Virus record (IMG/VR): IMGVR_UViG_3300028833_000149
Span: 1-64,000 of that record
DNA: 64,000 bases
DNA from: an uncultured virus (IMG/VR IMGVR_UViG_3300028833_000149)
Lineage: Duplodnaviria; Heunggongvirae; Uroviricota; Caudoviricetes
Strand: one strand, 5' to 3'
Shown here: one piece after another, positions 1 to 64,000 of the stretch
How positions within the stretch are numbered: position 1 is the stretch's first letter
Layout: each line of letters begins with the position of its first letter
Program-made: the position numbers and the translations under genes
Notes under the pieces: model-generated
What the model saw: only the letters and a program-made list of their open reading frames with translations
Database searches by the model: none
Told to the model about the DNA's origin: nothing

Positions 1-15
1 GGTATATCAATATCG

Positions 16-48
16 GCGTCACATCTATATGATGATGACGCTTTTTTT
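16..48 (+). terminator. Intrinsic terminator-like hairpin directly upstream of tRNA
   Basis: gcgtca...tgacgc stem followed by T7. Confidence 0.6.
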
Positions 49-123
49 GTCAGTTTCGTTCAAAGGCTAGGATGGAGCGTTCATACCGCTTAGATATGGG
101 TTCGATTCCCTTAGCTGACACCA
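49..123 (+). tRNA. tRNA with CAT anticodon (Met, possibly Ile2)
   Basis: Acceptor GTCAGTT/AGCTGAC, anticodon arm GAGCG-TTCATAC-CGCTT, GGTTCGATT T-loop, encoded CCA. Confidence 0.88.
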
Positions 124-151
124 AAAATGCGGCAAAATAAATAAAATTTTA

Positions 152-180
152 TTGACAAAAAGGAAAATTTATTATATAAT
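152..180 (+). promoter_or_regulatory. Consensus sigma70/sigmaA promoter (early class)
   Basis: TTGACA-17 nt-TATAAT with AT-rich UP region. Confidence 0.85.
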
Positions 181-208
181 ATAATTGTAAAAGATAGGAG
201 GAAATTAT

Positions 209-454
209 ATGATAAGTTTAGATTTAGATGTTGATATAAAAACTTTACAAATAATGTTATTAGGCTGGGATTACGATATTGATGAAATAGAAAATATGTC
301 TGCAGAGCAATTATTTGATAAAGTTAAACAAATTCTTGAAGTATATTGTGAAAAAGAAAGTTTAAGACAACAAGAACAAATTTTTATGAGTAATGATAGA
401 AAAACCGTAGATAAATATATTGATTTTTTAAAAAGAAAGAGAGATGATTGTTAA
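209..454 (+). CDS. Hypothetical protein
   Basis: ORF with AGGAGG RBS behind promoter. Confidence 0.7.
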   Translation: MISLDLDVDIKTLQIMLLGWDYDIDEIENMSAEQLFDKVKQILEVYCEKESLRQQEQIFMSNDRKTVDKYIDFLKRKRDDC

Positions 455-1127
455 AATGAGTAATGTATATTTTGTATCAGACACCCATTTTTCCCACAAA
501 AATATATTAAAATATGAACCAATTCGTATTGATTTCGTCGCCAAGTTCATGTCAGAACACGGTAGCAGAAAAACTTTTGACGAAGCTCGTGAGTTTTTAA
601 TAAATTGTATTGAAACAGGAGAAAATATTGAAACCATGCTTTATTGGCATGATGAGGCACTTATCGCCGCTTGGAACTCACAAGTTAAGGACGACGATGT
701 AGTATGGTTCTTAGGTGATTTCGGTTTTAAAGATACAAAGAAGATGCAAGAAATTGGTCGTAGATTAAAAGGTCATAAGCGTATAATTATGGGTAACCAC
801 GATAGAGAAAAGCCTGAATTTTACTACACTTGCGGATTTGAATTTGTTAGTCCATATCCAGTAGTATTAAAGAGACATTTTATTCTATCTCATGCGCCTT
901 TATTTAAAGAACAAGCTGAAGATGGAGTAACAACTAAAGCTTTACCTATGGGACAGTTCTTTAATATTTATGGACACGTTCACAGTCATGGGGATTTTAA
1001 AACCATAGATGAAAATAGTGCATGTGTTTGTGTAGAACGTATCGACTTTACTCCTGTAAAATTACACGTATTCGATAGTTATGTTGAGGGTAGCGCAGGA
1101 AATCCCGCAAAGAATAGACAAAAGTAA
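444..1127 (+). CDS. Calcineurin-like metallophosphoesterase (start may be 456)
   Basis: SDTHF, LGDF, GNHD, SHAP, YGHVH motifs. Confidence 0.88.
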   Translation: MIVKMSNVYFVSDTHFSHKNILKYEPIRIDFVAKFMSEHGSRKTFDEAREFLINCIETGENIETMLYWHDEALIAAWNSQVKDDDVVWFLGDFGFKDTKKMQEIGRRLKGHKRIIMGNHDREKPEFYYTCGFEFVSPYPVVLKRHFILSHAPLFKEQAEDGVTTKALPMGQFFNIYGHVHSHGDFKTIDENSACVCVERIDFTPVKLHVFDSYVEGSAGNPAKNRQK

Positions 1128-1152
1128 AGATACTTTTATTAGTATCTTCTTT

Positions 1153-1229
1153 GGACCCGTAGCTTAATTGGTCAGAGCAGCGGACTCATAACCCGCCGGT
1201 TCTCGGTTCAAGTCCGAGCAGGTCCACCA
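1153..1229 (+). tRNA. tRNA-CAT, Ile2 (lysidine)-like body
   Basis: GGACC.../GGTCC-A-CCA ends, CTCATAA loop, GGTTCAAGTCC; resembles Firmicute tRNA-Ile2. Confidence 0.88.
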
Positions 1230-1255
1230 AAATTTTAAATTGAGAGGAATTAAAT

Positions 1256-1963
1256 ATGTATAAAGGATTATATGATAAGTTTTCAAATTGGTTCAGAGGC
1301 GGCAATATTTGGCTTTATTCAGACCCACATTTTGGCGACGAAGAAATGAAGGAAATCCGCAAGAATTATATTAGTGATGAAGAACAAATTAAGCGTATCA
1401 ATTCAAAAGTAGGAAAGAATGATACAATTATTTTCTTGGGAGATATTGGTAATGTTGAATGCATTAAGAAAATTCGTGGCTATAAAGTATTGATTATGGG
1501 TAATCACGATAAAGGCGCAACTAAATATAAGAGAGTAGTAAAAGAAACTCAAACTTTTAATGCGGCTGAAGTTACGGTTGAAGATTTAGATAAAATTAAA
1601 GAATTAGGTTTTAGTTTTGTAAATCAACCTGATAAAGTTAAGGAATTGGGATTAGATAAGTATTTTCATACAATAATAGAAGATAATCATTTATTTGATG
1701 AGGTATTTGAAGGACCTGAGTTTATTAACGATAAGATCGTTTTATCTCACGAGCCTTTAGATTTATACGCATTCAATATTCATGGACACAAGCACGATTT
1801 GGAATATAAATATGACGATAAGCACTTAAATATATGTGCGGAAGCAATAGATTATACACCAATTAGTTTGCTTTCTCTATTGAAGAATGGTGTAGCAAGT
1901 AAGATTGACGATATTCATAGAATTACTATTGATAAAGCAACAGAGAGAAAGAAAGGAAAATAA
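1256..1963 (+). CDS. Calcineurin-like metallophosphoesterase (second copy)
   Basis: SDPHF, LGDI, GNHD, SHEP, HGHKH motifs. Confidence 0.88.
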   Translation: MYKGLYDKFSNWFRGGNIWLYSDPHFGDEEMKEIRKNYISDEEQIKRINSKVGKNDTIIFLGDIGNVECIKKIRGYKVLIMGNHDKGATKYKRVVKETQTFNAAEVTVEDLDKIKELGFSFVNQPDKVKELGLDKYFHTIIEDNHLFDEVFEGPEFINDKIVLSHEPLDLYAFNIHGHKHDLEYKYDDKHLNICAEAIDYTPISLLSLLKNGVASKIDDIHRITIDKATERKKGK

Positions 1964-1964
1964 T

Positions 1965-2432
1965 ATGGAATCATTAAAGGATTATTTAGAGTATTATTCC
2001 AAGTATGGTATTGAAGAAAAAGAAATTGTTAAACAATTTATTACAGATAAAAATTTGGAACTAGATTATTCAAATATGATTATGGAATTAGTTCAAACAA
2101 GATTGTATAAAGAACAATATAAACAAGCAAAAGCAAAAGAAGTAATATTATACTATAATAGTTGTTGCGGACAAACTCATAACAAAGAATGGACAAATGA
2201 AGAAAATACTTTATGGGATAAATGGGTTATTGAATATGCATTAAATTTTGAATTAAGTGAATCAACAAAAGAGATTATCAAACAAAAAGTGCCGCAAATG
2301 ATCGCTCCAAATTGGGGTTTTAGAGGATTACTTGCATATATAAATAAAGAGTGCGGTGTTCTTTTTAAAGACCAAAAAAGTAAAGATGACTTTGATTTAT
2401 TACAAGTGCCAAAAAGTTTTGGAAATTACTAA
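1965..2432 (+). CDS. Hypothetical protein
   Basis: ORF; ATG at 1965 after AAGGAA RBS. Confidence 0.7.
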   Translation: MESLKDYLEYYSKYGIEEKEIVKQFITDKNLELDYSNMIMELVQTRLYKEQYKQAKAKEVILYYNSCCGQTHNKEWTNEENTLWDKWVIEYALNFELSESTKEIIKQKVPQMIAPNWGFRGLLAYINKECGVLFKDQKSKDDFDLLQVPKSFGNY

Positions 2433-2458
2433 TGGGTGGCAATAATGCTGCCTTAAAT

Positions 2459-2532
2459 ATCGGCTTAGTATAACGGTATTATAGCGGCCTCCAAATCCGA
2501 AGATAGAGTTTCGACTACTCTAGCCGGTGCCA
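2459..2532 (+). tRNA. tRNA-Trp(CCA) with imperfect anticodon stem
   Basis: ATCGGCT/AGCCGGT acceptor, G73, CCA end, anticodon CCA at 2491-2493. Confidence 0.85.
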
Positions 2533-2577
2533 AATGAAATAGTAGAGGAGAAAATATTGTTTTTCTTCTCTTTTTTA

Positions 2578-2606
2578 TTGACAATAAGCAAAAAATATAA
2601 TAAAAT
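2578..2606 (+). promoter_or_regulatory. sigma70-type promoter fused to upstream terminator
   Basis: TTGACA-17-TAAAAT. Confidence 0.75.
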
Positions 2607-2654
2607 ATAATTGTAAAAAAGAAATAGAAAAATAGGAAAGTAGAGGAACAAAAA

Positions 2655-2879
2655 ATGATAGTATATGTATTAACACATTGTGCGGCAGAAGAAAATTATA
2701 CACCAGAAGTTTTTACAGATGTAGAAAAAGCTTATAAGAGATTAAAAAAAGTATATGAAGATTGTATAGAGGATGACGAGTCCGTAGTTTCATGCGATCT
2801 TTATGATACATCAGCGTGTATTGTATATGTAGATGATAGTTATGATAAGTTAGATATTTTTTCAGTTGAGGTAGAATAA
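2655..2879 (+). CDS. Small acidic hypothetical protein
   Basis: ORF with GAGG RBS. Confidence 0.7.
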   Translation: MIVYVLTHCAAEENYTPEVFTDVEKAYKRLKKVYEDCIEDDESVVSCDLYDTSACIVYVDDSYDKLDIFSVEVE

Positions 2880-3151
2880 TGAGTAGTTTAAATTTTGATT
2901 TTGAAAAGAAATTATTAAATTTTATAGAAAAGAATTGTAATTGCAATTTTAAAGTTGAAATTATTAAAGACGCATCCGGAGTGCATATTCAAAATGCAGT
3001 AGATAAAGCCGCAATTTATAAAGAATTAGAAAATATTGACGATATGTTAATAGAAATGAGTGGATATGATAGAGAGACTGAACAAATTGATTTAGAAGAT
3101 AATATCACTTTAGCTTGTGATAATATAAGAGATTTATTGGAAGGAGAATAA
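2879..3151 (+). CDS. Hypothetical protein
   Basis: TAATG-coupled ORF. Confidence 0.7.
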   Translation: MSSLNFDFEKKLLNFIEKNCNCNFKVEIIKDASGVHIQNAVDKAAIYKELENIDDMLIEMSGYDRETEQIDLEDNITLACDNIRDLLEGE

Positions 3152-3153
3152 AA

Positions 3154-3339
3154 ATGTTAATATTCGCATGGATTTTATGGAGTTTATATGTTTTAGGTTT
3201 TACTACTATTTTAGCAATATGGGTTGGAGCAATGTGTGCATTAAATGATAGCAGAGAGGTTCATATAAATATTAACTTACTATCAGTTTTAATGAATATC
3301 GCAGTATTCGTGTTCTTAAGTATATACTTGTTCGCATAA
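3154..3339 (+). CDS. Small membrane protein (2 TM)
   Basis: Two hydrophobic stretches, GGAG RBS. Confidence 0.7.
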   Translation: MLIFAWILWSLYVLGFTTILAIWVGAMCALNDSREVHININLLSVLMNIAVFVFLSIYLFA

Positions 3340-3383
3340 TTATAGATGTAAAGAAGAAAATGTTGATTTTTCTTCTTTTTTTA

Positions 3384-3412
3384 TTGACAAAACGTGAAAT
3401 TTGACTTATAAT
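3384..3412 (+). promoter_or_regulatory. Consensus sigma70 promoter
   Basis: TTGACA-17-TATAAT. Confidence 0.85.
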
Positions 3413-3450
3413 AATAATGTAAATAAAGATAAGGAAAGTAGGTAGTAACT

Positions 3451-3651
3451 ATGAATAATGTGGTTGAATTGAAAGCAAAAGCTTTTGACTTAATTGATAT
3501 TAAAAATGTAGATATTAAATTATTAAAGTGGGCATATCCTAGTGTAGAAGCTTATAATGTTAAGGTAAGAGTAGAAAAAGATTATTGGTGGAGAGAGGAA
3601 TTAACAAAAGAAGAATTTGAATTTCTCGGTAGAATGGTAGGTGCTGAATAA
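3451..3651 (+). CDS. Hypothetical protein, similar to C-terminus of 4535..5005
   Basis: VDI..L....VEAYN...EELTKEEF pattern shared. Confidence 0.7.
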   Translation: MNNVVELKAKAFDLIDIKNVDIKLLKWAYPSVEAYNVKVRVEKDYWWREELTKEEFEFLGRMVGAE

Positions 3652-3860
3652 TGAATAATTTATGGTTTGAATTTTTAGTTGATAAATTCGTAACAGACGA
3701 AACTGATATTCGTTGTTGCGGCTCTTGTCAAGGCGGATGTGTTAATCCTGCAATTTGTGCTTTTATCTGTTGCGGAATTCCAGTTGAAAAGTTTAAAGAA
3801 TATGTTAAAAAAGATATTGATAAATTAAGACAAGAATTTCGTGAGAAGAATGATTTGTAA
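3651..3860 (+). CDS. Small Cys-rich hypothetical protein
   Basis: CCGSCQGGC..C...CC cluster; TAATG coupling. Confidence 0.65.
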   Translation: MNNLWFEFLVDKFVTDETDIRCCGSCQGGCVNPAICAFICCGIPVEKFKEYVKKDIDKLRQEFREKNDL

Positions 3861-3888
3861 TAATATCTAAAGAAAGCTGGTAAAAATT

Positions 3889-4233
3889 ATGAAATATAAA
3901 ATTTATAGAGGATTTGACGATTGGTATGAGTTATATGAAAAATATGAACATGCCGATTTTGATGATAATTTAGAAAGAAAAGCTTTTAGAGAAGAATTTG
4001 AAACAATTAGTATGTCTATGTGGCATCATTATATAAATCTTGCAAGTAATGACATTGAAAAACAACAAGAACTTGCAGAAGCACTAGCTGAGATGTGGTG
4101 TTCTGGTATAGGTTGTGATTCAATAAAAGGTGCTTATGAAGATGCATTGGACTATCTACGCTACGCAAGCGATAGAATGAATATAAATAGATGGATGCGT
4201 ATTCGTATTTTATTAAATTATGATGTTGAATAA
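3889..4233 (+). CDS. Hypothetical protein
   Basis: ORF in operon. Confidence 0.7.
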   Translation: MKYKIYRGFDDWYELYEKYEHADFDDNLERKAFREEFETISMSMWHHYINLASNDIEKQQELAEALAEMWCSGIGCDSIKGAYEDALDYLRYASDRMNINRWMRIRILLNYDVE

Positions 4234-4257
4234 AATATTTAGAAAGGGAATGAAAAG

Positions 4258-4545
4258 ATGCAACTAGAATTATATGGTTTTGAAATAAAAATAAAATCTT
4301 ATTTTACTATCACTATTGATGGTCTTTATTTAACTGGCAATATAACATTTGTTGATATCTTTGATATACCAATGTATTTAACTAAATATATTGTAGACAT
4401 TCCTGATATTTTATTATTTAATGATTATAATGAAGCTTTAAGATGTGAATATGAAATGCTTAAAAGACATTATTTATTAAGAAAAAATTGTAGTGTTAAA
4501 ATTGTTGAAATAAATAAAGCGGAGGTAGTTAGATATGATAGATAA
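4258..4545 (+). CDS. Hypothetical protein
   Basis: ORF in operon. Confidence 0.65.
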   Translation: MQLELYGFEIKIKSYFTITIDGLYLTGNITFVDIFDIPMYLTKYIVDIPDILLFNDYNEALRCEYEMLKRHYLLRKNCSVKIVEINKAEVVRYDR

Positions 4546-5005
4546 AGCGTTAGATAAGTTTAAACAAATAAACCAAATAAATCCTAATGAAGCATTAGAA
4601 TGTCTTAAAAGTATAGAAGAACATTGTAAAAGTGATTATGAATATTGTATTAGTTGTTATGATTATGAAAAAGAGTTGTCTACTATTAAACAAGCATTAA
4701 TTAAAGCACAAGAGTTAAAAAGTGAAAATAATGCTTTACTTGGTGAAAATAATGCTTTACTTGAAGAAAATAATAATTTATATGTTGAATTAACATTTTC
4801 TGATAAGCAGCATAAAGAGTTAATAGAAAACACAAAACAATATAAAAAGATGCTTGAGATTATTAAAGAAAAAGATGTTGATATTTATATTTTACAAAAA
4901 TGCAAAACAGTTGATGAATATAACTCTAAAATTGTTCATATTGTTGGAGAAACTAGAGAACTTGCCGAAGAAGAATTCAAATTATTAAAGGAATGGTTAA
5001 AATAA
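4535..5005 (+). CDS. Coiled-coil hypothetical protein
   Basis: GGAGG RBS; ENNALL heptad repeats. Confidence 0.7.
   Translation: MIDKALDKFKQINQINPNEALECLKSIEEHCKSDYEYCISCYDYEKELSTIKQALIKAQELKSENNALLGENNALLEENNNLYVELTFSDKQHKELIENTKQYKKMLEIIKEKDVDIYILQKCKTVDEYNSKIVHIVGETRELAEEEFKLLKEWLK
4722..4775 (+). repeat. 21-nt tandem repeat (about 2.5 copies) encoding heptads
   Basis: gtgaaaataatgctttacttg repeated. Confidence 0.75.
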
Positions 5006-5067
5006 TGAAAAAATTAACAAAACTAACTAAATAAGATACTTGGGAATTATTTGATAGATGGATTTTT

Positions 5068-5295
5068 ATGGACATATCACATTTTACAGGCGACGTTGAA
5101 GATAATTGTCTAACTGATGATGATGGCTATGGTCATTATATTTATGCCGATAATTGTAATCTATATGTTAATAAAGAAGAGTGCGCGGACTTACATAAAT
5201 TAGCTAATTATGGTTTTCATAGATTAGAAGAATTTATTGAACTAATGTCAAATGAAAAATATTATCTTATAGGTGTATTTTGGTATAATAAATAA
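5068..5295 (+). CDS. Hypothetical protein; probably originally began at 5005 (in-frame TAA at 5032)
   Basis: ORF; upstream in-frame coupled ATG. Confidence 0.55.
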   Translation: MDISHFTGDVEDNCLTDDDGYGHYIYADNCNLYVNKEECADLHKLANYGFHRLEEFIELMSNEKYYLIGVFWYNK

Positions 5296-5298
5296 GGA

Positions 5299-5661
5299 GT
5301 GAATAATATGATAAAATTAAATGTAAAAGGTCATAATGATATGTGTGGTGGATATTCATATTCTGGACAAGTGTCATTTGATGGAAAAACTGTTAAAGAA
5401 GTATTAGACGAAATTAGAGAATATGCAAAAGATCAAGATGCAAAATATCTAGGAGATGGTTTTGGCAATCCTGAAAGTGGAGGTTGTGATGCTTGGTGTA
5501 TTAAAATAGATGATGTAGTTTATTGGAATGGTTGGGTGCCACAATCTTGGGTAAAATATGGTGTTTACGACCATAGTTTAGATAATCTTATTGTAAAAGA
5601 TGTTCGAGTACACGGTGGTTGGTATTGTTTTTATGATTTTGAAATAATTACAAATAAATAG
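5299..5661 (+). CDS. Hypothetical protein (start may be 5308)
   Basis: AAGGAG RBS, open frame. Confidence 0.7.
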   Translation: MNNMIKLNVKGHNDMCGGYSYSGQVSFDGKTVKEVLDEIREYAKDQDAKYLGDGFGNPESGGCDAWCIKIDDVVYWNGWVPQSWVKYGVYDHSLDNLIVKDVRVHGGWYCFYDFEIITNK

Positions 5662-5689
5662 TAAAATGCAATTAATTAGTTTATTCTAC

Positions 5690-5718
5690 TTGACAGAACG
5701 TAAAAAATGTAATATAAT
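5690..5718 (+). promoter_or_regulatory. Consensus sigma70 promoter
   Basis: TTGACA-17-TATAAT. Confidence 0.85.
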
Positions 5719-5741
5719 ATTTGTAATAGGAGTGGTGTAAT

Positions 5742-6770
5742 ATGAAAAAACTGCAAATTTTAATTCCACATTACAAAGAAGATTTTAGTATAATCAAGCC
5801 TTTATTGGATTCTATAAATATTCAACAGAATATTAATTTTGATGATATTGGAGTTATTATTGTAAATGATGGTAATGAGGTTATTATAGATAAAAATAAT
5901 TTTAATAATTATAATTATGAAATACAATATTATATAAATGAACATAAAGGTGTGTCCGCAACAAGAAACGCTTGTTTAGATAAAGCAGAAGCAGAATATG
6001 TTATGTTCTGTGATTGTGATGATATGTTCTCTAATATTTGTGGATTATGGTGTATATTTAGAGAAATGAATACTAAAAATTCTAATGAAGAAAATGTAGG
6101 TTTCGATGTATTAGTTTCAGTATTTATGCAAGAAAGCCATGACCCTAAAACTAATACAATAACTTACATAAATCGCGGCGACAAAGATAAAGATGGTTTG
6201 GATTCTGTATTTGTTCATGGCAAAGCTTATCGTAGACAATATTTATTAGACAACAATATAAGATGGTGTGAAAAATTAACAATTCACGAAGATAGTTATT
6301 TTAACTGTCTTTGCCAAACTCTAACTAAAAATATTAAGTATATTTCTACTCCATTTTATCTGTGGAAATGGCGTGGTGAATCTGTTTGTAGAAGTGATGA
6401 GAAGTATATATTAAAAACCTATACTAATTTATTAGATAGTTCAGATGCATTAGTAGAACAATTTATATTAAGAAAGAAGCTAGAAAATGCTCAATATAAT
6501 ATTACTCATATGATATACAACACTTATTTTACAATGAATACTGACGAGTGGTTAGCGGCAGAAAATAGACCTTATAGATTAAAAACTGAAAGACATTTTA
6601 AATATTACTATAATAAGTATAGTTATCTTATGAATGGAATAAAACCTGAAGTTAAAATGCAAATAATTAAAACTTTAAAAACAAACTTTTTTAATAAAGG
6701 GTTAGTTATTGAAAAATTTTCATTTGAAGATTGGATTAGATATATACAAGGATTAAAAGATGAGCAATAG
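5742..6770 (+). CDS. Glycosyltransferase family 2 (GT-A fold)
   Basis: ILIPHY, IVNDG, GVSATRN, FCDCDD (DxD), HED motifs. Confidence 0.88.
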   Translation: MKKLQILIPHYKEDFSIIKPLLDSINIQQNINFDDIGVIIVNDGNEVIIDKNNFNNYNYEIQYYINEHKGVSATRNACLDKAEAEYVMFCDCDDMFSNICGLWCIFREMNTKNSNEENVGFDVLVSVFMQESHDPKTNTITYINRGDKDKDGLDSVFVHGKAYRRQYLLDNNIRWCEKLTIHEDSYFNCLCQTLTKNIKYISTPFYLWKWRGESVCRSDEKYILKTYTNLLDSSDALVEQFILRKKLENAQYNITHMIYNTYFTMNTDEWLAAENRPYRLKTERHFKYYYNKYSYLMNGIKPEVKMQIIKTLKTNFFNKGLVIEKFSFEDWIRYIQGLKDEQ

Positions 6771-6787
6771 ATAAAAGGAGCATTAAA

Positions 6788-6988
6788 ATGACAACAAAAG
6801 AAATATTAACAGCAATAGCGATTTTAATGGAAGAAAATTTTAATGAATATTTTGAAGATTATGATGCACAAGTTCGTCATATAGTATTAGACAATCATAA
6901 ATATGATGTTTTTTCTGACGATTTAAGACTTTTTAGTGAATTACAAAATAAGCTTGAAGAATTAGATAATATAAAAATGAACAAATAA
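6788..6988 (+). CDS. Hypothetical protein
   Basis: AAGGAG RBS. Confidence 0.65.
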   Translation: MTTKEILTAIAILMEENFNEYFEDYDAQVRHIVLDNHKYDVFSDDLRLFSELQNKLEELDNIKMNK

Positions 6989-7000
6989 TTACATAAAATA

Positions 7001-7029
7001 TTGACAAAGCTCATAAAATGTAATATAAT
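7001..7029 (+). promoter_or_regulatory. Consensus sigma70 promoter
   Basis: TTGACA-17-TATAAT. Confidence 0.85.
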
Positions 7030-7052
7030 ATATTTGTAGAAAGAGTGATAAA

Positions 7053-7292
7053 ATGTTTGTAAAATTAAAACCAATAGATAAAAATATGGAAAAGAAAATA
7101 ATAAAAAATGGCGGCGTTTTAGTAGAAGATAATTGCTACATTTTTTTAGTTGATGATAATGAAGTAATGCCGCTATTAGAGAGACTTCTTTCTATTGATG
7201 AAAATTTAGAGAAATATAATTATTGTAAAGAACCACTTTTTAGTTATTATTATGATTATAATACTCAACATTTTATCATTAAATATGAATAA
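7053..7292 (+). CDS. Hypothetical protein
   Basis: ORF behind promoter. Confidence 0.65.
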   Translation: MFVKLKPIDKNMEKKIIKNGGVLVEDNCYIFLVDDNEVMPLLERLLSIDENLEKYNYCKEPLFSYYYDYNTQHFIIKYE

Positions 7293-7306
7293 AAAGAGGT
7301 GAGATA

Positions 7307-7570
7307 ATGAGACAATTACAAGTTGTAGTTCCTAGTGCCGCAGAAGCTGAAAGAGTTAAATTTACTGCGCATTTAGTATCTATTGCATCTCGTTATGTCA
7401 GTGAAATGTATATTACAAGCGAAAGAACTAGCATTGATTTAAAATCAATAATGGGTATGATGACTATTGTTATAAACTCTGGAAAGACTTTTGATATTGA
7501 AATTACTGGAATTGATGAAGACGATGCGGCAAAAGCTATTACAGATTACTTTATTGAAGGGAGAATGTAA
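7307..7570 (+). CDS. HPr/Crh-like phosphocarrier homologue lacking the His15 motif
   Basis: 87 aa; DLKSIMGMM (Ser46 motif), ASRY.SE, G.DEDDA; no GLHARP. Confidence 0.8.
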   Translation: MRQLQVVVPSAAEAERVKFTAHLVSIASRYVSEMYITSERTSIDLKSIMGMMTIVINSGKTFDIEITGIDEDDAAKAITDYFIEGRM

Positions 7571-7572
7571 TA

Positions 7573-7824
7573 ATGAGTGAACAAGAAAAGCAAAGAAGAC
7601 TAAAATTGGAAAATAAAATGTATATACTAAAAATAGTAGACTTAGTAATTTACATATCTATTACAATTATGCTATGTTTAAGTCTAATTTTTGATTGGTC
7701 TATGTGTAGATATATTACATGCATAATCTTCTGTTTAACTATAATTAGTGATTTAGTTGTAGAAAATTTAATATATAAAGAATATTTATACTCAAAGATA
7801 GAAGATGGTTTGAATGAAAAATAG
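7573..7824 (+). CDS. Small membrane protein (2 TM)
   Basis: Hydrophobic segments. Confidence 0.65.
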   Translation: MSEQEKQRRLKLENKMYILKIVDLVIYISITIMLCLSLIFDWSMCRYITCIIFCLTIISDLVVENLIYKEYLYSKIEDGLNEK

Positions 7825-7981
7825 GAAACTTTTTAATAAAAGAGTATCTAAAAGACATGTAAATCAAATTTCTAAGAATAGAACTTATGAAAATAGATTG
7901 CCTATTTTTTGGTATATATTATTTGCTATTGGAGTATTTGTGGCAATATTTATATTTATAGGCTATTGCACTACAAAATAG
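7814..7981 (+). CDS. 55-aa basic peptide with C-terminal TM helix
   Basis: Read from sequence; overlaps previous stop. Confidence 0.5.
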   Translation: MKNRKLFNKRVSKRHVNQISKNRTYENRLPIFWYILFAIGVFVAIFIFIGYCTTK

Positions 7982-7995
7982 TGAGGAGTGATAAA

Positions 7996-8088
7996 ATGTT
8001 TTTAGATTTAACAATATCTTCTGCTATAAGTACTGCTTTAATTTTTACTTTTTTAATAGCAAGTTTAATTTCTTTTGTGAAAAAGTAA
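7996..8088 (+). CDS. 30-aa single-TM peptide
   Basis: GAGGAG RBS, hydrophobic, ends KK. Confidence 0.55.
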   Translation: MFLDLTISSAISTALIFTFLIASLISFVKK

Positions 8089-8090
8089 AA

Positions 8091-8119
8091 TTGACAATTA
8101 GTTAGAAAAATGCTATACT
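8091..8119 (+). promoter_or_regulatory. sigma70 promoter with extended -10 driving ncRNA
   Basis: TTGACA-17-TATACT preceded by TG. Confidence 0.85.
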
Positions 8120-8125
8120 AATAAT

Positions 8126-8280
8126 GCAGTGATAGAGTGATTTGTGAGTCGTGGTAGACTTAAGCAACTTAGGCTCGCGGGAGACCATCGAAAGTCGGGG
8201 GAGACTACTGATGCGTTAACAGCTAAGGCGCAGGGGTGTAACGCTGCTGCTATGTTTCGTCCTCAAGCAGACGACACTGT
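8126..8280 (+). ncRNA. Unidentified structured ncRNA (~155 nt, ~170 with terminator)
   Basis: GC-rich island between promoter and terminator; closing helix GCAGTG/CACTGT and several internal hairpins; no ORF. Confidence 0.7.
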
Positions 8281-8305
8281 AGGGACTTTGTCCCTTTATT
8301 TTTTT
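8281..8305 (+). terminator. Intrinsic terminator
   Basis: AGGGAC-TTT-GTCCCT then T-run. Confidence 0.75.
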
Positions 8306-8318
8306 AAGAGGTGATTTT

Positions 8319-10052
8319 ATGGCAAGACGACAAAAATTTGATGTTAAATTACCATCAACTCAAGCTTATATATACATAATGTTTGTTCCTAAATCTCAAA
8401 AAAAGAAATGTTATGTTGGACAATCTGCAGCTGCAAATTTTTCTCGTTTAAAAACTCACTTTGATAATACCTATAATAATAGAACAGAAGATAAATCGAC
8501 TGAATTGATTAGAGAATGACCATTAAAATATATAGATTTTTATTGTTATTTTGGAACTGAAAACGGATCTACTTATTTTGGTATTCCAAAAGAAGTTTTT
8601 ATTGAATTTTTTCATAAATTTCGTCCTGTTGGAGGACAAAGAATTTCTAATGATGATAAAGTTTCTGCAGAAATTAGAAAAACATCAAGTGGAATAACTA
8701 TAAATTTAGATTTTTTAGACGATGAAGAAGAAATATGAACTCCTTCTGTTGGTGATATTTTAAATGCGGCAGAAATTTTATGATCATGTAAAATGCAAAT
8801 GCTAGGTTATGAAATGTTAAATGCGGATATGGGTGGTCAACAAATAGTATGAGAATATCAAGATTTAAATGGAGATTGAATCCCAATTACAGCAAACAAA
8901 ACTACAATTAGCCAATTTACCAAAATTCTAATATCTTCATTTTTAGATAATAATACTAGAGCATTATTAAGTAGTTTGAAAAATAAAATCGATCCATTAA
9001 TAGAAGAAATGTTAAATGAAAATTTTGCCGATTTAATGTCATATAGTATTGTTCATACTTTAACTAATACTCAAAATTTAATGTCTAAAGACTCTACAGT
9101 TGATTTAAGAAAAACAATTATTAGAGTTATTACAGCAATTTTTAATGGAACAGCAAAACAATATAAAGTTTTTAATTCAGATTTATATAAAGCTTTTCCT
9201 AATTTTATAAGAAAATTAATTGACACGCTTACACCTGAAGAACGACAATTATTAGGAGATGTAGATATAGCAGAAAATGTAATAGTAGATAGTCCTATTA
9301 TAACAAATCTTGTTGATTCACTTGTACAAGATCTTGCCGGAAAACTTACAACAAGTCTTTTAAAATTAGATAAAAAATTATTTAAAAATAGTATAATAGA
9401 CTGAACTTTTTATGTAAAAAATAATATAATCTCAGTACGTGGAAAAAATGGATATAATGAAAAGAATGATATACAACAATCTTTTACTGCATCAGTAGAA
9501 CAAATGATTAATCCTAAATTTGGTTTTACAATAGAAAGTAATATTGGTTCTCTACTAAGAAGTGGTATTTCACATCCAGATTATATATTACCAGATGAAA
9601 TAAAATGAAATTGAACAGTAAATAGATTTAATAAAATTATTTCAAGAGTAAAAGATGAAACAAAAGGATTAGTTGCCATAAGTAATAATCCAAAACAAGC
9701 TTCTGAATTAGCATTGTTAGATGGAAATTATGCCTTATTGCCTAAAAAGACTGCAGAAGAAAGAGAAGATACATTAAGTGCAAGAGTTAGAAAAGAATAT
9801 ATGAATTACTTATCAGTAAATAATTTAATTATATCAAAATGACGAACTTTCTTTTCTAATTTATATAGTGCAGGTGATTCAAGATGGGAAGTAACGACCA
9901 TAGAAGAAGGAGATATCGCTTTTTTAAAGAATGATACTATAATAAAGCAAATAAGTGTAGATCCAGTTAAAATAGGATTCTTTATTGATGATAAAAGTAC
10001 TTTCTTTATATCAGGTTCTAATTCTTTAAAGAAAGCCTATGTTATTTTTTAA
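8319..10052 (+). CDS. 577-aa protein with N-terminal GIY-YIG nuclease-like domain (code 4)
   Basis: Open with 9 TGA=Trp; YIY..YVGQS..R..H and AEILW..GYEMLN motifs. Confidence 0.75.
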
Positions 10053-10128
10053 AATTTTTAACATATTATTGAAAAATTTTCTTGACTTTTTCTAAAAAAA
10101 ATATCATAATATTATTGGTATTAAGGAA

Positions 10129-10314
10129 GTGATAATATTGAAAGCAAAGAATTTAATTAAAATTTTAAATCGTGAAAAGAACGCTGAAATAACAATTTGC
10201 GGAAAACCAATAAGCGGCTTCAATATTACTTACTCTTGTGATTCAAATGGTGAATGGTATATTAATTTAGAGCCAAAGCAACCTGTTGAAGAACAAAAAA
10301 ATATTGAAAATTAA
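10129..10314 (+). CDS. Hypothetical protein
   Basis: ORF behind TTGACT-17-CATAAT. Confidence 0.55.
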   Translation: MIILKAKNLIKILNREKNAEITICGKPISGFNITYSCDSNGEWYINLEPKQPVEEQKNIEN

Positions 10315-10325
10315 TCAAAAACTTC

Positions 10326-10354
10326 TTGACAATACAGAAAAAATTTTATATAAT
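10326..10354 (+). promoter_or_regulatory. Consensus sigma70 promoter with ~200-nt leader
   Basis: TTGACA-17-TATAAT. Confidence 0.85.
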
Positions 10355-10552
10355 AATAATGTAAATAAGAAAGAAAAAATATTTTGACCTAGGCAAGTCA
10401 TTAAACTGCTAGATATTAGCATACTCACGAAGCCTCTGTTAATATTGGGAAAATGATAGTCGTTCCTTAAAGTATTATCAAGTGCGCACACGGACGGAAA
10501 ATATAGTGAAATTACTATATCAACCACAAAAAGAACAAAATTAAGAAAAAGG

Positions 10553-10843
10553 ATGTATTCACAAATGGAAGACGTAAAAAAATCAAACAAGGCAACTGAA
10601 ATTAAGTACACTGAAAATGAATTAGCTGCTATCGCAGTATTAGAAGCTAATGCTAACGGCATCGACAATGCTAAAACTTACTCTGAATTAGGTTTAACTT
10701 CTGCAGTTTTAACTTCATTAGTTAAGAAGGCTACTGATGAAAGACCAATGGCTGAAGGATTTACTAGAGCTAACGTTTGCAAGGTAGATGTTGAAAGAAC
10801 AATCACTGAAGTTAAGGGATTCAAAGGTTATTATATTGACTAA
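10553..10843 (+). CDS. Hypothetical protein, possibly DNA-binding (start may be 10565)
   Basis: Highly-expressed-type codon use; weak wHTH-like pattern. Confidence 0.7.
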   Translation: MYSQMEDVKKSNKATEIKYTENELAAIAVLEANANGIDNAKTYSELGLTSAVLTSLVKKATDERPMAEGFTRANVCKVDVERTITEVKGFKGYYID

Positions 10844-10966
10844 TTAGTTTTTGAAACTAATTATCCTGTTTATCAAATAGATTAGTAAGAGTTGACACTT
10901 TTTACAAGTCAACTCTTCATTACATCTATTAAATTCAATAAATTTTTAAGTTGCAAGGGAGAAAAG

Positions 10967-11413
10967 ATGGAAGAAGTAAAACAATCACTTGCTTTTAAAG
11001 ATTTCTTACATAAGTTAGAAAATAAATCATTAGAAGTAAAAGAAAAAACTAATGGTACAGCAACAATTCAACAGACAACACGTAATCAACTTCGTGAAGA
11101 AGGTGTTGCCGCATTACTAGAAGATTTAAGTGCTTTATATGGCGATGAATTCGATATCGTTGAGACAGCTGATGGAATTTGCTTTGTAGCGGAAAACGAA
11201 GAAAGTAATATCACAATCACGTGAGAACTTAAATCAACAATTAAATCTATTGATTACGACCCATTTTTAGAGGCCGATCGATATGACGAAATGCGTGCTG
11301 AAAAGACTGCGAAAAAAGAAGCCAGAGAAAAAGAAAAGGCTAATAAAGAAGAGCTTGTAAGAATTAAAAGAGCGCAAAAGTTGGCTGAAATTGAAGCTAA
11401 AAAGAATAGTTAA
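10967..11413 (+). CDS. Hypothetical protein with charged C-terminal helix (code 4)
   Basis: One TGA at 11222 read through to TAA 11411; terminator follows. Confidence 0.75.
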
Positions 11414-11418
11414 AAAAT

Positions 11419-11449
11419 ACCTACATATGATAAATATGTAGGTTTTTTA
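11419..11449 (+). terminator. Intrinsic terminator
   Basis: ACCTACATAT/ATATGTAGGT stem + T-run. Confidence 0.75.
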
Positions 11450-11675
11450 TTTTTGATTTTATTTACAAAAGTAAGGAATATAAAATGTTTTTTCTAATAA
11501 TGAAAGATAAAGTGATATTAATTTTTGAAAAGCATAGGAACATATACTATATTATTTATAGAAGAAAAGGAAATATAGGCACGCAACTCCACCATTTTAT
11601 TCGTATGTAGTTATTTTAGTTGGCTGCATAAGTCCTTTTCTTCTTTAATTTTAATAGTAGTTTTGGAGTGGTATA

Positions 11676-12374
11676 ATGGCTAAAAATAGCAGAACAGAAA
11701 CAAAATTCGATTTCAACAAAGAACAAAAAGAACTTTCACGACTTATTTTAGAAAGAAATGATGAAGGAAAAGTTATCTTTTGCGAAGGTAGAGCTGGAAC
11801 AGGAAAAAACTTTACTACAATATGAAGTTGTATAAAGAAGAAAGAAGATTTACAACATATCAATCTATATTATACTCGTGCTGTAGTTGGTGTAGATGAT
11901 GAAGAGTTAGGATTTTTACCAGGTGAAGTTGATGATAAATTCAGTCAATATATTTATCCATTACTAGATAATTTAGCCGCAATAGTAAGAATTTCTGATG
12001 GTGTCTATAATGTAAATAGTTTAAAATCTATGTGACAAGCGGCGCCAATTGCATTTTTAAGAGGACGAACTTTCGACCAATCAATGTTTATTATTGATGA
12101 ATGTCAGAATTTAAGTTATATGCAGATAAAAACAATTTTAACAAGAATTGGTAAATACGCTACTTTTATCTTACTTGGAGATCCAACTCAAATAGATAAT
12201 GTAAAACAACAAAAATTAAGAAAAACTCGTGGATACTGTGATTTTGAAATGGTAATGAATTTTCTTAATGAAAAAGGTGTTAATGTTGTTCATATGAAAG
12301 AAGTAAAAAGAAGTGGTATGGCTGGTCAATTAAATGATTGGTTTGAAGAATTAGAACAGCAACAAAAATCATAA
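11676..12374 (+). CDS. phoH: PhoH-like ATPase (code 4)
   Basis: GRAGTGK, LGFLPG, LRGRTF, IIDECQN, GDPTQID; 2 TGA. Confidence 0.92.
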
Positions 12375-12401
12375 AAAGAGAATAATTAGATAGTGCGATT
12401 T

Positions 12402-12430
12402 TTGATTATTTTATTTTTATTTTTTATACT
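12402..12430 (+). promoter_or_regulatory. Second-class promoter (TTGATT, T-rich spacer)
   Basis: TTGATT-17-TATACT, followed by aataatgggtaagaa as at 14162. Confidence 0.6.
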
Positions 12431-12463
12431 AATAATGGGTAAGAAAATAACGAGGTGGTTTAA

Positions 12464-13237
12464 ATGGCAAAACAACTAACCGAATGACTTGATGAATTTG
12501 TTAATAATGGAGCTAATCCTAATGATGTTCCTAATTGGCCTGAAGAAAAAGGCGGATCAACTCAATCTGATTGAGGACAAACAGATTCAACTAAACCAGA
12601 CTTTATAAAGAACAAGGAATTGGTAACAGATTTAATTAAATCAGATGCAGAAGGAAATGTGTATATAAATTCAGGATTTGTTAATCAATATACATTAGCT
12701 GCTGAATATGATCCTACTGTAACTTATTATGAAGCTTATATACCACTTGATCCTACAAAATTAACTGGTACTTGGGTTCCAGATGAAACTACTATACCAG
12801 TAGAATATGTAACAACCTTTACAGAAGGACAAGCCCTTATATATTCACGTAGTATATGGAAATTAGAATATATTGATAGTTTTAAACATCATGACAATTA
12901 TACGATTTTAATTACTACACACTATTATGAAGATGGACAAAAGAAAACTTCATGAATGCCAATGTATTGGGATAATTGGAATATTGATAATATAGCTTTT
13001 AATGCAGAATTGCCTGAAACTTATAATTTTATACAATCTTATTTTATTAAACGTTCTGATACTCCTTTAAGTGCAGAATTGCCAACATTAGCAGATGTAT
13101 TAGCATATGACCAATCTCATCCAAGTTATAGAGTTATTGAATTAACTGAACAAACATTTGTTCCTAACACTTATTATACATTACAAAATAATCCTACTTG
13201 GGTAAATGTTAAAGATTTAATAAACAATGGAAACTAG
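12464..13237 (+). CDS. Putative virion accessory/fibre-like protein (code 4), paralogue of 14233
   Basis: Joins track ORFs through 3 TGA; N-terminus WLDEFV..GA..NDV.NWPE; QSDWGQTDSTKPDFIKNK fibre-type motif. Confidence 0.75.
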
Positions 13238-13278
13238 AATTTATTTTCTAGTTTTTTTATTTATAAACTAAAATTTTC

Positions 13279-13307
13279 TTGACAAAAGCGGAAAAAATTT
13301 TTATAAT
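13279..13307 (+). promoter_or_regulatory. Consensus sigma70 promoter
   Basis: TTGACA-17-TATAAT. Confidence 0.85.
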
Positions 13308-13342
13308 ATAAATGTAAGATAAAAGAAAGGAAAGATATATAT

Positions 13343-13624
13343 ATGGAATTAAAAGACTTACTAAATTATGTAGAAGGATTAGGCTCTAATTTAACTAAGA
13401 TTGAAATCAAGGTTGCGGCACAAGATGGTTCATATTTCGTTGATGAAACAAAGGAAACATATGTTTACGAAGATGAGTCAGATGCTAATGATAAGGTAGA
13501 TGAAGTTCGCCAAAATCGTGGATTCAAAGGTGTAGATAAGAAAGATAAAGAAGCCAAGTGTAATAAAGATGGCGAAATGACTAAACCTGAAAGTCATACA
13601 GTAGTAGCAAAGCTATTACACTAA
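13343..13624 (+). CDS. Hypothetical protein
   Basis: AAGGAA RBS. Confidence 0.7.
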   Translation: MELKDLLNYVEGLGSNLTKIEIKVAAQDGSYFVDETKETYVYEDESDANDKVDEVRQNRGFKGVDKKDKEAKCNKDGEMTKPESHTVVAKLLH

Positions 13625-13644
13625 TTAATTGAGGTGGTGATGCT

Positions 13645-14004
13645 ATGGCATACGGTAGTTCTGGTATCTATTGTATCACAAATAGTTTAACAGGAAAAAA
13701 ATATATAGGACAGACAAATAATCTAGCAAAACGTAAAGTGCAACATTTATCCGCATTAAGAACTCATGTTCACGATAATCGTTTGATGCAAGCGGACTGA
13801 GATGCAGATGCGGAAGCAGAGAAACATTTTAAGTTCGAAATTATTGAAAAATGTCCACAAAGTAAAATGAATGAACGAGAAAATTATTGAATTCAAGAAT
13901 TACAAACTTGGGCACCTAATGGATATAATATAAATTGGAAACCTGTTAATCGTGAAAAAATAAAAGAAGCAAAAAAGAAAAAAGGTTATCATAAAACTCG
14001 TTAA
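13645..14004 (+). CDS. Free-standing GIY-YIG endonuclease, 119 aa (code 4; missing from ORF track)
   Basis: GIYCITN..TGKKYIGQT..R..QH, ERENYWI, GYN; 2 TGA. Confidence 0.9.
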
Positions 14005-14019
14005 TAATTAAAATTATAT

Positions 14020-14050
14020 GTAAGCGTGAATTTTCATCCGCTTACTTTTT
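14020..14050 (+). terminator. Terminator-like hairpin abutting tRNA(UCA)
   Basis: GTAAGCG/CGCTTAC stem + TTTTT. Confidence 0.65.
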
Positions 14051-14148
14051 AGGGGCTTAGTTTAATGGCAAAACACTGGTCTTCAAAACCAGCCGTCGGT
14101 GAAAAGTTGTAGTAGCCCATGCGGGTTCGAGTCCTGCAGCCCCTGCCA
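14051..14148 (+). tRNA. Opal-decoding tRNA(UCA), Trp-type body, 28-nt variable region
   Basis: AGGGGCT/AGCCCCT acceptor, G73, CCA, CTGGT-CTTCAAA-ACCAG, GCGGG-TTCGAGT-CCTGC. Confidence 0.9.
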
Positions 14149-14161
14149 TTGAGGTGTAAAT

Positions 14162-14190
14162 TTGATTTTATGTCTCTTTTTTTGTATAAT
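14162..14190 (+). promoter_or_regulatory. Second-class promoter (TTGATT)
   Basis: TTGATT-17-TATAAT followed by aatattgggtaagaa. Confidence 0.6.
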
Positions 14191-14232
14191 AATATTGGGT
14201 AAGAAGATTATCAAATTTAATGAGGTGACAAA

Positions 14233-14721
14233 ATGTCTAAGAAGTTTAATGATTGGCTTGATGAATTCGTTCAACAAGGTGCAGATGCTAATGATGTAAG
14301 TAATTGGCCTGAAAATTCAAGTTCTGGTGGAAGTATCGGTTTCAAAGAAGGTTCTAAAGTAATTGTTGATTTTAGTCAATATAATTATGTAGTTTCTCAT
14401 CATGGAGGAACTAATGTTACAGTAGTTTTTGAATTACATAATGTTAATGATGGTGGTATAGTCGAATACGATTCTATGATTACAGCAGCTATGGTAGTTG
14501 AAGCTAATGAGGCTGAAAATCAATTAGTCGCTTATTTTGTTGTAGATGGTGCATATTACCAAGTATTATCTAATTCAGTAGTTATCTATGAAGGAGATAC
14601 TAGTAACGTTTACAATACTAGCAATTTACAAGATTTACCAACTGTAGAATTTACAATGGCTTCTGACGCTGATGGCTTAGTAGCTGTAGCTGGAATTGAA
14701 GGCGTATCAGTAGAATATTAA
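14233..14721 (+). CDS. Putative virion accessory protein, paralogue of 12464
   Basis: Shared N-terminal ~28 aa, Gly/Ser linker, beta-rich C-terminus. Confidence 0.75.
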   Translation: MSKKFNDWLDEFVQQGADANDVSNWPENSSSGGSIGFKEGSKVIVDFSQYNYVVSHHGGTNVTVVFELHNVNDGGIVEYDSMITAAMVVEANEAENQLVAYFVVDGAYYQVLSNSVVIYEGDTSNVYNTSNLQDLPTVEFTMASDADGLVAVAGIEGVSVEY

Positions 14722-14722
14722 T

Positions 14723-15226
14723 ATGAAACAATATGACAACAAATTAGATATCACTAAGGCAGTTGTCAATTCAGAAGAAGTAATTATAAAATTAAAACAA
14801 AAATTTGGAACTCAAGGGGACATTGGTGCCCCTTGTTCTGGTTATTGGCTGCTTACTGATGGAACTCTTTTAAATTGCGGCGCTCACGGCGGTATTGACA
14901 ACTTTTTAATTAAAGAAGGCTATATCATTAATTTATCAGACCATTTTACTGTTTATGATGGTAGTCAATTTATGGACTATATAAATGCTGTTCGTATCCG
15001 CAATGAAGTTCCGCATTTACATTATCCAGCTTATTTAACATTACCAGAAAATAATCTTACTTCTCAACAGTGAATCAAAGTAAGACAATGACTAGAAATC
15101 ATTTTAACTAATTGTAAAACTTATCTTATTGTTGATTGTGATGGTTCTACAAAAAATTATCATAATTTTGAAGATGCTGACGCTATAGATGATATTAAAA
15201 TGTGATATCGAACTAAAAATTTATAG
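14723..15226 (+). CDS. Hypothetical protein (code 4)
   Basis: 3 TGA read through to TAG next to the RBS of the next gene. Confidence 0.7.
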
Positions 15227-15237
15227 GAGTTGATAAA

Positions 15238-15891
15238 ATGAAATATTATGTAAGAACAACAGGAGAAAGAGATTTAAGTGCCTATTCTTTTTTAGATTAT
15301 ACTCCACTTTATGATTATGAACATAAACCAGTTCCTTCTTTTGTTAAACAAATGAGAATTATCTCTGAAGATGATGCTTTATTTATGGAAGATGATATTG
15401 TTTTTTGTAAAGATTTTGAGAAAAAAGTTCAAGAAGCAATTAACAAATATCCAAACAAAATTATCAACTTCTTCTTTCAACCTCTTGCATATTTATTGCC
15501 TGGCGAAGTAGAAGGTAGACGTTTTCTTTATAATCAGTGTGTCTATTACCCAAAAGGAATTGCGGCAAAAATTGCTGATGAAATGCAAAAATTGATTGAT
15601 AATGGCATAAAATGGACTCAATATGACGAAATTCAAGCCGTAGCTATGAGTAATCTAGGTTTAAATTTTATCAATTATCGTCCTTGCTTAGTTCAACATA
15701 TTGGAGCAAAAAGTTTATTAGGAAATAAATGGATGGCAGATGCAAAAACTATTTATTTTATTGACGATATTGAAGGTATGGATTATGATAATTGTAAATT
15801 AATGATTGAATACGGTTATCAACAATATGATAAACTAGGATTAAAATATACTAGACCAAAAGTTATATATAAGAACAAAGAAGCCAAATAA
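15238..15891 (+). CDS. Glycosyltransferase-like protein (GT-A, GT25-like)
   Basis: LFMEDDI and PCLVQHIG motifs. Confidence 0.7.
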   Translation: MKYYVRTTGERDLSAYSFLDYTPLYDYEHKPVPSFVKQMRIISEDDALFMEDDIVFCKDFEKKVQEAINKYPNKIINFFFQPLAYLLPGEVEGRRFLYNQCVYYPKGIAAKIADEMQKLIDNGIKWTQYDEIQAVAMSNLGLNFINYRPCLVQHIGAKSLLGNKWMADAKTIYFIDDIEGMDYDNCKLMIEYGYQQYDKLGLKYTRPKVIYKNKEAK

Positions 15892-15929
15892 TTTGGCTTT
15901 ATTTTTTATTTGTTTATTTAAACTTAATA

Positions 15930-15958
15930 TTGACAAAACTGAAAAAATTGACTACAAT
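15930..15958 (+). promoter_or_regulatory. sigma70 promoter
   Basis: TTGACA-17-TACAAT. Confidence 0.8.
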
Positions 15959-15992
15959 ACTATTATAAAGGAAGTATAAGGAGTATTATAAA

Positions 15993-16589
15993 ATGATAAT
16001 TAAATGTTATAATGAAAAACATCCTTGACTATTATTCCTAGATATTGAGTTTGAACAATTAAAATTAGTGCAATTCTCAGGTGCATTATTTAAGTGAATT
16101 GATGAAGATACTTATCAGTTAGCGACAACAATAACTCAATATATTACTACATCAATTGGAACTTATTTTCAAGATTATACAAATATTTCTCAAGATTTTA
16201 TTGCAACTAATGGCATACCATTAGAAAGCTTAAAGGATTTAGTATTTGGTGAAGTTTTAAAAGATATAGATATGAATGATTTGATGATTATTAGTCATGG
16301 ACTTAAAAATGATAGATTAGTATTAAAAGAAAATGGAATAAACTTTAATTTTTTTACTACATCTGATAATAAAATCAAGCCTATTGATGGATATTGTACT
16401 TTCAATAATGCAAAAAGAATTCTCAATAGAGAAAAGAAATTAAAACTTGAAGACCTTGCGGAAGAAGCCGGCTATTATTTGAATTGCGCTCATAATGCAT
16501 ATAATGATATGTGGGCTACTATTTCTGTATTTACATTCTTAAAAAAATTAGATTATGAAAGGAAGATGTTGAAGAATGAAGGTAATTAA
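15993..16589 (+). CDS. DEDDh 3'-5' exonuclease (code 4)
   Basis: FLDIEF, SHG..ND, AHNAYND; 2 TGA near N-terminus. Confidence 0.8.
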
Positions 16590-17055
16590 TTTAAGTGATT
16601 TAAAAATTGAAAATTTAGAAGGAGAATGCATTAATCTTGTAATGAATATCGAGTATCCTAATCTTGATGAAGGTGTTATTGATATATATAAGAGTATTTA
16701 CAATGTATTACGTAGAAATTTTGAAGAGTATATAAACGAAGGTGTCTTTAATAAGCCAGTGTTGTTTCAAATTATTGTAAATAATTGCGGCGACAAACTT
16801 GATGAATATGATATAAAATCTGTTGTAGATATGATTTTAAGTTCATTTAATATGCTTCTTGTAGAAAAAGAAAGAAGAAAAAGAGATTACCGTTTTGGAT
16901 TAACATATATTCCTGATTTTAATAATATAAAAGATACACAACTTCATATTATGAAAATGATAAATTATAAAACTAAAGTTGATACTTTTAACTTAGTAAT
17001 TAAATTTGAAACAGAAGGAACAGAAAAAGTGTATTATTATAATTTGATTGATTAG
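16576..17055 (+). CDS. Hypothetical protein
   Basis: ORF in operon. Confidence 0.7.
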   Translation: MKVINLSDLKIENLEGECINLVMNIEYPNLDEGVIDIYKSIYNVLRRNFEEYINEGVFNKPVLFQIIVNNCGDKLDEYDIKSVVDMILSSFNMLLVEKERRKRDYRFGLTYIPDFNNIKDTQLHIMKMINYKTKVDTFNLVIKFETEGTEKVYYYNLID

Positions 17056-17066
17056 GCGGTGAAATA

Positions 17067-17555
17067 ATGGATAAAGCGCAAAGATTTATGCGACATCTTG
17101 ATATTTATACTGATGGTGCTTGTTCATCAAAGACTGAGATGGGTGGCTGAGCATTAGTTATTGTTGAGAACGATGAAGTTATCGGAACTAAAAGTGGTTA
17201 TGAGCCATATTCAACAAATAATAGAATGGAATTAAGTGCAATTTTAACCGCATTGAGAATTGCGAACGAAGTTGAATCATCAAGAGTTGAAATAACAATC
17301 ATAACTGATTCCGCTTACTGTTGTAATGCTTTCTTACAAAAATGGTATGTAAATTGGTTAAATAATGGTTGGAAAACTGCGGATAAAAAAGATGTTAAAA
17401 ATCAAGATTTATGGAGTGAAGCAATTGCATTATATATAAAAAATAGAGATATTCATAATATCACTTTTGAAAAAGTAAAAGGTCATAATGGACAAAAATA
17501 TAATGAAATGGTTGATAAACTTGCAGTAGAAAAAAGAAAAGAATTAGAGGTATAA
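17067..17555 (+). CDS. rnhA: Ribonuclease HI (code 4)
   Basis: IYTDGACS..GG(W=TGA)A, TNNRMEL, TDSAY, KNQDLW, KVKGH, NE.VD.LA. Confidence 0.93.
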
Positions 17556-17556
17556 A

Positions 17557-18156
17557 ATGAAGATATTAGTTTTAGTACCAAACAATATTACAAATTTAGA
17601 ATATTGTATGCAAATATGGGAAAAATTACGCCCAGAACTACAAGAAAAAAGTTTTTGTATTCCTATGTATATACAATATTTAGTTGAAACTGGTCAAGCA
17701 AAAGACCAAACTGAAGCATTCTTTTATGCTATGCGTTGTGCTGAAATGCTTTATAAAAACACAACTAAAGACGATATGATGATAATTTTTGGTAATATGA
17801 ATAAAAATTATAAATTTGATACTATATTCAATTTCCAAAATAACACTTATGATAAATATAAAGATTATTTTATTGAAGCATTAAATGAAGTTATCAAACC
17901 AGATGGTGATGATGATTCAGCTTATAAATTATTATCTCAATATACAACGAATTTACATGAGGCAAGTGAAAGTTCATTAGTATTAATGAATATTGACGCC
18001 GCTTGCGATTTCTTAAATTCATATACAAAGACAAATATAGATAAAACATTAAATGAATTAAGAACTAATTATTTAAATAAATTAGACGAAATTAATAAAG
18101 AAGGTAAAGCTACTATTGAAGCAAAGAAGGTAATAAATAATGGCAGACTTAACTAG
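17557..18156 (+). CDS. Hypothetical protein
   Basis: ORF in operon. Confidence 0.7.
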   Translation: MKILVLVPNNITNLEYCMQIWEKLRPELQEKSFCIPMYIQYLVETGQAKDQTEAFFYAMRCAEMLYKNTTKDDMMIIFGNMNKNYKFDTIFNFQNNTYDKYKDYFIEALNEVIKPDGDDDSAYKLLSQYTTNLHEASESSLVLMNIDAACDFLNSYTKTNIDKTLNELRTNYLNKLDEINKEGKATIEAKKVINNGRLN

Positions 18157-19480
18157 AGTAACTACTAAAAAACCTGACCTAGACAAACTTGATGACACAC
18201 AAAGATTACCAGTAGAAGATGTAGTAAATGAAGATGCAAAAAATATTTTAATTCGAGCATCTGCTGGGTCAGGAAAAACTTTAACACTTACTATGGCTAT
18301 TGGAAATTATAGATATGAATATATAAATGACTCTATTGTAGCAATTACATTCACTCGTGCAGCAAAAGCTGAAATGGAAAATCGTTTACGCTCAATGGGA
18401 ATTTATGATGTTGATGTAGCAACTATTCACTCTTGGGCAAAAACAAGATTAGATAAGTTTGCGAAACAATATAATATTGAATTAGCAATAATACAAGAGC
18501 CTGAAATTAAGAAAATTCTAAAAGAAAAAATAATTCCTGAATATTTAAAAACTCATAAATCAATTAGAACAATTAATGTTGAAATTCTTCATAGTTTTAT
18601 TGCGGGAGCAAAGAATATGGATGTAAGCGATAATTATAAGAAGACTCTTATGGCTCTTGAAGAAAGATATAAAGCTTACAAAAAAGAAAATGGGTTATAT
18701 GATTTTGGAGATTATCCTAAATATTTACTTGATATAATGCTACAATATGATGAGTATATTTATGATATTGATGCATTATTTGTAGATGAATTCCAAGATG
18801 TAGACCCAGACCAATTTGATGTATTTACAAGAGTAGATACAAAGAAAAAATTTTATATTGGTGATTCTAAACAATCTATCTATCAATTTCGTTCCGCAGA
18901 TGGAAAAGCATTTGATAAATTAGAAGATTTTAAAGAATATAATTTACAATATAATTATCGTAGTTATCAAGTTATAATTGATTTTGCTACTGAATTTTAT
19001 ATAAATATAAGAGAAGCAGTAGAGTATGGTGATGAAGTAAATATTACAAACTTTGTTCCTACTGGAGAAAATAATGGACTTGTAACTTGTAGTAGAGGAA
19101 AAGGCGGCGAAATTTACGTAATAACCGAAGATTTATGGGGCGGTTACTTTTCATGTGATAAATACACAGAAGATTCCTCTTGTTTAGTTGAACCAAGTCA
19201 GGCTTTTAAATATTTTATGAGTTTAAAACCAATAATATTATGTAGAACGAATAAACAAGTTCGTGAATTATGTGCAAGCGGACTTAATGCAACTACAATA
19301 CATCAAGCTAAAGGGCTAGAATATAAAAATGTATTAGTAGTAGATTTTAATATAGGAACAGAAGAAGATTTAAATATTGCTTATGTTGGATTGACAAGAG
19401 CAGAAGATAAATTAATGATTATACAATATAAAAGTTTATTAGAATTATTGCAAATAAATTATAAAAAATCATTATTATAA
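18140..19480 (+). CDS. UvrD/Rep-family (SF1) helicase, compact
   Basis: ASAGSGKT, TFT, VDEFQD, GD.KQSIYQFR, NYRS, TIHQAKGLE, YVGLTRA. Confidence 0.92.
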   Translation: MADLTRVTTKKPDLDKLDDTQRLPVEDVVNEDAKNILIRASAGSGKTLTLTMAIGNYRYEYINDSIVAITFTRAAKAEMENRLRSMGIYDVDVATIHSWAKTRLDKFAKQYNIELAIIQEPEIKKILKEKIIPEYLKTHKSIRTINVEILHSFIAGAKNMDVSDNYKKTLMALEERYKAYKKENGLYDFGDYPKYLLDIMLQYDEYIYDIDALFVDEFQDVDPDQFDVFTRVDTKKKFYIGDSKQSIYQFRSADGKAFDKLEDFKEYNLQYNYRSYQVIIDFATEFYINIREAVEYGDEVNITNFVPTGENNGLVTCSRGKGGEIYVITEDLWGGYFSCDKYTEDSSCLVEPSQAFKYFMSLKPIILCRTNKQVRELCASGLNATTIHQAKGLEYKNVLVVDFNIGTEEDLNIAYVGLTRAEDKLMIIQYKSLLELLQINYKKSLL

Positions 19481-19492
19481 GAGGTGATGTCT

Positions 19493-19813
19493 ATGGACTT
19501 AACACATACTTACCATGACATAAATAAGCCTTTATTACATTATAAACGAAAAGTATGATATAATGATAGTAAAGGAATAAATAAATTAAGTGAATTAGCA
19601 GAAATTCTTGGATTAGAGTCTTTAATAGTTTGTGGCGAAAAAGACGATGAAAGTGATATTGCTATTATAAGAACAAATAATGCTGGTGATGGTTTAATAT
19701 TAGAGAATTGTCATCTTGAGTTAGAAATAAAAGAAGTTTATGAAAGTATGGTTTTTAAAGATAATGAAGGACATAAGACTTCTTTTAGACGAGGTGAAAA
19801 AAATGTCATATAG
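19493..19813 (+). CDS. Hypothetical protein (code 4)
   Basis: GAGGTG RBS; open with 1 TGA. Confidence 0.65.
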
Positions 19814-22280
19814 TAATAATTGAAAAATAAGTGGCGTTGCTGGTTTAACTTCTTTAAAAAATTGTTATAAAAGTAATGGTGATCCAATTTTACAGCGTGT
19901 TGGATGTCCACGTCAAAACACATCTCATACAATGATTGATACTCCTGAACATATAATAACAGATGATGGTCCAATAAAGAGTCATACAGATTTTAGATAT
20001 TATGTAATTCCAAATTATCAAATCAATAATAAAAATATTGGAGCTTATGGACATACAAATTTAAATAAACAGCAAACAGATGCGAATTATATTTATGGTA
20101 GAGATGTTAAGTATAAGGATTCTGATCATGAGTATGATAGTGCAATAAAATGAAATTATGATTATATTCCATTAGTTATGTTTGATAATTTAACTCAAAT
20201 GAATGATAGCGATGTAAGTGTTGCACAAAACAACGCTAATGGCGCAATAAGAATGACAGTTAATAACGAAACACTTCTATGTTTAATACCTAGTACTTTC
20301 TATTCACTTTACAAAATTGAAGAACAATTAACAATAACAAGTAGCGATATTCATGTTTCAACCCAATTATATACTCCTTTTACAACAAATTATAGTTCAA
20401 CTTATGATTATTGTTTAGGTTATAATACAACATATGGCACATTATCTAAAGAGAGTTTTAGTTTTACTAGGTATTGTGATATTGGTTTTTTTGTAAAATA
20501 TGAATATATTTTCAAAACAGATTTGCCTCAATTAAGTTATAATTTATATTATGGTAATAATATAGATACTTCTACTTGAAAAAATAATTTATTTAGTTGA
20601 AATAATAAAAAATCTGTTTACAGTATTGGTCGAGGTGATAATAGTACATATACATCAGAATTAAACTTTAAATGAGGTGGTAATTTCTGAAATAATGGTC
20701 AGTGAACTACTAGAAATGATGGTTTTGAATATATGCCCCACTGAGATAACGGTATGAAAAACTTTTTATACTTATACGAAGGAAGCGGAACAGAAAGTGA
20801 TATAGTAAGAATAAAACACAGTTGAAATGGTCGTGGATATAGTAAAAACTGGAGATATCTTGAACCAGGTACTAACAATTATTTTGCTCATGGCTTCATT
20901 GTAACTCAAGATATTTTTATTATTGCTCCATCATATAAATGATTATTTTCAGCACCAGATGAAATATATAAATATAATGGTACAAGCTTTAATGAAATAG
21001 GTGAAATAAATGGAGCTTCAGTTAAAGAAACAAAAATTTTAGAAGCTAGACAATTTAATTATAGTGGTAGTCAGACAAGTGTAAAAAATCCTTCAACGTA
21101 CACTTATACCGTAGCTTCTCTTGGTGGTTATGCTGATAGAATTCGTACTACTTATTATGAAGAAAATATTGCAAATAACTATTTCGCTTTTAATTATGGA
21201 ACAAAAGGTTTTGAGAAGAGTTCATATATCAATGAATCTGTACCTATTGCAACTGGTTTTTATGATTATAGTAGTGTTTTAGATATTCCTTTTCCTTATG
21301 ATAATACATCAAATTCTAGTATATTAGATATAAAAATATCTGATTTTATTCAATCTTCTACTTTATATACAAAATCAAAAGACAATTCAAATAAATGATT
21401 AAAATGGAGTGGAACACCTTTTTGTGGTTTTTATGATGAATATAATAAATATAGGTATGGTGTTGCATACCCTAGTAGTACTAACACAGGTTTATTATAT
21501 ATAAATTTTTATAATCATCATTTAATGTTAGATCCATCAATTCATTTAGCCGCAAAATCTAGTAAACGCAATCGTTTTGCTTGAGTTGCTTTTATGACAG
21601 AACCTATCTGACTTGAATATGCTAACGGTGCTGGTCAATATGCATTAAGACATAAATTTAATAATTTAGATGCAGAACAACCATTAGTAGTTGATATAGC
21701 CATTGATTTTAATGGAGATATTAGAACTGTACGTGTTGATTTTAGTAAAAGCTATTACAATATTCAAAGAGATATACAAGAAAGAGCTTTACCTAATGGA
21801 GAAATGATATACGTAGGCTTAAATTATATAAATGTAAAAAATTCTTCTGGTAATTTTATTGGTTTTGAAACAGGATATGCTTCAATAGCTGGAATTAATT
21901 GATGACATTCTCCTATAAGCATAGAGTCTGGACAATATCTTTATGAGCCATATTATAACATAGAAGTAGATGATGGACCTTATACAAATGCTTATAAAAT
22001 AAGTGGAAATGCTACTAAAATTAAATGTACAATTACAAGAGAAAGTGGAGAAGTAATAAGTATCAAAAAAGATTTAACTATTACTCCATCTGATCCAGTT
22101 GTAGTATTAGATGCTTATAGTGAACATGTTGGAAGCTATTATTACAGTTATACAGTATTCTGTTTTGTTGATACAGCAAATAATCAATTGTGAATTTATG
22201 GTCGTGAAGATGACTCAGATGGACCTAGTGATTGAGAGACTGAATTTACAGTTCAATTTTCAGACTTACAAATTATCTAA
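19803..22280 (+). CDS. 825-aa Tyr/Asn/Ser-rich beta protein, putative virion/receptor-binding protein (code 4)
   Basis: Single frame free of TAA/TAG, about 17 TGA; terminator follows. Confidence 0.75.
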
Positions 22281-22286
22281 TAAAAT

Positions 22287-22310
22287 AAGACTCATATTGA
22301 GTCTTTTTAT
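22287..22310 (+). terminator. Intrinsic terminator
   Basis: AAGACTCA-TAT-TGAGTCTT + T-run. Confidence 0.75.
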
Positions 22311-22336
22311 TTTATACAAAAAAATCTCAAAAAAAT

Positions 22337-22365
22337 TTGACAAAAGCAATAAAAATTATTATACT
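22337..22365 (+). promoter_or_regulatory. sigma70 promoter
   Basis: TTGACA-17-TATACT. Confidence 0.8.
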
Positions 22366-22406
22366 AATAATAGTAAAGAATTGACAAAAAGAAAGAAGGA
22401 ATAAGA

Positions 22407-22589
22407 ATGTTTATAGAATTTCACGACCCTAATCCAATAGTAATTAATGTAGATAATATACAAGGTTTTTGGTATGATGAAGAATTTGATTGCACTTGCA
22501 TTGCAATGGTAGACGATTATGAATTTAGAGTTACAGAGAGTTATCAAGAAGTAATAGATAAAATTACAAAAGCATTAAGTTATAGATAA
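22407..22589 (+). CDS. Small protein, FlbD/SwrD-like pattern
   Basis: IN.DNI....T.I......V.ES..EVIDKI pattern. Confidence 0.5.
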   Translation: MFIEFHDPNPIVINVDNIQGFWYDEEFDCTCIAMVDDYEFRVTESYQEVIDKITKALSYR

Positions 22590-22603
22590 GAAAGGAAATA
22601 ATA

Positions 22604-23722
22604 ATGAGAACAATAGAAGACTTTGCGATGATGGAGCCTATGCGTTATTATGATAACCCAGAGCCAACTACGCCATCAGCAATACAAAAACGTCAAGATA
22701 TGATAGATAATAAAGATAATAAATATATTGCTACTGAAAAACATGATGGTGATTGGGGAATGTTTATTCATTACTCAAAAGGCAACAATTTAATCCGCAG
22801 CCGTAGTATTAGTAAGGTTACAGGTAAATATGGAGATTTAACTGCTAAACTACCACATCTTGCGGCAGAAATGGATGAATGGCCAGATAATAGTGTTGTG
22901 TTAGCGGAAATTTGTTGGGAACAATATGGAACTAACGCTAATACAGTAGGAACAATATTAAGATGTTTACCACCAAAGGCAGTAGAAAGACAAAAAGAAA
23001 ATAAATTATATGGTTTAGTGTTTGATATATTAATGTGGGACAATAAGGATTTAACCGATTGGCCTTATCACGATAGACTATATTATACTGATAACTTTCA
23101 CGTAGAAAGAGGATACCCCGCTCATTATTTTAAACCAACTGACATCTTTTGGGAAAACTTTGCCGAAGAGGCAGACAGAATTATATCAGCAGGTGGAGAA
23201 GGATTAGTTATTCAATTAAAGAGTAATAAGTATGCGCCAGGTACTAGAACTGCTTGGAATACATTAAAAATGAAGCAAAGTTTGCCGCATATGGATTTAA
23301 AAGTGGTATCAACAATAGAGCCTAATAAATTATATGATGGAGATTTACCTGAAACTTGGCCTTATCTTGAAGTTACATTGAGTTGTATTGATAGTAATGG
23401 TTGGTATGATAAAAAAGTGTTAGCAAATAGAAATGATTATGACCCAAGTGACGACCATTTATGTAAACATGTAGATTTGGTTACTAAGCCATATTATATG
23501 GGTTGGAAGAATGGTGTAAATGTAGATTTTAATGGTGTAACTGTTTCTGTCACTTCTGGTTTAACAGATGAAGATAGAGAATGGCTCGCAACAGAGCAAG
23601 CGGCGCAAATGATTGCTAATGGAGAACTTTTTGCTGAGATTAAAGCAATGAGCGTTAATAGTCAAAATAGTTTGAGACACCCTTGTTTAGTGCGTTTAAG
23701 AAATGATGTATTTAAGGATTAG
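22604..23722 (+). CDS. ATP-dependent DNA ligase
   Basis: EKHDG (KxDG), FDIL, EGLV, LKMK, SLRHP.LVRLR.D. Confidence 0.88.
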   Translation: MRTIEDFAMMEPMRYYDNPEPTTPSAIQKRQDMIDNKDNKYIATEKHDGDWGMFIHYSKGNNLIRSRSISKVTGKYGDLTAKLPHLAAEMDEWPDNSVVLAEICWEQYGTNANTVGTILRCLPPKAVERQKENKLYGLVFDILMWDNKDLTDWPYHDRLYYTDNFHVERGYPAHYFKPTDIFWENFAEEADRIISAGGEGLVIQLKSNKYAPGTRTAWNTLKMKQSLPHMDLKVVSTIEPNKLYDGDLPETWPYLEVTLSCIDSNGWYDKKVLANRNDYDPSDDHLCKHVDLVTKPYYMGWKNGVNVDFNGVTVSVTSGLTDEDREWLATEQAAQMIANGELFAEIKAMSVNSQNSLRHPCLVRLRNDVFKD

Positions 23723-23802
23723 TATTCAAATTTGTTTTTTAAATAAAAACATATTATAATATTTCTAAAGCTGGATATTGAGAGCTTTTGGAGTTGATAA
23801 AT

Positions 23803-24027
23803 GTGTTAGTATTCAAAGGTGATTTTTCGACTCTTGTAAAAATGGGATATCATACAGATGCATATTGTACATATTTTTTCAAAACCGTTGAGAAATGAGG
23901 AGGAGTATTTATTAATACGAAAACTCGTGAAATATCAATAGAAGGCTGTAGTGATTCAAGTCCAAATATAATACAAGAATTAGAAAATTTAAAAGAATAT
24001 ATAGAAAAAAAGGAAGATGATAAATAA
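23803..24027 (+). CDS. Hypothetical protein (GTG start, code 4)
   Basis: GGAG RBS, 1 TGA, TAATG-coupled to next gene. Confidence 0.55.
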
Positions 24028-24494
24028 TGAAAAAGAATGATATTGTAAATCATCCATCACACTATACAGATGGAAAAATTGAAGTAATTGATTTTATTGA
24101 AGATAAGCAATTAGGTTTTTGTTTAGGAAATGCTGTAAAATATATTTCAAGAGCAGGTAAGAAATATAAAGATAAAGAGATTGAAGACCTAGAAAAAGCA
24201 ATTTGGTATATTAAACGCCGCATTAAAGAACTAAAAGATAATGAACAAAATTCGATAGATGAGTCAGAACAAGTTGACATCCATAGTTTAACAAATGAAG
24301 ATATAAATAAATTAAAACAAGAATACGATAAACAAATTGAAGAAGATAAGATATGGAATCCTTTCTATAAAACTCTTCATAATATAGACCCAACTTATAC
24401 TCGTGAAGAATTTGAAAAAGATTTAGAAAAAGCAAAAAAGTTTACTGAAACAGAAATGTCTACTCTAATGGATTTTTCAAAAATTTTAAAGTAA
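24027..24494 (+). CDS. DUF3310 / T7 gp1.7-like nucleotide kinase domain protein
   Basis: VNHPSHY, EVIDFI, GNAVKYISRAGKK, EDLEKAIWY. Confidence 0.85.
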   Translation: MKKNDIVNHPSHYTDGKIEVIDFIEDKQLGFCLGNAVKYISRAGKKYKDKEIEDLEKAIWYIKRRIKELKDNEQNSIDESEQVDIHSLTNEDINKLKQEYDKQIEEDKIWNPFYKTLHNIDPTYTREEFEKDLEKAKKFTETEMSTLMDFSKILK

Positions 24495-24504
24495 TTCGTA
24501 TTTT

Positions 24505-24525
24505 AACGGCGTTGAGCCGTTTTTT
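24505..24525 (+). terminator. Intrinsic terminator
   Basis: AACGGC-GTTGA-GCCGTT + T-run. Confidence 0.7.
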
Positions 24526-24592
24526 AAACTTGAGCAATGAATATGCAAACCATTCTAGCATATTTAACTCTTATACAGAAGGTGATTAAAGG

Positions 24593-27118
24593 ATGGGACA
24601 ACAAGTAAAAACAAAAAAGATTAGAAAAAGAAATGGCAGTGAACAAGCATTTGATATCAATAAGGTAAAAAATGCTATAAAGAAAGCTAACGACTCTGTT
24701 GAAGAAGAATACAGATTAAATGAGCCTACTTTTAACAGTGTCATTAATACATTGATAGGAATATTAAATAGATATTCTGTTATTGATGTAGAAACAGTGC
24801 AAGATTTTGTAGAAAAAACACTTATGAAATATAATTGTTATCATGTTGCAAAATCATATGTATTGTATCGAGAAGAAAGAAAGAAAAGCAAACTCTTAAA
24901 TGATGATGAGGAAAAAATTGTATCTATTTGTAATACAACAAACGAAGATGTAAGCGGCGATAATGCAAACAAAAGACCTACACAAAATAATACTATGCGT
25001 GACTATATTGCTGGTGTAGAGTGTAAATCAATTGCACGTAAAACTTTACCAAAGGATATTATTCAAGCGCATGATGCAGGTTTAATTCATTATCACGATA
25101 TGGATTATGCACCAGTACAACCAATGAGTAACTGTTGTTTAGTTAACACTTTTGATATGATAACAAATGGTTTTCAAATGGGTGATGCAAAAATTGAGCC
25201 ACCTCATACTTTCTCAACAGGAGAAAATTTAATGGCACAAACTGCATTACATATTAGTAGTACTCAATATGGTGGACAAACACACTCTGTTGCCGCATTA
25301 GCTCACTTAGTTGAAAAAACAAGACAAAAGGCAAGACAAAAATATCAAGGATACACAAGTTTATCTGAAGAAGATAGACAATTATTGGTAGAGCAAGATG
25401 TATATGAAGATATTAAAAAAGGCGTTCAAACTTTCCAATATCAAGTAATTACAATGAGTTCTGCAAATGGTCAAACTCCTTTTATTTCTCTTGTTTTAAA
25501 TTTAGCTGAAGCGATGACAGTAGAAGAAAGAAGAGATTTAGCCGCAATCATTGAAGAAGTATTAATTCAAAGAAAACAAGGTATTAAAAATAATCAAGGC
25601 AAATGGATTGGACCTTTATTTCCAAAACTATTGTACTTTATGTGTGATGGTTTAAATGTTGAACCAACTGACCCTTACTATTATTTAACTGAACTTTCAG
25701 CAGAATGCGAAGTAACTCGTATGCAACCTGATATTGTTAGTGAAAAGAAAAGCCGTGAAGCAAAAGAAGGATTAATGGTACCAAGTATGGGTTGTCGTAG
25801 TTTCTTAACTCCATATTGGAAGAAAATAACTTACACACAGCGTCGCGGCGAAAAAGGATTCATTCACGCAGAATTAAATAGTATTAAGACACTTGGTTTA
25901 AATGCAGAATTTTTAGATGAACCTGACAAAAACACTTTGTGTAAAAGTTTAAATCCACTTACTGCCGACGAGATATTAAATGCCGTAATAAATAAATATA
26001 AACCAACTATCGCCGCAACCGATGTTGATAATTATTATCATATACAATTACCTGAACATTTAGTTATTTATAATTATTTAGGTAATACTGGTTGGATAGA
26101 TGAATTTGTTTGGAATAATAAAGAAATTAATATTGTATGCCACGAACCAAAAACATATGGACGTTGGAATCAAGGTGTTGTTACAATTAATTTACCTTGG
26201 ATTGCATTAGAATCAATAGAACAAGAAAGAAATTTCTTTGATGTATTAAGAGAACGTTCTGAATTAGTAAGAAAAGCATTACAAACAAGACATCAAAGAT
26301 GCCGCGAAATTCGTGCAGAAAATGCGCCAGTGTTATGGATGTATGGAGCAATTTCTCGTTTACAACCAAAAGATGATTTAAGTAGTATGTTAGATGATGT
26401 AGATTATACAACAATTTCTTATGGTTATGTAGGATTATATGAAACTTGTATGGCTTTAATTGGAAAATCAAATACTACTGAAGAAGGACAAAAGTTATCT
26501 ATTTTAATATTAAATTTTATAAATGATTTATTAGCTAAGTGGAAAAAAGAAGATGGTATTCCTTATTCTATTTATGGAACTCCTGAAGAACAAACTACTG
26601 AAAAATTCGCAAAAGCATTAAAGAAAAGATTTATTGAATTTGGAGAAGTAAAAGGAGTAACAGACCACGATTACGTAACAAATAGCTACCACGTAAATCC
26701 TGCCGAAAAAATCAATGCTTTTGATAAACTACGTATTGAAGGTAAATTCTTACAATTAAGTAAGGGTGGTGCTGTTAGTTATGTTGAATGTTCTAATGAA
26801 TTAGATAGAAATTTAGCAGCTATCACAACATTATTTAAGTATATGTATGAAAATATATTATATAGTGAATTAAACTTCACAAATGAAGACTATTGTGATA
26901 ATTGCGGTTACTATGGCGAATTAATATTAGACAATACTTTAAATGGTAAATTCTTATTCCATTGTCCAAAATGCGGATGTCACGATGCTACAAAGCTACA
27001 TGCAAGACGTAGATTATGTGGTTATTTAGGCGAAGTTGCAAATGGTATTGGTCCAGATAGTCCTAATGCAAATCAAGGACGTTTAGCGGATATATTTGCA
27101 AGAGTAAAACATATTTAG
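24593..27118 (+). CDS. nrdD: Anaerobic ribonucleoside-triphosphate reductase (class III) with ATP-cone
   Basis: ATP-cone, NCCL, MGCRSFL, TNSYHV, CxxC..CxxC, RRLCGYL. Confidence 0.96.
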   Translation: MGQQVKTKKIRKRNGSEQAFDINKVKNAIKKANDSVEEEYRLNEPTFNSVINTLIGILNRYSVIDVETVQDFVEKTLMKYNCYHVAKSYVLYREERKKSKLLNDDEEKIVSICNTTNEDVSGDNANKRPTQNNTMRDYIAGVECKSIARKTLPKDIIQAHDAGLIHYHDMDYAPVQPMSNCCLVNTFDMITNGFQMGDAKIEPPHTFSTGENLMAQTALHISSTQYGGQTHSVAALAHLVEKTRQKARQKYQGYTSLSEEDRQLLVEQDVYEDIKKGVQTFQYQVITMSSANGQTPFISLVLNLAEAMTVEERRDLAAIIEEVLIQRKQGIKNNQGKWIGPLFPKLLYFMCDGLNVEPTDPYYYLTELSAECEVTRMQPDIVSEKKSREAKEGLMVPSMGCRSFLTPYWKKITYTQRRGEKGFIHAELNSIKTLGLNAEFLDEPDKNTLCKSLNPLTADEILNAVINKYKPTIAATDVDNYYHIQLPEHLVIYNYLGNTGWIDEFVWNNKEINIVCHEPKTYGRWNQGVVTINLPWIALESIEQERNFFDVLRERSELVRKALQTRHQRCREIRAENAPVLWMYGAISRLQPKDDLSSMLDDVDYTTISYGYVGLYETCMALIGKSNTTEEGQKLSILILNFINDLLAKWKKEDGIPYSIYGTPEEQTTEKFAKALKKRFIEFGEVKGVTDHDYVTNSYHVNPAEKINAFDKLRIEGKFLQLSKGGAVSYVECSNELDRNLAAITTLFKYMYENILYSELNFTNEDYCDNCGYYGELILDNTLNGKFLFHCPKCGCHDATKLHARRRLCGYLGEVANGIGPDSPNANQGRLADIFARVKHI

Positions 27119-27134
27119 TAATGGAGGTATGGTT

Positions 27135-27635
27135 ATGAATTATATTAAAATTACTGAATGTGATACAATGAATGGTATAGGAGTAGGCATCGTGCTATGA
27201 GTTAGTGGATGCAGATGTAAATGTGAAGGTTGTTACAATCAAGAGTCTTGAGATTTTTGTGCAGGGCAACTTTTCACAAAAGAAACCGAAGAATATATAA
27301 TTAACTTATTAAAAGAAAAGCCTTATTATACAAGAATAACTCTTTCTGGTGGACATCCATTTGAGCCAGAGAATGAACAAGCTTGTGAAGAATTGTGCGG
27401 CAAAATCAAACAAGAATGCCCTAACGTAAAAATTTGGGCTTATAGTGGTTTTTATTGGGATAAAATTAAAAATAGTCCAATAATGAAATATGTCGATATT
27501 TTAGTCGATGGACCATTTATTGCCGCGCTATACAACGCAGACTTGAAATGGCGTGGAAGTTCTAATCAATCTGTTATTGATGTTCAAAAGACTATAAAAC
27601 AAAATGAGATTGTAATTGCGGAGGAGTTGATATAA
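27135..27635 (+). CDS. nrdG: NrdD activase, radical SAM (code 4)
   Basis: [45 protein letters not shown] at 27198, 27249. Confidence 0.94.
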
Positions 27636-27868
27636 TGAGTCAAAGAGTAGATAATTTAATAAATATGTTAGATGGATATGTCGGTGATGGTGGTTTTCAT
27701 CTTAATGTAAATGTTTTTAATAGAGATACTTTATTAGATGCACAAGCACATCCTGAAAAATATCCTCAATTAACAATAAGAGTTAGTGGTTATGCTGTAA
27801 ATTTCATAAAATTAACAAAAGAACAACAAGATGAAGTAATAAGTAGAACCATTCACGAATCTATGTAG
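27635..27868 (+). CDS. grcA: Autonomous glycyl-radical domain (PFL C-terminal domain / GrcA-like)
   Basis: [23 protein letters not shown]. Confidence 0.9.
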
Positions 27869-27879
27869 GAGGTATTCTT

Positions 27880-29907
27880 ATGTGGAATAAAGAATGGGAA
27901 GGATTTATTGCGGGAAAATGAAGTAATGATGAAATAGATGTTAGAGATTTTATTCAATTAAACTATCAACCATATGAGGGTGACGCCGCCTTTTTGGAAG
28001 GTCCGACAGATGCAACACAAACTTTATGAAAACAAATTCGTGAATTGCAACAAAAGGAACTTAAAAATGGTGGAGTTCTTCATGCTGATACAGACATCAT
28101 TTCTACTATTGATAGCCATAATCCTGGCTACATAAATAAAGGATTAGAAAAAATCGTTGGTTTACAAACTGACCAACCTTTTAAACGAGCTTTAATGCCT
28201 TTTGGTGGTATTCGTATGGCTCGTCAAGCGTGTGAAATGTATGGATATGAAGTAAGTGACAGAGTTAATGATATTTTTAAATATCGTAAAACTCATAATG
28301 ACGGAGTGTTTGATGTTTACACAGATGAAATGAGAATGGCAAGAAAATCACATATCCTAACAGGTTTACCTGATACTTATGGTAGAGGTAGAATTGTTGG
28401 AGATTATAGAAGAATTGCGTTGTATGGTGTTGATTATCTTATTCAAAAAAAGAAAGAAGATATGAATTTATTGTGCGGCGAAATGACACCTGATAAGGTA
28501 AGAGATAGAGAAGAAGTCGCCGAACAAATTAAAGCACTTAAAGCGTTAAAAAATATGGCAGCTAAATATGGTTGTGATATATCTAGACCCGCTAAAAATG
28601 CACAAGAAGCAATTCAATGGTTGTATTTTGGTTATCTTGGTGCTGTAAAAGACCAAAATGGCGCCGCAATGAGTATTGGTCGTAATAGCACATTTTTAGA
28701 TATTTATATTGAAAGAGATTTAAAGAACAAAGCTTTAACAGAGCAAGCGGCGCAAGAATTAATTGATCACTTTATAATGAAGCTTCGTATAGTAAAATTT
28801 ATGCGTATTCAATCATATAACGAACTATTCTCAGGCGACCCTGTATGAGTAACTGAATCTATTGGTGGTATGGGTATTGATGGTAGAACATTAGTAACTA
28901 AAACATCTTTTAGAGTTTTACATACTCTTGATAATCTCGGTCCTGCCCCTGAACCAAATTTAACTGTTTTATGGGATAAAAATTTACCTAGACATTTTAA
29001 AGAATTCTGTGCAGACTTATCTATTAGAACAAGTGCAATACAATATGAATCTGATAAATTAATGAGAGAAAAAATGGGTGATGATTACTGTATTGCTTGT
29101 TGTGTATCTTCAATGAGAGTTGGTAAAGATATGCAATTCTTTGGTGCAAGAGCTAATTTAGCAAAATGTTTATTATATGCACTAAATGGCGGAAAAGATG
29201 AATTAATGAAAGATGAAAATGGTAAACATATACAAATCGGACCTAAATTAAGAACTATTGATTCAGATGAACCATTAAATTATCAAGAAGTTATAGAAAA
29301 ATATACTGATATGATGGAATGGTTAGCCGATTTATATGTTAATACATTAAATGTAATCCACTATATGCACGATAAATATTCTTATGAAGCATTAGAAATG
29401 GCATTACACGATACAAAAGTACATAGGTTCTTTGCAACAGGTATTGCAGGATTATCTTGTGCGGTTGATTCATTATCTGCAATTAAATATGCAATGGTTT
29501 ATCCAATTAGAGATACAGATGGAACAATAATTGATTTCTCTATTGCTGGTGATTATCCAAAATATGGCAATAATGATGATAGAGTTGATGAAATTGCCGT
29601 TTGGTTGGTTAAAACTTTTATGAATATGATAAAGAAACATCAAACTTATAGAGATAGCGAACCAACAATGTCTATCTTAACTATAACTTCTAATGTTGTG
29701 TATGGTAAAAAGACAGGTAATACGCCTGATGGTAGACGTGAGGGTGAACCTCTTGCTCCAGGTGCAAATCCAATGCATGGTAGAGATTCACACGGAGCGT
29801 TAGCTTCATTAAGTTCAGTAGCAAAAATACCTTATGATTATGCACGAGATGGTATTTCTAATACTTTCTCAACAACACCTCAGTCATTAGGTAAGGAGGA
29901 AGATTAA
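27880..29907 (+). CDS. pflB: Pyruvate formate-lyase catalytic barrel lacking glycyl-radical domain (code 4)
   Basis: [50 protein letters not shown] at 27919, 28027, 28846. Confidence 0.95.
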
Positions 29908-29909
29908 AA

Positions 29910-30137
29910 ATGTACAATTTGCAGTTAGGAGATAACTTATTTGTTGAAATAGATTGCGGAGATCTGTTCATTTATAGATATGATAATGAAAATTTATCAG
30001 TAGTAAAAGAAGTAACTAAAGATTATCTCCCACCTGTGAATGAGTATGCCGTAGAAATTATTTCTTTTCATAGTAAGCGTCATTTTCTTTTTAAACGCCA
30101 AAATGGCGCTTATTGGTGGGAAGAAATTAAATATTAG
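29910..30137 (+). CDS. Hypothetical protein
   Basis: ORF in operon. Confidence 0.65.
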   Translation: MYNLQLGDNLFVEIDCGDLFIYRYDNENLSVVKEVTKDYLPPVNEYAVEIISFHSKRHFLFKRQNGAYWWEEIKY

Positions 30138-30147
30138 AGGTAAGAAT

Positions 30148-30579
30148 ATGAAAAAAGTAATATTATATACATTATATTGAATTTGGTCTTTCACTTGAGG
30201 AATTATTATGACATTAATAGGATTTTTCGCCGCTTGCGGTCTTGCAATCTCAGGCCATAAACCAAAACATTTAGGTCCAAATATTTATTTCGTTGTTGGT
30301 AAAAATTGAGGTGGAGTAAATTTTGGTCCATTCTTCTTAACTAGTGAGTATGGAGAAAATTCGACTAAATATCACGAATCTGGTCACGGATTGCAAAATT
30401 TAATATGAGGACCTTTATTCCCATTTGTTATAGCAATACCAAGCGCAATTAGATATTGGTATAGAGAATTAAAATATTATCGTAAAGGACAAAGTCCAAA
30501 AACTTCATATGATAGTATTTGGTTTGAAGGTCAAGCAACAAGATGAGGAAGAAAAGTTTATAGAAAGGAAAATAATTAA
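30148..30579 (+). CDS. Membrane-associated HExxH zinc-peptidase-like protein (code 4)
   Basis: Hydrophobic N-terminus, HESGH, WFEGQA; 5 TGA; TAATG-coupled to thyX. Confidence 0.75.
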
Positions 30580-31244
30580 TGATAGATAAAAGCAAAATTA
30601 AAGTAGAAATACTAAAACACCCTACTGAACAAGATTGGTTGTGGGCAAAAACTTGTACTTTAAATACAGTAGGTAAAAAGTTAAAATCTTCAACTACATC
30701 AGTAGATTTAGAATATAAACAAAAATTACTTGCTTCTGAACATAGTCCAATAAGAGAATTGTGGTTTGGTATTAAATTAACTATTCCATATTTTATTTCA
30801 GTTCATATTGTTCGTCATCATATTGGTTGTAATCACTATGTTTCGACTCAAAGAGATGATAGACACCCAGAAAGAGAAGTTTCTCGTGAAGATTTACCGC
30901 AAGGGACTTTTGTTTCTCACATATTATCAATAAATGCACAAGAATTAATGTTTTTTATGAGAAAAAGATTGTGCAATCAAGCGGACCCACTTATGCGATA
31001 TGTAGCAAATTTGATTAAGAAAGCCGTACTAGAAACAAATCCTGAGTTTGAAGGTTTACTTGTGCCACTTTGTGAATACAGAAATGGAATGTGTACAGAA
31101 ATGTTCCCTTGCGAAAAAGCAAAAACTTTCCGTACTGGTTTCTCTCAAATTTTAAAAATTCTTGATAATGACGAACTTTCAAAAGATGAGCTTGAAAATA
31201 TTATTGAAATTCTATATAAAGTAAAAGAAAAAGAGTCTATATAG
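30579..31244 (+). CDS. thyX: FAD-dependent thymidylate synthase (divergent ThyX)
   Basis: EHSPIRE, HIVRHH......STQR, RKRLC..A; sits with nucleotide genes. Confidence 0.75.
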   Translation: MIDKSKIKVEILKHPTEQDWLWAKTCTLNTVGKKLKSSTTSVDLEYKQKLLASEHSPIRELWFGIKLTIPYFISVHIVRHHIGCNHYVSTQRDDRHPEREVSREDLPQGTFVSHILSINAQELMFFMRKRLCNQADPLMRYVANLIKKAVLETNPEFEGLLVPLCEYRNGMCTEMFPCEKAKTFRTGFSQILKILDNDELSKDELENIIEILYKVKEKESI

Positions 31245-31254
31245 GCTCTTTTTT
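31229..31254 (+). terminator. Intrinsic terminator
   Basis: AAGAGTCT/AGGCTCTT + T-run. Confidence 0.7.
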
Positions 31255-31328
31255 GATTCATTTTTGAACCAAATTTTATTCTGTTTTTAGAAACTTTATA
31301 AAACACTAATATAGAAGTGAAAAAATAT

Positions 31329-31357
31329 TTGACAAAAAGGAAATTTTATCATATAAT
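31329..31357 (+). promoter_or_regulatory. Consensus sigma70 promoter
   Basis: TTGACA-17-TATAAT. Confidence 0.85.
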
Positions 31358-31397
31358 ATATTTGTAAATAAAAGTAAAGGAGTAATAATAGATAATT

Positions 31398-33347
31398 ATG
31401 GCTGTAAGATATGATGAGAACAGTATAACCACATTAGATTATCGTGAAGCCGCTCGTCAATCTATAGGTATGTATATTGGTGGTAATAGTGCCGAAAATA
31501 TGCAACATTTAGTAACAGAAATTGTTTCTAATGCTATGGACGAAGCCGCAGAAGGTTATGGTAAATTAATTCAAGTAATTGTTAATACAGATAATAATTC
31601 AGTAGAAGTAATTGACCAAGGTCGTGGTATACCTTACAAGAAAAATAAATCAGGTAAATTCGCAATTGTTGAAATGTGTACTAGTTTACACTCAGGAGGA
31701 AAATTTGAAGGACAAGGAAATTACAAATCTTCTCTTGGTTTAAATGGTGTAGGTGCAACGATAACAAATGCATTATCAACAACATTTATAATTAATGTAT
31801 GGAGAGATGGCGAACATTGTACATTCTCTGTATTAGATGGAAAACATGGCGACCCAGTCGTTGAAAAATATAGCGGCACAAAACAAGGTTCAAGTGTATA
31901 TTTTATTCCAGATGCAAAAGTATTTAATAATGCAAAATGGGATATTGAAAAGATTAGAGAAGAACTTCAACTTCATGCATTACTTAACAATGGTATTACT
32001 TTTGAGCTTATTGTTAATACTGATGGAAAGAAAGTTCAAGACATTAAATATTTATATAAGTCTGGTTTAAAGGATTTATTATTAATCAAGAGTGAAGGAA
32101 AGAAGATGTTAACTGACATTACTTACTTCAAGACAACTACTGAACATGATAGCGAAAATGTATCCGCTGACGTAGAAATTGCTTTTGCTTATACTGATGA
32201 ACCAGGCGAGCGTATTTATTCATTCGTTAATGGCGGTTATACACCAAATGATGGAACTCACGTAACAGGATTTAAGACTGCATTTACTTCATTAATGAAT
32301 AAAATGGGTAAAGAATTAGGTTATTTAAAAGATGATAAGAAATTTAGCGGCGACAGTGTTAGACGTGGATTAGTTTTATGTTTAAGTATTAAAATGACAC
32401 AAAGACCAATGTTTGCTGAACAAACTAAGAAAACTTTAAATAGCCCTTGTGCTAGACAATTAGTAAGTAAGGCAGTTGGTAAATTACAAATAGAAAATAA
32501 TGTAATTAAACAAATATTAAAGAAAATTGAAAATGAGCAAAAAGCCGAGGAAGCAGCACAACGTAAACGTGAAGCACAAGAAAAAATAGCTAAGGGTGGT
32601 CATTCAATGAATAGTTTAAGAGACTTACCTGAAAAGTTAGCGGACGCAAGTGACTTCACAAATGCAGAAATCTTTTTCTGTGAGGGAGATTCAGCCGCTG
32701 GTGGTGCAAAGACAGTTAAGGCTAAAAATCAAGCAATTATGCCTTTAAGAGGTAAGATTTTAAACACAACTTGTAAAGAACTTGCGGACATAATTAAGTC
32801 AGATATCATTAAAGACATCTTAACTTGTTTAGGTTGCGGAATTGGAGATAATTTTAATATAAAAAATTTACGTTATGATAAGTTAATTATTATGACAGAT
32901 GCGGACTCAGATGGTAAGCATATTGAACTATTGTTAATGACATTATTTTTACATCACTTACCTGAATTAGTAAAGCAAGGTAAAGTTTATGTAACAACAC
33001 CACCATTATTTAAGACTACAACAGGTCGCGGCGAAATTAAGTATTGGTATGAAGAAAATAGTGAATTTAAAAAATATGTAAGAAATCACTCTGGATTAGA
33101 TATAATTCGTTATAAAGGTCTTGGAGAACAAGATGCAAAAGAATTATATGCAACTACAATGGATCCAGCAAATCGTAAACTAGTTCAATTAACTACTAAT
33201 GATATTGAAAAAACATTAGAATTATATTCAAAATTAATGGGTAAGAGTGCCGCAGAGCGCCGCAACTATATCATTTCTCATAATATGTTGGCTTATGATG
33301 CCGCAGATGATGATTTTGAAGATTTCGATGATTTTGATGAAGAATAA
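31398..33347 (+). CDS. Type IIA topoisomerase B subunit (GyrB/ParE)
   Basis: EIVSNAMDE, DQGRGIP, GLNGVGA, EGDSA, PLRGKILN, MTDADSDG, YKGLGE. Confidence 0.95.
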   Translation: MAVRYDENSITTLDYREAARQSIGMYIGGNSAENMQHLVTEIVSNAMDEAAEGYGKLIQVIVNTDNNSVEVIDQGRGIPYKKNKSGKFAIVEMCTSLHSGGKFEGQGNYKSSLGLNGVGATITNALSTTFIINVWRDGEHCTFSVLDGKHGDPVVEKYSGTKQGSSVYFIPDAKVFNNAKWDIEKIREELQLHALLNNGITFELIVNTDGKKVQDIKYLYKSGLKDLLLIKSEGKKMLTDITYFKTTTEHDSENVSADVEIAFAYTDEPGERIYSFVNGGYTPNDGTHVTGFKTAFTSLMNKMGKELGYLKDDKKFSGDSVRRGLVLCLSIKMTQRPMFAEQTKKTLNSPCARQLVSKAVGKLQIENNVIKQILKKIENEQKAEEAAQRKREAQEKIAKGGHSMNSLRDLPEKLADASDFTNAEIFFCEGDSAAGGAKTVKAKNQAIMPLRGKILNTTCKELADIIKSDIIKDILTCLGCGIGDNFNIKNLRYDKLIIMTDADSDGKHIELLLMTLFLHHLPELVKQGKVYVTTPPLFKTTTGRGEIKYWYEENSEFKKYVRNHSGLDIIRYKGLGEQDAKELYATTMDPANRKLVQLTTNDIEKTLELYSKLMGKSAAERRNYIISHNMLAYDAADDDFEDFDDFDEE

Positions 33348-33356
33348 TAAAAATTC

Positions 33357-33385
33357 TTGACAAAAGCGAAAAAATATAATATACT
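33357..33385 (+). promoter_or_regulatory. sigma70 promoter
   Basis: TTGACA-17-TATACT. Confidence 0.8.
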
Positions 33386-33418
33386 ATATTAGTAAAAGAA
33401 AATAATAAAAAATAAAGG

Positions 33419-33736
33419 ATGGAAAGAAAAATGGAAGAAAACAAACAACAAACACCTCAATTCAATGGATGGAAGGATGCAAAGATTGATGGCAATATGC
33501 CTATTGAAGGCTTAATTCAATTTTTAAATATTTTAAATCAAAGACTAATTTTAATTGAAGACCAATTAACTATAAAAGTTGGTAATGAAGAAAATAGTCA
33601 AAATATTACTCTTACTCAATATTGGATTGAAGTACAAAAACAAGAGTATCAAAAGATGATGGAAGAATATCAAAAGCAAATGGAAGCTCAAGCAAAAGCA
33701 AAAGAGCAAACTGATAATCAATCTGACGTACAATAA
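33419..33736 (+). CDS. Gln/Glu-rich hypothetical protein
   Basis: ORF between topoisomerase subunits. Confidence 0.65.
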   Translation: MERKMEENKQQTPQFNGWKDAKIDGNMPIEGLIQFLNILNQRLILIEDQLTIKVGNEENSQNITLTQYWIEVQKQEYQKMMEEYQKQMEAQAKAKEQTDNQSDVQ

Positions 33737-33758
33737 TTAAGAAAGGGCATAGATAACA

Positions 33759-35996
33759 ATGGATATAAAAGATGAAAATTATTTAGATGAGCGTAGCTCT
33801 CAAGACTTTGGTATTTATGCCAATAGTGTAATTAAAGCAAGAGCAATAAGTAGTGTAGAAGATAATTTAAAACCTATTCATAGAAAAGTTCTTTGGACTT
33901 TATTTGAAGATAAGGTTTATGATAAAGGTAAAACTGTAAAATGTGCTAGAGTTGTCGGTGATGCAATGAAATATTCACCACACGGCGACTCTTCAATTTA
34001 TGGTGCATTAGTTCGTTTAGGACAATGGTGGAAATTAAAATATCCACTTATCACTATGCAAGGTAATATGGGTAATATATTAGGTGACGGTCCTGCGGCA
34101 ATGCGTTATACTGAGTGTAAGTTAAGTCCTATTGGAATGGCAATGCTTGATGGTATCAAGAATGATTGTGTTCCATTTAAGAAAAATTATGATGGCACTT
34201 GCGAAGAACCAATAATGCTACCATCTAAGTTCCCATTCTTATTATGTGGAAACAATATGGGTATTGCAGTAGGTTTAAGTGCTAGTTTAGTTTCGCATAA
34301 TTTTGGTGAAGTATATAATGCAATTTGTTATTATATGGAACATAAAGATTGTTCTGTTGCGGACTTACTTCAGTTCATTCAAGGTCCAGATTTCCCAACT
34401 GGCGGAAAAATATTAAATGGTGAAGATTTGCTATCGATTTACACTAATGGTGTTGGTGCAGTAAAAGTTCAAGCACATTATGAAATTTTGAAAGAAAATC
34501 AAAAGACTAAAATTGTTTTTACTGATTTACCTTATGGTGTTGAAGTAGAAAATGGTGTTAAAAAGCAACTTAAAAAATTAGTTTTAGATGAAGGTAATAC
34601 TGAATTTGAAGATATTATCGTAGAAGGTGGAGATACCTTAGATAGTTTAAAAATAACAGTAGTATTATCAAAAAATGCTAATGTTGGTAAATGTTTAGAA
34701 ATATTATTCCAAAAGACAGGTTTACAATCAACTATTAAAATTAATCAAACAGTAATTGTTAATGGTCAACCAAGAACATTATCTTTAAAGGAAATGTTAT
34801 CTTCTTGGGTTGATTATAGAAGTGCAATTATTAAAAAGATAAAAGAAGACGAGTATGGTAAGACAAATCACAAATTAACAGTTGTAATTGGTTTACAAAA
34901 ATGTATGAGTGATATTGATAAGTTAATTAGTCTTATCCGTAATGCCGCAAATCGTACATATGCTCGTGATGCAATTATGAAAGAATTTGAACTTAATCTT
35001 GAACAAGCAGATGCGGTATTAGATATGAAATTAAGTAAGTTAAGTAAATTAGATTTAACTGAACTTAATGATGAAGAAACTAATTTGGAGCAAACTTTAG
35101 CTGCATTAAAGAAGATTATTGAAGACGAAACATTACGTTTCGATATAATCAAAAAAGAACTTCAAGAGATTAAGAAAAGTATTGGTGAAGATAACCGTTT
35201 AACTGAAATTTTATATAACAGACCTGTTGAAGGAACTGTTGCCGCAGAAATTGCAGTTAAAAAAGAATATCTAGTATATCCTAATGGATTAAGACCATTT
35301 ATTGATGGAAACTTTACAGTAGACAATGATTTAGTCGCATCTGTTATGAGTTATAACTCACAAGATATTTATGGTTTTAATAAAGTTGGAGATATTATGC
35401 CAATTAATATAGCATCTGATATAATTGGTGCTTGTGTTAAGAATGATAAGAAAGATAAAATTGTTAGTGTTACAAAGAATGGTAATGTAAAAGTTTCATT
35501 AGTATCTCAATATAAGTTAAATAAAGCTGAAAAAGTTATGAAACTTAAAGATGATGATGAACTAGTATTTGCATCGTTCTGCGGCGATAATGACTACTTA
35601 ATCTTATTTGATGCACAAGAATGTAAAGTATTGAAGTTAGCAATAAAAGATTTACCTATTGCAAGTAAAGCTACTTTAGGCGTAAAGAGCGGCCATGAAT
35701 CTATCACTAGCGCCGCAATAGTTACTGACAATGATGTACTACTTTGTGTAGTAGGTGGAAATAAAGGTAAATTTACTTCAGTAAAAGATTTCTCTGTTGA
35801 TAGTCGAGGTAATAAAGGACAAACTGTCACAGAAAATACAACATCTATCACTTCATTTGAAAATGGTAGAACTAATGTATATGTAATTCCAAAGATGGGA
35901 AAAACAGCATTAGTAGATAGCAAAAAGTTGTCAATTAAAGGCAAGACAGCAAGCGGCGCTAGTTTGTCAAATAAAGTTGTTGTAAAAACTATATAA
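33759..35996 (+). CDS. Type IIA topoisomerase A subunit (GyrA/ParC)
   Basis: LKPIHR, PHGDSS, AAMRYTE, GIAVG, GPDFPTGG, beta-pinwheel-like CTD. Confidence 0.95.
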   Translation: MDIKDENYLDERSSQDFGIYANSVIKARAISSVEDNLKPIHRKVLWTLFEDKVYDKGKTVKCARVVGDAMKYSPHGDSSIYGALVRLGQWWKLKYPLITMQGNMGNILGDGPAAMRYTECKLSPIGMAMLDGIKNDCVPFKKNYDGTCEEPIMLPSKFPFLLCGNNMGIAVGLSASLVSHNFGEVYNAICYYMEHKDCSVADLLQFIQGPDFPTGGKILNGEDLLSIYTNGVGAVKVQAHYEILKENQKTKIVFTDLPYGVEVENGVKKQLKKLVLDEGNTEFEDIIVEGGDTLDSLKITVVLSKNANVGKCLEILFQKTGLQSTIKINQTVIVNGQPRTLSLKEMLSSWVDYRSAIIKKIKEDEYGKTNHKLTVVIGLQKCMSDIDKLISLIRNAANRTYARDAIMKEFELNLEQADAVLDMKLSKLSKLDLTELNDEETNLEQTLAALKKIIEDETLRFDIIKKELQEIKKSIGEDNRLTEILYNRPVEGTVAAEIAVKKEYLVYPNGLRPFIDGNFTVDNDLVASVMSYNSQDIYGFNKVGDIMPINIASDIIGACVKNDKKDKIVSVTKNGNVKVSLVSQYKLNKAEKVMKLKDDDELVFASFCGDNDYLILFDAQECKVLKLAIKDLPIASKATLGVKSGHESITSAAIVTDNDVLLCVVGGNKGKFTSVKDFSVDSRGNKGQTVTENTTSITSFENGRTNVYVIPKMGKTALVDSKKLSIKGKTASGASLSNKVVVKTI

Positions 35997-36003
35997 AAAA
36001 ATA

Positions 36004-36032
36004 TTGACAACAATAAAATTTTATGCTATAAT
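36004..36032 (+). promoter_or_regulatory. Consensus sigma70 promoter with extended -10
   Basis: TTGACA-17-TATAAT, TG at -15/-14. Confidence 0.85.
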
Positions 36033-36066
36033 ATATATGTAACAAAGTTACAAAGGAGTTTTATAA

Positions 36067-36351
36067 ATGGAAAATTTCATTTTAACCCCAAATTGTAGGA
36101 TAGTATTAGATTATATGTATAAAAATGAACAAACTTTTGTCGGCAAGGACTTAATTGAACTTGTCGGCATAAAGGGAATTTATCCTGTCTTGAGGTCTTT
36201 ATGTGATAAAGGTTTAATAGAAAAGAAAGAACCAATAATAAGAGATTTCACATCAAAAGACGGAAAAGTTTGTCAAAATGAATATAAGACTTATCGAATA
36301 ACTGATAGCGGAAAAAGTTATATTGATAGTGGCTTAAATAAATTAGTATAA
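36067..36351 (+). CDS. Winged-helix DNA-binding protein
   Basis: IYPVLRSL..KGLIE....Y.ITDSG pattern. Confidence 0.7.
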   Translation: MENFILTPNCRIVLDYMYKNEQTFVGKDLIELVGIKGIYPVLRSLCDKGLIEKKEPIIRDFTSKDGKVCQNEYKTYRITDSGKSYIDSGLNKLV

Positions 36352-36404
36352 AATAACACTAACCAAAGAAAAATTTTTAAGGAAAAGAAAGAGAGAAAAG
36401 AAAA

Positions 36405-37301
36405 ATGGCAGAAAAGAAAAATTTAACAAACACATTTACAGTAGTAGGACATTTAAAGTCAGTTGAATTAAGAAACAAGGATAAGTTAGCAGAACAAGTA
36501 TCTGCAAGAGCTATTGTTGAATCTGAAATCGGCGGACAAACAAAAGAGTATGAAATCGAGTTCTTCTCAAAGGCAACAACAAGTGCTGGCGCACCTAACA
36601 AATTATATGCTGCTTATGTAGATTTAGAGAAGAATATTGGTAAGAAAATTAAGGTAACAGGTGAATTTAGAGAGAACCGTTATTATAGTTCAACTAAAGA
36701 AGCTGTAGTTAGCGTTAATGTATTAAGCGGACGTTTTATTAACTATGATGTTAAAGATGCCGATAGTGCAACATTTGAATTTCAAGGTTTTGTAATTAAA
36801 GAATTAACTGAAAAGCAAAACAAGAATGGTGAAGTATATCAATACAATATTGGTATCGCACAAGAGGGATATAAAGAAAATTCTTTAACAGTAATTAATT
36901 TTAACGTATCACCTGAACCTGAGTGCGCAGAAATCGTTAATGTTATAAGAGATCAATATACAGTTGGTGCATCAGTAACTATCACTGGTGACTTAGACTT
37001 CCATACTGAAGTTTCAACATCTGAAATTTCTCAAGAGGGTGGTTTTGGTAAGCCAATTGTAAGAGAATATACAAATACTTATAGAAATTACTTCATTACT
37101 GGTGGTTTAGCTCCATTCTCACCTGATGATGAAAAAGCATTCTATAATGATGAAAAGATTGCTACTTTAGTACAAGCTTATAAAGCTAATGATGTAGAAT
37201 TGGAGAAGGCAGCAACTGAAAAAGCAAACACTGTAACTCCTAGTCAATCTACAACTCCTGCGGCAAAACCTGCTGCTAAGAGAACTGGTAGTTTAATTTA
37301 A
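36405..37301 (+). CDS. Putative single-stranded DNA-binding protein (tandem OB folds)
   Basis: Two beta-rich halves (VVGHL/KVTGE; FQGFV/TITGD), replication context. Confidence 0.65.
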   Translation: MAEKKNLTNTFTVVGHLKSVELRNKDKLAEQVSARAIVESEIGGQTKEYEIEFFSKATTSAGAPNKLYAAYVDLEKNIGKKIKVTGEFRENRYYSSTKEAVVSVNVLSGRFINYDVKDADSATFEFQGFVIKELTEKQNKNGEVYQYNIGIAQEGYKENSLTVINFNVSPEPECAEIVNVIRDQYTVGASVTITGDLDFHTEVSTSEISQEGGFGKPIVREYTNTYRNYFITGGLAPFSPDDEKAFYNDEKIATLVQAYKANDVELEKAATEKANTVTPSQSTTPAAKPAAKRTGSLI

Positions 37302-37303
37302 TT

Positions 37304-37332
37304 GAAGGGGAGTAATCCCCTTCTTATTTTTT
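37304..37332 (+). terminator. Intrinsic terminator
   Basis: GAAGGGGA-GTAA-TCCCCTTC + T-run. Confidence 0.8.
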
Positions 37333-37376
37333 AAAATGACAAATGATAAATGACAAACAACGAGAGGAGATAAAGT

Positions 37377-38318
37377 ATGAATCTTTGGGAAATAGAACCA
37401 CACAAAATAACTGCAACATTAAATGATAAAATTATTCAATTTTATGGTGCAAACTCAACAAGAAAGACAAGTGTTGCCGCAAAGTTTCCAAAAAGTTTAA
37501 TTTTTGGTTTTGAAAAAGGTTATCAATGTATCGACGGCGTAATGGCAATTCCTGTTGATAGTTGGGGAAAATTTAAGGATTATTTAAGACAATTAAAAGA
37601 TCCACGTTCAAAAGCAAAGTTTGAGACAGTTGTTATTGATACCACTAGAATAGCATATGATTGCTGCACAACCTATCTTTTAGCTCAATATGAGAAAACT
37701 GACATCACTGATATTGGTACAAAAGGTAAAGGTTGGTCTTTATTAAAAAAAGAATTTAGTGATGTTTTAAATAGTATTCCTAAAATGGGATATGGTTTAG
37801 TTTTAATAACTCACGCTAATGAAGAAGAGAAAAATGGCGTTTTATCTATTAAAACTGACTTAGATAAAGTAGCAACTGATGTTATCAATAAGTTAGTTGA
37901 CTTTCAATTTTATGTAAGAAAAGAAGAAAAAGAAGTTGATGGAAATAAAGAGCTAACTGTTTTTGCTTATGCAGATGTAGCATTTGCAGACACAAAGAAT
38001 AGACTTCGTTACTTCCCTAAACACTTTGAGTTTACATATGAAAACTTGTTAAATGCATATCAAACTGCTCTTGATGAAGAAGTTAAGCATGGAGCAACTT
38101 TAGACACAGATGTATCATCTAAACAAGTTAATGCGGAGTCGTTAGAAGATTTAAGAAATGAAGTTATTGAATTAGTAAAGAAAGAACCTGAAAATGAGCA
38201 AATGGTAGATTATATATCATCTCATTTTGATAAGAAACTTAGTGCAACAGATGATAGTGATTATGATAAGTTAATTGCGGCTAGAGATTTCTTAAAGTCA
38301 CTATTTAATATTGAATAG
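37377..38318 (+). CDS. Sak4/AAA_24-like ATPase (recombination)
   Basis: YG....RKTS, FEKG, VVIDT, GKGW, LITH, KNR. Confidence 0.8.
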   Translation: MNLWEIEPHKITATLNDKIIQFYGANSTRKTSVAAKFPKSLIFGFEKGYQCIDGVMAIPVDSWGKFKDYLRQLKDPRSKAKFETVVIDTTRIAYDCCTTYLLAQYEKTDITDIGTKGKGWSLLKKEFSDVLNSIPKMGYGLVLITHANEEEKNGVLSIKTDLDKVATDVINKLVDFQFYVRKEEKEVDGNKELTVFAYADVAFADTKNRLRYFPKHFEFTYENLLNAYQTALDEEVKHGATLDTDVSSKQVNAESLEDLRNEVIELVKKEPENEQMVDYISSHFDKKLSATDDSDYDKLIAARDFLKSLFNIE

Positions 38319-38746
38319 TGGACCCAAGACTTTTTACTAAGACACAACTTGAAGAACTAATATTGGAGTTGTCTGGTTTAACTAAGATAACTCCAATGAT
38401 TAGTAAACAAATTAGCCGCTTTGTTATTGACAATAAAATGTCATATCTAGAAATAGCAAGATGTGTAGATTATTATGTAGAAATTTTAGGACATGATATT
38501 AAGCCAGAGTATGGAATTGCTTTTGTAACAAGCATTCGTGAACCTGCGGCAGAATATTTTAAAAAGCTTGAGCTTGACAAGCAAAAACAGCAAAAAGAAG
38601 CTGACAAAGTTATTAAATATCAAGACAAAAATATTATTATCAACATCAAGTCATATAGTCTATTGAATAAACCTAGACCACCTAAAAGTTTTGATATGGG
38701 TGCGATAGATGTAAGTGAAGACGATGACATAAACGATTCTAATTAA
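38318..38746 (+). CDS. Hypothetical replication protein (possible helicase loader)
   Basis: Coupled between Sak4 and DnaB. Confidence 0.65.
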   Translation: MDPRLFTKTQLEELILELSGLTKITPMISKQISRFVIDNKMSYLEIARCVDYYVEILGHDIKPEYGIAFVTSIREPAAEYFKKLELDKQKQQKEADKVIKYQDKNIIINIKSYSLLNKPRPPKSFDMGAIDVSEDDDINDSN

Positions 38747-38768
38747 ATAATAAAAAGGAGTAGGTCTG

Positions 38769-40373
38769 ATGTATCAAAAAGGTAAGTTAGATAAACTATA
38801 TGATAGCCAGGCAGCATTATATGTATTAAGTAGTATAATGAAAGACCCTCTTCTTATTCAGAATGAAAGTTATGTATTAGACCCAAGTGACTTTTTTAAG
38901 CCTATACATAAAATGATTTTTGTTGCAATTTTTAATTTAGAGCAACAAGGTATCGAAACTATTGAACCATCTGGTATTGATTTATATTTAAGTCACTATG
39001 ATGCACAATATAGTTATTATAAGGCACAAAATGGTTATACATTAGTACAAGAATGTTCTCGTATGGCAATTAGTATGGATCCGAAAGAATTCTTGTATTA
39101 TTATAGTCGTTTAAAAAAGTTCTCATTATTAAGAGATTTAGAATGTAGCGGTATTGATACAAACACTTTTTACAACACAGAAGTTAGTGCTTTAGATAAG
39201 GATGCAGAAGAGGATAAATTAGATAAGACTGCAATTGAAGCTATCCCTAATGCCGTTAGAGGTATTCTAGTTAATATCGAGAAAAAGCACATTGGTAAAG
39301 ATACAGGTACAGCTCAAAATGCAAGTAAAGGATTAAGAGAATTAGTTCAAAGATATAGAGAGCTACCTGAAGTCGGTTTACCACTTGAGGGTTCTATTGT
39401 AAACTTTGCATTAAGAGGTTTGCGTTTAGGTAAATTATATACTTATTCAGCACCAACAGGAGCAGGTAAAACTCGTTTTATGTTAAGTGCGGCCGCATCT
39501 ATTAGTATGCCATATATAGATAAAAATGGTCAAGTAGTAATGCGTGGTGAAGCAGGAGACGAGTATGAAAAAGTGTTGTTTGTAACAACAGAGCAAGCAG
39601 CAGATGAAATTCAAACAATGTTATTAGCATATGTTAGTGGAGTTCCTGAGAACAAAGTATTAATGGGTGATTATACACCTGAAGAATTGGTTAGAATTAA
39701 CCAAGCATTAAATATAATAGAAGAACATAAAGATAAATTTTTAATTGAAGCAGTACCAGACCCATCAATTGCGGAAATAAAAGTATTATTAACAAAATAT
39801 ATTATTCAAGACCAAGTTAGATATATATTTTATGATTATATCTTTTCAAGTCCAGGATTATTAAGTGAATTTAGAGATGTTGCAGTTCGTGAGGATGTAG
39901 CGTTAATGATGTTATCTAATAGTTTAAAAGAAATAGCAATGGTTCATAATATTCATATTACTTCTGCTACACAATTAAATGGAGATTGGTCAAAAAAAGA
40001 AATAGGACCTCGTGATCAAAATGTATTAAGAGGCTCAAAAGCAATTGCGGATAAAATTGATGGTGGTTTAATTGGTGTAAGATTAGCACCAGCAGAAAAA
40101 GAAAAAATTCAAGAGCTTTGGAATAAAATAAAAGCGGCAAAAGGATATGAAAAAGACCCTAATGTAGTTATAGATGTTTATAAAAATAGACGTGGAGAAT
40201 TAAATTGCGTTAAGATTTTTAGATATTTTGATTATGCAACTTGTCATTGTATTGATTATTTTGTGACAGATGGAGAATATCATATAGTCGAAAATATAAA
40301 AGAGATAAAGTGCATAGAAAAAATAGTTGATTATAAAGAATTGAACTATGAAGAAGGGAAGGAAATAGTATAG
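38769..40373 (+). CDS. dnaB: Replicative DNA helicase (DnaB-like)
   Basis: APTGAGKT, TTEQ, FYDYI, ATQLN, RGSKAIADKID, KNRRG. Confidence 0.92.
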   Translation: MYQKGKLDKLYDSQAALYVLSSIMKDPLLIQNESYVLDPSDFFKPIHKMIFVAIFNLEQQGIETIEPSGIDLYLSHYDAQYSYYKAQNGYTLVQECSRMAISMDPKEFLYYYSRLKKFSLLRDLECSGIDTNTFYNTEVSALDKDAEEDKLDKTAIEAIPNAVRGILVNIEKKHIGKDTGTAQNASKGLRELVQRYRELPEVGLPLEGSIVNFALRGLRLGKLYTYSAPTGAGKTRFMLSAAASISMPYIDKNGQVVMRGEAGDEYEKVLFVTTEQAADEIQTMLLAYVSGVPENKVLMGDYTPEELVRINQALNIIEEHKDKFLIEAVPDPSIAEIKVLLTKYIIQDQVRYIFYDYIFSSPGLLSEFRDVAVREDVALMMLSNSLKEIAMVHNIHITSATQLNGDWSKKEIGPRDQNVLRGSKAIADKIDGGLIGVRLAPAEKEKIQELWNKIKAAKGYEKDPNVVIDVYKNRRGELNCVKIFRYFDYATCHCIDYFVTDGEYHIVENIKEIKCIEKIVDYKELNYEEGKEIV

Positions 40374-40374
40374 T

Positions 40375-41457
40375 ATGCCAACATTAGCTGAATTAAGAGA
40401 ACAATTAACTGATGAAACAATTAAGGACATACTTATACAATATGATGTAGAGTACGTTGAAGAAACTGAAGATTATATAGTATTTCCTACTTGTTGTCAT
40501 AATTTAATAGGTGGTAGTCCAAAGCTATATTATTATAAAAATAACCATCTATTCCACTGCTATACAGAATGTAATAGTAGTTTTGATATTTTTGATTTAT
40601 TAATAAAAATGCATAAATTAAGAGGTGAAGAGATTACTCTTAAACAAGCAATTAGTTTATGTAATTTAGATACAAGTTATCTACAAGATGCTGACTTAAT
40701 GAAATATGATGTTAGTAAAGATTTACGTTTCTTAAAGATAAGTAATAATAGTAAATTGGTAAATGTAGATGAACTTCAATTTAAAACTTATGATAAAGAT
40801 ATTTTAAGAAAATTTTCTTTTGATTATTTAGGTTTACAACCTTGGATGCAAGAGGGAATTAGTATAGAAATGTTGCAAAAATTTAATATAAAGTGGGACC
40901 CTTTTAGACAATGCATTATCATTCCTAACTTTGATGTAAAAGGAAATTTAATAGGTTTAAGAGGAAGATTCTTCCGCTCTGAAGATATAGCAAAAGGAAA
41001 ATATCGACCTATATTTGATAATGGAACTTTGTATAGTTATCCAACAGGAAAGAGTTTCTATGGTATTTATGAAAATCATAAAGCAATAGAAAAGAAGAAA
41101 ATGTGTATTATATTTGAAGGAGAAAAGTCTGTATTATTATTTGGTAGTATATATGGTGCAGATAATAATATTGGATTAGCAACATTAGGACAAAACATAA
41201 CAAGAGAACAAATTCAATATTTAAGAGAAATGAAAGTAAGAGATGTAATTTTAGCATATGATACAGATTATGAAGATATAGAACAACTTAAACAAGTTAA
41301 AAATAATTATGTTGAAAAAGCAAGAATTTTAGCACCTTACTTTAATGTTAGTATTTTAATTGATTATCACTTCCTATTGCCATATAAAAGTAGTCCTATT
41401 GATGGCGGTAGAGAAATATTTGAAAAAATATTAGGTGAACAATTAAAAATAAGTTAG
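40375..41457 (+). CDS. dnaG: DNA primase (DnaG-like)
   Basis: CCH..CYTEC zinc domain, IIIP, GR, FEGEKS, AYDTD TOPRIM. Confidence 0.88.
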   Translation: MPTLAELREQLTDETIKDILIQYDVEYVEETEDYIVFPTCCHNLIGGSPKLYYYKNNHLFHCYTECNSSFDIFDLLIKMHKLRGEEITLKQAISLCNLDTSYLQDADLMKYDVSKDLRFLKISNNSKLVNVDELQFKTYDKDILRKFSFDYLGLQPWMQEGISIEMLQKFNIKWDPFRQCIIIPNFDVKGNLIGLRGRFFRSEDIAKGKYRPIFDNGTLYSYPTGKSFYGIYENHKAIEKKKMCIIFEGEKSVLLFGSIYGADNNIGLATLGQNITREQIQYLREMKVRDVILAYDTDYEDIEQLKQVKNNYVEKARILAPYFNVSILIDYHFLLPYKSSPIDGGREIFEKILGEQLKIS

Positions 41458-41466
41458 AGGTAAAAA

Positions 41467-43272
41467 ATGAAGCCAATTAAGTTAAAGCAACATTATTTAG
41501 AAAATGGTATAAATATGAAAAATTATCTACAATTATGCGGCATCAGAGAAGCTGATTGTGATAGTTTTATAGTAGCTCCAAAAGAGTCTGATGAACTAAA
41601 CCCAATCTTATTAAAAAATATGCATCTTGCGGCAAGAACAGTATATGAAAGATTAAGTGATGACAATACTGTTGTGTTCGTGCAAGTTGATAGCGATATG
41701 GATGGTTGGACGTCCGCTTGCGAATTTATTCAATATGTTCACATTCGCTTTCCTAAGATTAAGTTAATTTGGAGATTACATACAGGTAAACAACACGGAG
41801 TAATTTTAGATACGGTGCCAGCAGAAGCGAATCTAATTATTATTCCAGATGCGGGTTCAAATCAGGTGGAAGAATTAACTACATTAGTTAATATGGGAAA
41901 AACAGTCGTTGTTCTTGACCACCACCAAGTTGAAGACGAAGCTGCGAGTGAAGCAAGCGGAGCAATTATCGTTAATAATCAAATAAGTCCTGACTTCCCT
42001 AATAAATCATTAAGTGGAGCAGGAGTAGTATATAAATTTTTACAATATTTTGATACTTATTATTATAAGTCCGATTTATATAAACAATTTGCTGATATTG
42101 CCACTTTTGGTATATTAGCAGATGCTATGGATATGAGAGAATTAGATAATAATTTTATTGCTTATGAAGGATTAAATCATATTCATAATAAACTAATAAG
42201 AGCAGTTATAAATCGTCAAGCTGGAGATGGTTTATATGCTAGAATATTAGATAAAGAGTCACCAACAAAGACTGAAGCAGTTTTCTATGTTGCTCCTGTA
42301 TTTAACGGTTTAATTAGATATGGAGAACAAGAGGAAAAAGAAAAAGTATTTGATGCTTTCACTACTCCTGATAGTAGCGAAATTATTGAAACTATTTATA
42401 GAGGAACTAAACGTAGCGAAAGTTTGTATGATTACTGCGCAAGAATTGCAGTTAATGCTAAAAGTAGACAAGATAATGCTAAAAAGAAAAGTATGGCAGT
42501 ACTTGCCGAAAAAATTAATGAAGAAAATCACGATAAAGATAATTTAATTATAGTAACTTTGGCTGGTAAAGAAACTGAAAAGGTTAGTCCTAACATTACA
42601 GGTCTTGTAGCTATGGATTTAGTTAAAGAATATAATCGTCCTGCTCTAGTTTTACGTGAAGTTGAAGTTGATGGTAAAAAATTATTTAGTGGTAGTGGTA
42701 GAAATGGTAATTTTAATGGACTTGAAAGTTTGTTAGACTTCTTACACGAAAGCGGATTAGTTGACTTTGCACAAGGTCATGATGGAGCTTTTGGTGTAAT
42801 GGTAGAACCTGATAAAGTTGAACAACTACGCGAATATGCGGAAACTCATATAGATAAAAAGATGTTTGATGATCAAAATATTTTTGTGGATTATTATTTC
42901 TATGGTTTAGATAGCGTAGATGTAAATGGACTTGCAGAGTTTGCTGAAGGACAAAAGATTTATTGCGGCACAATTCCTTCTCCAACATTCGCATTTGAGT
43001 TCGATATTGATACAAATGATTGTAGTTTAATGGGTAAAGAGTTAACTTCAATAAAATTTACAAATAAATTTAACGATTTTATTGTATTTAAGCGTCCAGA
43101 TATCGCCGCTTTAATTATGGACAATAGAGGAAGTAAAATTCATGTTACTATGGTAGGTAAACCATCAATGTCACCATATGGTAGATTGCAAATAACTGCT
43201 AGTGACTGCGAAGTTAGTAAAATAGTAGCACAAACAACACCTGTAAAAAGGTCAGCATTAGATTTAATTTAA
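41467..43272 (+). CDS. recJ: RecJ-like DHH ssDNA exonuclease
   Basis: DSDMDG, HG, DAG, LDHH, LSGAGV, GSGR, GH..AFG. Confidence 0.9.
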   Translation: MKPIKLKQHYLENGINMKNYLQLCGIREADCDSFIVAPKESDELNPILLKNMHLAARTVYERLSDDNTVVFVQVDSDMDGWTSACEFIQYVHIRFPKIKLIWRLHTGKQHGVILDTVPAEANLIIIPDAGSNQVEELTTLVNMGKTVVVLDHHQVEDEAASEASGAIIVNNQISPDFPNKSLSGAGVVYKFLQYFDTYYYKSDLYKQFADIATFGILADAMDMRELDNNFIAYEGLNHIHNKLIRAVINRQAGDGLYARILDKESPTKTEAVFYVAPVFNGLIRYGEQEEKEKVFDAFTTPDSSEIIETIYRGTKRSESLYDYCARIAVNAKSRQDNAKKKSMAVLAEKINEENHDKDNLIIVTLAGKETEKVSPNITGLVAMDLVKEYNRPALVLREVEVDGKKLFSGSGRNGNFNGLESLLDFLHESGLVDFAQGHDGAFGVMVEPDKVEQLREYAETHIDKKMFDDQNIFVDYYFYGLDSVDVNGLAEFAEGQKIYCGTIPSPTFAFEFDIDTNDCSLMGKELTSIKFTNKFNDFIVFKRPDIAALIMDNRGSKIHVTMVGKPSMSPYGRLQITASDCEVSKIVAQTTPVKRSALDLI

Positions 43273-43290
43273 TTTAAAGGAGTAGAAAAA

Positions 43291-43482
43291 ATGATCAGTT
43301 GGGAAACATTAGAAAAAGAATTTGGTATCAAGTTTAAACTTGCTGATGGCAGTTTTAGACCAGTAAATGAATGGTTAGATGATATTTATTTACAAAATCC
43401 TAGTCGTTTTGAAGAATTAATGGAAACAATATTCTATTATGGTGATGTTTTATTCGCGGATTTAACTACACATAAGAAGTAA
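43291..43482 (+). CDS. Hypothetical protein
   Basis: AAGGAG RBS. Confidence 0.65.
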   Translation: MISWETLEKEFGIKFKLADGSFRPVNEWLDDIYLQNPSRFEELMETIFYYGDVLFADLTTHKK

Positions 43483-43488
43483 TTTTTC

Positions 43489-43517
43489 TTGACAAAAAGC
43501 AAAAAATATTCTATAAT
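43489..43517 (+). promoter_or_regulatory. Consensus sigma70 promoter
   Basis: TTGACA-17-TATAAT. Confidence 0.85.
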
Positions 43518-43544
43518 AATAATATAGAAAGGAAGTTGTGATTT

Positions 43545-46500
43545 ATGAAAAGAGATTATATATCTATCCACAATCACACCGAATTCTCTAACATTAAAGT
43601 TATTGATAGTATCAACAGAGCTTCTGAGCTAATTGATTATGCTTGGGAGCTTAATTTAGGAGGACTAGCAATCACTGAACATGATTGTTTAAGCGGTGTA
43701 ATTAAATTAATAGAAGCATATAGAAAGAAATTAGATAAAGAATGGGAAAATGCTTTCCCTGATAAAGAAAATGTTCACAATTATGAACAAATGTCAAAAG
43801 ATTTAGATTTTAAAGTGATTATTGGTAATGAGATTTATCTTAGTGAAGAAGGACTATGCGAAGGTGGGTATGGTCATTTTTGGCATTTAATTTTATTAGC
43901 AAAAGATGAAGAAGGTTGGAAACAATTAAAGCAATTAAGCTCTGCCGCATGGAAACGTGCGTGGTTTAGAGGAATTTTAAGAACTCCAACTTATCCAAGT
44001 GATTTATTTAAGTTTGTTAAAGGTGGACATTTAATTTGTTCTACTGCTTGTTTAGGTAGTTATCCTGCATGGTGTTGGAAACAAATTAAATCAGCACGTG
44101 AAGGAGATGGATTTTTAGACTATCCTGAAGAGGGACATGATGAGCAATATTATCTTGATAAATTAGATAATCATTTAGCAGGAATGCAAGAACTATTTGG
44201 TGCAGATAACTTCTTTATTGAACTTCAACCTAATGAACCAGGTAGCGAACAAAATGAATATAATGAATTTATGATTAATAGATATAAAGGAATTTATCCT
44301 TTTGTATTTAGTACAGACTCTCATTATATGAAAGAAGAATTAAGACAAATACATACTGACTTTTTAGCATCAAAAAGTTCAGAAGATAGAGAAATAACTT
44401 CATTTTATAAGTATGCTTATATGATGAGTCAAGATGAAGTTCATAACCGTATGAGTGATTATGCTGACGAAGAGTTCTTTAATAAAATGGTAGAGAACAC
44501 AAAATATATTGGTGAACAATGCCATTATTATCCTCTTGAGCAACCTAAAGTTATAGCAAAAGTAGAATATGAACATTATGATGATTATGAGCAAGATTTA
44601 GAAGTATTTAATGATGTAACTAAAGAAGAATATCCTTATTTTTATGAATATCTTCATACAGATAATAAAGCAGACCATTATTTTATGGAATTGATTGCTC
44701 ACGGTTTTATTAAAAAATATCAAGAAGATTGGAACACTGAAACTTATTATAAACGACTTGAAGAAGAATTATGGACAATTCGTGAAGTAGGTAATGGTAT
44801 TAATCAATCAATGAGCGACTACTTTACTTGTATGAGTAAAATGGTTAATTTAATGTGGGAAGCCGGTTCTTTGGTTGGTCCAAGCCGTGGTTCCGCAGGA
44901 GCATTATTAATAAATTATTTATTAGATATAACACAAATTGATCCGATATTTTTAGATTTGCCTTATGTATGGCGTTTTATGCATCCATCTAGACCAGACT
45001 ATCCAGATATTGATGTTGACTCTGAGTCAGATAAGCGTCAAGCAGTATTTAATAAAATAAGAGATTATTTTAGAAGTATTGGTGGAGATGTTATTAATGT
45101 TTGTACATTTGGTACTGAAGGAACTAAGTCCGCATTAAAAACTGCGGCAAGAGGTCTTAATATTAATTTGGACGAAGTTGCTTATGTAAGTTCAATGGTT
45201 CCGAATGAAAGAGGTTTCGATTGGAGCTTACATGATTGTTATTATGGTAATGGCGACGATCGTTCACCTATTAGCGCTTTTAAAAAAGAAATGAATGCAA
45301 ATCCGCAATGGTGGAAATTAGCACAAAGTATCGAAGGATTAGTAACAAGACTTGGTGTTCACGCATCAGGAGTTGTCTGTGTAAATGGAGATTTTATTGA
45401 ACACGGAAGTTATATGAAAACTAATAGTGAACAATTAGTAACAGCTTTTGACTTACACGACCAAGAAAAATGTGCATTAATTAAATATGATATGTTAACT
45501 GTTTCTGCTCTTGACCGTATTCATCAATGTATGAATTATATGTTGGAAACAGGAGATATGGAATGGAAAGGTTCATTAAAAGAAACTTATGATTATTATA
45601 TTAATCCTAATAAGTTAGATTATAAAACACCTGAAATGTGGGATATGGCAGCGCAAGGTAAGATTCGTGCATTGTTCCAGTTCGATACAATCGTAGGTGG
45701 TCAAAGTATTAAATATATTGAACCTAAAAACTTACAACAATTGGCTATCGCAAACTCAATAATGAGATTAATGGCACCAGAAGGTGAAGATCAGCCAATA
45801 GATATTTATGTTAAATATAAGAGAGTTCCGCAATTATGGTATAATGATATGAAAAATGCGGGATTAAATGATGATGAAATAAAAGTGCTTGAAAAGTATT
45901 TAAAAGTTAAAAATGGTGTTGCGGACTCACAAGAAGTAGTTATGCAGCTATCAATGGACCCACAAATTAGTGGATTCTCAATGAAAGACGCCAATAGATT
46001 AAGAAAAATTATTGCAAAGAAAAACTTTAAAGATATTGAAAGTATGCATGAGTTCTATCTTGAAAGCGGCGAAAAACTTGGTACAAGTAAAGCAATGTTA
46101 AATTATGTTTGGGACAAACAATTTAAGTTATCATTTGGTTATTCATTCTCGACAATTCATACAACAGGTTATAGTGTTATTGCTGTTCAAGAAATGAATT
46201 TAGCTTATCATTATCCATCAATTTATTGGAACTGTGCTTGTTTAAGTGTAGATAGTAGTGCGATTAGTGCGCAAGACTTCTATAACTTAATTGATGATGG
46301 CGTAATTGAAGTAGATGAAGATGAAAAGAAAAAAGTAGCAAGTAAGATGGATTATTCAAAGATTGCGGCAGCACTTAGTGATTTCCGTAGTAATACATCA
46401 ATTTTATTGCCAGATATAAATAAGTCTAGATTGAGTTTTACACCAGATGCAGAAGATAACACAATTTTATATGGTTTAAAGGGTATCACAAAAGTAACTG

Positions 46501-47561
46501 ACCCAGCAATAGAAGAAATAATGATGAATAGACCATTCTCATCATTAAATGACTTTTTAGATAGAACAACTAAAAAGACAGTATCATCTGATAAAGTATT
46601 AAACTTAATTAAAGCAGGTGCATTTAATGAAATTGAGGGTAAATCAACAAGAGAGATATTAGTAAATTATATTGATATGACAAGTGATAAAAAGAGTAAA
46701 TTAACTTTACAAAATGCAAATGCATTAATAGATAGAAACTTGTTTCCTGAAGAATTATATAAAGAGTGTGAAGTATATAAATTAACAAAAGAATTAAGAA
46801 AGCATAGAAGTGCGGACAAACTTTGGTATAGAGTAGATTTTGGTTTTCCAGGTGAAAAAGAAGAAATTTGGAGAGAAGTATTTAAAGCATCTAAACCTAA
46901 AATCGAATATATTGACGATGTCCCTGTTATTAACTCTGATGCGTGGGATAATTATTATGACCGCAATATGGATAAGTTAAGAGCATATATTAAAAATAAT
47001 AGTGCAGAACTATTAGAGAAATTAAATAACTCATTGTTTCAAGAAAGATGGGATAAATATTGTCAAGGAGACGAACTTGATTGGCAACTTGAAAGTTTAA
47101 ATTTCTTCTTTGACGGACATCCATTAAATAGAGCAATAAAAGAAATTAGTATAGATTTAACTCCTTTAAAATATTTAGAGGAAGATGCTCAAGATGGTTT
47201 CTTTGTTATAAAAGGTAAAGAGATACCTAAAATGAAATTGTATAGTATTGCTGGAACAGTTATTGATAGTAACACAACAAAAAGTACAGTAACTATTCAA
47301 ACTCCTGATGGCGTTATAACTTTAAAGATTTTTAAGAGTTTATACTCAATATTTGATAAAGTTGTATATAGTGTAGATGGAATGGACGTAGTTCAAGATA
47401 GTTTCTTTGCAAAAGGAACAAATTTATTGATAACTGGTATTAAAAGAGGTTCGACTTTTGTACCAAAGGTATATAAATCAACAGGTAGAAAAGCAATATT
47501 AAAAATAAACTTAACTAAGGATAGACATTTTAAAAATTTTGAAGAAAAATTGGAGATTTAA
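43545..47561 (+). CDS. dnaE: DNA polymerase III alpha subunit (family C)
   Basis: PHP HNHTEFS/TEHD/TDSH, GPSRGSAG, PDIDVD, HASGV, KYDML, YSFS..H. Confidence 0.96.
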   Translation: MKRDYISIHNHTEFSNIKVIDSINRASELIDYAWELNLGGLAITEHDCLSGVIKLIEAYRKKLDKEWENAFPDKENVHNYEQMSKDLDFKVIIGNEIYLSEEGLCEGGYGHFWHLILLAKDEEGWKQLKQLSSAAWKRAWFRGILRTPTYPSDLFKFVKGGHLICSTACLGSYPAWCWKQIKSAREGDGFLDYPEEGHDEQYYLDKLDNHLAGMQELFGADNFFIELQPNEPGSEQNEYNEFMINRYKGIYPFVFSTDSHYMKEELRQIHTDFLASKSSEDREITSFYKYAYMMSQDEVHNRMSDYADEEFFNKMVENTKYIGEQCHYYPLEQPKVIAKVEYEHYDDYEQDLEVFNDVTKEEYPYFYEYLHTDNKADHYFMELIAHGFIKKYQEDWNTETYYKRLEEELWTIREVGNGINQSMSDYFTCMSKMVNLMWEAGSLVGPSRGSAGALLINYLLDITQIDPIFLDLPYVWRFMHPSRPDYPDIDVDSESDKRQAVFNKIRDYFRSIGGDVINVCTFGTEGTKSALKTAARGLNINLDEVAYVSSMVPNERGFDWSLHDCYYGNGDDRSPISAFKKEMNANPQWWKLAQSIEGLVTRLGVHASGVVCVNGDFIEHGSYMKTNSEQLVTAFDLHDQEKCALIKYDMLTVSALDRIHQCMNYMLETGDMEWKGSLKETYDYYINPNKLDYKTPEMWDMAAQGKIRALFQFDTIVGGQSIKYIEPKNLQQLAIANSIMRLMAPEGEDQPIDIYVKYKRVPQLWYNDMKNAGLNDDEIKVLEKYLKVKNGVADSQEVVMQLSMDPQISGFSMKDANRLRKIIAKKNFKDIESMHEFYLESGEKLGTSKAMLNYVWDKQFKLSFGYSFSTIHTTGYSVIAVQEMNLAYHYPSIYWNCACLSVDSSAISAQDFYNLIDDGVIEVDEDEKKKVASKMDYSKIAAALSDFRSNTSILLPDINKSRLSFTPDAEDNTILYGLKGITKVTDPAIEEIMMNRPFSSLNDFLDRTTKKTVSSDKVLNLIKAGAFNEIEGKSTREILVNYIDMTSDKKSKLTLQNANALIDRNLFPEELYKECEVYKLTKELRKHRSADKLWYRVDFGFPGEKEEIWREVFKASKPKIEYIDDVPVINSDAWDNYYDRNMDKLRAYIKNNSAELLEKLNNSLFQERWDKYCQGDELDWQLESLNFFFDGHPLNRAIKEISIDLTPLKYLEEDAQDGFFVIKGKEIPKMKLYSIAGTVIDSNTTKSTVTIQTPDGVITLKIFKSLYSIFDKVVYSVDGMDVVQDSFFAKGTNLLITGIKRGSTFVPKVYKSTGRKAILKINLTKDRHFKNFEEKLEI

Positions 47562-47563
47562 TT

Positions 47564-48676
47564 ATGAACATAATGATATGAGATATAGAATGATACTATG
47601 CCGCAGATAAAACTAATTTAATAAATGTTGATGCTATGAAAATAAGTAGCTATCACAAACAACGCGGCGATAATGTCTATCTAGTCAAATCAAAGTTCGA
47701 TATTAAAAGAGAGTGGGATATAATGTATATCTGTAAAGAAAATATGGATAGTCCCACTCCTCCGTTAAGTTTAACATTAAATAATCCAAAAATAATAAAA
47801 ATTGGTAATGGCTGAAAAAAATCAGACTCATTAAGCAAAATTGTTGCCGCTTGCCGTCCAGATTATTTATTATATCCTAATATGCAGAAACAAAATAATA
47901 CTGCTATTGAAAGGTCTGAATATTGACGTTTCCTTGATGATGAAGGAAATTTGTTGCCGCTTATTCAAGATGCTTCAAGACAAGAGAAAAAGAATTTTGT
48001 TGTAGTATCCGATAAAAATTTATGGAGTAAAAATGAAGAAATTATTTTACAAGTTCTCAAAAAAATACAGGATTTAGGAAAATATGTTTCATTTTTAGAA
48101 CCAATTTCAATAGAAAAATTGTTGTCTAATAAAATACTAACACAACAATTTTTAGAATTAAAATTCAAACAAAATAATAATATTAGATGGACTGAATTAA
48201 ATCTTGATAATATAGATAGTTTTATTTATTTCTATCAAGAGTTTAAAAGAGAACATAAAAATATTATATTTCAACCATTAGAAATAAACCTAGATAATTT
48301 CACAATAGAAAAAATATTAGAATATACAAATATGATTGCAAGATGTTTCTTATGTGGTTTACCTATAACAATAAAATGTAATAAAAATAAAAAGTATCCT
48401 CAAATTGTGAATATACTAAGCGATTACATAAATAGCGGCAAAAAATTGTCTTGATTAGAATACATTACATATCGTTATCATAAAAATATTAAGGATAATT
48501 CGTCCGCTGTTAAGTTATGGCTTAGTCCTAATAAGTGGAATAGTAATTTTAGAGAATTATTAAGATTAACTTATAAAAATATATCTTTTTTATGTATTAG
48601 ACCAAATAAAACATTTCTAAATAAAAATGATATTCCTTTTAATACCTTTGAAAAAACTTTTAAATACAATATATAG
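47564..48676 (+). CDS. Hypothetical protein resembling phage B12-binding/radical-SAM family, lacking CxxxCxxC (code 4)
   Basis: N..AMKISSYHKQRGDNV and PDYLLYP; 5 TGA. Confidence 0.65.
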
Positions 48677-48686
48677 GAGTGGTAAA

Positions 48687-49280
48687 ATGAAATTAAAGAA
48701 AAGTAAATTTATATGTATCTTAGATACTGAAACAACAGATGTCTATTGAAATACTTGCGCACCAATCCAAATCGCCGCAGAAATATGTGATGCTGAAGGA
48801 AATATAGTTGATACTTTCAATGAAAGAATTAAGACAACTCATAGAATTGATCCAGGTGCAAGTGAAGTTCATGGAATTTATGCTGAAGATTTAGTGAATT
48901 GCCGTAAAGAAAGTGAAGTAATATTAGATTTTTGTGCATGAATGCAAAACTGAAATTGTGATACAATATTAACTTATAATGGTGAAGTTTTTGATAGACC
49001 AATGCTTAATTTGAGATGTAAGTTATTTAAGATTGACACTCCTTATTTTGATAAAGATAAATATGGTATTGATGTATATGCAAGAGATGTTAAAGATGCA
49101 AAAAAATTAAATTTGTATGGTTTAAAATCATTAGGAAGAAAATGAAAATTAACATTAGTAAGTGAATTATTAGGCATAAATACAGAGCATGCTCACGATG
49201 CACTTGCGGATGTAGATATGACTAGACAGGTATTTTATAAACTTGACCCGCTAATTCATCCTGAGGATTGAGAAAAATAA
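48687..49280 (+). CDS. DnaQ-like DEDDh exonuclease (code 4; missing from ORF track)
   Basis: LDTETT, VHGI, YNGEVFD, AHDALADV; 5 TGA. Confidence 0.88.
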
Positions 49281-49310
49281 AAGAGCGATTACTCGCCCTT
49301 TTTTATTTTA
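49279..49310. terminator. Bidirectional terminator between convergent genes
   Basis: A-run, GAGCGA/TCGCCC stem, T-run. Confidence 0.65.
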
Positions 49311-49311
49311 T

Positions 49312-49683
49312 CTATTTATTTTTTGACTTTTTAATAGCAACTTCAATTTGTCCTTTAATCCATTGTTCTACATCACCGTAATTTTCAGTAATAAATTCAA
49401 TAGATTTTGGAGCTAATTGATTTTTAACATAAGTAACAGTATCATTTAATGCTTTTTCTTGTGCTTCTTTATCTCATAAATTTGTTCCTTTAATTGCTTC
49501 AACATATGTTTGATATGTATAATCAACTCCATCAGAGATTAAATTTAATGCACCAGTAAGAATTTTTTGTGCTTTTTCGTTTTTGATTTTGGTTCTAATT
49601 AAATTCATTACAAAAGCGCCAACTCCTGTAATAATTGCACCAACAATTCAAATAACAATCTTAGTTACTATATCTTGCCACAT
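49312..49683 (-). CDS. Holin, LL-H-like family (code 4)
   Basis: N-terminal TM, YQTYVEAIKG..WDKEAQ.KA, YGD...WI..QIE; 2 TGA. Confidence 0.78.
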
Positions 49684-49698
49684 ATTTTCATCTCCCTT

Positions 49699-50136
49699 TT
49701 ATTTTAATAATGCTATTATTATAGCTGTAATTCCGCTTATTACTGCAGCTATGGTCGCAGCATAAAAAGCTCATTTACCTTTTATTTTTTCTCTTTTTTC
49801 TTCTGAACTTAACTTTTGTTGTTCTTGCATGGCTTTTATTTGACCTTCAAGATTACTTACTCTCCCTTCTAAAACATCACTTTTTTGAAATAATTCTTTA
49901 GCTTTATTTCTGTTTGTTAAATATTTATTTTCAATCTCTTCATCGATTTTTTTTATTTCTTCTTGTTGAGATAGTTGCAATTGTAACAATTTCTCTTGAT
50001 TAACAACTACATCATCTAATTTTTTTGATACATTATCTAATGATTTTGTAGTTGTAGCAAGACTCGCTTCTGTATGTCCTATTGTCTCAGTTAGCGAGAA
50101 AAGTCGAGTAAGAATAGTTTGTTCATCTATTGGCAT
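49699..50136 (-). CDS. Coiled-coil protein with C-terminal TM (XhlA/BhlA-like lysis protein, code 4)
   Basis: TGA at 49771-49773 precedes hydrophobic AFYAATIAAVISGITAIIIALLK. Confidence 0.72.
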
Positions 50137-50180
50137 AATTAATCACCACCGCAAATAAATGCTTCTCTTATCCTATTTAT

Positions 50181-50209
50181 ATTATAATTCGCCGACGCGA
50201 AATTAGCAA
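50181..50209 (-). promoter_or_regulatory. Promoter of lysis genes with palindromic spacer
   Basis: TTGCTA-17-TATAAT on minus strand; spacer contains TTCGC-N4-GCGAA. Confidence 0.65.
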
Positions 50210-50247
50210 TTTTCGAAAATTAATACTATACTATTTATATACAGGAG

Positions 50248-50433
50248 ATGATAATTATGGAAATTAAAATCAATGGAATCGAACAAAATATTTGCGATTT
50301 TTCAACAGATATTTTGATTATAGAAAAAAGTAGAATAGAGAAAAAAATTTGTAATATGGAATACATTTCTGCAGAAGAAATAACATCACTTGCAGTCATT
50401 GAACAAGAGTTAGAAAGAAGAAGTGAGTGCTAA
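50248..50433 (+). CDS. Hypothetical protein
   Basis: AGGAG RBS, coupled to next gene. Confidence 0.6.
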   Translation: MIIMEIKINGIEQNICDFSTDILIIEKSRIEKKICNMEYISAEEITSLAVIEQELERRSEC

Positions 50434-51161
50434 TGGCAAAGTTATCTGCGGAAAAAATCAATGAAGAACTACAAGAAAAAGGATTTGAATTAGTAGATAG
50501 TAGTGGATATGAAAATTTAACAAGTTTTATTACTATTAAATGTCCTAAAGGTCATATCACTCAAACTAATTTAAAAAGTTTTAGACATGAAAGTTATCAA
50601 TGTCCAGAATGTGATAAAAGCGTAGATTTTAGTAATCCTACCAATGTACCTGATAAGGGAGATAAATTCCGTGTTATTGCTTTTGACCAAGCAACAGAGC
50701 ATTTTGGATTAAGTATTTTTGATGATGGAAAATTAGTATATTATAAATTATTTGTATTTACTGGTTCTGCTATCAATAGAATGGTAAAAATTAGAAAGAT
50801 GATAGATGAACTTGTAATTAAACAATGAAAACCAGACTATATTGTTTTTGAAGATATACAATATCAAAATGGATACATAACTTTTAAAACTCTTGCTATG
50901 TTATTAGGTGTAGTTCACGAAGTATGCCAAGCTAATGATGTTCCTTTTGAATGTGTTAGTCCTAATGTCTGACGTAAATATGCAGGAACGTGCGGCAAAA
51001 CTAGACAAGAAGAAAAAATGTTATCAATAGCAGTAGTAAAAGAAAAATATAATGTGTCTGTAACTGACGATGTTGCGGAAGCAATATTGATTGGTCGATA
51101 CGGCGCGGCACATCACTACGCTCAAGGACAAGTTTTATTTGGAAAGAAAAAAACCTCTTAA
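50433..51161 (+). CDS. Zn-ribbon + RuvC-like Holliday junction resolvase (code 4)
   Basis: CPKGH..CPEC; IAFDQAT..FG, (W)KPDYIVFED, P.VWR, DDVAEAILIG; 2 TGA. Confidence 0.85.
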
Positions 51162-51172
51162 TTGAGGTTTTT
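51149..51172. terminator. Bidirectional terminator
   Basis: AAAAACCTC-TTAATT-GAGGTTTTT. Confidence 0.75.
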
Positions 51173-52187
51173 ATTTTTGTGTTAATTTATTAACTAAACT
51201 AATTAATTGATTAATTTGTTCTTGTTGATTATCAATAATTGCTTGTTGCTCTTGAATAGCCTTCCAAGCAATATATACAAGCTTTGATTCTTTTACTGAC
51301 ATATAATCACCATTTTCGCCGCTTGCTTGTTGATTTGCAACTAAACTAAAAGTTCCTGCATTAACTTTTAATGCTTCTTGCGCAATAAGACCGATTGAGT
51401 CAGTATTATCTGATTTATATTTAAAATTATAAACTGGAAGTGATTTAATAATATCTAATGCGGAAAAATTTGACTTACCTATATCAGTTTTTGCTCGTCT
51501 ATCTGAAGTTGCATTAAAATATGTTGCTTCAATATAACTATCTGAATGAATATAATTTTGAACAAATAAATATCCATTATTTGCACCTGAACTTGATTTT
51601 CTAATTACTGCATAGTTTTGAATATATAATGGAATATTAAATAATCCTTTAGTATATGATATATCAGCTGATGGTGAATAGGTTCCTCCACTATCACTGA
51701 AAGCGGCTATTGAAAAACCATAATAATTAGTATTATTAGTTAATGCAAAACATATTGGATTATTTTGAAAATAGCTTTGAGAATAGTCTACAGTAGGAGT
51801 AGTAAGCAATATCTTAGTTCCTGAAACTCCTTCAAAAAATAATTGTGTATTATTTATTGATAGTGTTGCCTTACTGCTATCTGTTCCACCTTTAAGATAA
51901 ATACCATTATTATTATGACCAATCTCGCCTTTATATGCACCAATTGTATTATTACTATTTACATTAAAAATTAAAGTACTTAATATGTGAAAATCGTTAT
52001 TTAATCTACCATTAGATGCATTTGTTGTAATAATATTACCAAAATCAGTAGTACTTTGATTACTTTCTTTAATTATTGTAGGAGTAATCATATTACCAGC
52101 AGTAGGATCGTCTATTTGTTCAAAATCTATTTTAAAAGATGTTGCTCGACTTGTTAATCCTTTAATATGTTTATAAAAATATGCCAT
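51171..52187 (-). CDS. Tail fibre/spike with C-terminal intramolecular chaperone (peptidase S74)
   Basis: ATSDRRAK.DI, GLIAQE, C-terminal coiled coil. Confidence 0.85.
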   Translation of the reverse strand: MAYFYKHIKGLTSRATSFKIDFEQIDDPTAGNMITPTIIKESNQSTTDFGNIITTNASNGRLNNDFHILSTLIFNVNSNNTIGAYKGEIGHNNNGIYLKGGTDSSKATLSINNTQLFFEGVSGTKILLTTPTVDYSQSYFQNNPICFALTNNTNYYGFSIAAFSDSGGTYSPSADISYTKGLFNIPLYIQNYAVIRKSSSGANNGYLFVQNYIHSDSYIEATYFNATSDRRAKTDIGKSNFSALDIIKSLPVYNFKYKSDNTDSIGLIAQEALKVNAGTFSLVANQQASGENGDYMSVKESKLVYIAWKAIQEQQAIIDNQQEQINQLISLVNKLTQK

Positions 52188-52251
52188 TTTTATCACCCGT
52201 TTTAATTATAATATTTATTGGAGGAGAAATCAAATTCTCCTCCTTTTATTT

Positions 52252-55200
52252 TTAATTTAATGGATTATTTCTAATCATTTTTGCTAATCTACGAATTAAT
52301 TTATCTTGATATTTAATAGTATTTACTGTTAATTGACAATCTCCATCATTACGTAAATCTCTTGAAATATCAGTTATAAATAATAATTGAGATAATGCAT
52401 TATAAATATCATCTCTATCACTTGTATAGTCTTCTGCAGATATTCTTATGCCTTCACCAATTTGTAGTTCAGGTCAGCGATAATATTTAGGATTATAAGT
52501 TCCATCTTCATTGTCTAAAGTTTCTACATCTTGAACTAAATCAATTAAAGATATAGAATAACTTTTTTCAGGATATTTTTGATCCTCAAATGCATACTTA
52601 GCCATCATCAATAAATCTTCTGAAGTAGTAACTGAATCATTAGAATATGAAGTTTCAAGGAATAAATATGGATATTCTTCATAAAAATCTCTCCATAAAT
52701 CCTCTCTTTTTTGTAATAGTTTTTCATAACTACTTATTCCAGCATCTACAAAATGAGAAGTTAAATATGTAATTGCTATACCATTTCAACCTACATAATC
52801 TATAAAATTTAAACCAAGAGCTTGATTAAGAAAATCATTCCAAGTACATCCTCCAGTTTGAATTGTATAGAAAGATACTTTATCTGCAATCTTATTAAAT
52901 CATAAATATTCAGTAGAAACATTTTGAGTACGTTTTAACATATTATCAACTTCTGATTGTTGTTCAATAGATAATTGACTGTATGTATAAATCTCACTAT
53001 TTTCTAATTGCGGAGCCATATCCTTTCAAATTACAATAAATTGTTTATCAATAGTTTGATTTATAATAGGAACGTATGCTGTATTAATATCAACATAACT
53101 AAAATTCTTATTTTCATCATAAACTGGGAATATTACAGAGAAATGGTTTGTCACTTTTTCTTCTTTTATTCTTCAGTCACTAGGAACAAAGATATCGCAT
53201 AATAAACTTGCTGCATAAGCCTCATTTCAATATAATTGAAGGTTTGACTCAATTAGCGCCGCACGTTCTCTCATTGGGACTAAGTTATTACCAGTATCCT
53301 CAATAGTATATTTGTATCAGAAATCTCCATTGGTAGCATTATTAAGTGCTACTCCATTAGATTGAATTGTTACTTCATATTTAAAATCTCCATAAGGACC
53401 ATAACCGTGTAATTCATGAGGTTGATTGTCATCTGGTATATTAGATATATCCATATCATAAGCTATTATATCTGGAGTTATTGATTCACTATTATAACGA
53501 TATAAACGAATAGTCTGACTTATAGTTTTATCAAATACATCATAATTATATGTTTGATTAGTTTTATATAATAAGTTATTGAAAATTTGATTTATAGTAT
53601 AAACTCGTTCATCTTGATCATTATACAATTCATATGTGTTATCTAATAAATGAGCTTTTAAATCATATCCAATTGATGATGGAGAAACTTTAACATTTTC
53701 TTTAATATAATATAAATTTTTAACTATATCAGTTTTATCATATTCTTTAGTTATATTAAAACTTCGTCCATTTTCATCACATAACTCACTTGTAAAAAAC
53801 TCTTTAAAAGAAGATGCTATATTTTCAACGACTCCATTTAAAATCAAATATATTACATAATTATATTCATCATATTCATCATCTGCTTTAATTCTACTTC
53901 CAGAAAGAAATTCTCCTTCTTTTATTATATCATAATCAGTATATTCATTTAAATTATCTGGTCATGTATAATTAGGAAACGTGTTTTTGTATATTATTAA
54001 ATAGCTTAAATCATCTTCAAGTGTGTTAAAAGTTGTTTTCTTTATATAAGTTTTTGTTTGTCTATATGTATAATTTTTAAATTTACTACCTTCCTCACCT
54101 TTACCTTTAGCATTAAAATCTGCGGCAATATTACCAAAAGTGTATGCTAAAAATTCACTAGGATCATTTCCATCTACTGGCTTTGTTGTATAGAAAAACA
54201 AATAAGGGAAATCACTAATAAAATCTTCATGAAGTTCAGTAAGGCTTTCAGCTACCTTCGCAGTATCATCAACACTGCAATAAGTTCCGTTTCCTGCTAA
54301 ATTATAGTCGCTTGCATTATTGTTTTTATTAGATATCCTTGTATAGAAATTTTGATAATTAGTATTAGTAACTAATTGCATTTCTTTTCCATTTTTATCA
54401 AAAATAGATGCTAATGGATATTCTTTTATGTAAAGTGAATCATTTTTACCTTTAGGACTAATATATGGACTATATTGTTTAAAAACTCTATCACTATCTT
54501 GACGATGTGTAGGTGTTTTAGTATATCCACCTTGAACTAGAATATATTCTTTTCAATCAAGAATAGGAATTTGAGTTCAAGACAATAAACCTGATACAAT
54601 ATACCATGACATAGTTTGGAAGTTATTAATTATACCTCAACCAGGATAATTTGTATGACCACTTAATTCATCTGGTCCATAATATGTTCTATTGGCAGTT
54701 TTAGGTTCAAAAGTACTATTAGTTTCAATTATTAAACTATCATTGTTATAAAACAAATCAGTTAAAGGTAAATTTTTAAATTTTTTATGAGCTTTAACAT
54801 TTAATGTATTACGATTACGATATAAGTAGTTTCTTAATATTTCAGAAGGGCTAATTTCTTGATAAAAAATATTTTTATTTTTAGAAAAATCTATTGTACC
54901 ATCAATCTCATTAAGTCCTTCTCTATCTTTATAAATTATATTATCTAATGCTATATCACTTTCTTGCTCAATTTTTTGTCCATTTATAACTATATAAGTT
55001 TCATTTGATGAATAGAAAGTTGCATCCGCAAAAGGTCTTCCATCTTCATATAATTTGTTAAAGATTATATAATTTGAATCTCAATCATAGAATTTTCCAG
55101 TACACCAATATTTATTATTATCACCATTATACTTAATATAAAAAGAGAAGAAAGTATTAGCTTCAGTTACTAATGTATGATCTAAGTTTTCAACATCATT

Positions 55201-57573
55201 AAAACATATATTTAAGAAATCTTCTTTTTTTATAAAGCATACTTCACGTAAATAATTTATATCTTTATTATAATTATCTTCTGAACCGGTTTTTTCTAAA
55301 ATATCTTGATAACAATATACATTTATATCTTTATAATTGTTTTCAGTTAGTAAATGACTATCTTTATTAAAAATTGTATGTTGAGTATTGTTATAATATA
55401 GTTGAATATTATTATAATCCTTTACTCGATGTTCTTCATCGAAAATGAAGAAATTGCTATAATTATTTACAAAATCACTAGATAACATAGCATATTTGTC
55501 TTCTCTAAATGGCTCAAAATAATAGAAATTCTTTCTGTCATTACCTGAATCATTTTTAATATCAATAACAACGTGATAGTAATTATTATATAGCGGATCT
55601 AATGGAGTTTCAAAGTATTTTCTAAAATTATATAAATTTTTTAAACATCTTTGTCTTGCATCTAAATATTTTCTCATATAATCTGAAGTTGTTCCATATA
55701 AATCCATAAAAGTAGATGATAGATAAGAACCTTTTATATCTGTTTGAGATGCGTCTGTGGCGCCGCTAATATTAGATTGAAGTAAATTCCATCTTTGAAG
55801 TAAATTATCCTTATCATAAGATTCAGCTTTTCCTTTTTTCTTATAAATGTCTTCTATGCTTGATACTTCAGCTCCAACCATATCTATATTATTAGTCATT
55901 TCCGCTATATATTTTGTTTGTGAATGTAATCTACTATAATAATTCTCTGCATTTAGTAATATATCAGAATTAATTTTTCTTAAATCATTATAAATTCTAT
56001 TATTAATATCTTTTTCTTGAATCTTAGATAATAACCCTGCATTAATAAAATAGTTAAAATCAATCAATTTATTCTCTAATCAAGGAAGTTGATCCGCGAT
56101 TCGTGCAAATTGTATATCTTCATCAGAATATTCTACTTTAAAGAATATAGAAATATCGTAATCTTTCAAATCACTATAATCAGCAAAATCATTTTCATTT
56201 TTTACTGATATAATAATATTTGAACCACTTATTTCCATAGAAAAATTAGAATTATCTGGTGTTATAATTTTTAAATCACCAAAAATAGTACTAAATTGAA
56301 TTTGACTAACAGTGTTTTGTGTTTTAAAAACTTGTAAAGGATATAGTTTAAATAAGTTAATTTCTTCATTAGATAATGTATATGAAGTAAATTTTATACC
56401 AATAATTCTATTGTTTTTTCTTATTAATGTAAAAGTTCCATTTGGTTTGGTTAATCTATACTGTGGTCCGTATAATATGTTTGTATACATTCCAGTATAA
56501 TATTTACTAAATTTTCTTCAATAAGTGCTATCAAAATAAGTTATGAAAAAAGGACTTACTTTTGGTAAAGCAGTTATTACTTCATCAGAACTTAATGTCC
56601 TACTATTTATATTTAAAACAGTTACTAATGAATCGGCTTGTTGAGATAAACTAAAAGTTTTTATATTTCTAAAAGGAGAATATTGTAATCCATTTACCAT
56701 ATCTTTTTTAGAAGGTTCAAATCAGAAATATGTTACTAATGTAATAAAATTACTCATATTTTCTGGTTCAAGTAATACAGTAGCAGTATTTAGTACCATA
56801 CCTATTTGTTCGCCTAATGATATTAATGCGCCATTTGCAGTTGTTGATGAACAACTAAAAGGTATAGTTTCATATAAATCTGCATTTTTCATAGTATTTG
56901 AATAACTATTTTTTAATGTTTTTACTATTTTTTTATTTGAACTTTTTCTTGCAGTTGTATTTATTACAGTTCCATCATCACACAAATATAGAGGAACTTC
57001 TAATTTTAAGTATTTATATGATATTTTACACTCATTAACAATCTTTTCTGTCCAATTGTCAATATTTAATGCACCAATAAAATCTTTTGAATTTATATCA
57101 TTATTTATTGTATATCCATCACTTTGTTTTGCTAATTGATAAGAGAAACTATCTTGACAAGTAAAATTATAAACAATGTTATTTTCAGTTATTGTATATG
57201 TGACACTTTTTACTGAAAATAATATTTTATTATTATAACTATATTCAAGTAATAATTGACTACCAATTTTAATTTTAGATGCGAAAGGATTATCTTTTCA
57301 AGTATCATCATCTAAAATCATCTTATCAAGAGAAAAAGTTAAATCTTTTTGAGCTTGTTGGTGGATATTTAATTTTTCATTATAAGTATAAGTTTTTGTA
57401 TATATATTAGTTAAATTATCTTTTAAATTTTTTGTGTTATTTTCTTTTTCATATTGTAATAAGTCTTGATTAACATTATTACTATAAAATTCAGATATAA
57501 CATTCTTAATATACTTATTAAGATTATCTTGGTCATATGCTTTTGTTAATAAGCTTAATTTAAAATATGCCAT
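52252..57573 (-). CDS. 1773-aa tail/baseplate protein (code 4)
   Basis: Seven track ORFs lie in one frame; gaps checked free of TAA/TAG; about 16 TGA; position after TMP/Dit. Confidence 0.82.
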
Positions 57574-57584
57574 AAAACCACCTT

Positions 57585-59279
57585 CTAACTAAATATTATT
57601 TCAAAATTTTCTTCTATTGTTGGTGTACTTTCATCTCTATTTCAATTAAGACGAACTTGAAATTCACTTTCTTGTGCAGGTCTTTGATATGTAATAACAT
57701 CTGCAATTAAATCTTCATATGAATTATCATCAGAATCTTTGAATACTGATTGAGTAACAATTGATGAATTTCCTTGCCAACGTTGATAACGAGGATTGTT
57801 TGGTTCGTTTTGCGGAACAAATGTGTCATCATTTTGTTTAACTTGTAGGTTAATATTATTATAATCAAAAATTGTTCCAGACTCAAAAGCGTCATTTCTA
57901 TATCTTATTTTATAATCATAACCACTATTTTGTGAATGATAATAATATCTAGGAGCCATAACCGCAATTTGTATTGCATATGATAAACCAAAATCTAATT
58001 CATCACAAGGAACACAATTGTAAATAATTACAGGGTCTCCATCCTTATCAAATCCTCCTATAAAATTCCAATTATAATATTGAGCAAGTGCGGATTCAAA
58101 TATCATAAAATGAGATACAGAAGGAATCGAATTTCTATCTAACTGATATTGAATATATCTATCAAAATAATTAATATTATCTTCTTCGTCTATTCAAACT
58201 GAACGTCCATAAAATGCTGATTGATTTTTCCAATATTTAAAATATCAAATATCACTTTTTCTATTTAATACATATTGGTCTGTATTATATGAATAATAAA
58301 TGTTTTCTCCATCTGTTCATACATATGCGCCATTAAAATTTGTTAAACCATTTCAAGTTTTTTTAGACCAAGTTGAAGTTGATTTGTCTAATACATATTG
58401 AGTAAGACCATTTGAATAATAAATATTATCTCCGTCTCTTCAAATTGCTCCACCACTAAAATTTGTTAATCCACTTCAAGTCTTATTTGTTCAGTATGGT
58501 TCTGGTTCTTCATCATCATTTACAATTAAGACTTTGTGTTTACTTGAAAGAGAATAATATATATTTTCACCATCTGTTCATATATCTGTACCATAAAAAC
58601 TAGTATCATCTAATCCAGTTCAAGTTTTTTCCTTTCAAGTTAAATCTACTGGATCTAATTTATATTGATAAGTACCACTTGAATAATAGGTGTCTTTACC
58701 ATCTGTCCATATATTATATCCTTGTCCTTGTAAAGTACCGCCGCCTTCTACAGCTCATTCTTTAACTATTCATTTGCTTGTTGTTTTATCGAACATATAA
58801 CTATTTCTACCATTTAAATAATAAGTATTATTGTCATAAGTTCAAATACAAGAGCCGTTACTAATAGGTAAATCAATTGTATCTCTTATAAATCATCTAG
58901 ATTCTAAATCATAAGCATCTTTTTTATAAATTGATGCACCTATATTCAAAGTCTCACTGTAATCTGCACCATATTGATATACATGAGTTGTTCTATTTTT
59001 AAAACCTCATCTAAAAAATAACTTATAAATATCAATAGCATCATTTTCATTTTCATTAATTATGCTATCTTCTGTAATAACTGTATCATCTTTCTTAATA
59101 AAAGTATAAGTATTATCGTTATTCTCATTATATCCCAATAGTCTTCATTCAGGATTATAATAATGTAAATATTCATATAATGAATCAATACTATTTTCTA
59201 AAGACAAAATATATTCTTTGTGAATTGCTTGTCTTTGTTGACTTAGAGGCCTTTGAACTGTAATATTAAAAAATTTCAT
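57585..59279 (-). CDS. 564-aa tail-module protein with Trp-rich beta-propeller-like repeats (code 4)
   Basis: About 6 repeats of W..KTW.GL..F.G..IWTDG.NIYYS. Confidence 0.8.
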
Positions 59280-60004
59280 TATCTCACCCTCATAACAATA
59301 TCACTAAAAATAGGTTCGCTCGTATTAAAATATTCAATTTTAACTACAATTTCATCTTCAACATCATCATAAGTCCATTTTCAATTAGCATAAAATTCTT
59401 CATACCCTGATTCTGATTTAATATAAAATTTAATTAATGGTTTTAATATTGATATTCCATCAATTTTCACACTTGAAAAACGCTTTATAAGATATGTTGG
59501 ATTTTGTTCTGGACTTGGTGTAAAACTACTAATAGGTTCATCTAATAGATAAGCAGATTGTGATGTATCTATTTTTATAACACTCTCTATCGAACCTTCC
59601 TCAGGAGTGCTATTATATGTATAACTTAATTTTAATTGGTCATTGTCAGTATCATAAGTAATTGTTGGTTGATAAATACCTTTATTTTCAGCAGGTATAT
59701 ATAATAAATTGCCATCTAATTGCTTATAAATTACATCTCCACGATAATATGTATCTTTACCATTAGTAATAGAATTTGCATTAACAATAGCGGATTCACC
59801 TATATTTAATAATGCTAATTTTGAAGTAATATCACTATCACTTAATAATACTTGTGTAACATTGTATATATCTCAGAAGGAAACTTGTCTAGTAACATTT
59901 TCTAATTTATCATATAATTTATTTAAAGCTTCTTTAATATCGTCAATTTCTTCAAATTTTTGTGTATTATAAAATTGAGTTTCTGTATGTTGTAAATTAC
60001 TCAT
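59279..60004 (-). CDS. Tail-module hypothetical protein (code 4)
   Basis: GAGGTG RBS, open frame, TAATG-coupled. Confidence 0.7.
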
Positions 60005-60014
60005 ATAATCACCT

Positions 60015-61154
60015 CTACACTAAAATAGCTTTTGCTCTACCATATGATACTGCTTTTATTTTACTATCTTCTGATAATGGAGACAACTTATAAAACTCTC
60101 AATATAAATATATATCTCCAACTTCTTCATTCTTATTTACTTTCATCTTAGTAGTTTTCATATCATTAACCATTAAATCTCCATAGGTATTAGTTAATAA
60201 TAAATTTAATACTTTATAATCTGAATCTCCATATTGTAAAAATACCAATCCTGAAGTCGAATCATACTTAATTGAAATAGTTCTATCTAATTGATTAAAA
60301 GAAGTTGGTTCGCCATTTATTTGTTCTGTATCTTGCCAATTTTCAGTTTGCGGCATAAAATCTACTTCACATAATAAATCACAGTATTTTGTAACTTTAT
60401 TTGCAGTTTCAGTATCTACTATTTCATTAACATCTGGTCCTATGTATAAACGTAATGATGGATAAGCATTAGTACTGGTATCTCCAGTAAAATAGAAAGA
60501 CACTTCACTAACTATTCCAAAAGATAATTCTGAAAATGGTAATAAATCACTTGGTAATAAGCCACTAGAATTTTTTGGTAATCCAAGAATATAATAAGTA
60601 TTAACGTTACCATCAGTAATATAAGTATCTGTTTGAGTTCATACATATTGTCTTTGAGCTAATGCACATTGTTCTCCTTGAATTTCAAAAGTAATTGTAT
60701 TTTCAGCCATATATAAATCTTTACCATTATCAACACCAATTACGGTTTTTACGGCTTCTTTCATACCAGTAGTCTTTGCTAAATAACATAAATTATTATC
60801 ATAAGCAAAAGAAAGATAATCAATTTCATACGGACCTAGTGCCGCAATTAAACTACGATATTCTTCTGCGGTAACTCCATAAGTACAAATAGTAAAACTT
60901 ACTTGCATTCTACTGAATTTTACGCCTGTTAAATTACCCATTGCGTGATCATATTGTGGTGAACTGTACTCATTAGAGAAGGAAGGCCCATTAACAAACT
61001 TAAGGGCACTTCCGTTATTTGTAATAAATGTATGATATGTATCTCACATATCTTCACCACGCCAATAAAATTTAGCATATTTATCAAGTCTACGACCAAG
61101 ATATTCTTGTTGCTTTTTTATTGTATTAACTTGTGAATAACTTTTTGTACTCAT
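60015..61154 (-). CDS. Distal tail (Dit)-like protein (code 4)
   Basis: Directly after tape measure; joins track ORFs via TGA. Confidence 0.7.
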
Positions 61155-61165
61155 TATAACACCTC

Positions 61166-64000
61166 TTATGCAGATACATTTATACCACTTTGAATTATTG
61201 CGGCGATAATTGCATCTTTCAAATTACGTCCTTGCATTTCATTTCCACTTAATTGAATTACTTGGTCACCAATATTTAATGTTAAATTTCCACCTGTATC
61301 ATTAACGCTAATTTGACTTGAATCAATATTAGATACTTGACTACCAAAAGTAGCAAAGAAATTATTTAAGTCTAATTGCGCTTCATTCGCTGTTTTTGCT
61401 AAGAAACTGTCTGAAGTTAAGAAACTTGCTAATAATTCTTCACTTTCAGTTCCTCTTAATAAATTTAATAATTCTCTGTTATTTGCTAAAAGCTCATCGA
61501 ATTTCTCACTAATCTCTGAAATTGAATCTTCAATATTTTGAATAACTGCTTCTTGTGCACGTTCACGTAAAGTATTTAATCTTTCTTTTTCTAATTCAGC
61601 AAAAGAATTTGTAAGTTCTTCTATTTGTGCTTTTGAAGACATACTTGTAGAACCAGCAAGTTTAGTTAAATTAGATACGAATAATTCTGCTTTTTCTTCA
61701 TACTCTTCATCTTCTTGAGCTTGATTAATTGATTCAAAATATTTTTGATAAGCATCTTTTCTTTCTTCAAGAGATTTAGTTAAAGCATCTTGTTCTTCTT
61801 TAAGAAGTTCCTTATACGCTTCAATACGCTTATTTTCTTGTTCAACTAAAGTTTCTAAATCTACACTGAAGAAATCCTTACTTTCTAACTCTCTCATTTG
61901 TTGCTCTAAATATGTGACTAATGCCGCATTATATTCAGAGCCTTTTCTTGCCCTTTCAACTTCTCATTCTGCTCTCAATTCGTCAAGTTGTCTTTTTCTA
62001 TTTTCTTGTAAAGTTTTATTTGAAGCAAGAGCTTGTTCAATTTGTTGATAATCTTGTGAGTTAAAAGCAGCTAATAATCTTTCTCCATCTTTACCTGAGA
62101 ATAACTCTCCATGCTCACTTAAGAATGTTGTCTTATCAGTCTCTGTCATAGTAGACCATTTTGATGCTGTTTCATAGAAACTTTTTACTGAATTTGTTAA
62201 TTTATCTACATTTTGTCCTATATTTTGAATACCAACTTGAATTGTATTACCAATTTGATTTAAAATTACATTATATGCTTCATCATAATCTTCCAATCCA
62301 GATAATATTCCACCAAAAGATTCTTTCATTGCCATAGTAATGTTGCCATTATTTGCTGCAAGAGATTTAAAGAATGTGTCTGATATTATATTTTTATATT
62401 GTTCTTCAGATAATACTTCTTCAAGTTGTCCACTCACGCCTTGTTCTTTTAAGGTACGTAAAATTGATTGATATCCAGTATATAAATCATTTATTTCTTC
62501 ATTAGTAATATTTAATTTGTCAATTAAATCTAATGCAGAAGCTCCCATTTGTTCAAATACATTAAACTCTTTAAATGCAGTAGAAATTGCTTTAAATTCC
62601 TCTGAAAATTCTCCTAAAGAATCTTTTAACATAACAAATGCTTCTGTTCTCTCTTTTAAAGATAAACTTTCATCTTGAAGGATATCCGCGGCAACACTTC
62701 CATTTATTTTTATAGAAGCAATTTCTTTTAATATATCTCTTATTTTAGTTGAATCTTTTAAAAATTCTTTTAACGTCTCATCTGAAACTGATTCAATGAT
62801 TTTTTCCATCATTGTTCGTCTTGAAGTTTTTTCAACACTTGTTAAAGACGTGTCTTCATCTAAATAAGAATATAATGATTGTTTTGCTATAGTACGAGCA
62901 CTTAATCTATAAGAAGCATTTTCTTTTCAATCGTTAGAATTTGTCCTTAAAAGTACACCAGATAATTTTTCTCTATCTTCTCTTAATTTTTCATCTAATA
63001 ATGTTTGATAATATTTTAAATATTCTTGTTTCTCACTATCATTTAAACCTTCATAATAGTCTTTTTCTGACATTGATAAAGAAGTATCAAGATTTTCTTC
63101 TTTAACTGAAGATAAATTATCTGCAACTTCTTTTAAACTATCAGAAAGTTTTTGTGCGTCATCACTAGTTTTTATTAATTTATTATCTAAGTCTTCAATA
63201 CTACTAACTGCAGTTTTAATACTTTCTGCTCTTTTAGTTAAATTATAAATTTCAGCATTAATTTCATTCATTTCATCTTCTGCTGATTCACTACTACCTG
63301 CTATCGATGCAGCTATTGCAACACCAATTAATGAAGCAAGTATTGCAGCACCAACTACTCATCCCGCAGCCATAGTAGCACTACCTGCCATTTTTCAAGC
63401 AGTTTTTGCTCTTTCTAATCCAACAGATTTTTGTAATTCAGCATTTTCTTTCTTAGTATATATAATTGCAGCATTAATAGCTCTTGCAATTAATTTTCAA
63501 AGACCTCATACAGCTAAAATTGGAGCAGCTAAACCAAGAACAGTAGATTTTAAATTATCTACTAAATGTTCTTGACTTTCTAATAATGATAATTGTTCTC
63601 CATATGATTCAGAAACTGCTTGAGTTTGTTCATACTTTAATTGTTCTGCTTTGTAATTGTTAAGTTGTTGCTCTTGTATTAATATCTCTTTATCTAATTC
63701 TTCAGTAGATTCTTTATTTTCTAATGCTTGAAGTCTTTGTTTTTTTAATTCTATTAAATAATCTTCTGTTTGTGTAATAAGTCCCTTACGTTTTTCGTAA
63801 TTTTCTTTTTGAGACATAATATAAGCATCTGCTTGTATCTTTTTTCTTTTTAATTCTATTTTAGCTTCTTGTTGTGTATACTGTAATTGTAACTTTGCTA
63901 TTTTTGCTTGTCTCATTTTATTGCCTAACATAGTCACAGCCACACCAGCAAGCACAACTGCAAGTGATACTAAAACCCATTCCTGACTAAGAATTTGATT
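61166..64000 (-). CDS. Tape measure protein, C-terminal part (5' end outside window; code 4)
   Basis: Four track ORFs in one frame separated by TGA; long coiled coil with hydrophobic Ala/Gly segments. Confidence 0.82.

Follow-up and report, generated by a model that had tools for sequence, protein, structure and literature searches.

Why does a phage that appears to read TGA as tryptophan keep whole blocks of its genes free of this codon? The question is raised by the window, a stretch of 64,000 nucleotides (positions 1 to 64,000 of IMG/VR record IMGVR_UViG_3300028833_000149), which represents about 60% of a tailed phage of the gut or rumen type with a genome of about 110-130 kb. A preliminary description of the sequence proposed that TGA gates the structural and lysis genes until a phage tRNA(UCA) accumulates. 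We have compared this proposal with codon counts, related phage genomes, the tRNA genes and the likely host.

Reading of TGA

Reading under code 4 gives a coding density of 0.943, whereas code 15 gives 0.785 and code 11 gives 0.769. All four TGA sites that can be aligned to solved (PDB) homologues, in pyruvate formate-lyase and RNase H, fall opposite W. When 112 TGA sites were aligned with orthologues in the relatives G2 and G3, 63 were opposite a Trp codon and the rest mostly opposite Y, F, L or I. Glycine was found at only 2 of the 112, which together with the structural alignments argues against code 25 (TGA=Gly). The W-aligned sites also speak against selenocysteine, as do the 7/5 stems of the tRNA described below. 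On these alignments, TGA is a Trp codon in this phage.

Distribution of TGA among gene blocks

After removal of 11 short or antisense ORFs, the 73-kb contig holds 79 genes, and its 121 in-frame TGA codons are spread over 28 of them. None of the 81 Trp codons in the early and replisome blocks is TGA, compared with 121 of 222 elsewhere (Fisher p=1.8e-22; Table 1). The preliminary description had noted this absence from the early genes and the replication core, and its individual counts were also exact: DnaE (43545-47561) has 25 Trp codons and NrdD 8, all TGG, while 19803-22280 has 17 TGA and 2 TGG, and 52252-57573 has 16 TGA and 6 TGG. Its statement that both lysis genes carry TGA can be confirmed only in part: a holin-family gene and the adjoining membrane protein gene do so, but a Pfam search of 34 unannotated proteins, 4 of which gained a family, found no endolysin.

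Table 1. Gene blocks, tRNA genes and promoters of the window and the adjoining phage sequence.
Feature	Position	Strand	Details
Early block	209-8088	+	19 small genes; 0 TGA, 36 TGG
Sigma-70 promoters, early block	152, 2578, 3384, 5690, 7001		five, consensus or near-consensus
tRNA-Trp(CCA)	2459-2532	+	early block; anticodon stem with 3 Watson-Crick pairs only
Candidate small RNA	8125-8305		no Rfam family, no relative in G1-G3, no exact 20-mer match in IMG/VR
Mixed block	8319-31244	+	27 genes, 14 with TGA; 52 TGA, 65 TGG
TGA carriers, mixed block			PhoH (2), GIY-YIG endonuclease (2), exonuclease (2), RNase H (1), 846-aa protein of unknown function (17), NrdG (2), pyruvate formate-lyase body (3)
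TGA-free genes, mixed block			helicase, ligase (0/11), NrdD (0/8), kinase, ThyX-like
Consensus promoters, mixed block	8091, 10326, 13279, 15930, 22337
Promoter of tRNA(UCA) unit	13279-13307	+	perfect TTGACA-17-TATAAT; GIY-YIG gene, then tRNA(UCA)
Hairpin	14020-14050	+	7-bp stem and T-run, read from sequence; abuts 5' end of tRNA(UCA)
tRNA(UCA)	14051-14148	+	Rfam alignment, 59.5 bits; anticodon loop CUUCAAA
Replisome block	31398-47561	+	12 genes, 0 TGA, 45 TGG; topoisomerase II/gyrase-like subunits, Sak4-like protein, DnaB-like helicase, primase, RecJ-like exonuclease, DnaE-type polymerase
Promoters, replisome block	31329, 33357, 36004, 43489
Stretch after DnaE	47564-51161	both	5 genes; 16 TGA, 8 TGG; no consensus promoter
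First recoded genes past DnaE			radical-SAM-like (5 TGA), exonuclease (5 TGA), RuvC-like (2 TGA)
Holin-family gene	49312-49683	-	2 TGA, 2 TGG
Membrane protein with C-terminal TM	49699-50154	-	adjoins holin-family gene; 2 TGA, 1 TGG
Minus-strand block	51171-72590	-	16 genes; 53 TGA, 28 TGG
Virion module	from 51171 past 64000	-	to ~89 kb in overlapping record G001; no consensus sigma-70 promoter on minus strand
Virion module genes		-	tail fibre; 1773-aa protein at 52252-57573; 564-aa repeat protein (17 TGA); tape measure (7 TGA)
Virion module beyond window		-	capsid-like protein (0 TGA), portal (3 TGA), terminase-like protein (5 TGA)

The TGA-bearing set is not confined to structural and lysis genes, since it includes PhoH, GIY-YIG, two exonucleases, RNase H, NrdG, pyruvate formate-lyase, radical-SAM and RuvC genes. 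Of the 30 plus-strand genes that belong to neither the early nor the replisome block, 17 have TGA, many of them enzyme genes, and several of the TGA-bearing enzyme genes lie downstream of consensus TTGACA-17-TATAAT promoters. Some virion-module genes are without TGA (10 of 31 in the whole minus-strand module, the capsid-like gene among them). Gating of structural and lysis genes thus stands only in part: the early and replisome genes can be read in either code, but many non-structural genes carry TGA. For one TGA-free protein of 538 aa, a protein atlas search returned only weak leads (<0.8).

The preliminary description argued that drift alone would favour TGA everywhere, and codon usage agrees. 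Among the other purine-ending two-fold codons (Lys, Glu, Gln, Leu, Arg), 71-97% end in A within the TGA-free blocks, compared with 81-95% in the rest of the genes. Local GC, raised as an alternative cause, does not account for the TGA fraction of genes (Spearman rho=-0.11, p=0.34); the codon partition is no GC effect. The 54 TGA-free genes end in TAA (40) or TAG (14) and never in TGA. With neither in-frame TGA nor TGA stops, the early and replisome genes should be translatable by an unmodified host apparatus. UGA-U is a strong context for RF2, and T is rarer after in-frame TGA (23/154) than after TGG (60/217; four-base chi-square p=0.016), a hint of RF2 competition.

Conservation in related phages

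The TGA-free state of the replisome block is shared by relatives whose DnaE is 35-62% identical to that of the window. The homologues have 0 TGA among 50 Trp codons in G002 (130,018 bp), 1 among 48 in G003, and 0/46, 0/38, 0/49, 0/48 and 0/37 in five further genomes. This gives 1 of 316 for the seven relatives and 1 of 361 for all eight genomes, and under such a strong A-ending bias selection is hard to dispute. The recurrence in seven related genomes points to selection on the replisome block, as opposed to drift, GC content or recent transfer. In G0, G2 and G3 the gene that directly follows DnaE is recoded (5, 8 and 7 TGA, respectively). The replisome block had no megablast match among cultured phages, and its nearest cultured DnaE homologues are from SPbeta-like Bacillus phages and Enterococcus phages (35-37% aa).

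The tRNA(UCA) of the window

The phage tRNA(UCA) postulated in the preliminary description is present at 14051-14148. ARAGORN calls Phe(aaa) at this site and on its own reports no UCA tRNA, but the Rfam alignment overturns this call. The tRNA body is of the tRNA-Trp type, with A1:U72, G5:C68, G73 and 7/5 stems. These three elements and a CU-NCA-AA anticodon loop are identity elements for TrpRS. The variable region has a 25-nt insert, which is degenerate (3-bp stem, CCA motif gone). The D and variable regions are A-U-rich (MFE z-score +0.24), and no exact 20-nt match to the anticodon arm was found in IMG/VR. We regard the gene as a putative functional suppressor.

A distance of about 770 nt separates the tRNA(UCA) gene from its perfect sigma-70 promoter upstream, so the tRNA may be made early in infection. 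In G002 a syntenic tRNA(UCA) homologue adjoins the GIY-YIG gene, and in the relative L136 a hairpin with a T-run likewise directly precedes the tRNA. G0 and G2 share a 14-nt motif upstream of the tRNA, but the idea that it is a repeated promoter was rejected, as the motif is not enriched (30 matches vs 21.9±4.8 expected). The sampled phage sequence amounts to about 103 kb (G000 and G001), and the other 10-25 kb or so may hold other tRNAs. No release factor or TrpRS gene was found in G000-G003, the complete G002 included, so host enzymes must serve.

Host

The best bacterial matches of the phage pyruvate formate-lyase are Clostridia MAGs (77% aa). RF2 was found in all five of these MAGs, in four of them above the curated cut-off. 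A DNA search of 401 genomes from the order of the best match, made with one 20-kb query out of the ~103 kb of phage sequence, gave no CRISPR-like match. It yielded two homologous gene fragments and short matches at chance level, the best of which were 24-31 nt long (E ~1e-3 to 1e-4). Judging from this one auxiliary gene, the host is most likely a standard-code, RF2-bearing Firmicute (Clostridia).

Probable timing by tRNA accumulation and alternative explanations

The observations are probably best explained by a code-4 phage infecting an RF2-bearing host, with TGA-free immediate-early and replisome genes and other genes that await tRNA(UCA). The host's unmodified apparatus would translate the immediate-early and replisome genes, while the remaining genes would gain TGA under the genome's strong G-to-A pressure. 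The TGA-bearing genes would be completed only once the tRNA-Trp-like(UCA), charged by the host TrpRS, out-competes RF2. The partition would then serve as a translational timer. Since units with sigma-70-consensus promoters contain both the tRNA gene and many of the TGA-bearing genes, the timer would most likely take the form of a delay set by tRNA accumulation, and not of a strict late-gene gate. Such a delay would separate "immediate plus replisome" genes from "everything else".

A rather unlikely alternative is that there is no temporal switch, and that RF2 keeps UGA decoding imperfect throughout infection. TGA would be purged from genes for which accuracy or abundance is critical (replisome, ligase, NrdD, capsid) and tolerated elsewhere. 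This agrees with the TGA share of the whole minus-strand module, 57% (85/148), well under the 81-95% A-ending share of comparable codons, with the lack of TGA in the capsid-like gene of both G0 and G2, and with ligase and NrdD, which are TGA-free (0/19) though they lie within the mixed block. However, the longest virion-module proteins have 16-17 TGA each, so that a full-length product needs near-complete read-through, and TGA is also absent from all the small early genes (0/36), whose products are not obviously abundant. Efficiency and timing are compatible explanations.

That the host itself uses code 4, with TGA=Trp and no RF2, and that the TGA-free blocks have some other cause, is very improbable. 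The GC content of 29% is low, as it also is in code-4 lineages, and no spacer-like match in the 401 genomes searched with the 20-kb query places the host. Such a host would nevertheless give no reason for 0/81, or for 1/316 in the seven relatives, under an A-ending bias of 71-97%. It would also make the phage's own tRNA(UCA) needless, and it is at odds with the RF2-bearing Clostridia as closest bacterial gene matches and with the depletion of T after TGA. Hardly credible is a mosaic origin, in which the TGA-free blocks are recent gains from a standard-code phage and too young for TGA: phage genomes are mosaic in general, and a three-gene run in the virion module (0/18; G001 58373-62918), without an orthologue in G002, may be a recent insert, but for the two main blocks this origin is disfavoured by a replisome block that keeps its synteny and its lack of TGA in G0, G2 and G3 (40-67% aa identity), as well as in five more genomes (29-67%), and whose other codons have already reached the A-ending bias of the genome.

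Comparison with known recoded phages

Yutin et al. reportedly described crAss-like phages with reassignment of TAG or TGA in late genes. Timing by tRNA accumulation is essentially the stop-codon-recoding model that Borges et al. put forward for TGA-recoded "Agate" phages (bioRxiv 10.1101/2021.08.26.457843). As described there, Agate phages read TGA as Trp, belong to a genome class of ~127-130 kb, keep standard-code replication machinery, recode structural, lysis and homing-endonuclease genes, carry a suppressor tRNA and have purged TGA stops; their predicted hosts are a standard-code Firmicute or Bacteroidete. The phage studied here fits in genome size, code and layout, a likeness by published description and not by terminase phylogeny. 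Unlike in the available account, many enzyme genes behind sigma-70-consensus promoters are also recoded here, and that text does not describe the long variable-arm insert of the tRNA(UCA). The crAss-like and Lak phages, as presented in the same source, share a block-wise reassigned stop codon, standard-code early genes and a phage suppressor tRNA, but belong to other lineages with Bacteroidetes hosts and mostly read TAG as Gln (10.1101/2021.08.26.457843).

A family of long-arm tRNA(UCA) genes

In related phage tRNA-Trp-like(UCA) genes the long variable arm duplicates the anticodon loop of tRNA-Trp (U-CCA-A); the arm consists of a stem of 4-7 bp and a loop of 7 nt, N-U-CCA-A-A. The acceptor helix is 100% paired in alignment A1 (the pair formed by columns 1 and 95 is A-U in 24 of 27 rows, with discriminator G), and 7 + 5 pairs suit 28 of 28 sequences, in place of the 13-bp acceptor/T domain of tRNA-Sec (8/5 in bacteria). 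The U-CCA-A motif is missing from true Sec-like tRNAs of the same scan. Like canonical bacterial tRNA-Trp and its opal-suppressor derivatives, these tRNAs have a 7/5 cloverleaf with A1:U72, G5:C68, G73 and the loop CU-NCA-AA. They differ from the class I form, with its short (4-5 nt) variable loop and CCA anticodon, in having U34 for C34 and a variable arm of 25-31 nt (25 nt in the window). tRNA-Sec and the allo-tRNAs (Mukai et al., PMC5389517) share the UCA anticodon and long variable arm but have 8/5, 8/4 or 9/3 stems. The use of TGA differs from that of tRNA-Sec as well: each genome has more than 120 sites, and these fall where Trp is conserved.

These features could mark an undescribed class of phage suppressor tRNA, whose variable-arm CCA loop would offer the lost identity triplet to the host TrpRS or another anticodon-reading factor, although we hold this only tentatively. 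The CCA triplet of the arm would then allow UGA to be decoded as Trp with no need of a phage synthetase. As the tRNA of the window keeps the insert and has lost the motif, it may be that an established arm is no longer required, or that this copy is in decay.

ARAGORN labels the long-arm tRNA(UCA) genes as Phe, SeC or "???", and suppressors would therefore go undetected in many code-4 phages. Borges et al. detected a TGA suppressor in 35% of code-4 genomes and suspected non-canonical tRNAs (10.1101/2021.08.26.457843). This mislabelling is one of three additions made here, together with the replisome comparison across eight genomes and the extension of the recoded set beyond late genes. The wider recoded set and the sigma-70-type tRNA unit favour a delay timer over a late-only gate, and the anticodon-loop mimic, if true, would represent a novel type of tRNA identity device and a possible part for genetic-code engineering.

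Partition of TGA codons in the genome

The window comprises the initial 64 kb of G000, a virus contig of 73,004 bp with 29% GC and no terminal repeat. A second IMG/VR record, G001 (79,069 bp), overlaps G000 24088-73004 at 99.996% identity and extends 30 kb beyond it; together they give about 103 kb of readable phage sequence. CheckV estimates the completeness of G000 and G001 at 66% and 71%, respectively. Two relatives were found by DnaE at 59-62% amino acid identity, namely G002, a genome of 130,018 bp with 33-35 tRNA genes that is rated complete, and G003 (42.8 kb). By the same protein, SPbeta-like Bacillus phages and Enterococcus phages come closest among cultured phages (35-37%). The gene layout was annotated by PHROG and Pfam scans (table).

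Features of the phage genome and of related loci (window positions unless another record is named)
Feature	Position	Strand	Remarks
Early block	209-8088	+	Small early genes of no known function, phosphoesterases
tRNA-Trp(CCA)	2459-2532	+	Early region
Candidate small RNA	8125-8305	+	About 175 nt; promoter 8091-8119, intrinsic terminator 8281-8305
Mixed block	8.3-31.2 kb	+	PhoH, GIY-YIG endonuclease, exonuclease, RNase H, helicase, ligase, kinase, NrdD, NrdG, split pyruvate formate-lyase, ThyX-like protein
GIY-YIG gene and tRNA(UCA)	13645-14148; G002 88371-89025; L136		
tRNA(UCA) family	14051-14148; L124:8929-9025; L130-L201 (IMG/VR loci)		Arm loop N-U-CCA-A-A, except in the window copy
Pyruvate formate-lyase	27635-27868 and 27880-29907	+	Split, permuted
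Replisome block	31.4-47.6 kb	+	Two topoisomerase II/gyrase-like subunits, Sak4-like protein, DnaB-like helicase, primase, RecJ-like exonuclease, DnaE-type polymerase
Radical-SAM-like, exonuclease, RuvC-like genes	After replisome block		
Lysis and virion module	From 49.3 kb on	-	Holin-family protein, tail fibre, very large unknown proteins, tape measure
Repeat region	58262-58605		In gene 57585-59279
Virion module	Outside window	-	Capsid-like protein, portal, terminase-like protein
Sigma-70-type promoters	152, 2578, 3384, 5690, 7001, 8091, 10326, 13279, 15930, 22337, 31329, 33357, 36004, 43489	+	Intergenic
Promoter unit	8091	+	577-aa protein, 9 TGA
Promoter unit	10326	+	PhoH
Promoter unit	13279	+	GIY-YIG gene, tRNA(UCA)
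Promoter unit	15930	+	Exonuclease, RNase H
TGA-free genes	G001 58373-62918 (L118:18373-19989, L119:8-2918)	-	Three adjoining unknown genes

Reading through TGA raises the coding density from 0.769 to 0.943, with no comparable rise when TAG is read through (0.785). TGA was counted after removal of 11 short or antisense ORFs, several of them TGA-bearing and apparently spurious. The early block then has 0 TGA and 36 TGG and the replisome block 0 and 45; the counts are 52 and 65 in the mixed block, 16 and 8 at 47.6-51.2 kb, and 53 and 28 in the part of the minus-strand module inside G000. Thus, TGA makes up 0/81 Trp codons in the early and replisome blocks vs 121/222 in the rest (Fisher p=1.8e-22), which bears out the partition proposed in the preliminary description, and all of its individual TGA and TGG numbers agree with the per-gene counts. 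Its argument that drift would favour TGA everywhere in such an AT-rich genome also holds, as the A-ending share of the Lys, Glu, Gln, Leu (TTR) and Arg (AGR) pairs is 71-97% in the TGA-free blocks and 81-95% elsewhere. Local GC is not the cause, since gene GC does not correlate with TGA fraction (rho=-0.11, p=0.34) and GC3 does so weakly (rho=-0.22, p=0.049). Out-of-frame TGA is no rarer in the TGA-free blocks (25-29 per kb) than elsewhere (22-24). These data would also be compatible with UGA decoding carrying a cost in efficiency alone, and the TGA share of the virion module, just 57% vs 81-95% A-endings of comparable codons, speaks for it.

Meaning of TGA and conservation of the partition

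Solved homologues have Trp at the positions of all three formate-lyase TGA sites and of the single RNase H site; for NrdG no PDB match was found. When TGA sites were aligned to orthologues in G002 and G003, 63/112 face a Trp codon (35 TGG, 28 TGA), the others mainly Tyr (10), Phe (9), Leu (7) and Ile (6), and just 2 Gly. TGG sites behave similarly (128/175 face Trp). These alignments indicate that TGA is Trp, i.e., code 4, and rule out code 25 and selenocysteine. None of the 54 genes lacking in-frame TGA terminates in TGA, their stops being 40 TAA and 14 TAG. The formate-lyase is split and permuted: a 77-aa piece just upstream of the body matches the C-terminal glycyl-radical end (profile positions 682-760), and the 675-aa body covers profile positions 11-680, carries 3 TGA and is 77% identical to Clostridia genes.

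The partition is conserved in relatives. Reciprocal best hits with G000 number 48 pairs in G002 and 21 in G003, and the replisome homologues have TGA at 0/50 Trp codons in G002 (13 genes) and 1/48 in G003, the single TGA lying in the RecJ-like gene. The radical-SAM-like gene immediately 3' of DnaE carries 5, 8 and 7 TGA in G000, G002 and G003, respectively. Five further phage genomes of 107-136 kb were found via their tRNA(UCA); code 4 raises coding density by 0.06-0.15 in all five, and TGA makes up 16-39% of their Trp codons genome-wide. Their best-hit replisome homologues (7-10 genes each, 29-67% amino acid identity) have 0/46, 0/38, 0/49, 0/48 and 0/37 TGA. The partition is therefore an old, maintained lineage trait; as causes of the two main TGA-free blocks, drift, local composition and recent acquisition are thereby ruled out.

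A suppressor tRNA with a long variable arm

ARAGORN called two tRNA-Met, one tRNA-Trp(CCA) and a 98-nt 'tRNA-Phe(aaa)' at 14051-14148. The latter label was overturned by the Rfam alignment (59.5 bits), which places anticodon UCA in the loop CUUCAAA and leaves 25 extra bases in the variable region. The body is tRNA-Trp-like, with 7/5 stems and A1:U72, G5:C68 and discriminator G73, which are TrpRS identity elements. The G002 homologue, labelled 'SeC' by ARAGORN, is syntenic and adjoins the orthologous GIY-YIG gene. Searches of G000-G003 revealed no gene for a release factor or for TrpRS; therefore, host TrpRS would have to charge tRNA(UCA), and any RF2 of the host is not replaced. A hairpin and T-run lie directly against the tRNA 5' end, also in the closer relative L136. 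The GIY-YIG homing-endonuclease gene (2 TGA) is a conserved upstream neighbour of this tRNA. The tRNA-Trp(CCA) of the early region has just 3 Watson-Crick pairs in its anticodon stem, which is mismatched at both ends.

An IMG/VR pattern scan for the anticodon arm and T-arm of the window tRNA with a long gap between them yielded 72 loci (55 distinct cores), some being ordinary Sec-like tRNAs; a short variable loop with the same arm motifs occurs at just 16 loci. The Trp-type 7/5 body with G73 is present in 26 distinct sequences, which were aligned with the G002 and window copies (n=28). Across this alignment the variable region forms a fifth helix, with both-side changes in 6/6 pairs and 87% of cells paired, and U, C, C, A and the second A after CCA are at least 90% conserved in the arm loop. 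The typical arm has 5 bp and a loop CUCCAAA or GUCCAAA, the anticodon loop of tRNA-Trp, and folds accordingly. TCCA is found in the variable region of 37/55 distinct UCA long-arm cores vs 6/71 distinct CCA-anticodon long-arm cores obtained by a scan of the same type (Fisher p=2.5e-12). In several relatives, an ordinary tRNA-Trp(CCA) is located 4-5 nt away from tRNA(UCA). Judged from these sequences, the arm may present the CCA identity triplet to TrpRS. The window copy is exceptional in that it keeps the 25-nt insert with a stem of just 3 bp and no CCA, which argues that the arm is not indispensable; the motif is present in its close relative L136. A literature search that reached few subscription journals found no account of an arm of this kind. 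Long variable arms also occur in many phage tRNAs with anticodon CCA (IMG/VR loci L256-L365), some of which have class-II-like D-arms. The loops of these variable arms are short tetraloop-like sequences and do not mimic an anticodon.

Promoters and scope of the recoded set

TTGACA-17-TATAAT, allowing at most one mismatch, occurs 18 times in the contig vs 3.1 in shuffles (maximum 7). Fourteen matches are plus-strand and intergenic with a common downstream TGTAA, and they serve both TGA-free blocks as well as units containing TGA-bearing genes. The minus-strand module has no intergenic match at this threshold; the only minus-strand matches in G000 (5251, 40500, 55613) have one mismatch each and lie inside ORFs. 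The series, including perfect matches with the conserved TGTAA, spans the plus strand of the window and recurs at G001 65.9-79 kb, where it is dense and precedes small plus-strand genes from about 66 kb, so that this region looks like more of the early region. The candidate small RNA, at the exact border of the TGA-free early block, is the most pronounced GC-rich island in the contig (up to 56% vs 29% overall), flanked by a near-consensus promoter and a terminator; it has no Rfam family, no relative was found, and its fold z-score is just -1.5.

The preliminary description saw TGA as a gate on late genes. This is too narrow, as 17/30 plus-strand genes that belong to neither the early nor the replisome block contain TGA, and 10/31 module genes do not, including the capsid-like gene, also TGA-free in G002. 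Three adjoining G001 genes of the module, likewise among these 10, have TGA at 0/18 Trp codons where 57% is expected (P about 2e-7); they lack an orthologue in G002 and are possibly a recent insert or early-expressed genes.

Host and the code-switch model

The best bacterial matches of the formate-lyase gene are in Clostridia MAGs (at most 77% amino acid identity). All five best-matching MAGs have RF2; it scores above the curated cut-off in four, and in the fifth it is truncated at contig ends. T directly follows in-frame TGA at 23/154 sites vs 60/217 for TGG (chi-square over four bases, p=0.016). UGA-U is a strong RF2 context, and this depletion would fit its avoidance. We infer, mainly from the TGA partition itself, that the host uses the standard code. 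A DNA search of 20 kb of the window against 401 genomes of the order of the best formate-lyase match gave no spacer-like matches. Within the gene of a 564-aa, 17-TGA protein, the repeat region matches contigs of two Clostridia-order genomes (G361, G134) at 69-81% on the DNA level. These matches, a weak host lead, may reflect a prophage or a repeat domain in common.

The TGA-recoded 'Agate' phages of Borges et al. (bioRxiv 10.1101/2021.08.26.457843) have genomes of about 127 kb; their replication machinery keeps the standard code, and their structural, lysis and homing-endonuclease genes gather TGA. The present phage matches that description in genome size, code and layout. Borges et al. detect a TGA suppressor in just 35% of code-4 genomes, suspect non-canonical tRNAs, and propose the same code switch, there too as a hypothesis. 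The interpretation in the preliminary description is thus largely right but already in print. The TGA partition is confirmed; its timing function and the standard code of the host are putative. Codon and promoter data fit a split of immediate-early and replisome genes from everything else, in which translation of the second set would be delayed until tRNA(UCA) has accumulated.

Follow-up and report, generated by a model that had tools for sequence, protein, structure and literature searches.

A gut phage with in-frame TGA codons at tryptophan positions, a tRNA(UCA) of its own and a mosaic of TGA-free and TGA-using genes

Results and Discussion

The phage analysed here very probably reads TGA as tryptophan (Trp) in some of its genes by means of its own tRNA(UCA), with TGA-free early genes, TGA-containing late genes and a host that keeps the standard code. 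This view is supported by the coding gain obtained when TGA is read through, by the residues found opposite TGA in homologues, by the tRNA gene itself and by the distribution of TGA along the genome.

The window, i.e. the whole stretch of 64,000 nucleotides that was analysed, covers about two thirds of the genome of a low-G+C phage (29%) from runs labelled as sheep and bovine gut metagenomes. The genome has a size of at least 103 kb and is not closed, CheckV estimates for two overlapping records being 66% and 71%; a second suppressor tRNA or a tryptophanyl-tRNA synthetase (TrpRS) could therefore sit in the missing part. With Pol III alpha, gyrase and a long tape-measure gene, the phage appears to be a siphovirus- or myovirus-like phage of Bacillota.

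Coding capacity and stop codons

When TGA was read through, open reading frames (ORFs) of at least 200 amino acids totalled 50,700 nt, compared to 30,270 nt under table 11 and 30,543 nt in a control in which TAG was read through. The union cover of ORFs of at least 150 amino acids behaved likewise, with 0.591 under table 11, 0.840 with TGA read and 0.602 in the TAG control. This gain, which is specific to TGA, bears out the first-pass annotation of this DNA, where fragmented ORFs had been joined into full genes across TGA. Its warning that standard annotation would damage the window was also justified, as about a quarter is broken into fragments.

The 58 curated ORFs contain 113 in-frame TGA codons, two of which fall in probable false N-terminal extensions (43536 and 16555), and 156 TGG codons. 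They end with TAA (40) or TAG (18), but such ends are forced in ORFs called under code 4. The absence of TGA stops is informative for 33 ORFs (35 after two start corrections), because these reach TAA or TAG without any TGA being met. None of them ends at TGA, which agrees with the earlier statement that no gene of the window needs TGA as its stop.

Residues at the TGA sites

All motifs in which TGA had been noted at a Trp position (GK-W, TL-W and SGDPV-W in PflB, ES-W-DF in NrdG, GG-W in RNase H and ENY-W-I in the GIY-YIG protein) are present, each with TGA. The accompanying claim that TGA sits on conserved Trp positions holds for PflB and NrdG, but not for the PhoH sites. Alignment to homologues showed that Trp is enriched in the respective columns: the three PflB columns, examined in 80 bacterial loci, hold Trp in 67 of 71, 77 of 78 and 80 of 80 homologues, and the two NrdG columns in 94 and 104 of 120. 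In comparisons with relatives of solved structure, for which TGA was masked as X, all aligned formate acetyltransferases have Trp at the three PflB sites. The RNase H site corresponds to Trp in 3h08 and to Tyr in E. coli RNase HI, and the two GIY-YIG sites correspond in I-TevI to Trp (ENY-X) and Phe. The PhoH sites match Ala and Val in one PDB relative and thus lie off Trp columns. The exonuclease sites align poorly to the PDB relative, and four of these five sites are Trp-equivalent in two related phages (G002 and G003).

Across 72 aligned TGA sites, the orthologues in the two related phages have TGG 20 times and TGA 17 times. Trp leads the 53 partners that are not TGA with 20 cases, ahead of Phe (6), Tyr (5), Ile (5), Leu (4), Gly (1), Ser (1) and Cys (0), and in a likelihood comparison of residues it ranks first, 46 nats above Tyr. 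Only 20 of 53 partners are Trp at TGA sites versus 58 of 77 at TGG codons, a comparison set that is weighted by conserved replication genes.

Repeated sequences within the window point in the same direction. The genes at 12464 and 14233 had been regarded as paralogues that differ at one such codon. Indeed, the former reads ATG..GAA TGA CTT GAT GAA and the latter ..GAT TGG CTT GAT GAA, but the paralogy is limited to the N-terminal 34 amino acids (56% identity, E 2e-9), where X lies opposite W. The reported alternation of TGA and TGG in WTDG repeats at 58.3-58.7 kb was confirmed in the following protein, in which 17 of the 22 Trp positions are TGA and 5 are TGG, and each of the three Trp columns of the repeat mixes the two codons.

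57585..59279, minus strand: tail-region protein with repeats of about 44 amino acids; Trp columns mix TGA and TGG

Altogether, every test that we ran supports the reading of TGA as Trp proposed in the first-pass annotation, in which both the tRNA(UCA) of the window and the block-wise use of TGA had been missed. Insertion of Trp at these codons is accordingly what the alignments predict.

The tRNA(UCA) and its promoter

The window encodes a suppressor tRNA within a short, promoter-headed unit:

13279..13307, plus strand: perfect sigma-70 consensus promoter TTGACA-17-TATAAT, heading a small ORF, the GIY-YIG gene and the tRNA(UCA)
13645..14004, plus strand: GIY-YIG homing-endonuclease-like gene (Pfam GIY-YIG, E 3e-13) with two in-frame TGA codons
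14051..14148, plus strand: suppressor tRNA with anticodon UCA (Rfam tRNA model, 59.5 bits)

The promoter lies 0.77 kb upstream of the tRNA, and the GIY-YIG gene lies directly before the tRNA. The same synteny is found in G002, which has two perfect promoters at the same position relative to its tRNA(UCA). Nine perfect sigma-70 matches are present in the window, all on the plus strand, against 0.06 expected.

The tRNA folds into a 7/5 cloverleaf with a Trp-type acceptor stem (A1:U72, G5:C68), discriminator G73 and an encoded CCA end. In the Rfam alignment, the anticodon stem CUGGU/ACCAG encloses the loop CU-UCA-AA. ARAGORN shifts the register and mislabels this gene as tRNA-Phe(aaa), and it labels the G002 homologue as tRNA-SeC(tca). 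The tRNA is conserved in G002 with compensatory changes in the acceptor stem, its cloverleaf is 97.1% paired over 27 relatives, and an independent sample (run X3) shows no differences over 14016-14138. With the relatives the window tRNA shares the Trp-type acceptor, the anticodon arm GGUCUUCAAAACC with UCA, and a long insert ahead of the T arm.

This insert, of 28 nt in the window tRNA, lies between the anticodon stem and the T stem. In G002 and L140, a relative that is 86% identical in the flanks, the corresponding region forms a CCA anticodon-like hairpin with the loop GUCCAAA. The loop UCCAAA is found in 24 of 26 other aligned relatives, the remaining two having UCCAAC (L069) and UCCAUA (L102), and covariation is seen at all five pairs of the hairpin helix. 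No hairpin with a 7-nt loop N-U-C-C-A-A-A was found in the window insert (CCGUCGGUGAAAAGUUGUAGUAGCCCAU), which allows a stem of 3 bp at most with a 14-nt loop. The insert is unrelated to the hairpin of the relatives, and the remainder of the tRNA is nearly identical to that of L140. We tentatively suggest that the suppressor tRNA of this lineage may have lost the spare CCA hairpin and swapped it for an unrelated insert, while more than 180 in-frame TGA codons of the phage still have to be read. If the window tRNA were the sole decoder, it would represent a natural knock-out of a proposed 'TrpRS handle', and either the spare arm would be dispensable for Trp charging or the new insert would be a different handle. 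The window tRNA is in any case a natural variant of a two-armed suppressor tRNA that can be used to test the role of the hairpin in charging, and a comparison of two natural tRNAs with and without the hairpin would part codon reading from amino-acid identity.

Distribution of TGA codons along the genome

Recoding had been assigned to the entire span 8319-64000. Within this span TGA use is not uniform, as 22604-27118 and 30579-47561 have no in-frame TGA. The window is composed of the following blocks:

1..7824, plus strand: TGA-free block of 12 ORFs (TGA 0, TGG 27) with four perfect promoters; two tRNA-Met, tRNA-Trp(CCA) at 2459-2532, phosphoesterases, a glycosyltransferase and an HPr homologue
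8319..22280, plus strand: mixed block, 11 of 17 ORFs with TGA as called (TGA 41); unknown gene 8319-10052 (9 TGA, 1 TGG), PhoH, RNase H, DEDDh exonuclease, unknown gene 19740-22280 (17 TGA, 3 TGG)
22604..27118, plus strand: TGA-free block with DNA ligase, DUF3310 and NrdD (TGA 0, TGG 21)
27129..30579, plus strand: TGA-using genes, i.e. NrdG (2 TGA), the PflB body 27880-29907 (3 TGA) and a membrane protein 30103-30579 (5 TGA); no TGA in the small glycyl-radical ORF 27635-27868
30579..47561, plus strand: TGA-free replication block of 12 genes and 5400 codons (TGA 0, TGG 46); ThyX, GyrB, GyrA, PadR, AAA_24, DnaB, primase, DHH and Pol III alpha
47564..64000, unstranded: TGA-rich block, in which ORFs of at least 150 amino acids cover 0.498 without and 0.959 with TGA read; radical-SAM-like protein, exonuclease, holin 49312-49683, RuvC, tail fibre, large tail proteins at 52252-57573 and 57585-59279, and a tape-measure gene extending from 61166 beyond the window edge

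In the mixed block, one of the 41 TGA codons lies in the false start of ORF 16555, correction of which leaves 10 ORFs with TGA. Pol III alpha has 25 TGG and no TGA, with identical counts in G002 and G003, and the TGA mosaic of these two phages is alike. On the combined map of 119 ORFs, with 181 TGA and 235 TGG codons, the heterogeneity is pronounced (chi-square 217.7, 98 df, P 4.5e-11); the region 47564-73004 alone has 68 TGA and 35 TGG. Among the 74 ORFs with at least two Trp codons, 31 have no TGA, whereas the average over 5000 shuffles was 11.1 and the highest value 22.

TGA is thus enriched in structural and lysis genes, and replication genes are compatible with the standard code. The perfect promoters at 31329, 36004 and 43489 lie within the replication block, and each of these three, the only ones at 30-48 kb, is followed by TGA-free genes; no perfect sigma-70 promoter was found in the TGA-rich block 47564-64000. 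There are exceptions to an early/late split. The 8-22 kb region combines TGA-rich genes with strong promoters, the ORFs called in the promoter-rich small-ORF region of the 30-kb extension, some perhaps spurious, have 24 TGA versus 32 TGG, and the likely capsid gene and one tail-fibre gene have no TGA.

Proposed explanation and alternatives

In the explanation that we favour, the tRNA(UCA) would be transcribed from its perfect host-type sigma-70 promoter, would presumably be charged by the TrpRS of the host, and would decode TGA as Trp in competition with RF2 of the host. Those genes of replication and nucleotide metabolism that would be needed first have no TGA and are therefore readable under either code. 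The tail, portal, terminase-like and holin genes and many accessory genes hold TGA, and their products would be finished only after the suppressor tRNA has accumulated. A Clostridia bacterium with the standard code would be the most probable host. Indirect hints at this code come from the nearest PflB homologues, which stem from Clostridia metagenome-assembled genomes (MAGs; 75-77% identity), from the sigma-70 consensus promoters and from the TGA-free early genes. In Pol III, the nearest cultured phages are the SPbeta-like phages of Bacillus and Enterococcus (35-37%). No TrpRS and no release factor of phage origin were found in the phage, and the RF-1 and class-Ib synthetase families were not found in G000-G003, a complete 130-kb relative included.

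The latter findings could also mean that the host itself uses code 4, being Mycoplasma-like or another bacterium with TGA=Trp, that the phage just adopts this code, and that the TGA-free blocks reflect codon bias or recent gene import; the very low G+C content and the complete lack of TGA stops would fit with this view. However, a code-4 host would not account for a run of 5400 codons with 46 TGG and no TGA, nor for a Pol III gene that keeps to TGG across three phages which are only about 60% identical. The possession of a tRNA(UCA) behind a consensus promoter, the Clostridia MAGs as source of the closest PflB and the Bacillus and Enterococcus hosts of the closest cultured phages also speak against it, so that we regard a code-4 host as quite improbable. 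It is somewhat unlikely, too, that TGA means Trp but that the mosaic is unrelated to timing, the TGA-free modules being those swapped most often with standard-code phages, or those in which any risk of read-through is selected against most strongly. The exceptions named above would be accommodated in this way: the TGA-rich genes that follow strong promoters at 8-22 kb, the TGA codons of small ORFs in the promoter-rich region, and the capsid-like and tail-fibre genes that lack TGA. This would leave unexplained that the perfect promoters of 30-48 kb head TGA-free genes while the tail block has none, that TGA is required in the holin gene and in every large tail gene, and that G002 and G003 have kept the pattern.

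A different residue at TGA (Gly as in code 25, Cys, Ser via a long-armed tRNA, or selenocysteine) or a leaky stop is very improbable. A long variable-region insert and G73, both present in the window tRNA, are features common to seryl-tRNA synthetase recognition and tRNA-Sec, and ARAGORN assigns the G002 homologue to the latter. Yet, Trp leads the partners at TGA sites and is strictly conserved at the PflB and NrdG sites. Gly makes up 1 of 53 partners and is found at none of the PflB and NrdG sites, for which reason code 25, known from Gracilibacteria, Absconditabacteria and phages, was rejected. A tRNA-Sec (selC) has an 8-bp acceptor and a 6-bp D stem and serves rare, SECIS-dependent UGA codons. 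It was rejected since the window tRNA combines a 7-bp acceptor with a 4-bp D stem, scores lower with the Rfam tRNA-Sec model than with the general tRNA model, and faces at least 111 TGA sites in 23 genes, which is far too many for selenocysteine, with more than 100 sites on Trp columns. Nineteen genuine Sec-like tRNAs differ from the window tRNA in their ends and arm loops; L117 and L119 look Sec-like as well.

Comparison with known systems

In Mycoplasma and Spiroplasma, code 4 is read by a tRNA-Trp(UCA), the genomes have a low G+C content and use this code throughout, and RF2 is absent. The present phage resembles these low-G+C lineages in that TGA would be read as Trp by a UCA tRNA, but differs in its mosaic use and in that the reading would be imposed on a host in which TGA is probably a stop. 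Opal or amber recoding in blocks has reportedly been described for crAss-like phages, along with the Mgcod annotation approach. As in those phages, the genome is split into standard-compatible and alternative-code stretches, but the gene content is unrelated and the blocks are interleaved rather than arranged in two arms.

The recoding fits the model published for code-4 phages whose hosts use the standard code, so that its kind is already known, and the first-pass annotation was right to recall code-4 gut phages. According to those parts of Borges et al. that describe TGA-to-Trp gut phages on standard-code Firmicutes hosts (10.1101/2021.08.26.457843), these phages share with ours the low G+C content, a suppressor tRNA, the animal gut habitat, the lack of TGA stops, and the concentration of TGA in structural and lysis genes with standard-compatible replication genes. 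The same parts describe a TrpRS/RF1 'code change module' in Jade phages, which was not found in our phage, and in our phage many non-structural genes have TGA too (PflB, NrdG, RNase H, PhoH, exonucleases). Suppressor tRNAs were found in only 35% of the code-4 phages considered there, and non-canonical tRNAs were suspected (10.1101/2021.08.26.457843); the Phe(aaa) miscall by ARAGORN helps to explain this figure. The section of Seki et al. on 13 phage tRNA(UCA)s states that all of them insert Trp in an E. coli extract (10.1101/2025.10.30.685624). As standard annotation fragments about a quarter of the window, similar phages are probably mis-annotated in public collections. The window provides a worked example of three linked traits, namely replication genes free of TGA, a tRNA(UCA) driven by a promoter, and late genes that would depend on TGA being read.

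Genome, gene content and kinship

The window, with 64 kb and a G+C content of 28.9%, is the opening part of a 73,004-bp virus record (G000). A second IMG/VR record (G001) overlaps positions 24088-73004 of G000 at 99.996% identity and extends 30 kb beyond it, and the genome must therefore be at least 103 kb in size (CheckV estimates for the two overlapping records were 66% and 71%). The gene complement marks it as a large tailed phage. Pfam families include two phosphoesterases, a glycosyltransferase, an HPr homologue, PhoH, GIY-YIG, RNase H, a UvrD-type helicase, an ATP-dependent ligase, NrdD, NrdG, pyruvate formate-lyase (PflB), ThyX, GyrB, GyrA, DnaB, a primase, a DHH protein, Pol III alpha and a DEDDh exonuclease. 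PHROGs added a holin, a RuvC-like resolvase, a tail fibre, a tape-measure protein of 1579 aa, a portal and virion proteins. By Pol III alpha, the nearest cultured phages are SPbeta-like Bacillus phages and Enterococcus phages (35-37% identity), and megablast of 50-64 kb against cultured phages gave no match. IMG/VR holds three uncultured relatives with Pol III identities of 59-62%, among them G002, a complete genome of 130 kb. The public runs with the tRNA region are labelled as sheep gut and bovine gut metagenome.

Several genes are of interest in their own right. The HPr homologue at 7307-7570 (Pfam PTS-HPr, E 7e-13) is a phage-encoded relative of the PTS phosphocarrier within the TGA-free early block. 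The pflB gene is split: the 675-aa body (27880-29907) ends partway through the glycyl-radical domain (Pfam Gly_radical positions 2-50), and positions 52-106 are encoded by a separate ORF of 77 aa (27635-27868) located upstream of the body and directly after nrdG. The nearest PflB genes, which belong to Clostridia MAGs (75-77% identity), end at the same point as the phage body, and in one of them, L147, the small glycyl-radical piece is a separate ORF downstream of the body. Lastly, G002 has two arrays with 32 ordinary tRNA genes in total (54299-67034), and the window contig has only three such genes, at its very start; the remainder of an array of this kind may therefore be located in the unassembled part.

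Reading TGA as a sense codon

The first-pass annotation had claimed that fragmented ORFs join into full genes when TGA is read through. Indeed, the summed length of ORFs of at least 200 aa rose from 30.3 kb under table 11 to 50.7 kb with TGA read (30.5 kb in a TAG-read control), and the union cover of ORFs of at least 150 aa rose from 0.591 to 0.840 (TAG control 0.602). The 58 curated ORFs contain 113 in-frame TGA and 156 TGG codons, with two of the 113 falling in probable false N-terminal extensions. The related claim that no gene needs TGA as its stop also held: all 33 TGA-less ORFs (35 after two start corrections) reach TAA or TAG, and thus none of them stops at TGA. In four genes, a TGA is located 1-3 codons ahead of TAA or TAG:

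Window 49272-49274, in the exonuclease gene
G000 66360-66362, in gene 66354-67130
G001 56300-56302, in gene 56297-57646
G001 62986-62988, in gene 62983-63507

Orthologues were aligned for three genes with TGA in the final 25 codons, namely the exonuclease gene, 66354-67130 and the membrane protein gene 30103-30579. The terminal TGA of the exonuclease gene is TGG in both aligned relatives. The other three near-terminal codons, the number of which is about that expected by chance, could be either stop or Trp.

TGA probably encodes tryptophan

TGA was masked as X before alignment, and the alignments were therefore not pulled towards Trp. The first-pass annotation had placed TGA on conserved Trp positions of four proteins, and its specific claims held. 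All three PflB sites align to Trp in solved formate acetyltransferases, and across 80 bacterial loci Trp was found in 67/71, 77/78 and 80/80 of the aligned sequences. NrdG had no match among solved structures and a wide homologue search (n=120) was used instead; Trp occupies one site in 94 homologues (Phe in 24) and the other in 104 (Gln in 8, His in 6), and the profile of these TGA columns is the same as that of the three TGG columns of NrdG. In GIY-YIG, the ENY-X site is Trp in I-TevI and the second TGA site aligns to Phe. The GG-X site of RNase H is Trp in 3h08 and Tyr in E. coli RNase HI. The two TGA sites of PhoH align to Ala and Val in unconserved columns of a single, distant solved relative, and the exonuclease, which aligns poorly to its single distant solved relative, also has its TGA sites on unconserved columns; these two comparisons carry little weight for or against Trp.

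A comparison with orthologues in the relatives G002 and G003 covered 72 aligned TGA sites. The partner codon was TGG at 20 sites and TGA at 17, and the remaining partners were mostly Phe, Tyr, Ile and Leu, with Gly and Ser once each and Cys never. Trp gave the best fit to the partner residues, 46 natural-log units over Tyr, with likelihoods from an empirical substitution table built on these same alignments (background Trp among partners 0.9%). TGA sites were less conserved than TGG sites (Trp in 20/53 non-TGA partners versus 58/77), the TGG set being dominated by well-conserved replication genes. In the exonuclease and the membrane protein, TGA and TGG interchange at the same columns across the three phages. 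The two internal comparisons of the first-pass annotation were also reproduced: the TGA/TGG pair of paralogues 12464 and 14233 lies within their shared 34-residue N-terminus, and the repeat protein 57585-59279 has 22 Trp positions (17 TGA and 5 TGG), both codons being present in each of its three repeat Trp columns.

Mosaic use of TGA

Recoding had been proposed for the entire span 8319-64000. TGA is used within this span, but not uniformly: its use is block-wise, with TGA-free stretches at 22604-27118 and 30579-47561.

Use of TGA and TGG in selected blocks and genes
1-7824, 12 ORFs: TGA 0, TGG 27
8319-10052, gene of unknown function: TGA 9, TGG 1
19740-22280, gene of unknown function: TGA 17, TGG 3
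22604-27118, ligase, DUF3310 and NrdD: TGA 0, TGG 21
30579-47561, 12 replication genes (5400 codons): TGA 0, TGG 46
52252-57573, large tail protein: TGA 16, TGG 6
57585-59279, repeat protein: TGA 17, TGG 5
Tape-measure gene, full length: TGA 7, TGG 4

On the combined 103-kb map, the 119 called ORFs contain 181 TGA and 235 TGG codons, and their distribution is heterogeneous (chi-square 217.7, 98 df, P 4.5e-11). No TGA occurs in 31 of the 74 ORFs that have two or more Trp codons; across 5000 shuffles, the number of such TGA-less ORFs averaged 11.1 and never exceeded 22. In the +2 frame, the TGA-free genes contain many TGA triplets (85 in Pol III, for example), and the in-frame absence of TGA is therefore selective. 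The relatives G002 and G003 share the block pattern, and Pol III has 25 TGG and no TGA in all three phages. As exceptions among the structural genes, the probable capsid gene and one tail-fibre gene lack TGA. Within the TGA-rich late region, three large ORFs of G001 without a family match (538, 461 and 478 aa; 58373-62918, minus strand) together contain 18 TGG and no TGA.

Exact TTGACA-17-TATAAT promoters occur nine times in the window, all on the plus strand, versus 0.06 expected:

152, 3384, 5690 and 7001 (+), in the TGA-free first block
10326 (+)
13279 (+), 0.77 kb upstream of the tRNA, heading the unit of small ORF, GIY-YIG and tRNA
31329 (+), before gyrB
36004 (+), before a PadR-like gene
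43489 (+), before Pol III

These nine promoters have an A-rich spacer in common and look like a phage early-promoter family. None is found in the TGA-rich tail block, and in G002 two perfect promoters occupy the corresponding position with respect to its tRNA(UCA). This separation has exceptions. Matches at 11 of 12 positions precede TGA-rich genes, such as 8319-10052. Promoter-like matches in 7-23 kb showed no excess (115 versus 108 in shuffles), and the signal is informative only for perfect 12/12 matches. In G001, the 30-kb extension contains 13 further perfect promoters among small ORFs with 24 TGA versus 32 TGG; some of these ORFs are probably not genes.

The suppressor tRNA

ARAGORN reported a 98-nt "tRNA-Phe(aaa)" at 14051-14148 (+). 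The Rfam tRNA model scored this segment at 59.5 bits, with the anticodon stem CUGGU/ACCAG, the loop CU-UCA-AA and a 25-nt insertion in the variable region. As Rfam aligns the loop in this manner, the anticodon is UCA and ARAGORN is out of register. The acceptor stem, AGGGGCU/AGCCCCU, has A1:U72 and G5:C68, the discriminator base is G and CCA is encoded; these acceptor features and the discriminator G are identity elements of bacterial tRNA-Trp. G73 is listed as such an element by Seki et al. (10.1101/2025.10.30.685624). G002 has a single homologue of 97 nt, called tRNA-SeC(tca) by ARAGORN, which is also located directly downstream of a GIY-YIG gene and of which the acceptor stem differs by compensatory changes. 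A search of the four records G000-G003 revealed no further UCA tRNA, no RF-1 family protein and no class-Ib synthetase. An origin as a recent copy of the separate tRNA-Trp(CCA) at 2459-2532 was ruled out, because the acceptor stems differ.

In the region 13900-14300, Rfam (E up to 1) returned the tRNA and one chance-level sRNA match, and no theta or HDV-like ribozyme. The exact 20-nt anticodon arm had no match in IMG/VR, a search from which the window's own record was possibly excluded. The cassette of small ORF, GIY-YIG and tRNA(UCA), which is flanked by genes 12464-13237 and 14233-14721 that have only the 34-residue N-terminus in common (56% identity), may have been inserted by the homing endonuclease.

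A spare CCA hairpin replaced in the window lineage

Scanning IMG/VR for the anticodon arm followed 15-40 nt later by a T-arm seed yielded 73 contigs, and 16 were obtained with these seeds at the usual distance of 4-14 nt. The insert was of the UCCAA type in 45 of the 73 contigs and of the UCCA(U/C)A type in 6; 19 had tRNA-Sec-like ends and 3 were other, 2 of the latter also being Sec-like. When 27 Trp-like members were aligned, the cloverleaf was 97.1% paired, and the insert hairpin was 86% paired with all five pairs changed on both sides. The insert loop contains UCCAAA, which is the sequence of the tRNA-Trp anticodon loop, in 24 of 26 relatives, the exceptions being loci L069 (UCCAAC) and L102 (UCCAUA). 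We found no publication that describes a suppressor tRNA with a hairpin resembling a Trp anticodon arm, though the supplementary tRNA tables of two preprints may include such tRNAs, and none is described in the accessible parts of PMC5389517 and Seki et al. (10.1101/2025.10.30.685624).

The window tRNA is the exception: no CCA loop is present in its 28-nt insert, for which the best fold has a stem of 3 bp and a loop of 14 nt. The closest relative, metagenome locus L140, is 86% identical over 13252-14148, with an identical 5' flank and a nearly identical tRNA body (one compensatory D-stem change, one anticodon-stem change, and a second D-stem pair tightened from U:G to U:A). The L140 insert is a normal GUCCAAA hairpin that matches the window at only 8/28 insert positions. 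An assembly error was ruled out by the independent contig X3, from another sample and another study, which covers 14016-14138 with 0 differences. X4, from an RNA library, covers 14082-14456 with 0 substitutions and one single-base gap, an additional T after 14176, which lies beyond the 3' end of the tRNA. The relative X5, 95% identical, spans the whole stretch and has none of its listed differences inside the tRNA; the relative in X7 has indels within the insert. The window lineage has thus replaced the spare CCA hairpin of a two-armed suppressor tRNA, which provides a natural test of what this hairpin does.

At four IMG/VR loci with a two-armed tRNA(UCA) (L061, L080, L085 and L114), reading TAG added more ORF cover, measured in 6 kb around the tRNA, than reading TGA; more than one stop codon may be recoded in these phages.

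A proposed model for TGA decoding and its relation to known phages

We propose that host RNA polymerase would transcribe the consensus-promoter units, including tRNA(UCA), and that the genes needed at once, being without TGA, would be translated under the host's code. The accumulating tRNA(UCA) would receive Trp, presumably from the host TrpRS because no such enzyme of the phage was seen, and could then out-compete RF2 at UGA often enough for the TGA-bearing genes, such that tail, portal, terminase-like and holin genes would be completed through read-through. Four elements of this model are inferred: the enzyme that charges the tRNA, the competition of the tRNA with RF2, the code of the host and the role in timing. 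The same model is put forward by Borges et al. (10.1101/2021.08.26.457843), and Seki et al. (10.1101/2025.10.30.685624) report Trp insertion in E. coli extract for 13/13 phage tRNA(UCA)s tested.

As the first-pass annotation had stated, code-4 gut phages have been described: TGA to Trp recoding and late-gene bias (Borges et al., 10.1101/2021.08.26.457843) as well as block-wise codes are already in print, and it is well supported that the window phage fits this known recoding. To this picture our analysis adds two points, namely a decoder that is mis-called by a standard tool, and the replacement of its spare CCA hairpin in the window lineage.

What the first reader, a model, noticed from the sequence alone, without database searches (positions are those of the whole stretch)
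14051..14148. Opal-suppressor tRNA with a Trp body and a 23-nt insertion bounded by AGCC direct repeats
Seen: anticodon TCA at 14083-14085, with an acceptor (AGGGGCT/AGCCCCT, G73) and D arm like Firmicute tRNA-Trp. The variable region is 28 nt instead of 4-5 and forms no clean stem. AGCC occurs at 14091-14094 and 14114-14117; removing the 23 nt 14095-14117 restores a canonical 75-nt tRNA with a CCCAT variable loop. Inference: the insert could be a processed mini-intron that times the code switch, a mobile-element footprint, protection from nucleases, or a new class-II-like Trp tRNA. A long arm plus G73 could also attract SerRS.
Basis: partly seen in the sequence, partly recalled or inferred. 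Interest (0 to 1): 0.85.

Follow-up and report, generated by a model that had tools for sequence, protein, structure and literature searches.

The report
Phage UGA-reading tRNA, odd extra arm
This is a real phage tRNA that reads the stop codon UGA as tryptophan, and its odd 28-base stretch is a worn-down version of an extra arm that in about 80 related phage tRNAs copies the normal tryptophan anticodon loop.

Summary
The sequence facts hold. Window 14051-14148 is a tRNA gene (Rfam tRNA, 59.5 bits) with anticodon UCA, a Trp-type acceptor stem, G73 and a 28-nt variable region (14093-14120) that barely folds (-0.9 kcal/mol).

It lies in an incomplete (CheckV 66%) virus record from ruminant gut. 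There TGA never ends an ORF, and it sits at conserved Trp positions.

The reading "canonical tRNA plus a 23-nt insert bounded by AGCC" is not supported. Such a repeat arises in 6.5% of shuffles. The 23-mer occurs nowhere else. Relatives show that the long region is inherited.

I collected 83 distinct G73 tRNA(UCA) sequences with long variable regions. In 81 of them the region is a hairpin with a covarying 5-bp stem and a 7-nt loop N-UCCA-NN. Its consensus equals the tRNA's own anticodon arm with C34 in place of U34, that is, a copy of the tRNA-Trp anticodon arm.

The two exceptions are the window and its syntenic relative L100.

Most likely the window tRNA is a working Trp opal decoder whose pseudo-anticodon arm has decayed. 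The idea that the arm helps host TrpRS is inferred, not shown.

My searches found no natural precedent in print, only an engineered one.

The parts
14051..14148 (+). tRNA(UCA) gene with encoded CCA. Acceptor 14051-14057 / 14138-14144, G73 at 14145.
   Evidence: Rfam RF00005, 59.5 bits, full model 1-71. Sequence read.
14076..14092 (+). Anticodon arm CUGGU-CUUCAAA-ACCAG. Anticodon TCA at 14083-14085.
   Evidence: Rfam alignment. ARAGORN's Phe(aaa) call rests on a shifted, poorer stem.
14093..14120 (+). 28-nt variable region with weak structure (GGU 14098-14100 pairs with GCC 14115-14117). It sits where relatives carry a pseudo-anticodon hairpin.
   Evidence: Fold of -0.9 kcal/mol. Alignment A2, columns 43-70. 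Only 1 of 5 family stem pairs can form in the window row, read from A2.
14095..14117 (+).
   Evidence: Present. A repeat of this kind arises in 6.5% of shuffles. Unique in the window. A 20-nt part is absent from IMG/VR.
14023..14050 (+). Conserved inverted repeat (AAGCG...CGCTT) and T-run directly upstream of the tRNA, shared with L089 and L100.
   Evidence: Alignment A1. Not called a terminator by the consensus scan. Role unknown.
13645..14004 (+). GIY-YIG endonuclease gene (2 in-frame TGA) just upstream. It is syntenic in relatives L089 and L100, with tblastx pieces about 93% identical.
   Evidence: Pfam PF01541, 3e-13. tblastx.
2459..2532 (+). Second Trp tRNA, anticodon CCA, with a short variable loop.
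   Evidence: ARAGORN. Rfam 44.7 bits with several non-standard pairs.

Best explanation
The element is a genuine and probably working phage tRNA that reads UGA as tryptophan. The phage's replication genes avoid TGA, while its tail and structural genes use it heavily.

The 28-nt variable region is not a recent insertion into a canonical tRNA. It is the lineage-specific, decayed form of a long extra arm shared by a large family of phage tRNA(UCA). In that family the arm is a near-exact copy of the tRNA-Trp anticodon stem-loop (5-bp stem, loop CUCCAAA or GUCCAAA). It most likely arose by tandem duplication of the anticodon arm: the 5' copy became UCA and decodes, and the 3' copy kept CCA.

Inferred mechanism for the family: the CCA copy offers host TrpRS, which reads the anticodon, a cognate anticodon although the decoding one has changed.

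In the window and its relative L100 that mimic is gone. This tRNA must therefore rely on its acceptor-stem and G73 determinants, or on something in the unsequenced third of the genome.

Shown: tRNA fold, UCA anticodon, TGA = Trp, family membership by synteny and body, covariation and loop conservation of the family arm.

Inferred: homology of the window's region to that arm, the TrpRS role, and that the window copy is charged.
For: The tRNA is real. It scores 59.5 bits. By direct reading it carries A1-U72, G2-C71, G3-C70, G4-C69, G5-C68 and G73. These are the B. subtilis / E. coli Trp determinants listed in Giege and Eriani 2023 (PMC9976931, passages). The only GenBank phage matches, 7 of 7, cover its 3' 29 nt and are annotated tRNA-Trp.

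The code:
- 0 of 59 ORFs end in TGA.
- By my addition of the per-ORF counts, 25 ORFs hold 113 in-frame TGA.
- GyrB/A, DnaB, primase, ligase, UvrD and NrdD have 0 TGA, and Pol III alpha has 1 against 25 TGG. Minus-strand structural ORFs have up to 17.
- PFL has 3 of 3 TGA on W in PDB homologues. RNase H has 1 of 1 on W in the best hit and Y in E. coli.

The family:
- The IMG/VR scan gave 27 loci, 19 with variable regions of 25-28 nt.
- The metagenome scan gave 117 stretches.
- 83 distinct G73 long-arm sequences were parsed, and 81 have the N-UCCA-NN loop.
- The arm stem has 5 of 5 pairs with changes on both sides and 93.4% of cells paired. The whole structure is 98.0% paired, against 41-52% when slid.
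- The consensus anticodon arm is GCGGU-CUUCAAA-ACCGU and the consensus arm copy is GCGGU-CUCCAAA-ACCGU.
- Control: the same body pattern with CCA at the true anticodon plus a long region gave 0 loci in IMG/VR, against 19 with UCA.

Synteny: L089, L014/L156 and L100 share the upstream ORFs (tblastx pieces about 93% identical), the leader and the tRNA body with the window. They have three different variable regions. L089 and L014 carry the CCA hairpin.

Signs of function in the window copy:
- Its D stem differs from the family by changes that keep pairing: G12-C23 to U-A, and U13-G22 to U-A.
- A strain in run X4 has 31 differences over 801 nt. None of the differences that one search lists lies in the 98-nt tRNA, but 39 further differences were not shown.

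No TrpRS gene was found in 4 phage records carrying the hairpin form. Two of these are at least 95% complete.
Against: - The window's own region has neither the hairpin nor UCCA. Its homology to the family arm rests on position and synteny, not on an alignable sequence, and alignments to L089 and L100 are ambiguous.
- No experiment or structure shows that TrpRS touches the arm.
- An arm at the variable position is far from the true anticodon. The hairpin is joined by 4-7-nt and 4-nt unpaired linkers, unlike known class II arms.
- The UCCA tetranucleotide also occurs in U73, Gly-type tRNA(UCA) (3 distinct sequences). Its place in the loop shifts in the CCG and UCG tRNAs of L054 and L144. A Trp (CCA) and a Gly (NCC) reading therefore cannot be separated, and another role for 'CCA' is open.
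- All scans required a fixed D-arm pattern and CTTCAAA, so the counts describe that subset only.
- The amino acid for TGA in the hairpin-bearing phages was tied to Trp only through G001. Of 32 aligned TGA, 19 face TGA and 4 face W in the window phage. The Pol A alignment for G003 was uninformative, with F, Q and E opposite TGA.
- The record is 66% complete, so another tRNA(UCA) or a TrpRS may exist.
- The RNA-library contig (X5) does not prove transcription.
Confidence: 0.6

Rival explanations
1. Decaying or pseudo tRNA. The arm has lost its function-bearing hairpin because the gene is no longer used, and UGA is read by another tRNA, or with a phage TrpRS, encoded in the missing third of the genome.
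For: The record is 66% complete. The variable region is nearly unstructured. The window and L100 are the only 2 of 83 distinct sequences without the UCCA hairpin.
Against: All other tRNA features are intact, at 59.5 bits. D-stem changes preserve pairing. No listed difference falls in the 98-nt gene in a strain with 31 differences over 801 nt, although 39 differences went unlisted. The window holds 113 in-frame TGA by my addition, and no other UCA tRNA lies in the 73 kb. L100 keeps a stable arm of another sequence.
Confidence: 0.13
2. The 23 nt between the AGCC repeats are removed from the transcript (a mini-intron or processing step), giving a canonical 75-nt tRNA-Trp(UCA).
For: AGCC stands at both borders, and excision leaves a 5-nt loop, CCCAT.
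Against: A repeat of this kind arises in 6.5% of shuffles. 26 of 86 long-arm family members, the window among them, also have one, mostly GGGT. There it reflects the roughly 21-22-nt period of the duplicated anticodon arm, not excision. No Rfam intron or ribozyme family matches the window at gathering score. In relatives the region is a hairpin kept by covariation. A contig from an RNA library carries the region unspliced, though this may be DNA or a precursor.
Confidence: 0.04
3. The long region plus G73 makes the tRNA a SerRS (or other non-Trp) substrate, so UGA is read as Ser or ambiguously.
For: [quoted passage not shown]
Against: TGA sits on conserved Trp in PFL (3 of 3) and in the best RNase H match. 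The window region has no stable stem to present. In allo-tRNAs a single bulge in the arm already blocked SerRS (PMC7590224, abstract). 13 of 13 phage tRNA(UCA) tested inserted Trp in E. coli extract, although whether any had long arms is not stated (PMC12636597, section 7).
Confidence: 0.04
4. The fast turnover of the variable region among syntenic phages is driven by the adjacent GIY-YIG homing endonuclease. This could act through selection for cleavage-resistant target variants or through co-conversion, rather than through tRNA function.
For: A GIY-YIG gene lies 46 nt upstream and is conserved in L089 and L100. The flanks are 80-86% identical while the variable region cannot be aligned. D-arm type and flank identity group the three relatives differently, which hints at recombination.
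Against: No cleavage site is known. All three relatives carry the endonuclease gene. This does not explain the family-wide conserved hairpin. It is compatible with the best explanation rather than opposed to it.
Confidence: 0.1

Closest known systems
Phage-encoded opal suppressor tRNA-Trp(UCA) of TGA-recoded (code 4) gut phages
   Same: UCA anticodon and Trp-type acceptor with G73. It is carried by a phage whose replication genes are compatible with the standard code and whose structural genes are full of TGA. Phage tRNA(UCA) insert Trp in E. coli extract (PMC12636597, sections 5, 7 and 8 read). The early/late recoding model itself is recalled from Borges et al. 2022, which I did not read here.
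   Different: A 28-nt variable region instead of 4-5 nt. None of the papers opened mentions variable arms in these tRNAs: PMC12636597 and PMC10879173 were searched for 'variable', with 0 occurrences.
[quoted passage not shown]
   Same: An anticodon-arm copy placed as the variable arm to recruit a synthetase's anticodon-binding domain while the true anticodon is a suppressor (section 2.6 read). The family around the window looks like a natural version of this design.
   Different: The engineered case is synthetic, for His, on a 9/3 allo-tRNA body, and needed an extra anticodon-binding domain fused to HisRS. Here the tRNAs are natural, Trp-type and 7/5, and no extra domain is known. The window's own copy lacks the mimic.
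tRNA-Sec (selC)
   Same: UCA anticodon, G73, long extra arm and a length of about 95 nt. ARAGORN labels the hairpin-type relatives tRNA-SeC.
   Different: The window has a 7-bp acceptor and 4-bp D stem, not 8 bp and 6 bp. Rfam assigns the general tRNA model to the window and to 8 relatives tested, not the Sec model. TGA falls on Trp positions. The true selC genes picked up have a different body.
Class II tRNAs (Ser, Leu, bacterial Tyr)
   Same: An extra arm emerging from the variable region.
   Different: Trp-type body. The family arm is flanked by 4-7 and 4 unpaired nucleotides and has a conserved 7-nt loop. The window's arm has no stable stem.
tRNAs for reassigned CGA/CGG (to Trp) and UGA (to Gly) in Absconditabacteria (Shulgina and Eddy 2021, PMC8629427)
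   Same: Loci L054 and L144 carry neighbouring tRNAs with anticodons CCG, UCG and UCA. Their acceptor features match that paper's criteria for Trp (A1-U72, G73) and Gly (G1-C72, C2-G71, G3-C70, U73) (methods passage). All of them have a long arm with a UCCA-type loop.
   Different: The organism behind L054 and L144 is unknown. The paper's main text does not discuss long arms, and its figures and supplements were not seen.

Membership tests
tRNA (Rfam RF00005) | Cloverleaf with a 7-bp acceptor, D, anticodon and T arms, and the conserved T loop | tested here: met
   59.5 bits against a gathering score of 29, model positions 1-71 complete.
Bacterial tRNA-Trp identity | G73 discriminator and A1-U72, with G2-C71, G3-C70, G4-C69 and G5-C68 (B. 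subtilis) | tested here: met
   Read directly from 14051-14057 / 14138-14145. The list of determinants comes from PMC9976931 passages.
Bacterial tRNA-Trp identity | Anticodon C34 C35 A36 | tested here: not met
   The anticodon is U34 C35 A36. This is the expected change for a UGA reader.
Bacterial tRNA-Trp identity | Charged with Trp | not testable with these tools
   Indirect only: TGA falls on conserved W in PFL (3 of 3) and in the best RNase H hit.
Phage long-arm tRNA(UCA) family (defined here) | Trp-type body, UCA anticodon and a variable region of 23-28 nt at the same position | tested here: met
   Alignment A2. The window shares its T arm and acceptor exactly with L014 and L089 and is syntenic with L089, L100 and L156.
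Phage long-arm tRNA(UCA) family (defined here) | Arm is a 5-bp stem with a 7-nt loop N-UCCA-NN (pseudo-anticodon) | tested here: not met
   No UCCA in 14093-14120. In the family register 1 of 5 pairs forms. The fold is -0.9 kcal/mol.
tRNA-Sec | 8-bp acceptor with 5-bp T stem (8/5), 6-bp D stem, and a stable long arm | tested here: not met
   7/5 arrangement, 4-bp D stem and no stable arm. Rfam assigns the general tRNA model.
tRNA-Ser type (class II, SerRS substrate) | Stable long variable stem in the proper orientation | tested here: not met
   At best a 3-bp stem. TGA falls on Trp positions.
Intron-containing tRNA (group I or bulge-helix-bulge) | Recognisable intron fold or splice motif at the insert borders | tested here: not met
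   No intron or ribozyme family in the window at Rfam gathering scores. 23 nt is too short for a group I intron. No helix-bulge-helix can form around 14094/14118, by reading the folds. Splicing itself was not assayed.
Mobile-element footprint | Other copies of the insert, or target-site duplication beyond chance | tested here: not met
   Unique in the window at up to 3 mismatches. A 20-nt part is absent from IMG/VR. The repeat arises in 6.5% of shuffles.

The most novel reading that the evidence does not exclude
Natural tRNAs that carry a second, 'identity' anticodon arm. When a phage (or a recoded bacterium) changes a tRNA's decoding anticodon to UCA, CCG or UCG, a tandem duplicate of the anticodon stem-loop is kept as the variable arm with the cognate CCA (or NCC). 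An unaltered host synthetase that reads the anticodon can then still charge it. The window's tRNA and L100 would be lineages that later dispensed with the arm, which shows that it is conditionally needed.
Probability: 0.4. Interest if true: 0.9.

Novelty: new variant of a known kind. Interest (0 to 1): 0.72.

Why it matters
Phages that rewrite UGA as tryptophan must get a host synthetase to charge a tRNA whose anticodon, a main Trp identity element, has been changed. How they manage this is an open point in stop-codon recoding.

The family found around this window suggests one answer: keep a copy of the cognate anticodon arm elsewhere on the tRNA. This can be tested directly by charging assays with and without the arm.

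If it holds, it is a natural counterpart of an engineered design principle (pseudo-anticodon V-arms). It would also be a ready source of suppressor tRNAs for genetic-code expansion, and a caution for annotation, because ARAGORN calls these genes SeC, Phe or Leu.

The window's own copy, which lacks the mimic yet appears to be maintained, is the natural control for how far the arm is needed.

Tried and rejected
- Close relatives through the downstream ORF 14233-14721 in IMG/VR: none found.
- DNA similarity of 13600-14800 to GenBank phages: no match.
- A stricter 5'-half pattern in IMG/VR: 0 loci.
- The first anticodon-arm pattern mostly retrieved true selC genes. Only L007 was relevant.
- A scan for more Gly-type tRNA(UCA) in IMG/VR returned 3 loci, none of them a tRNA.
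- The idea that the place of UCCA in the loop separates Trp from Gly pseudo-anticodons was dropped. L054 and L144 showed Trp-type tRNAs (CCG, UCG) with the register I had first read as Gly.
- The NrdG protein had no PDB match. The PhoH TGA positions fall on unconserved columns. The Pol A of G003 gave F, Q and E opposite TGA in distant homologues. None of these settles the code.
- The four bacterial MAG contigs that hold family members are labelled Treponema, Lachnospiraceae, Prevotella and Bacilli. They give no consistent host, and a search of those genomes with the window tRNA found only the family members themselves.
- The promoter and terminator scan near the gene was within shuffle expectation: 6 promoter-like sites against 3.7 +/- 1.9, and 0 terminators.
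- Literature: eight searches found no natural tRNA with a pseudo-anticodon or duplicated anticodon arm. The hits for 'additional anticodon stem' were unrelated.

Full report
**The object**

Window 14051-14148 (+) is a tRNA gene. The Rfam tRNA model matches 14051-14145 over its whole length at 59.5 bits (gathering score 29). It places the anticodon loop as CUUCAAA, so the anticodon is UCA at 14083-14085. About 25 nt in the variable region are left unaligned.

Read directly, the parts are:
- acceptor AGGGGCU/AGCCCCU
- U8 A9
- D arm GUUU-AAUGGCA-AAAC
- A26
- anticodon arm CUGGU-CUUCAAA-ACCAG
- variable region 14093-14120 (28 nt)
- T arm GCGGG-UUCGAGU-CCUGC
- G73 and an encoded CCA

ARAGORN misreads the gene as Phe(aaa), or as Leu(caa) with a 2-nt intron, because it shifts the anticodon stem.

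The variable region alone folds to only -0.9 kcal/mol, a GGU/GCC stem with a 14-nt loop.

However, 6.5% of shuffles of the region (1292 of 20000) give an equally 'excisable' repeat of 4 nt or more.

**The genome**

The window is the first 64 kb of a 73,004-bp linear IMG/VR virus record. CheckV puts its completeness at 66%. GC content is about 29%.

None of 59 ORFs ends in TGA. By my addition of the per-ORF counts, 25 ORFs hold 113 in-frame TGA.

The split follows function:
- DNA gyrase B and A, DnaB, primase, ligase, UvrD-type helicase and NrdD have no TGA. Pol III alpha has 1 TGA against 25 TGG.
- The long minus-strand ORFs at 52-64 kb carry up to 17 each. These include a tail-fibre-type ORF and a tape-measure-like ORF.

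TGA means Trp. In the pyruvate formate-lyase gene all 3 TGA align to W in PDB homologues. In RNase H the single TGA aligns to W in the best hit and Y in E. coli. PhoH was uninformative.

No other tRNA(UCA), no TrpRS and no release factor lie in the 73 kb.

Contigs of runs from other studies show the phage in sheep and cattle gut samples.

**Not an artefact**

Three runs from three other studies hold contigs that carry the variable region without a single difference:
- X3 record 1, covering 14016-14138
- X4 record 9, covering the whole 801 nt laid
- X5 record 24, from an RNA library, covering 14082-14450

The X4 strain differs at 31 places in the 801 nt. None of the differences that one search lists lies in the tRNA, but 39 further differences were not shown. 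Run X6 holds a relative whose variable region is 2 nt shorter and differs by several indels.

**Relatives change the reading**

I scanned IMG/VR for the Trp-like D arm followed by CTTCAAA and any variable length. This gave 27 loci. Nineteen have variable regions of 25-28 nt and eight have 3-5 nt. The same pattern, restricted to long regions, gave 117 stretches in the metagenome collection. It gave only 4 in one genome each of 185,579 prokaryote species.

After removing duplicates, 83 distinct G73 sequences with long regions were parsed, the window included. In 81 of them the region is a hairpin with a 5-bp stem and a 7-nt loop N-UCCA-NN. The loop sequences are:

| Loop | Count |
|---|---|
| CUCCAAA | 49 |
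| GUCCAAA | 23 |
| GUCCAUA | 5 |
| UUCCAAA | 3 |
| GUCCAUC | 1 |

On the MAFFT alignment A2 all five stem pairs show changes on both sides, and 93.4% of cells pair. For the whole cloverleaf plus arm, 98.0% of cells pair, against 41-52% when the partners are slid.

CUCCAAA is, by my recollection, the standard tRNA-Trp anticodon loop. It is also the loop of the phage's own tRNA-Trp(CCA) genes.

The majority consensus of the true anticodon arm is GCGGU-CUUCAAA-ACCGU. That of the arm copy is GCGGU-CUCCAAA-ACCGU. They are identical except at position 34. In a subset a GGGT repeat marks the roughly 21-22-nt period.

The arm therefore looks like a tandem duplicate of the anticodon arm. The 5' copy became UCA and the 3' copy stayed CCA.

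Within one tRNA the two stems are less alike than between tRNAs (5.10 against 5.59 of 10; 2000 of 2000 permutations were higher). This would fit avoidance of mispairing between the two stems.

As a control, the same body with CCA at the true anticodon plus a long region gave 0 loci in IMG/VR.

Eight relatives tested score 53-62 bits as tRNA, not tRNA-Sec.

Four phage records with the hairpin form encode no TrpRS. Two of them are at least 95% complete. Two of the four were checked for coding density, and both gain ORF coverage when TGA is read as sense.

**Where the window stands**

The only two of the 83 sequences without the UCCA hairpin are the window and L100. These two also share a D stem (GUUU/AAAC) that differs from the family (GUGU/GCAC) by pair-preserving changes.

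L089 (8.9-kb contig), L014/L156 (17.6-kb IMG/VR record) and L100 (68.5-kb contig) are syntenic with the window. They share:
- the same two upstream ORFs, including a GIY-YIG endonuclease (tblastx pieces about 93% identical)
- the same leader with an inverted repeat and T-run
- the same tRNA body

Their nucleotide identity to the window is 86% (L089) and 80% (L100).

Yet the three variable regions cannot be aligned with confidence:
- L089 and L014 have the hairpin AGCCG-AGUCCAAAC-CGGCU.
- L100 has GGUCC-CAGGU-GGGCC.
- The window has none.

The window shares GUUGU(A/G)GU and GCCC(A/U)U with L100, and a possible CGGU...AAAA vestige with the family arm. I regard these as suggestive only.

The 23-nt 'insert' is unique in the window, and a 20-nt part of it is absent from IMG/VR.

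**Mechanism**

Bacterial TrpRS uses G73, the first acceptor pairs and the anticodon C34 C35 A36 (PMC9976931, passages). A UGA reader must give up C34.

The most economical reading of the family is that the CCA copy in the variable arm acts as a pseudo-anticodon for host TrpRS.

Support for this reading:
- The faithful copy of the loop and of the two loop-proximal pairs.
- The restriction of the arm to the UCA form.
- The absence of phage TrpRS genes.
- Loci L054 and L144, where neighbouring tRNAs with anticodons CCG and UCG carry Trp-type acceptors (A1-U72, G73) and also UCCA-loop arms. CGA and CGG are the codons reported as reassigned to Trp in Absconditabacteria (PMC8629427, passages).

Three distinct tRNA(UCA) with a Gly-type acceptor and U73 carry NCCA loops. 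UCCA fits both a Trp reading (U33 C34 C35 A36) and a Gly reading (U34 C35 C36 A37), and its place in the loop shifts. The two readings therefore cannot be told apart, and a different role for the CCA motif is not excluded.

An engineered precedent exists. Mukai (2020) placed a His pseudo-anticodon arm in the V-arm of allo-tRNAs and gained charging by HisRS fused to an extra anticodon-binding domain (PMC7590224, section 2.6).

Eight literature searches found no natural case. Figures and supplements of PMC8629427, and the tRNA table of PMC12636597, could not be seen.

**The window copy**

The window's tRNA lacks the mimic. Several points argue that it is still in use:
- an intact cloverleaf
- pair-preserving D-stem changes
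- no listed difference within the gene in a diverged strain
- heavy TGA use with no other decoder in the 73 kb

It would then depend on acceptor and G73 determinants, or on a host TrpRS that tolerates UCA.

The rivals are:
- a decaying gene backed up by something in the missing third of the genome
- processing of the 23 nt
- mischarging
- endonuclease-driven turnover of the region

None has positive support beyond what is listed under each.

**Verdict**

The 'insertion bounded by repeats' interpretation is not. The gene is a divergent member of a previously unremarked family of phage tRNAs with a duplicated anticodon arm. As far as my searches reach, the family has no natural precedent in print, and it makes a specific question about synthetase recognition directly testable.

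Noticed in passing
L054:556-1085 and L144:294-536: Clusters of long tRNAs (90-95 nt) with anticodons CCG, UCG and UCA. Each has a variable-arm hairpin whose loop holds UCCA (CUUCCAA, AAGUCCAAC, CUUCCAG, CCUCCAG). The acceptor features fit Trp for CCG and UCG, and Gly for UCA. This matches the codon reassignments reported for Absconditabacteria.
   Followed up: partly
window 27880-29907: A phage-borne pyruvate formate-lyase gene (Pfam PFL-like, 6e-207). It stops within the glycine-radical domain at 675 aa, ending where PDB chain 38la_A (687 aa) ends. It lies beside NrdD (24593-27118) and an NrdG-type activase (27129-27635).
   Followed up: no
window 2459-2532: A second Trp tRNA with CCA anticodon scores only 44.7 bits, with several non-standard pairs. 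Relative G002 also has a tRNA-Trp(CCA) about 130 nt from its long-arm tRNA(UCA).
   Followed up: partly
window 13645-14004: A GIY-YIG endonuclease gene directly upstream of the tRNA is conserved in the syntenic relatives, while the tRNA's variable region differs in each. D-arm type and flank identity group the relatives differently, hinting at recombination within the tRNA gene.
   Followed up: partly
window 12464-13237 and 14233-14721: Two ORFs flanking the tRNA region share a similar N-terminus (..WLDEFV..G...NDV.NWPE..), which suggests paralogues with a common N-terminal module.
   Followed up: no
family alignment A2 (loci L013-L154): Within one tRNA the stems of the true anticodon arm and of the arm copy are less alike than between different tRNAs (5.10 against 5.59 of 10 positions; all 2000 permutations were higher). 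This may reflect avoidance of mispairing between the two hairpins.
   Followed up: partly
window 1-7824 and 30579-43272: Two long blocks of ORFs (12 and 11 ORFs) hold no TGA at all but use TGG, whereas neighbouring ORFs hold up to 17 TGA. The tRNA(UCA) gene sits among TGA-containing genes, not at a block border.
   Followed up: partly
L175 (116.9-kb contig binned with a Lachnospiraceae MAG): A family member whose arm loop reads CGCCCACAA. It keeps CCA but not UCCAAA. The four bacterial MAG contigs holding family members carry inconsistent taxon labels, so they are probably binned phage contigs.
   Followed up: no
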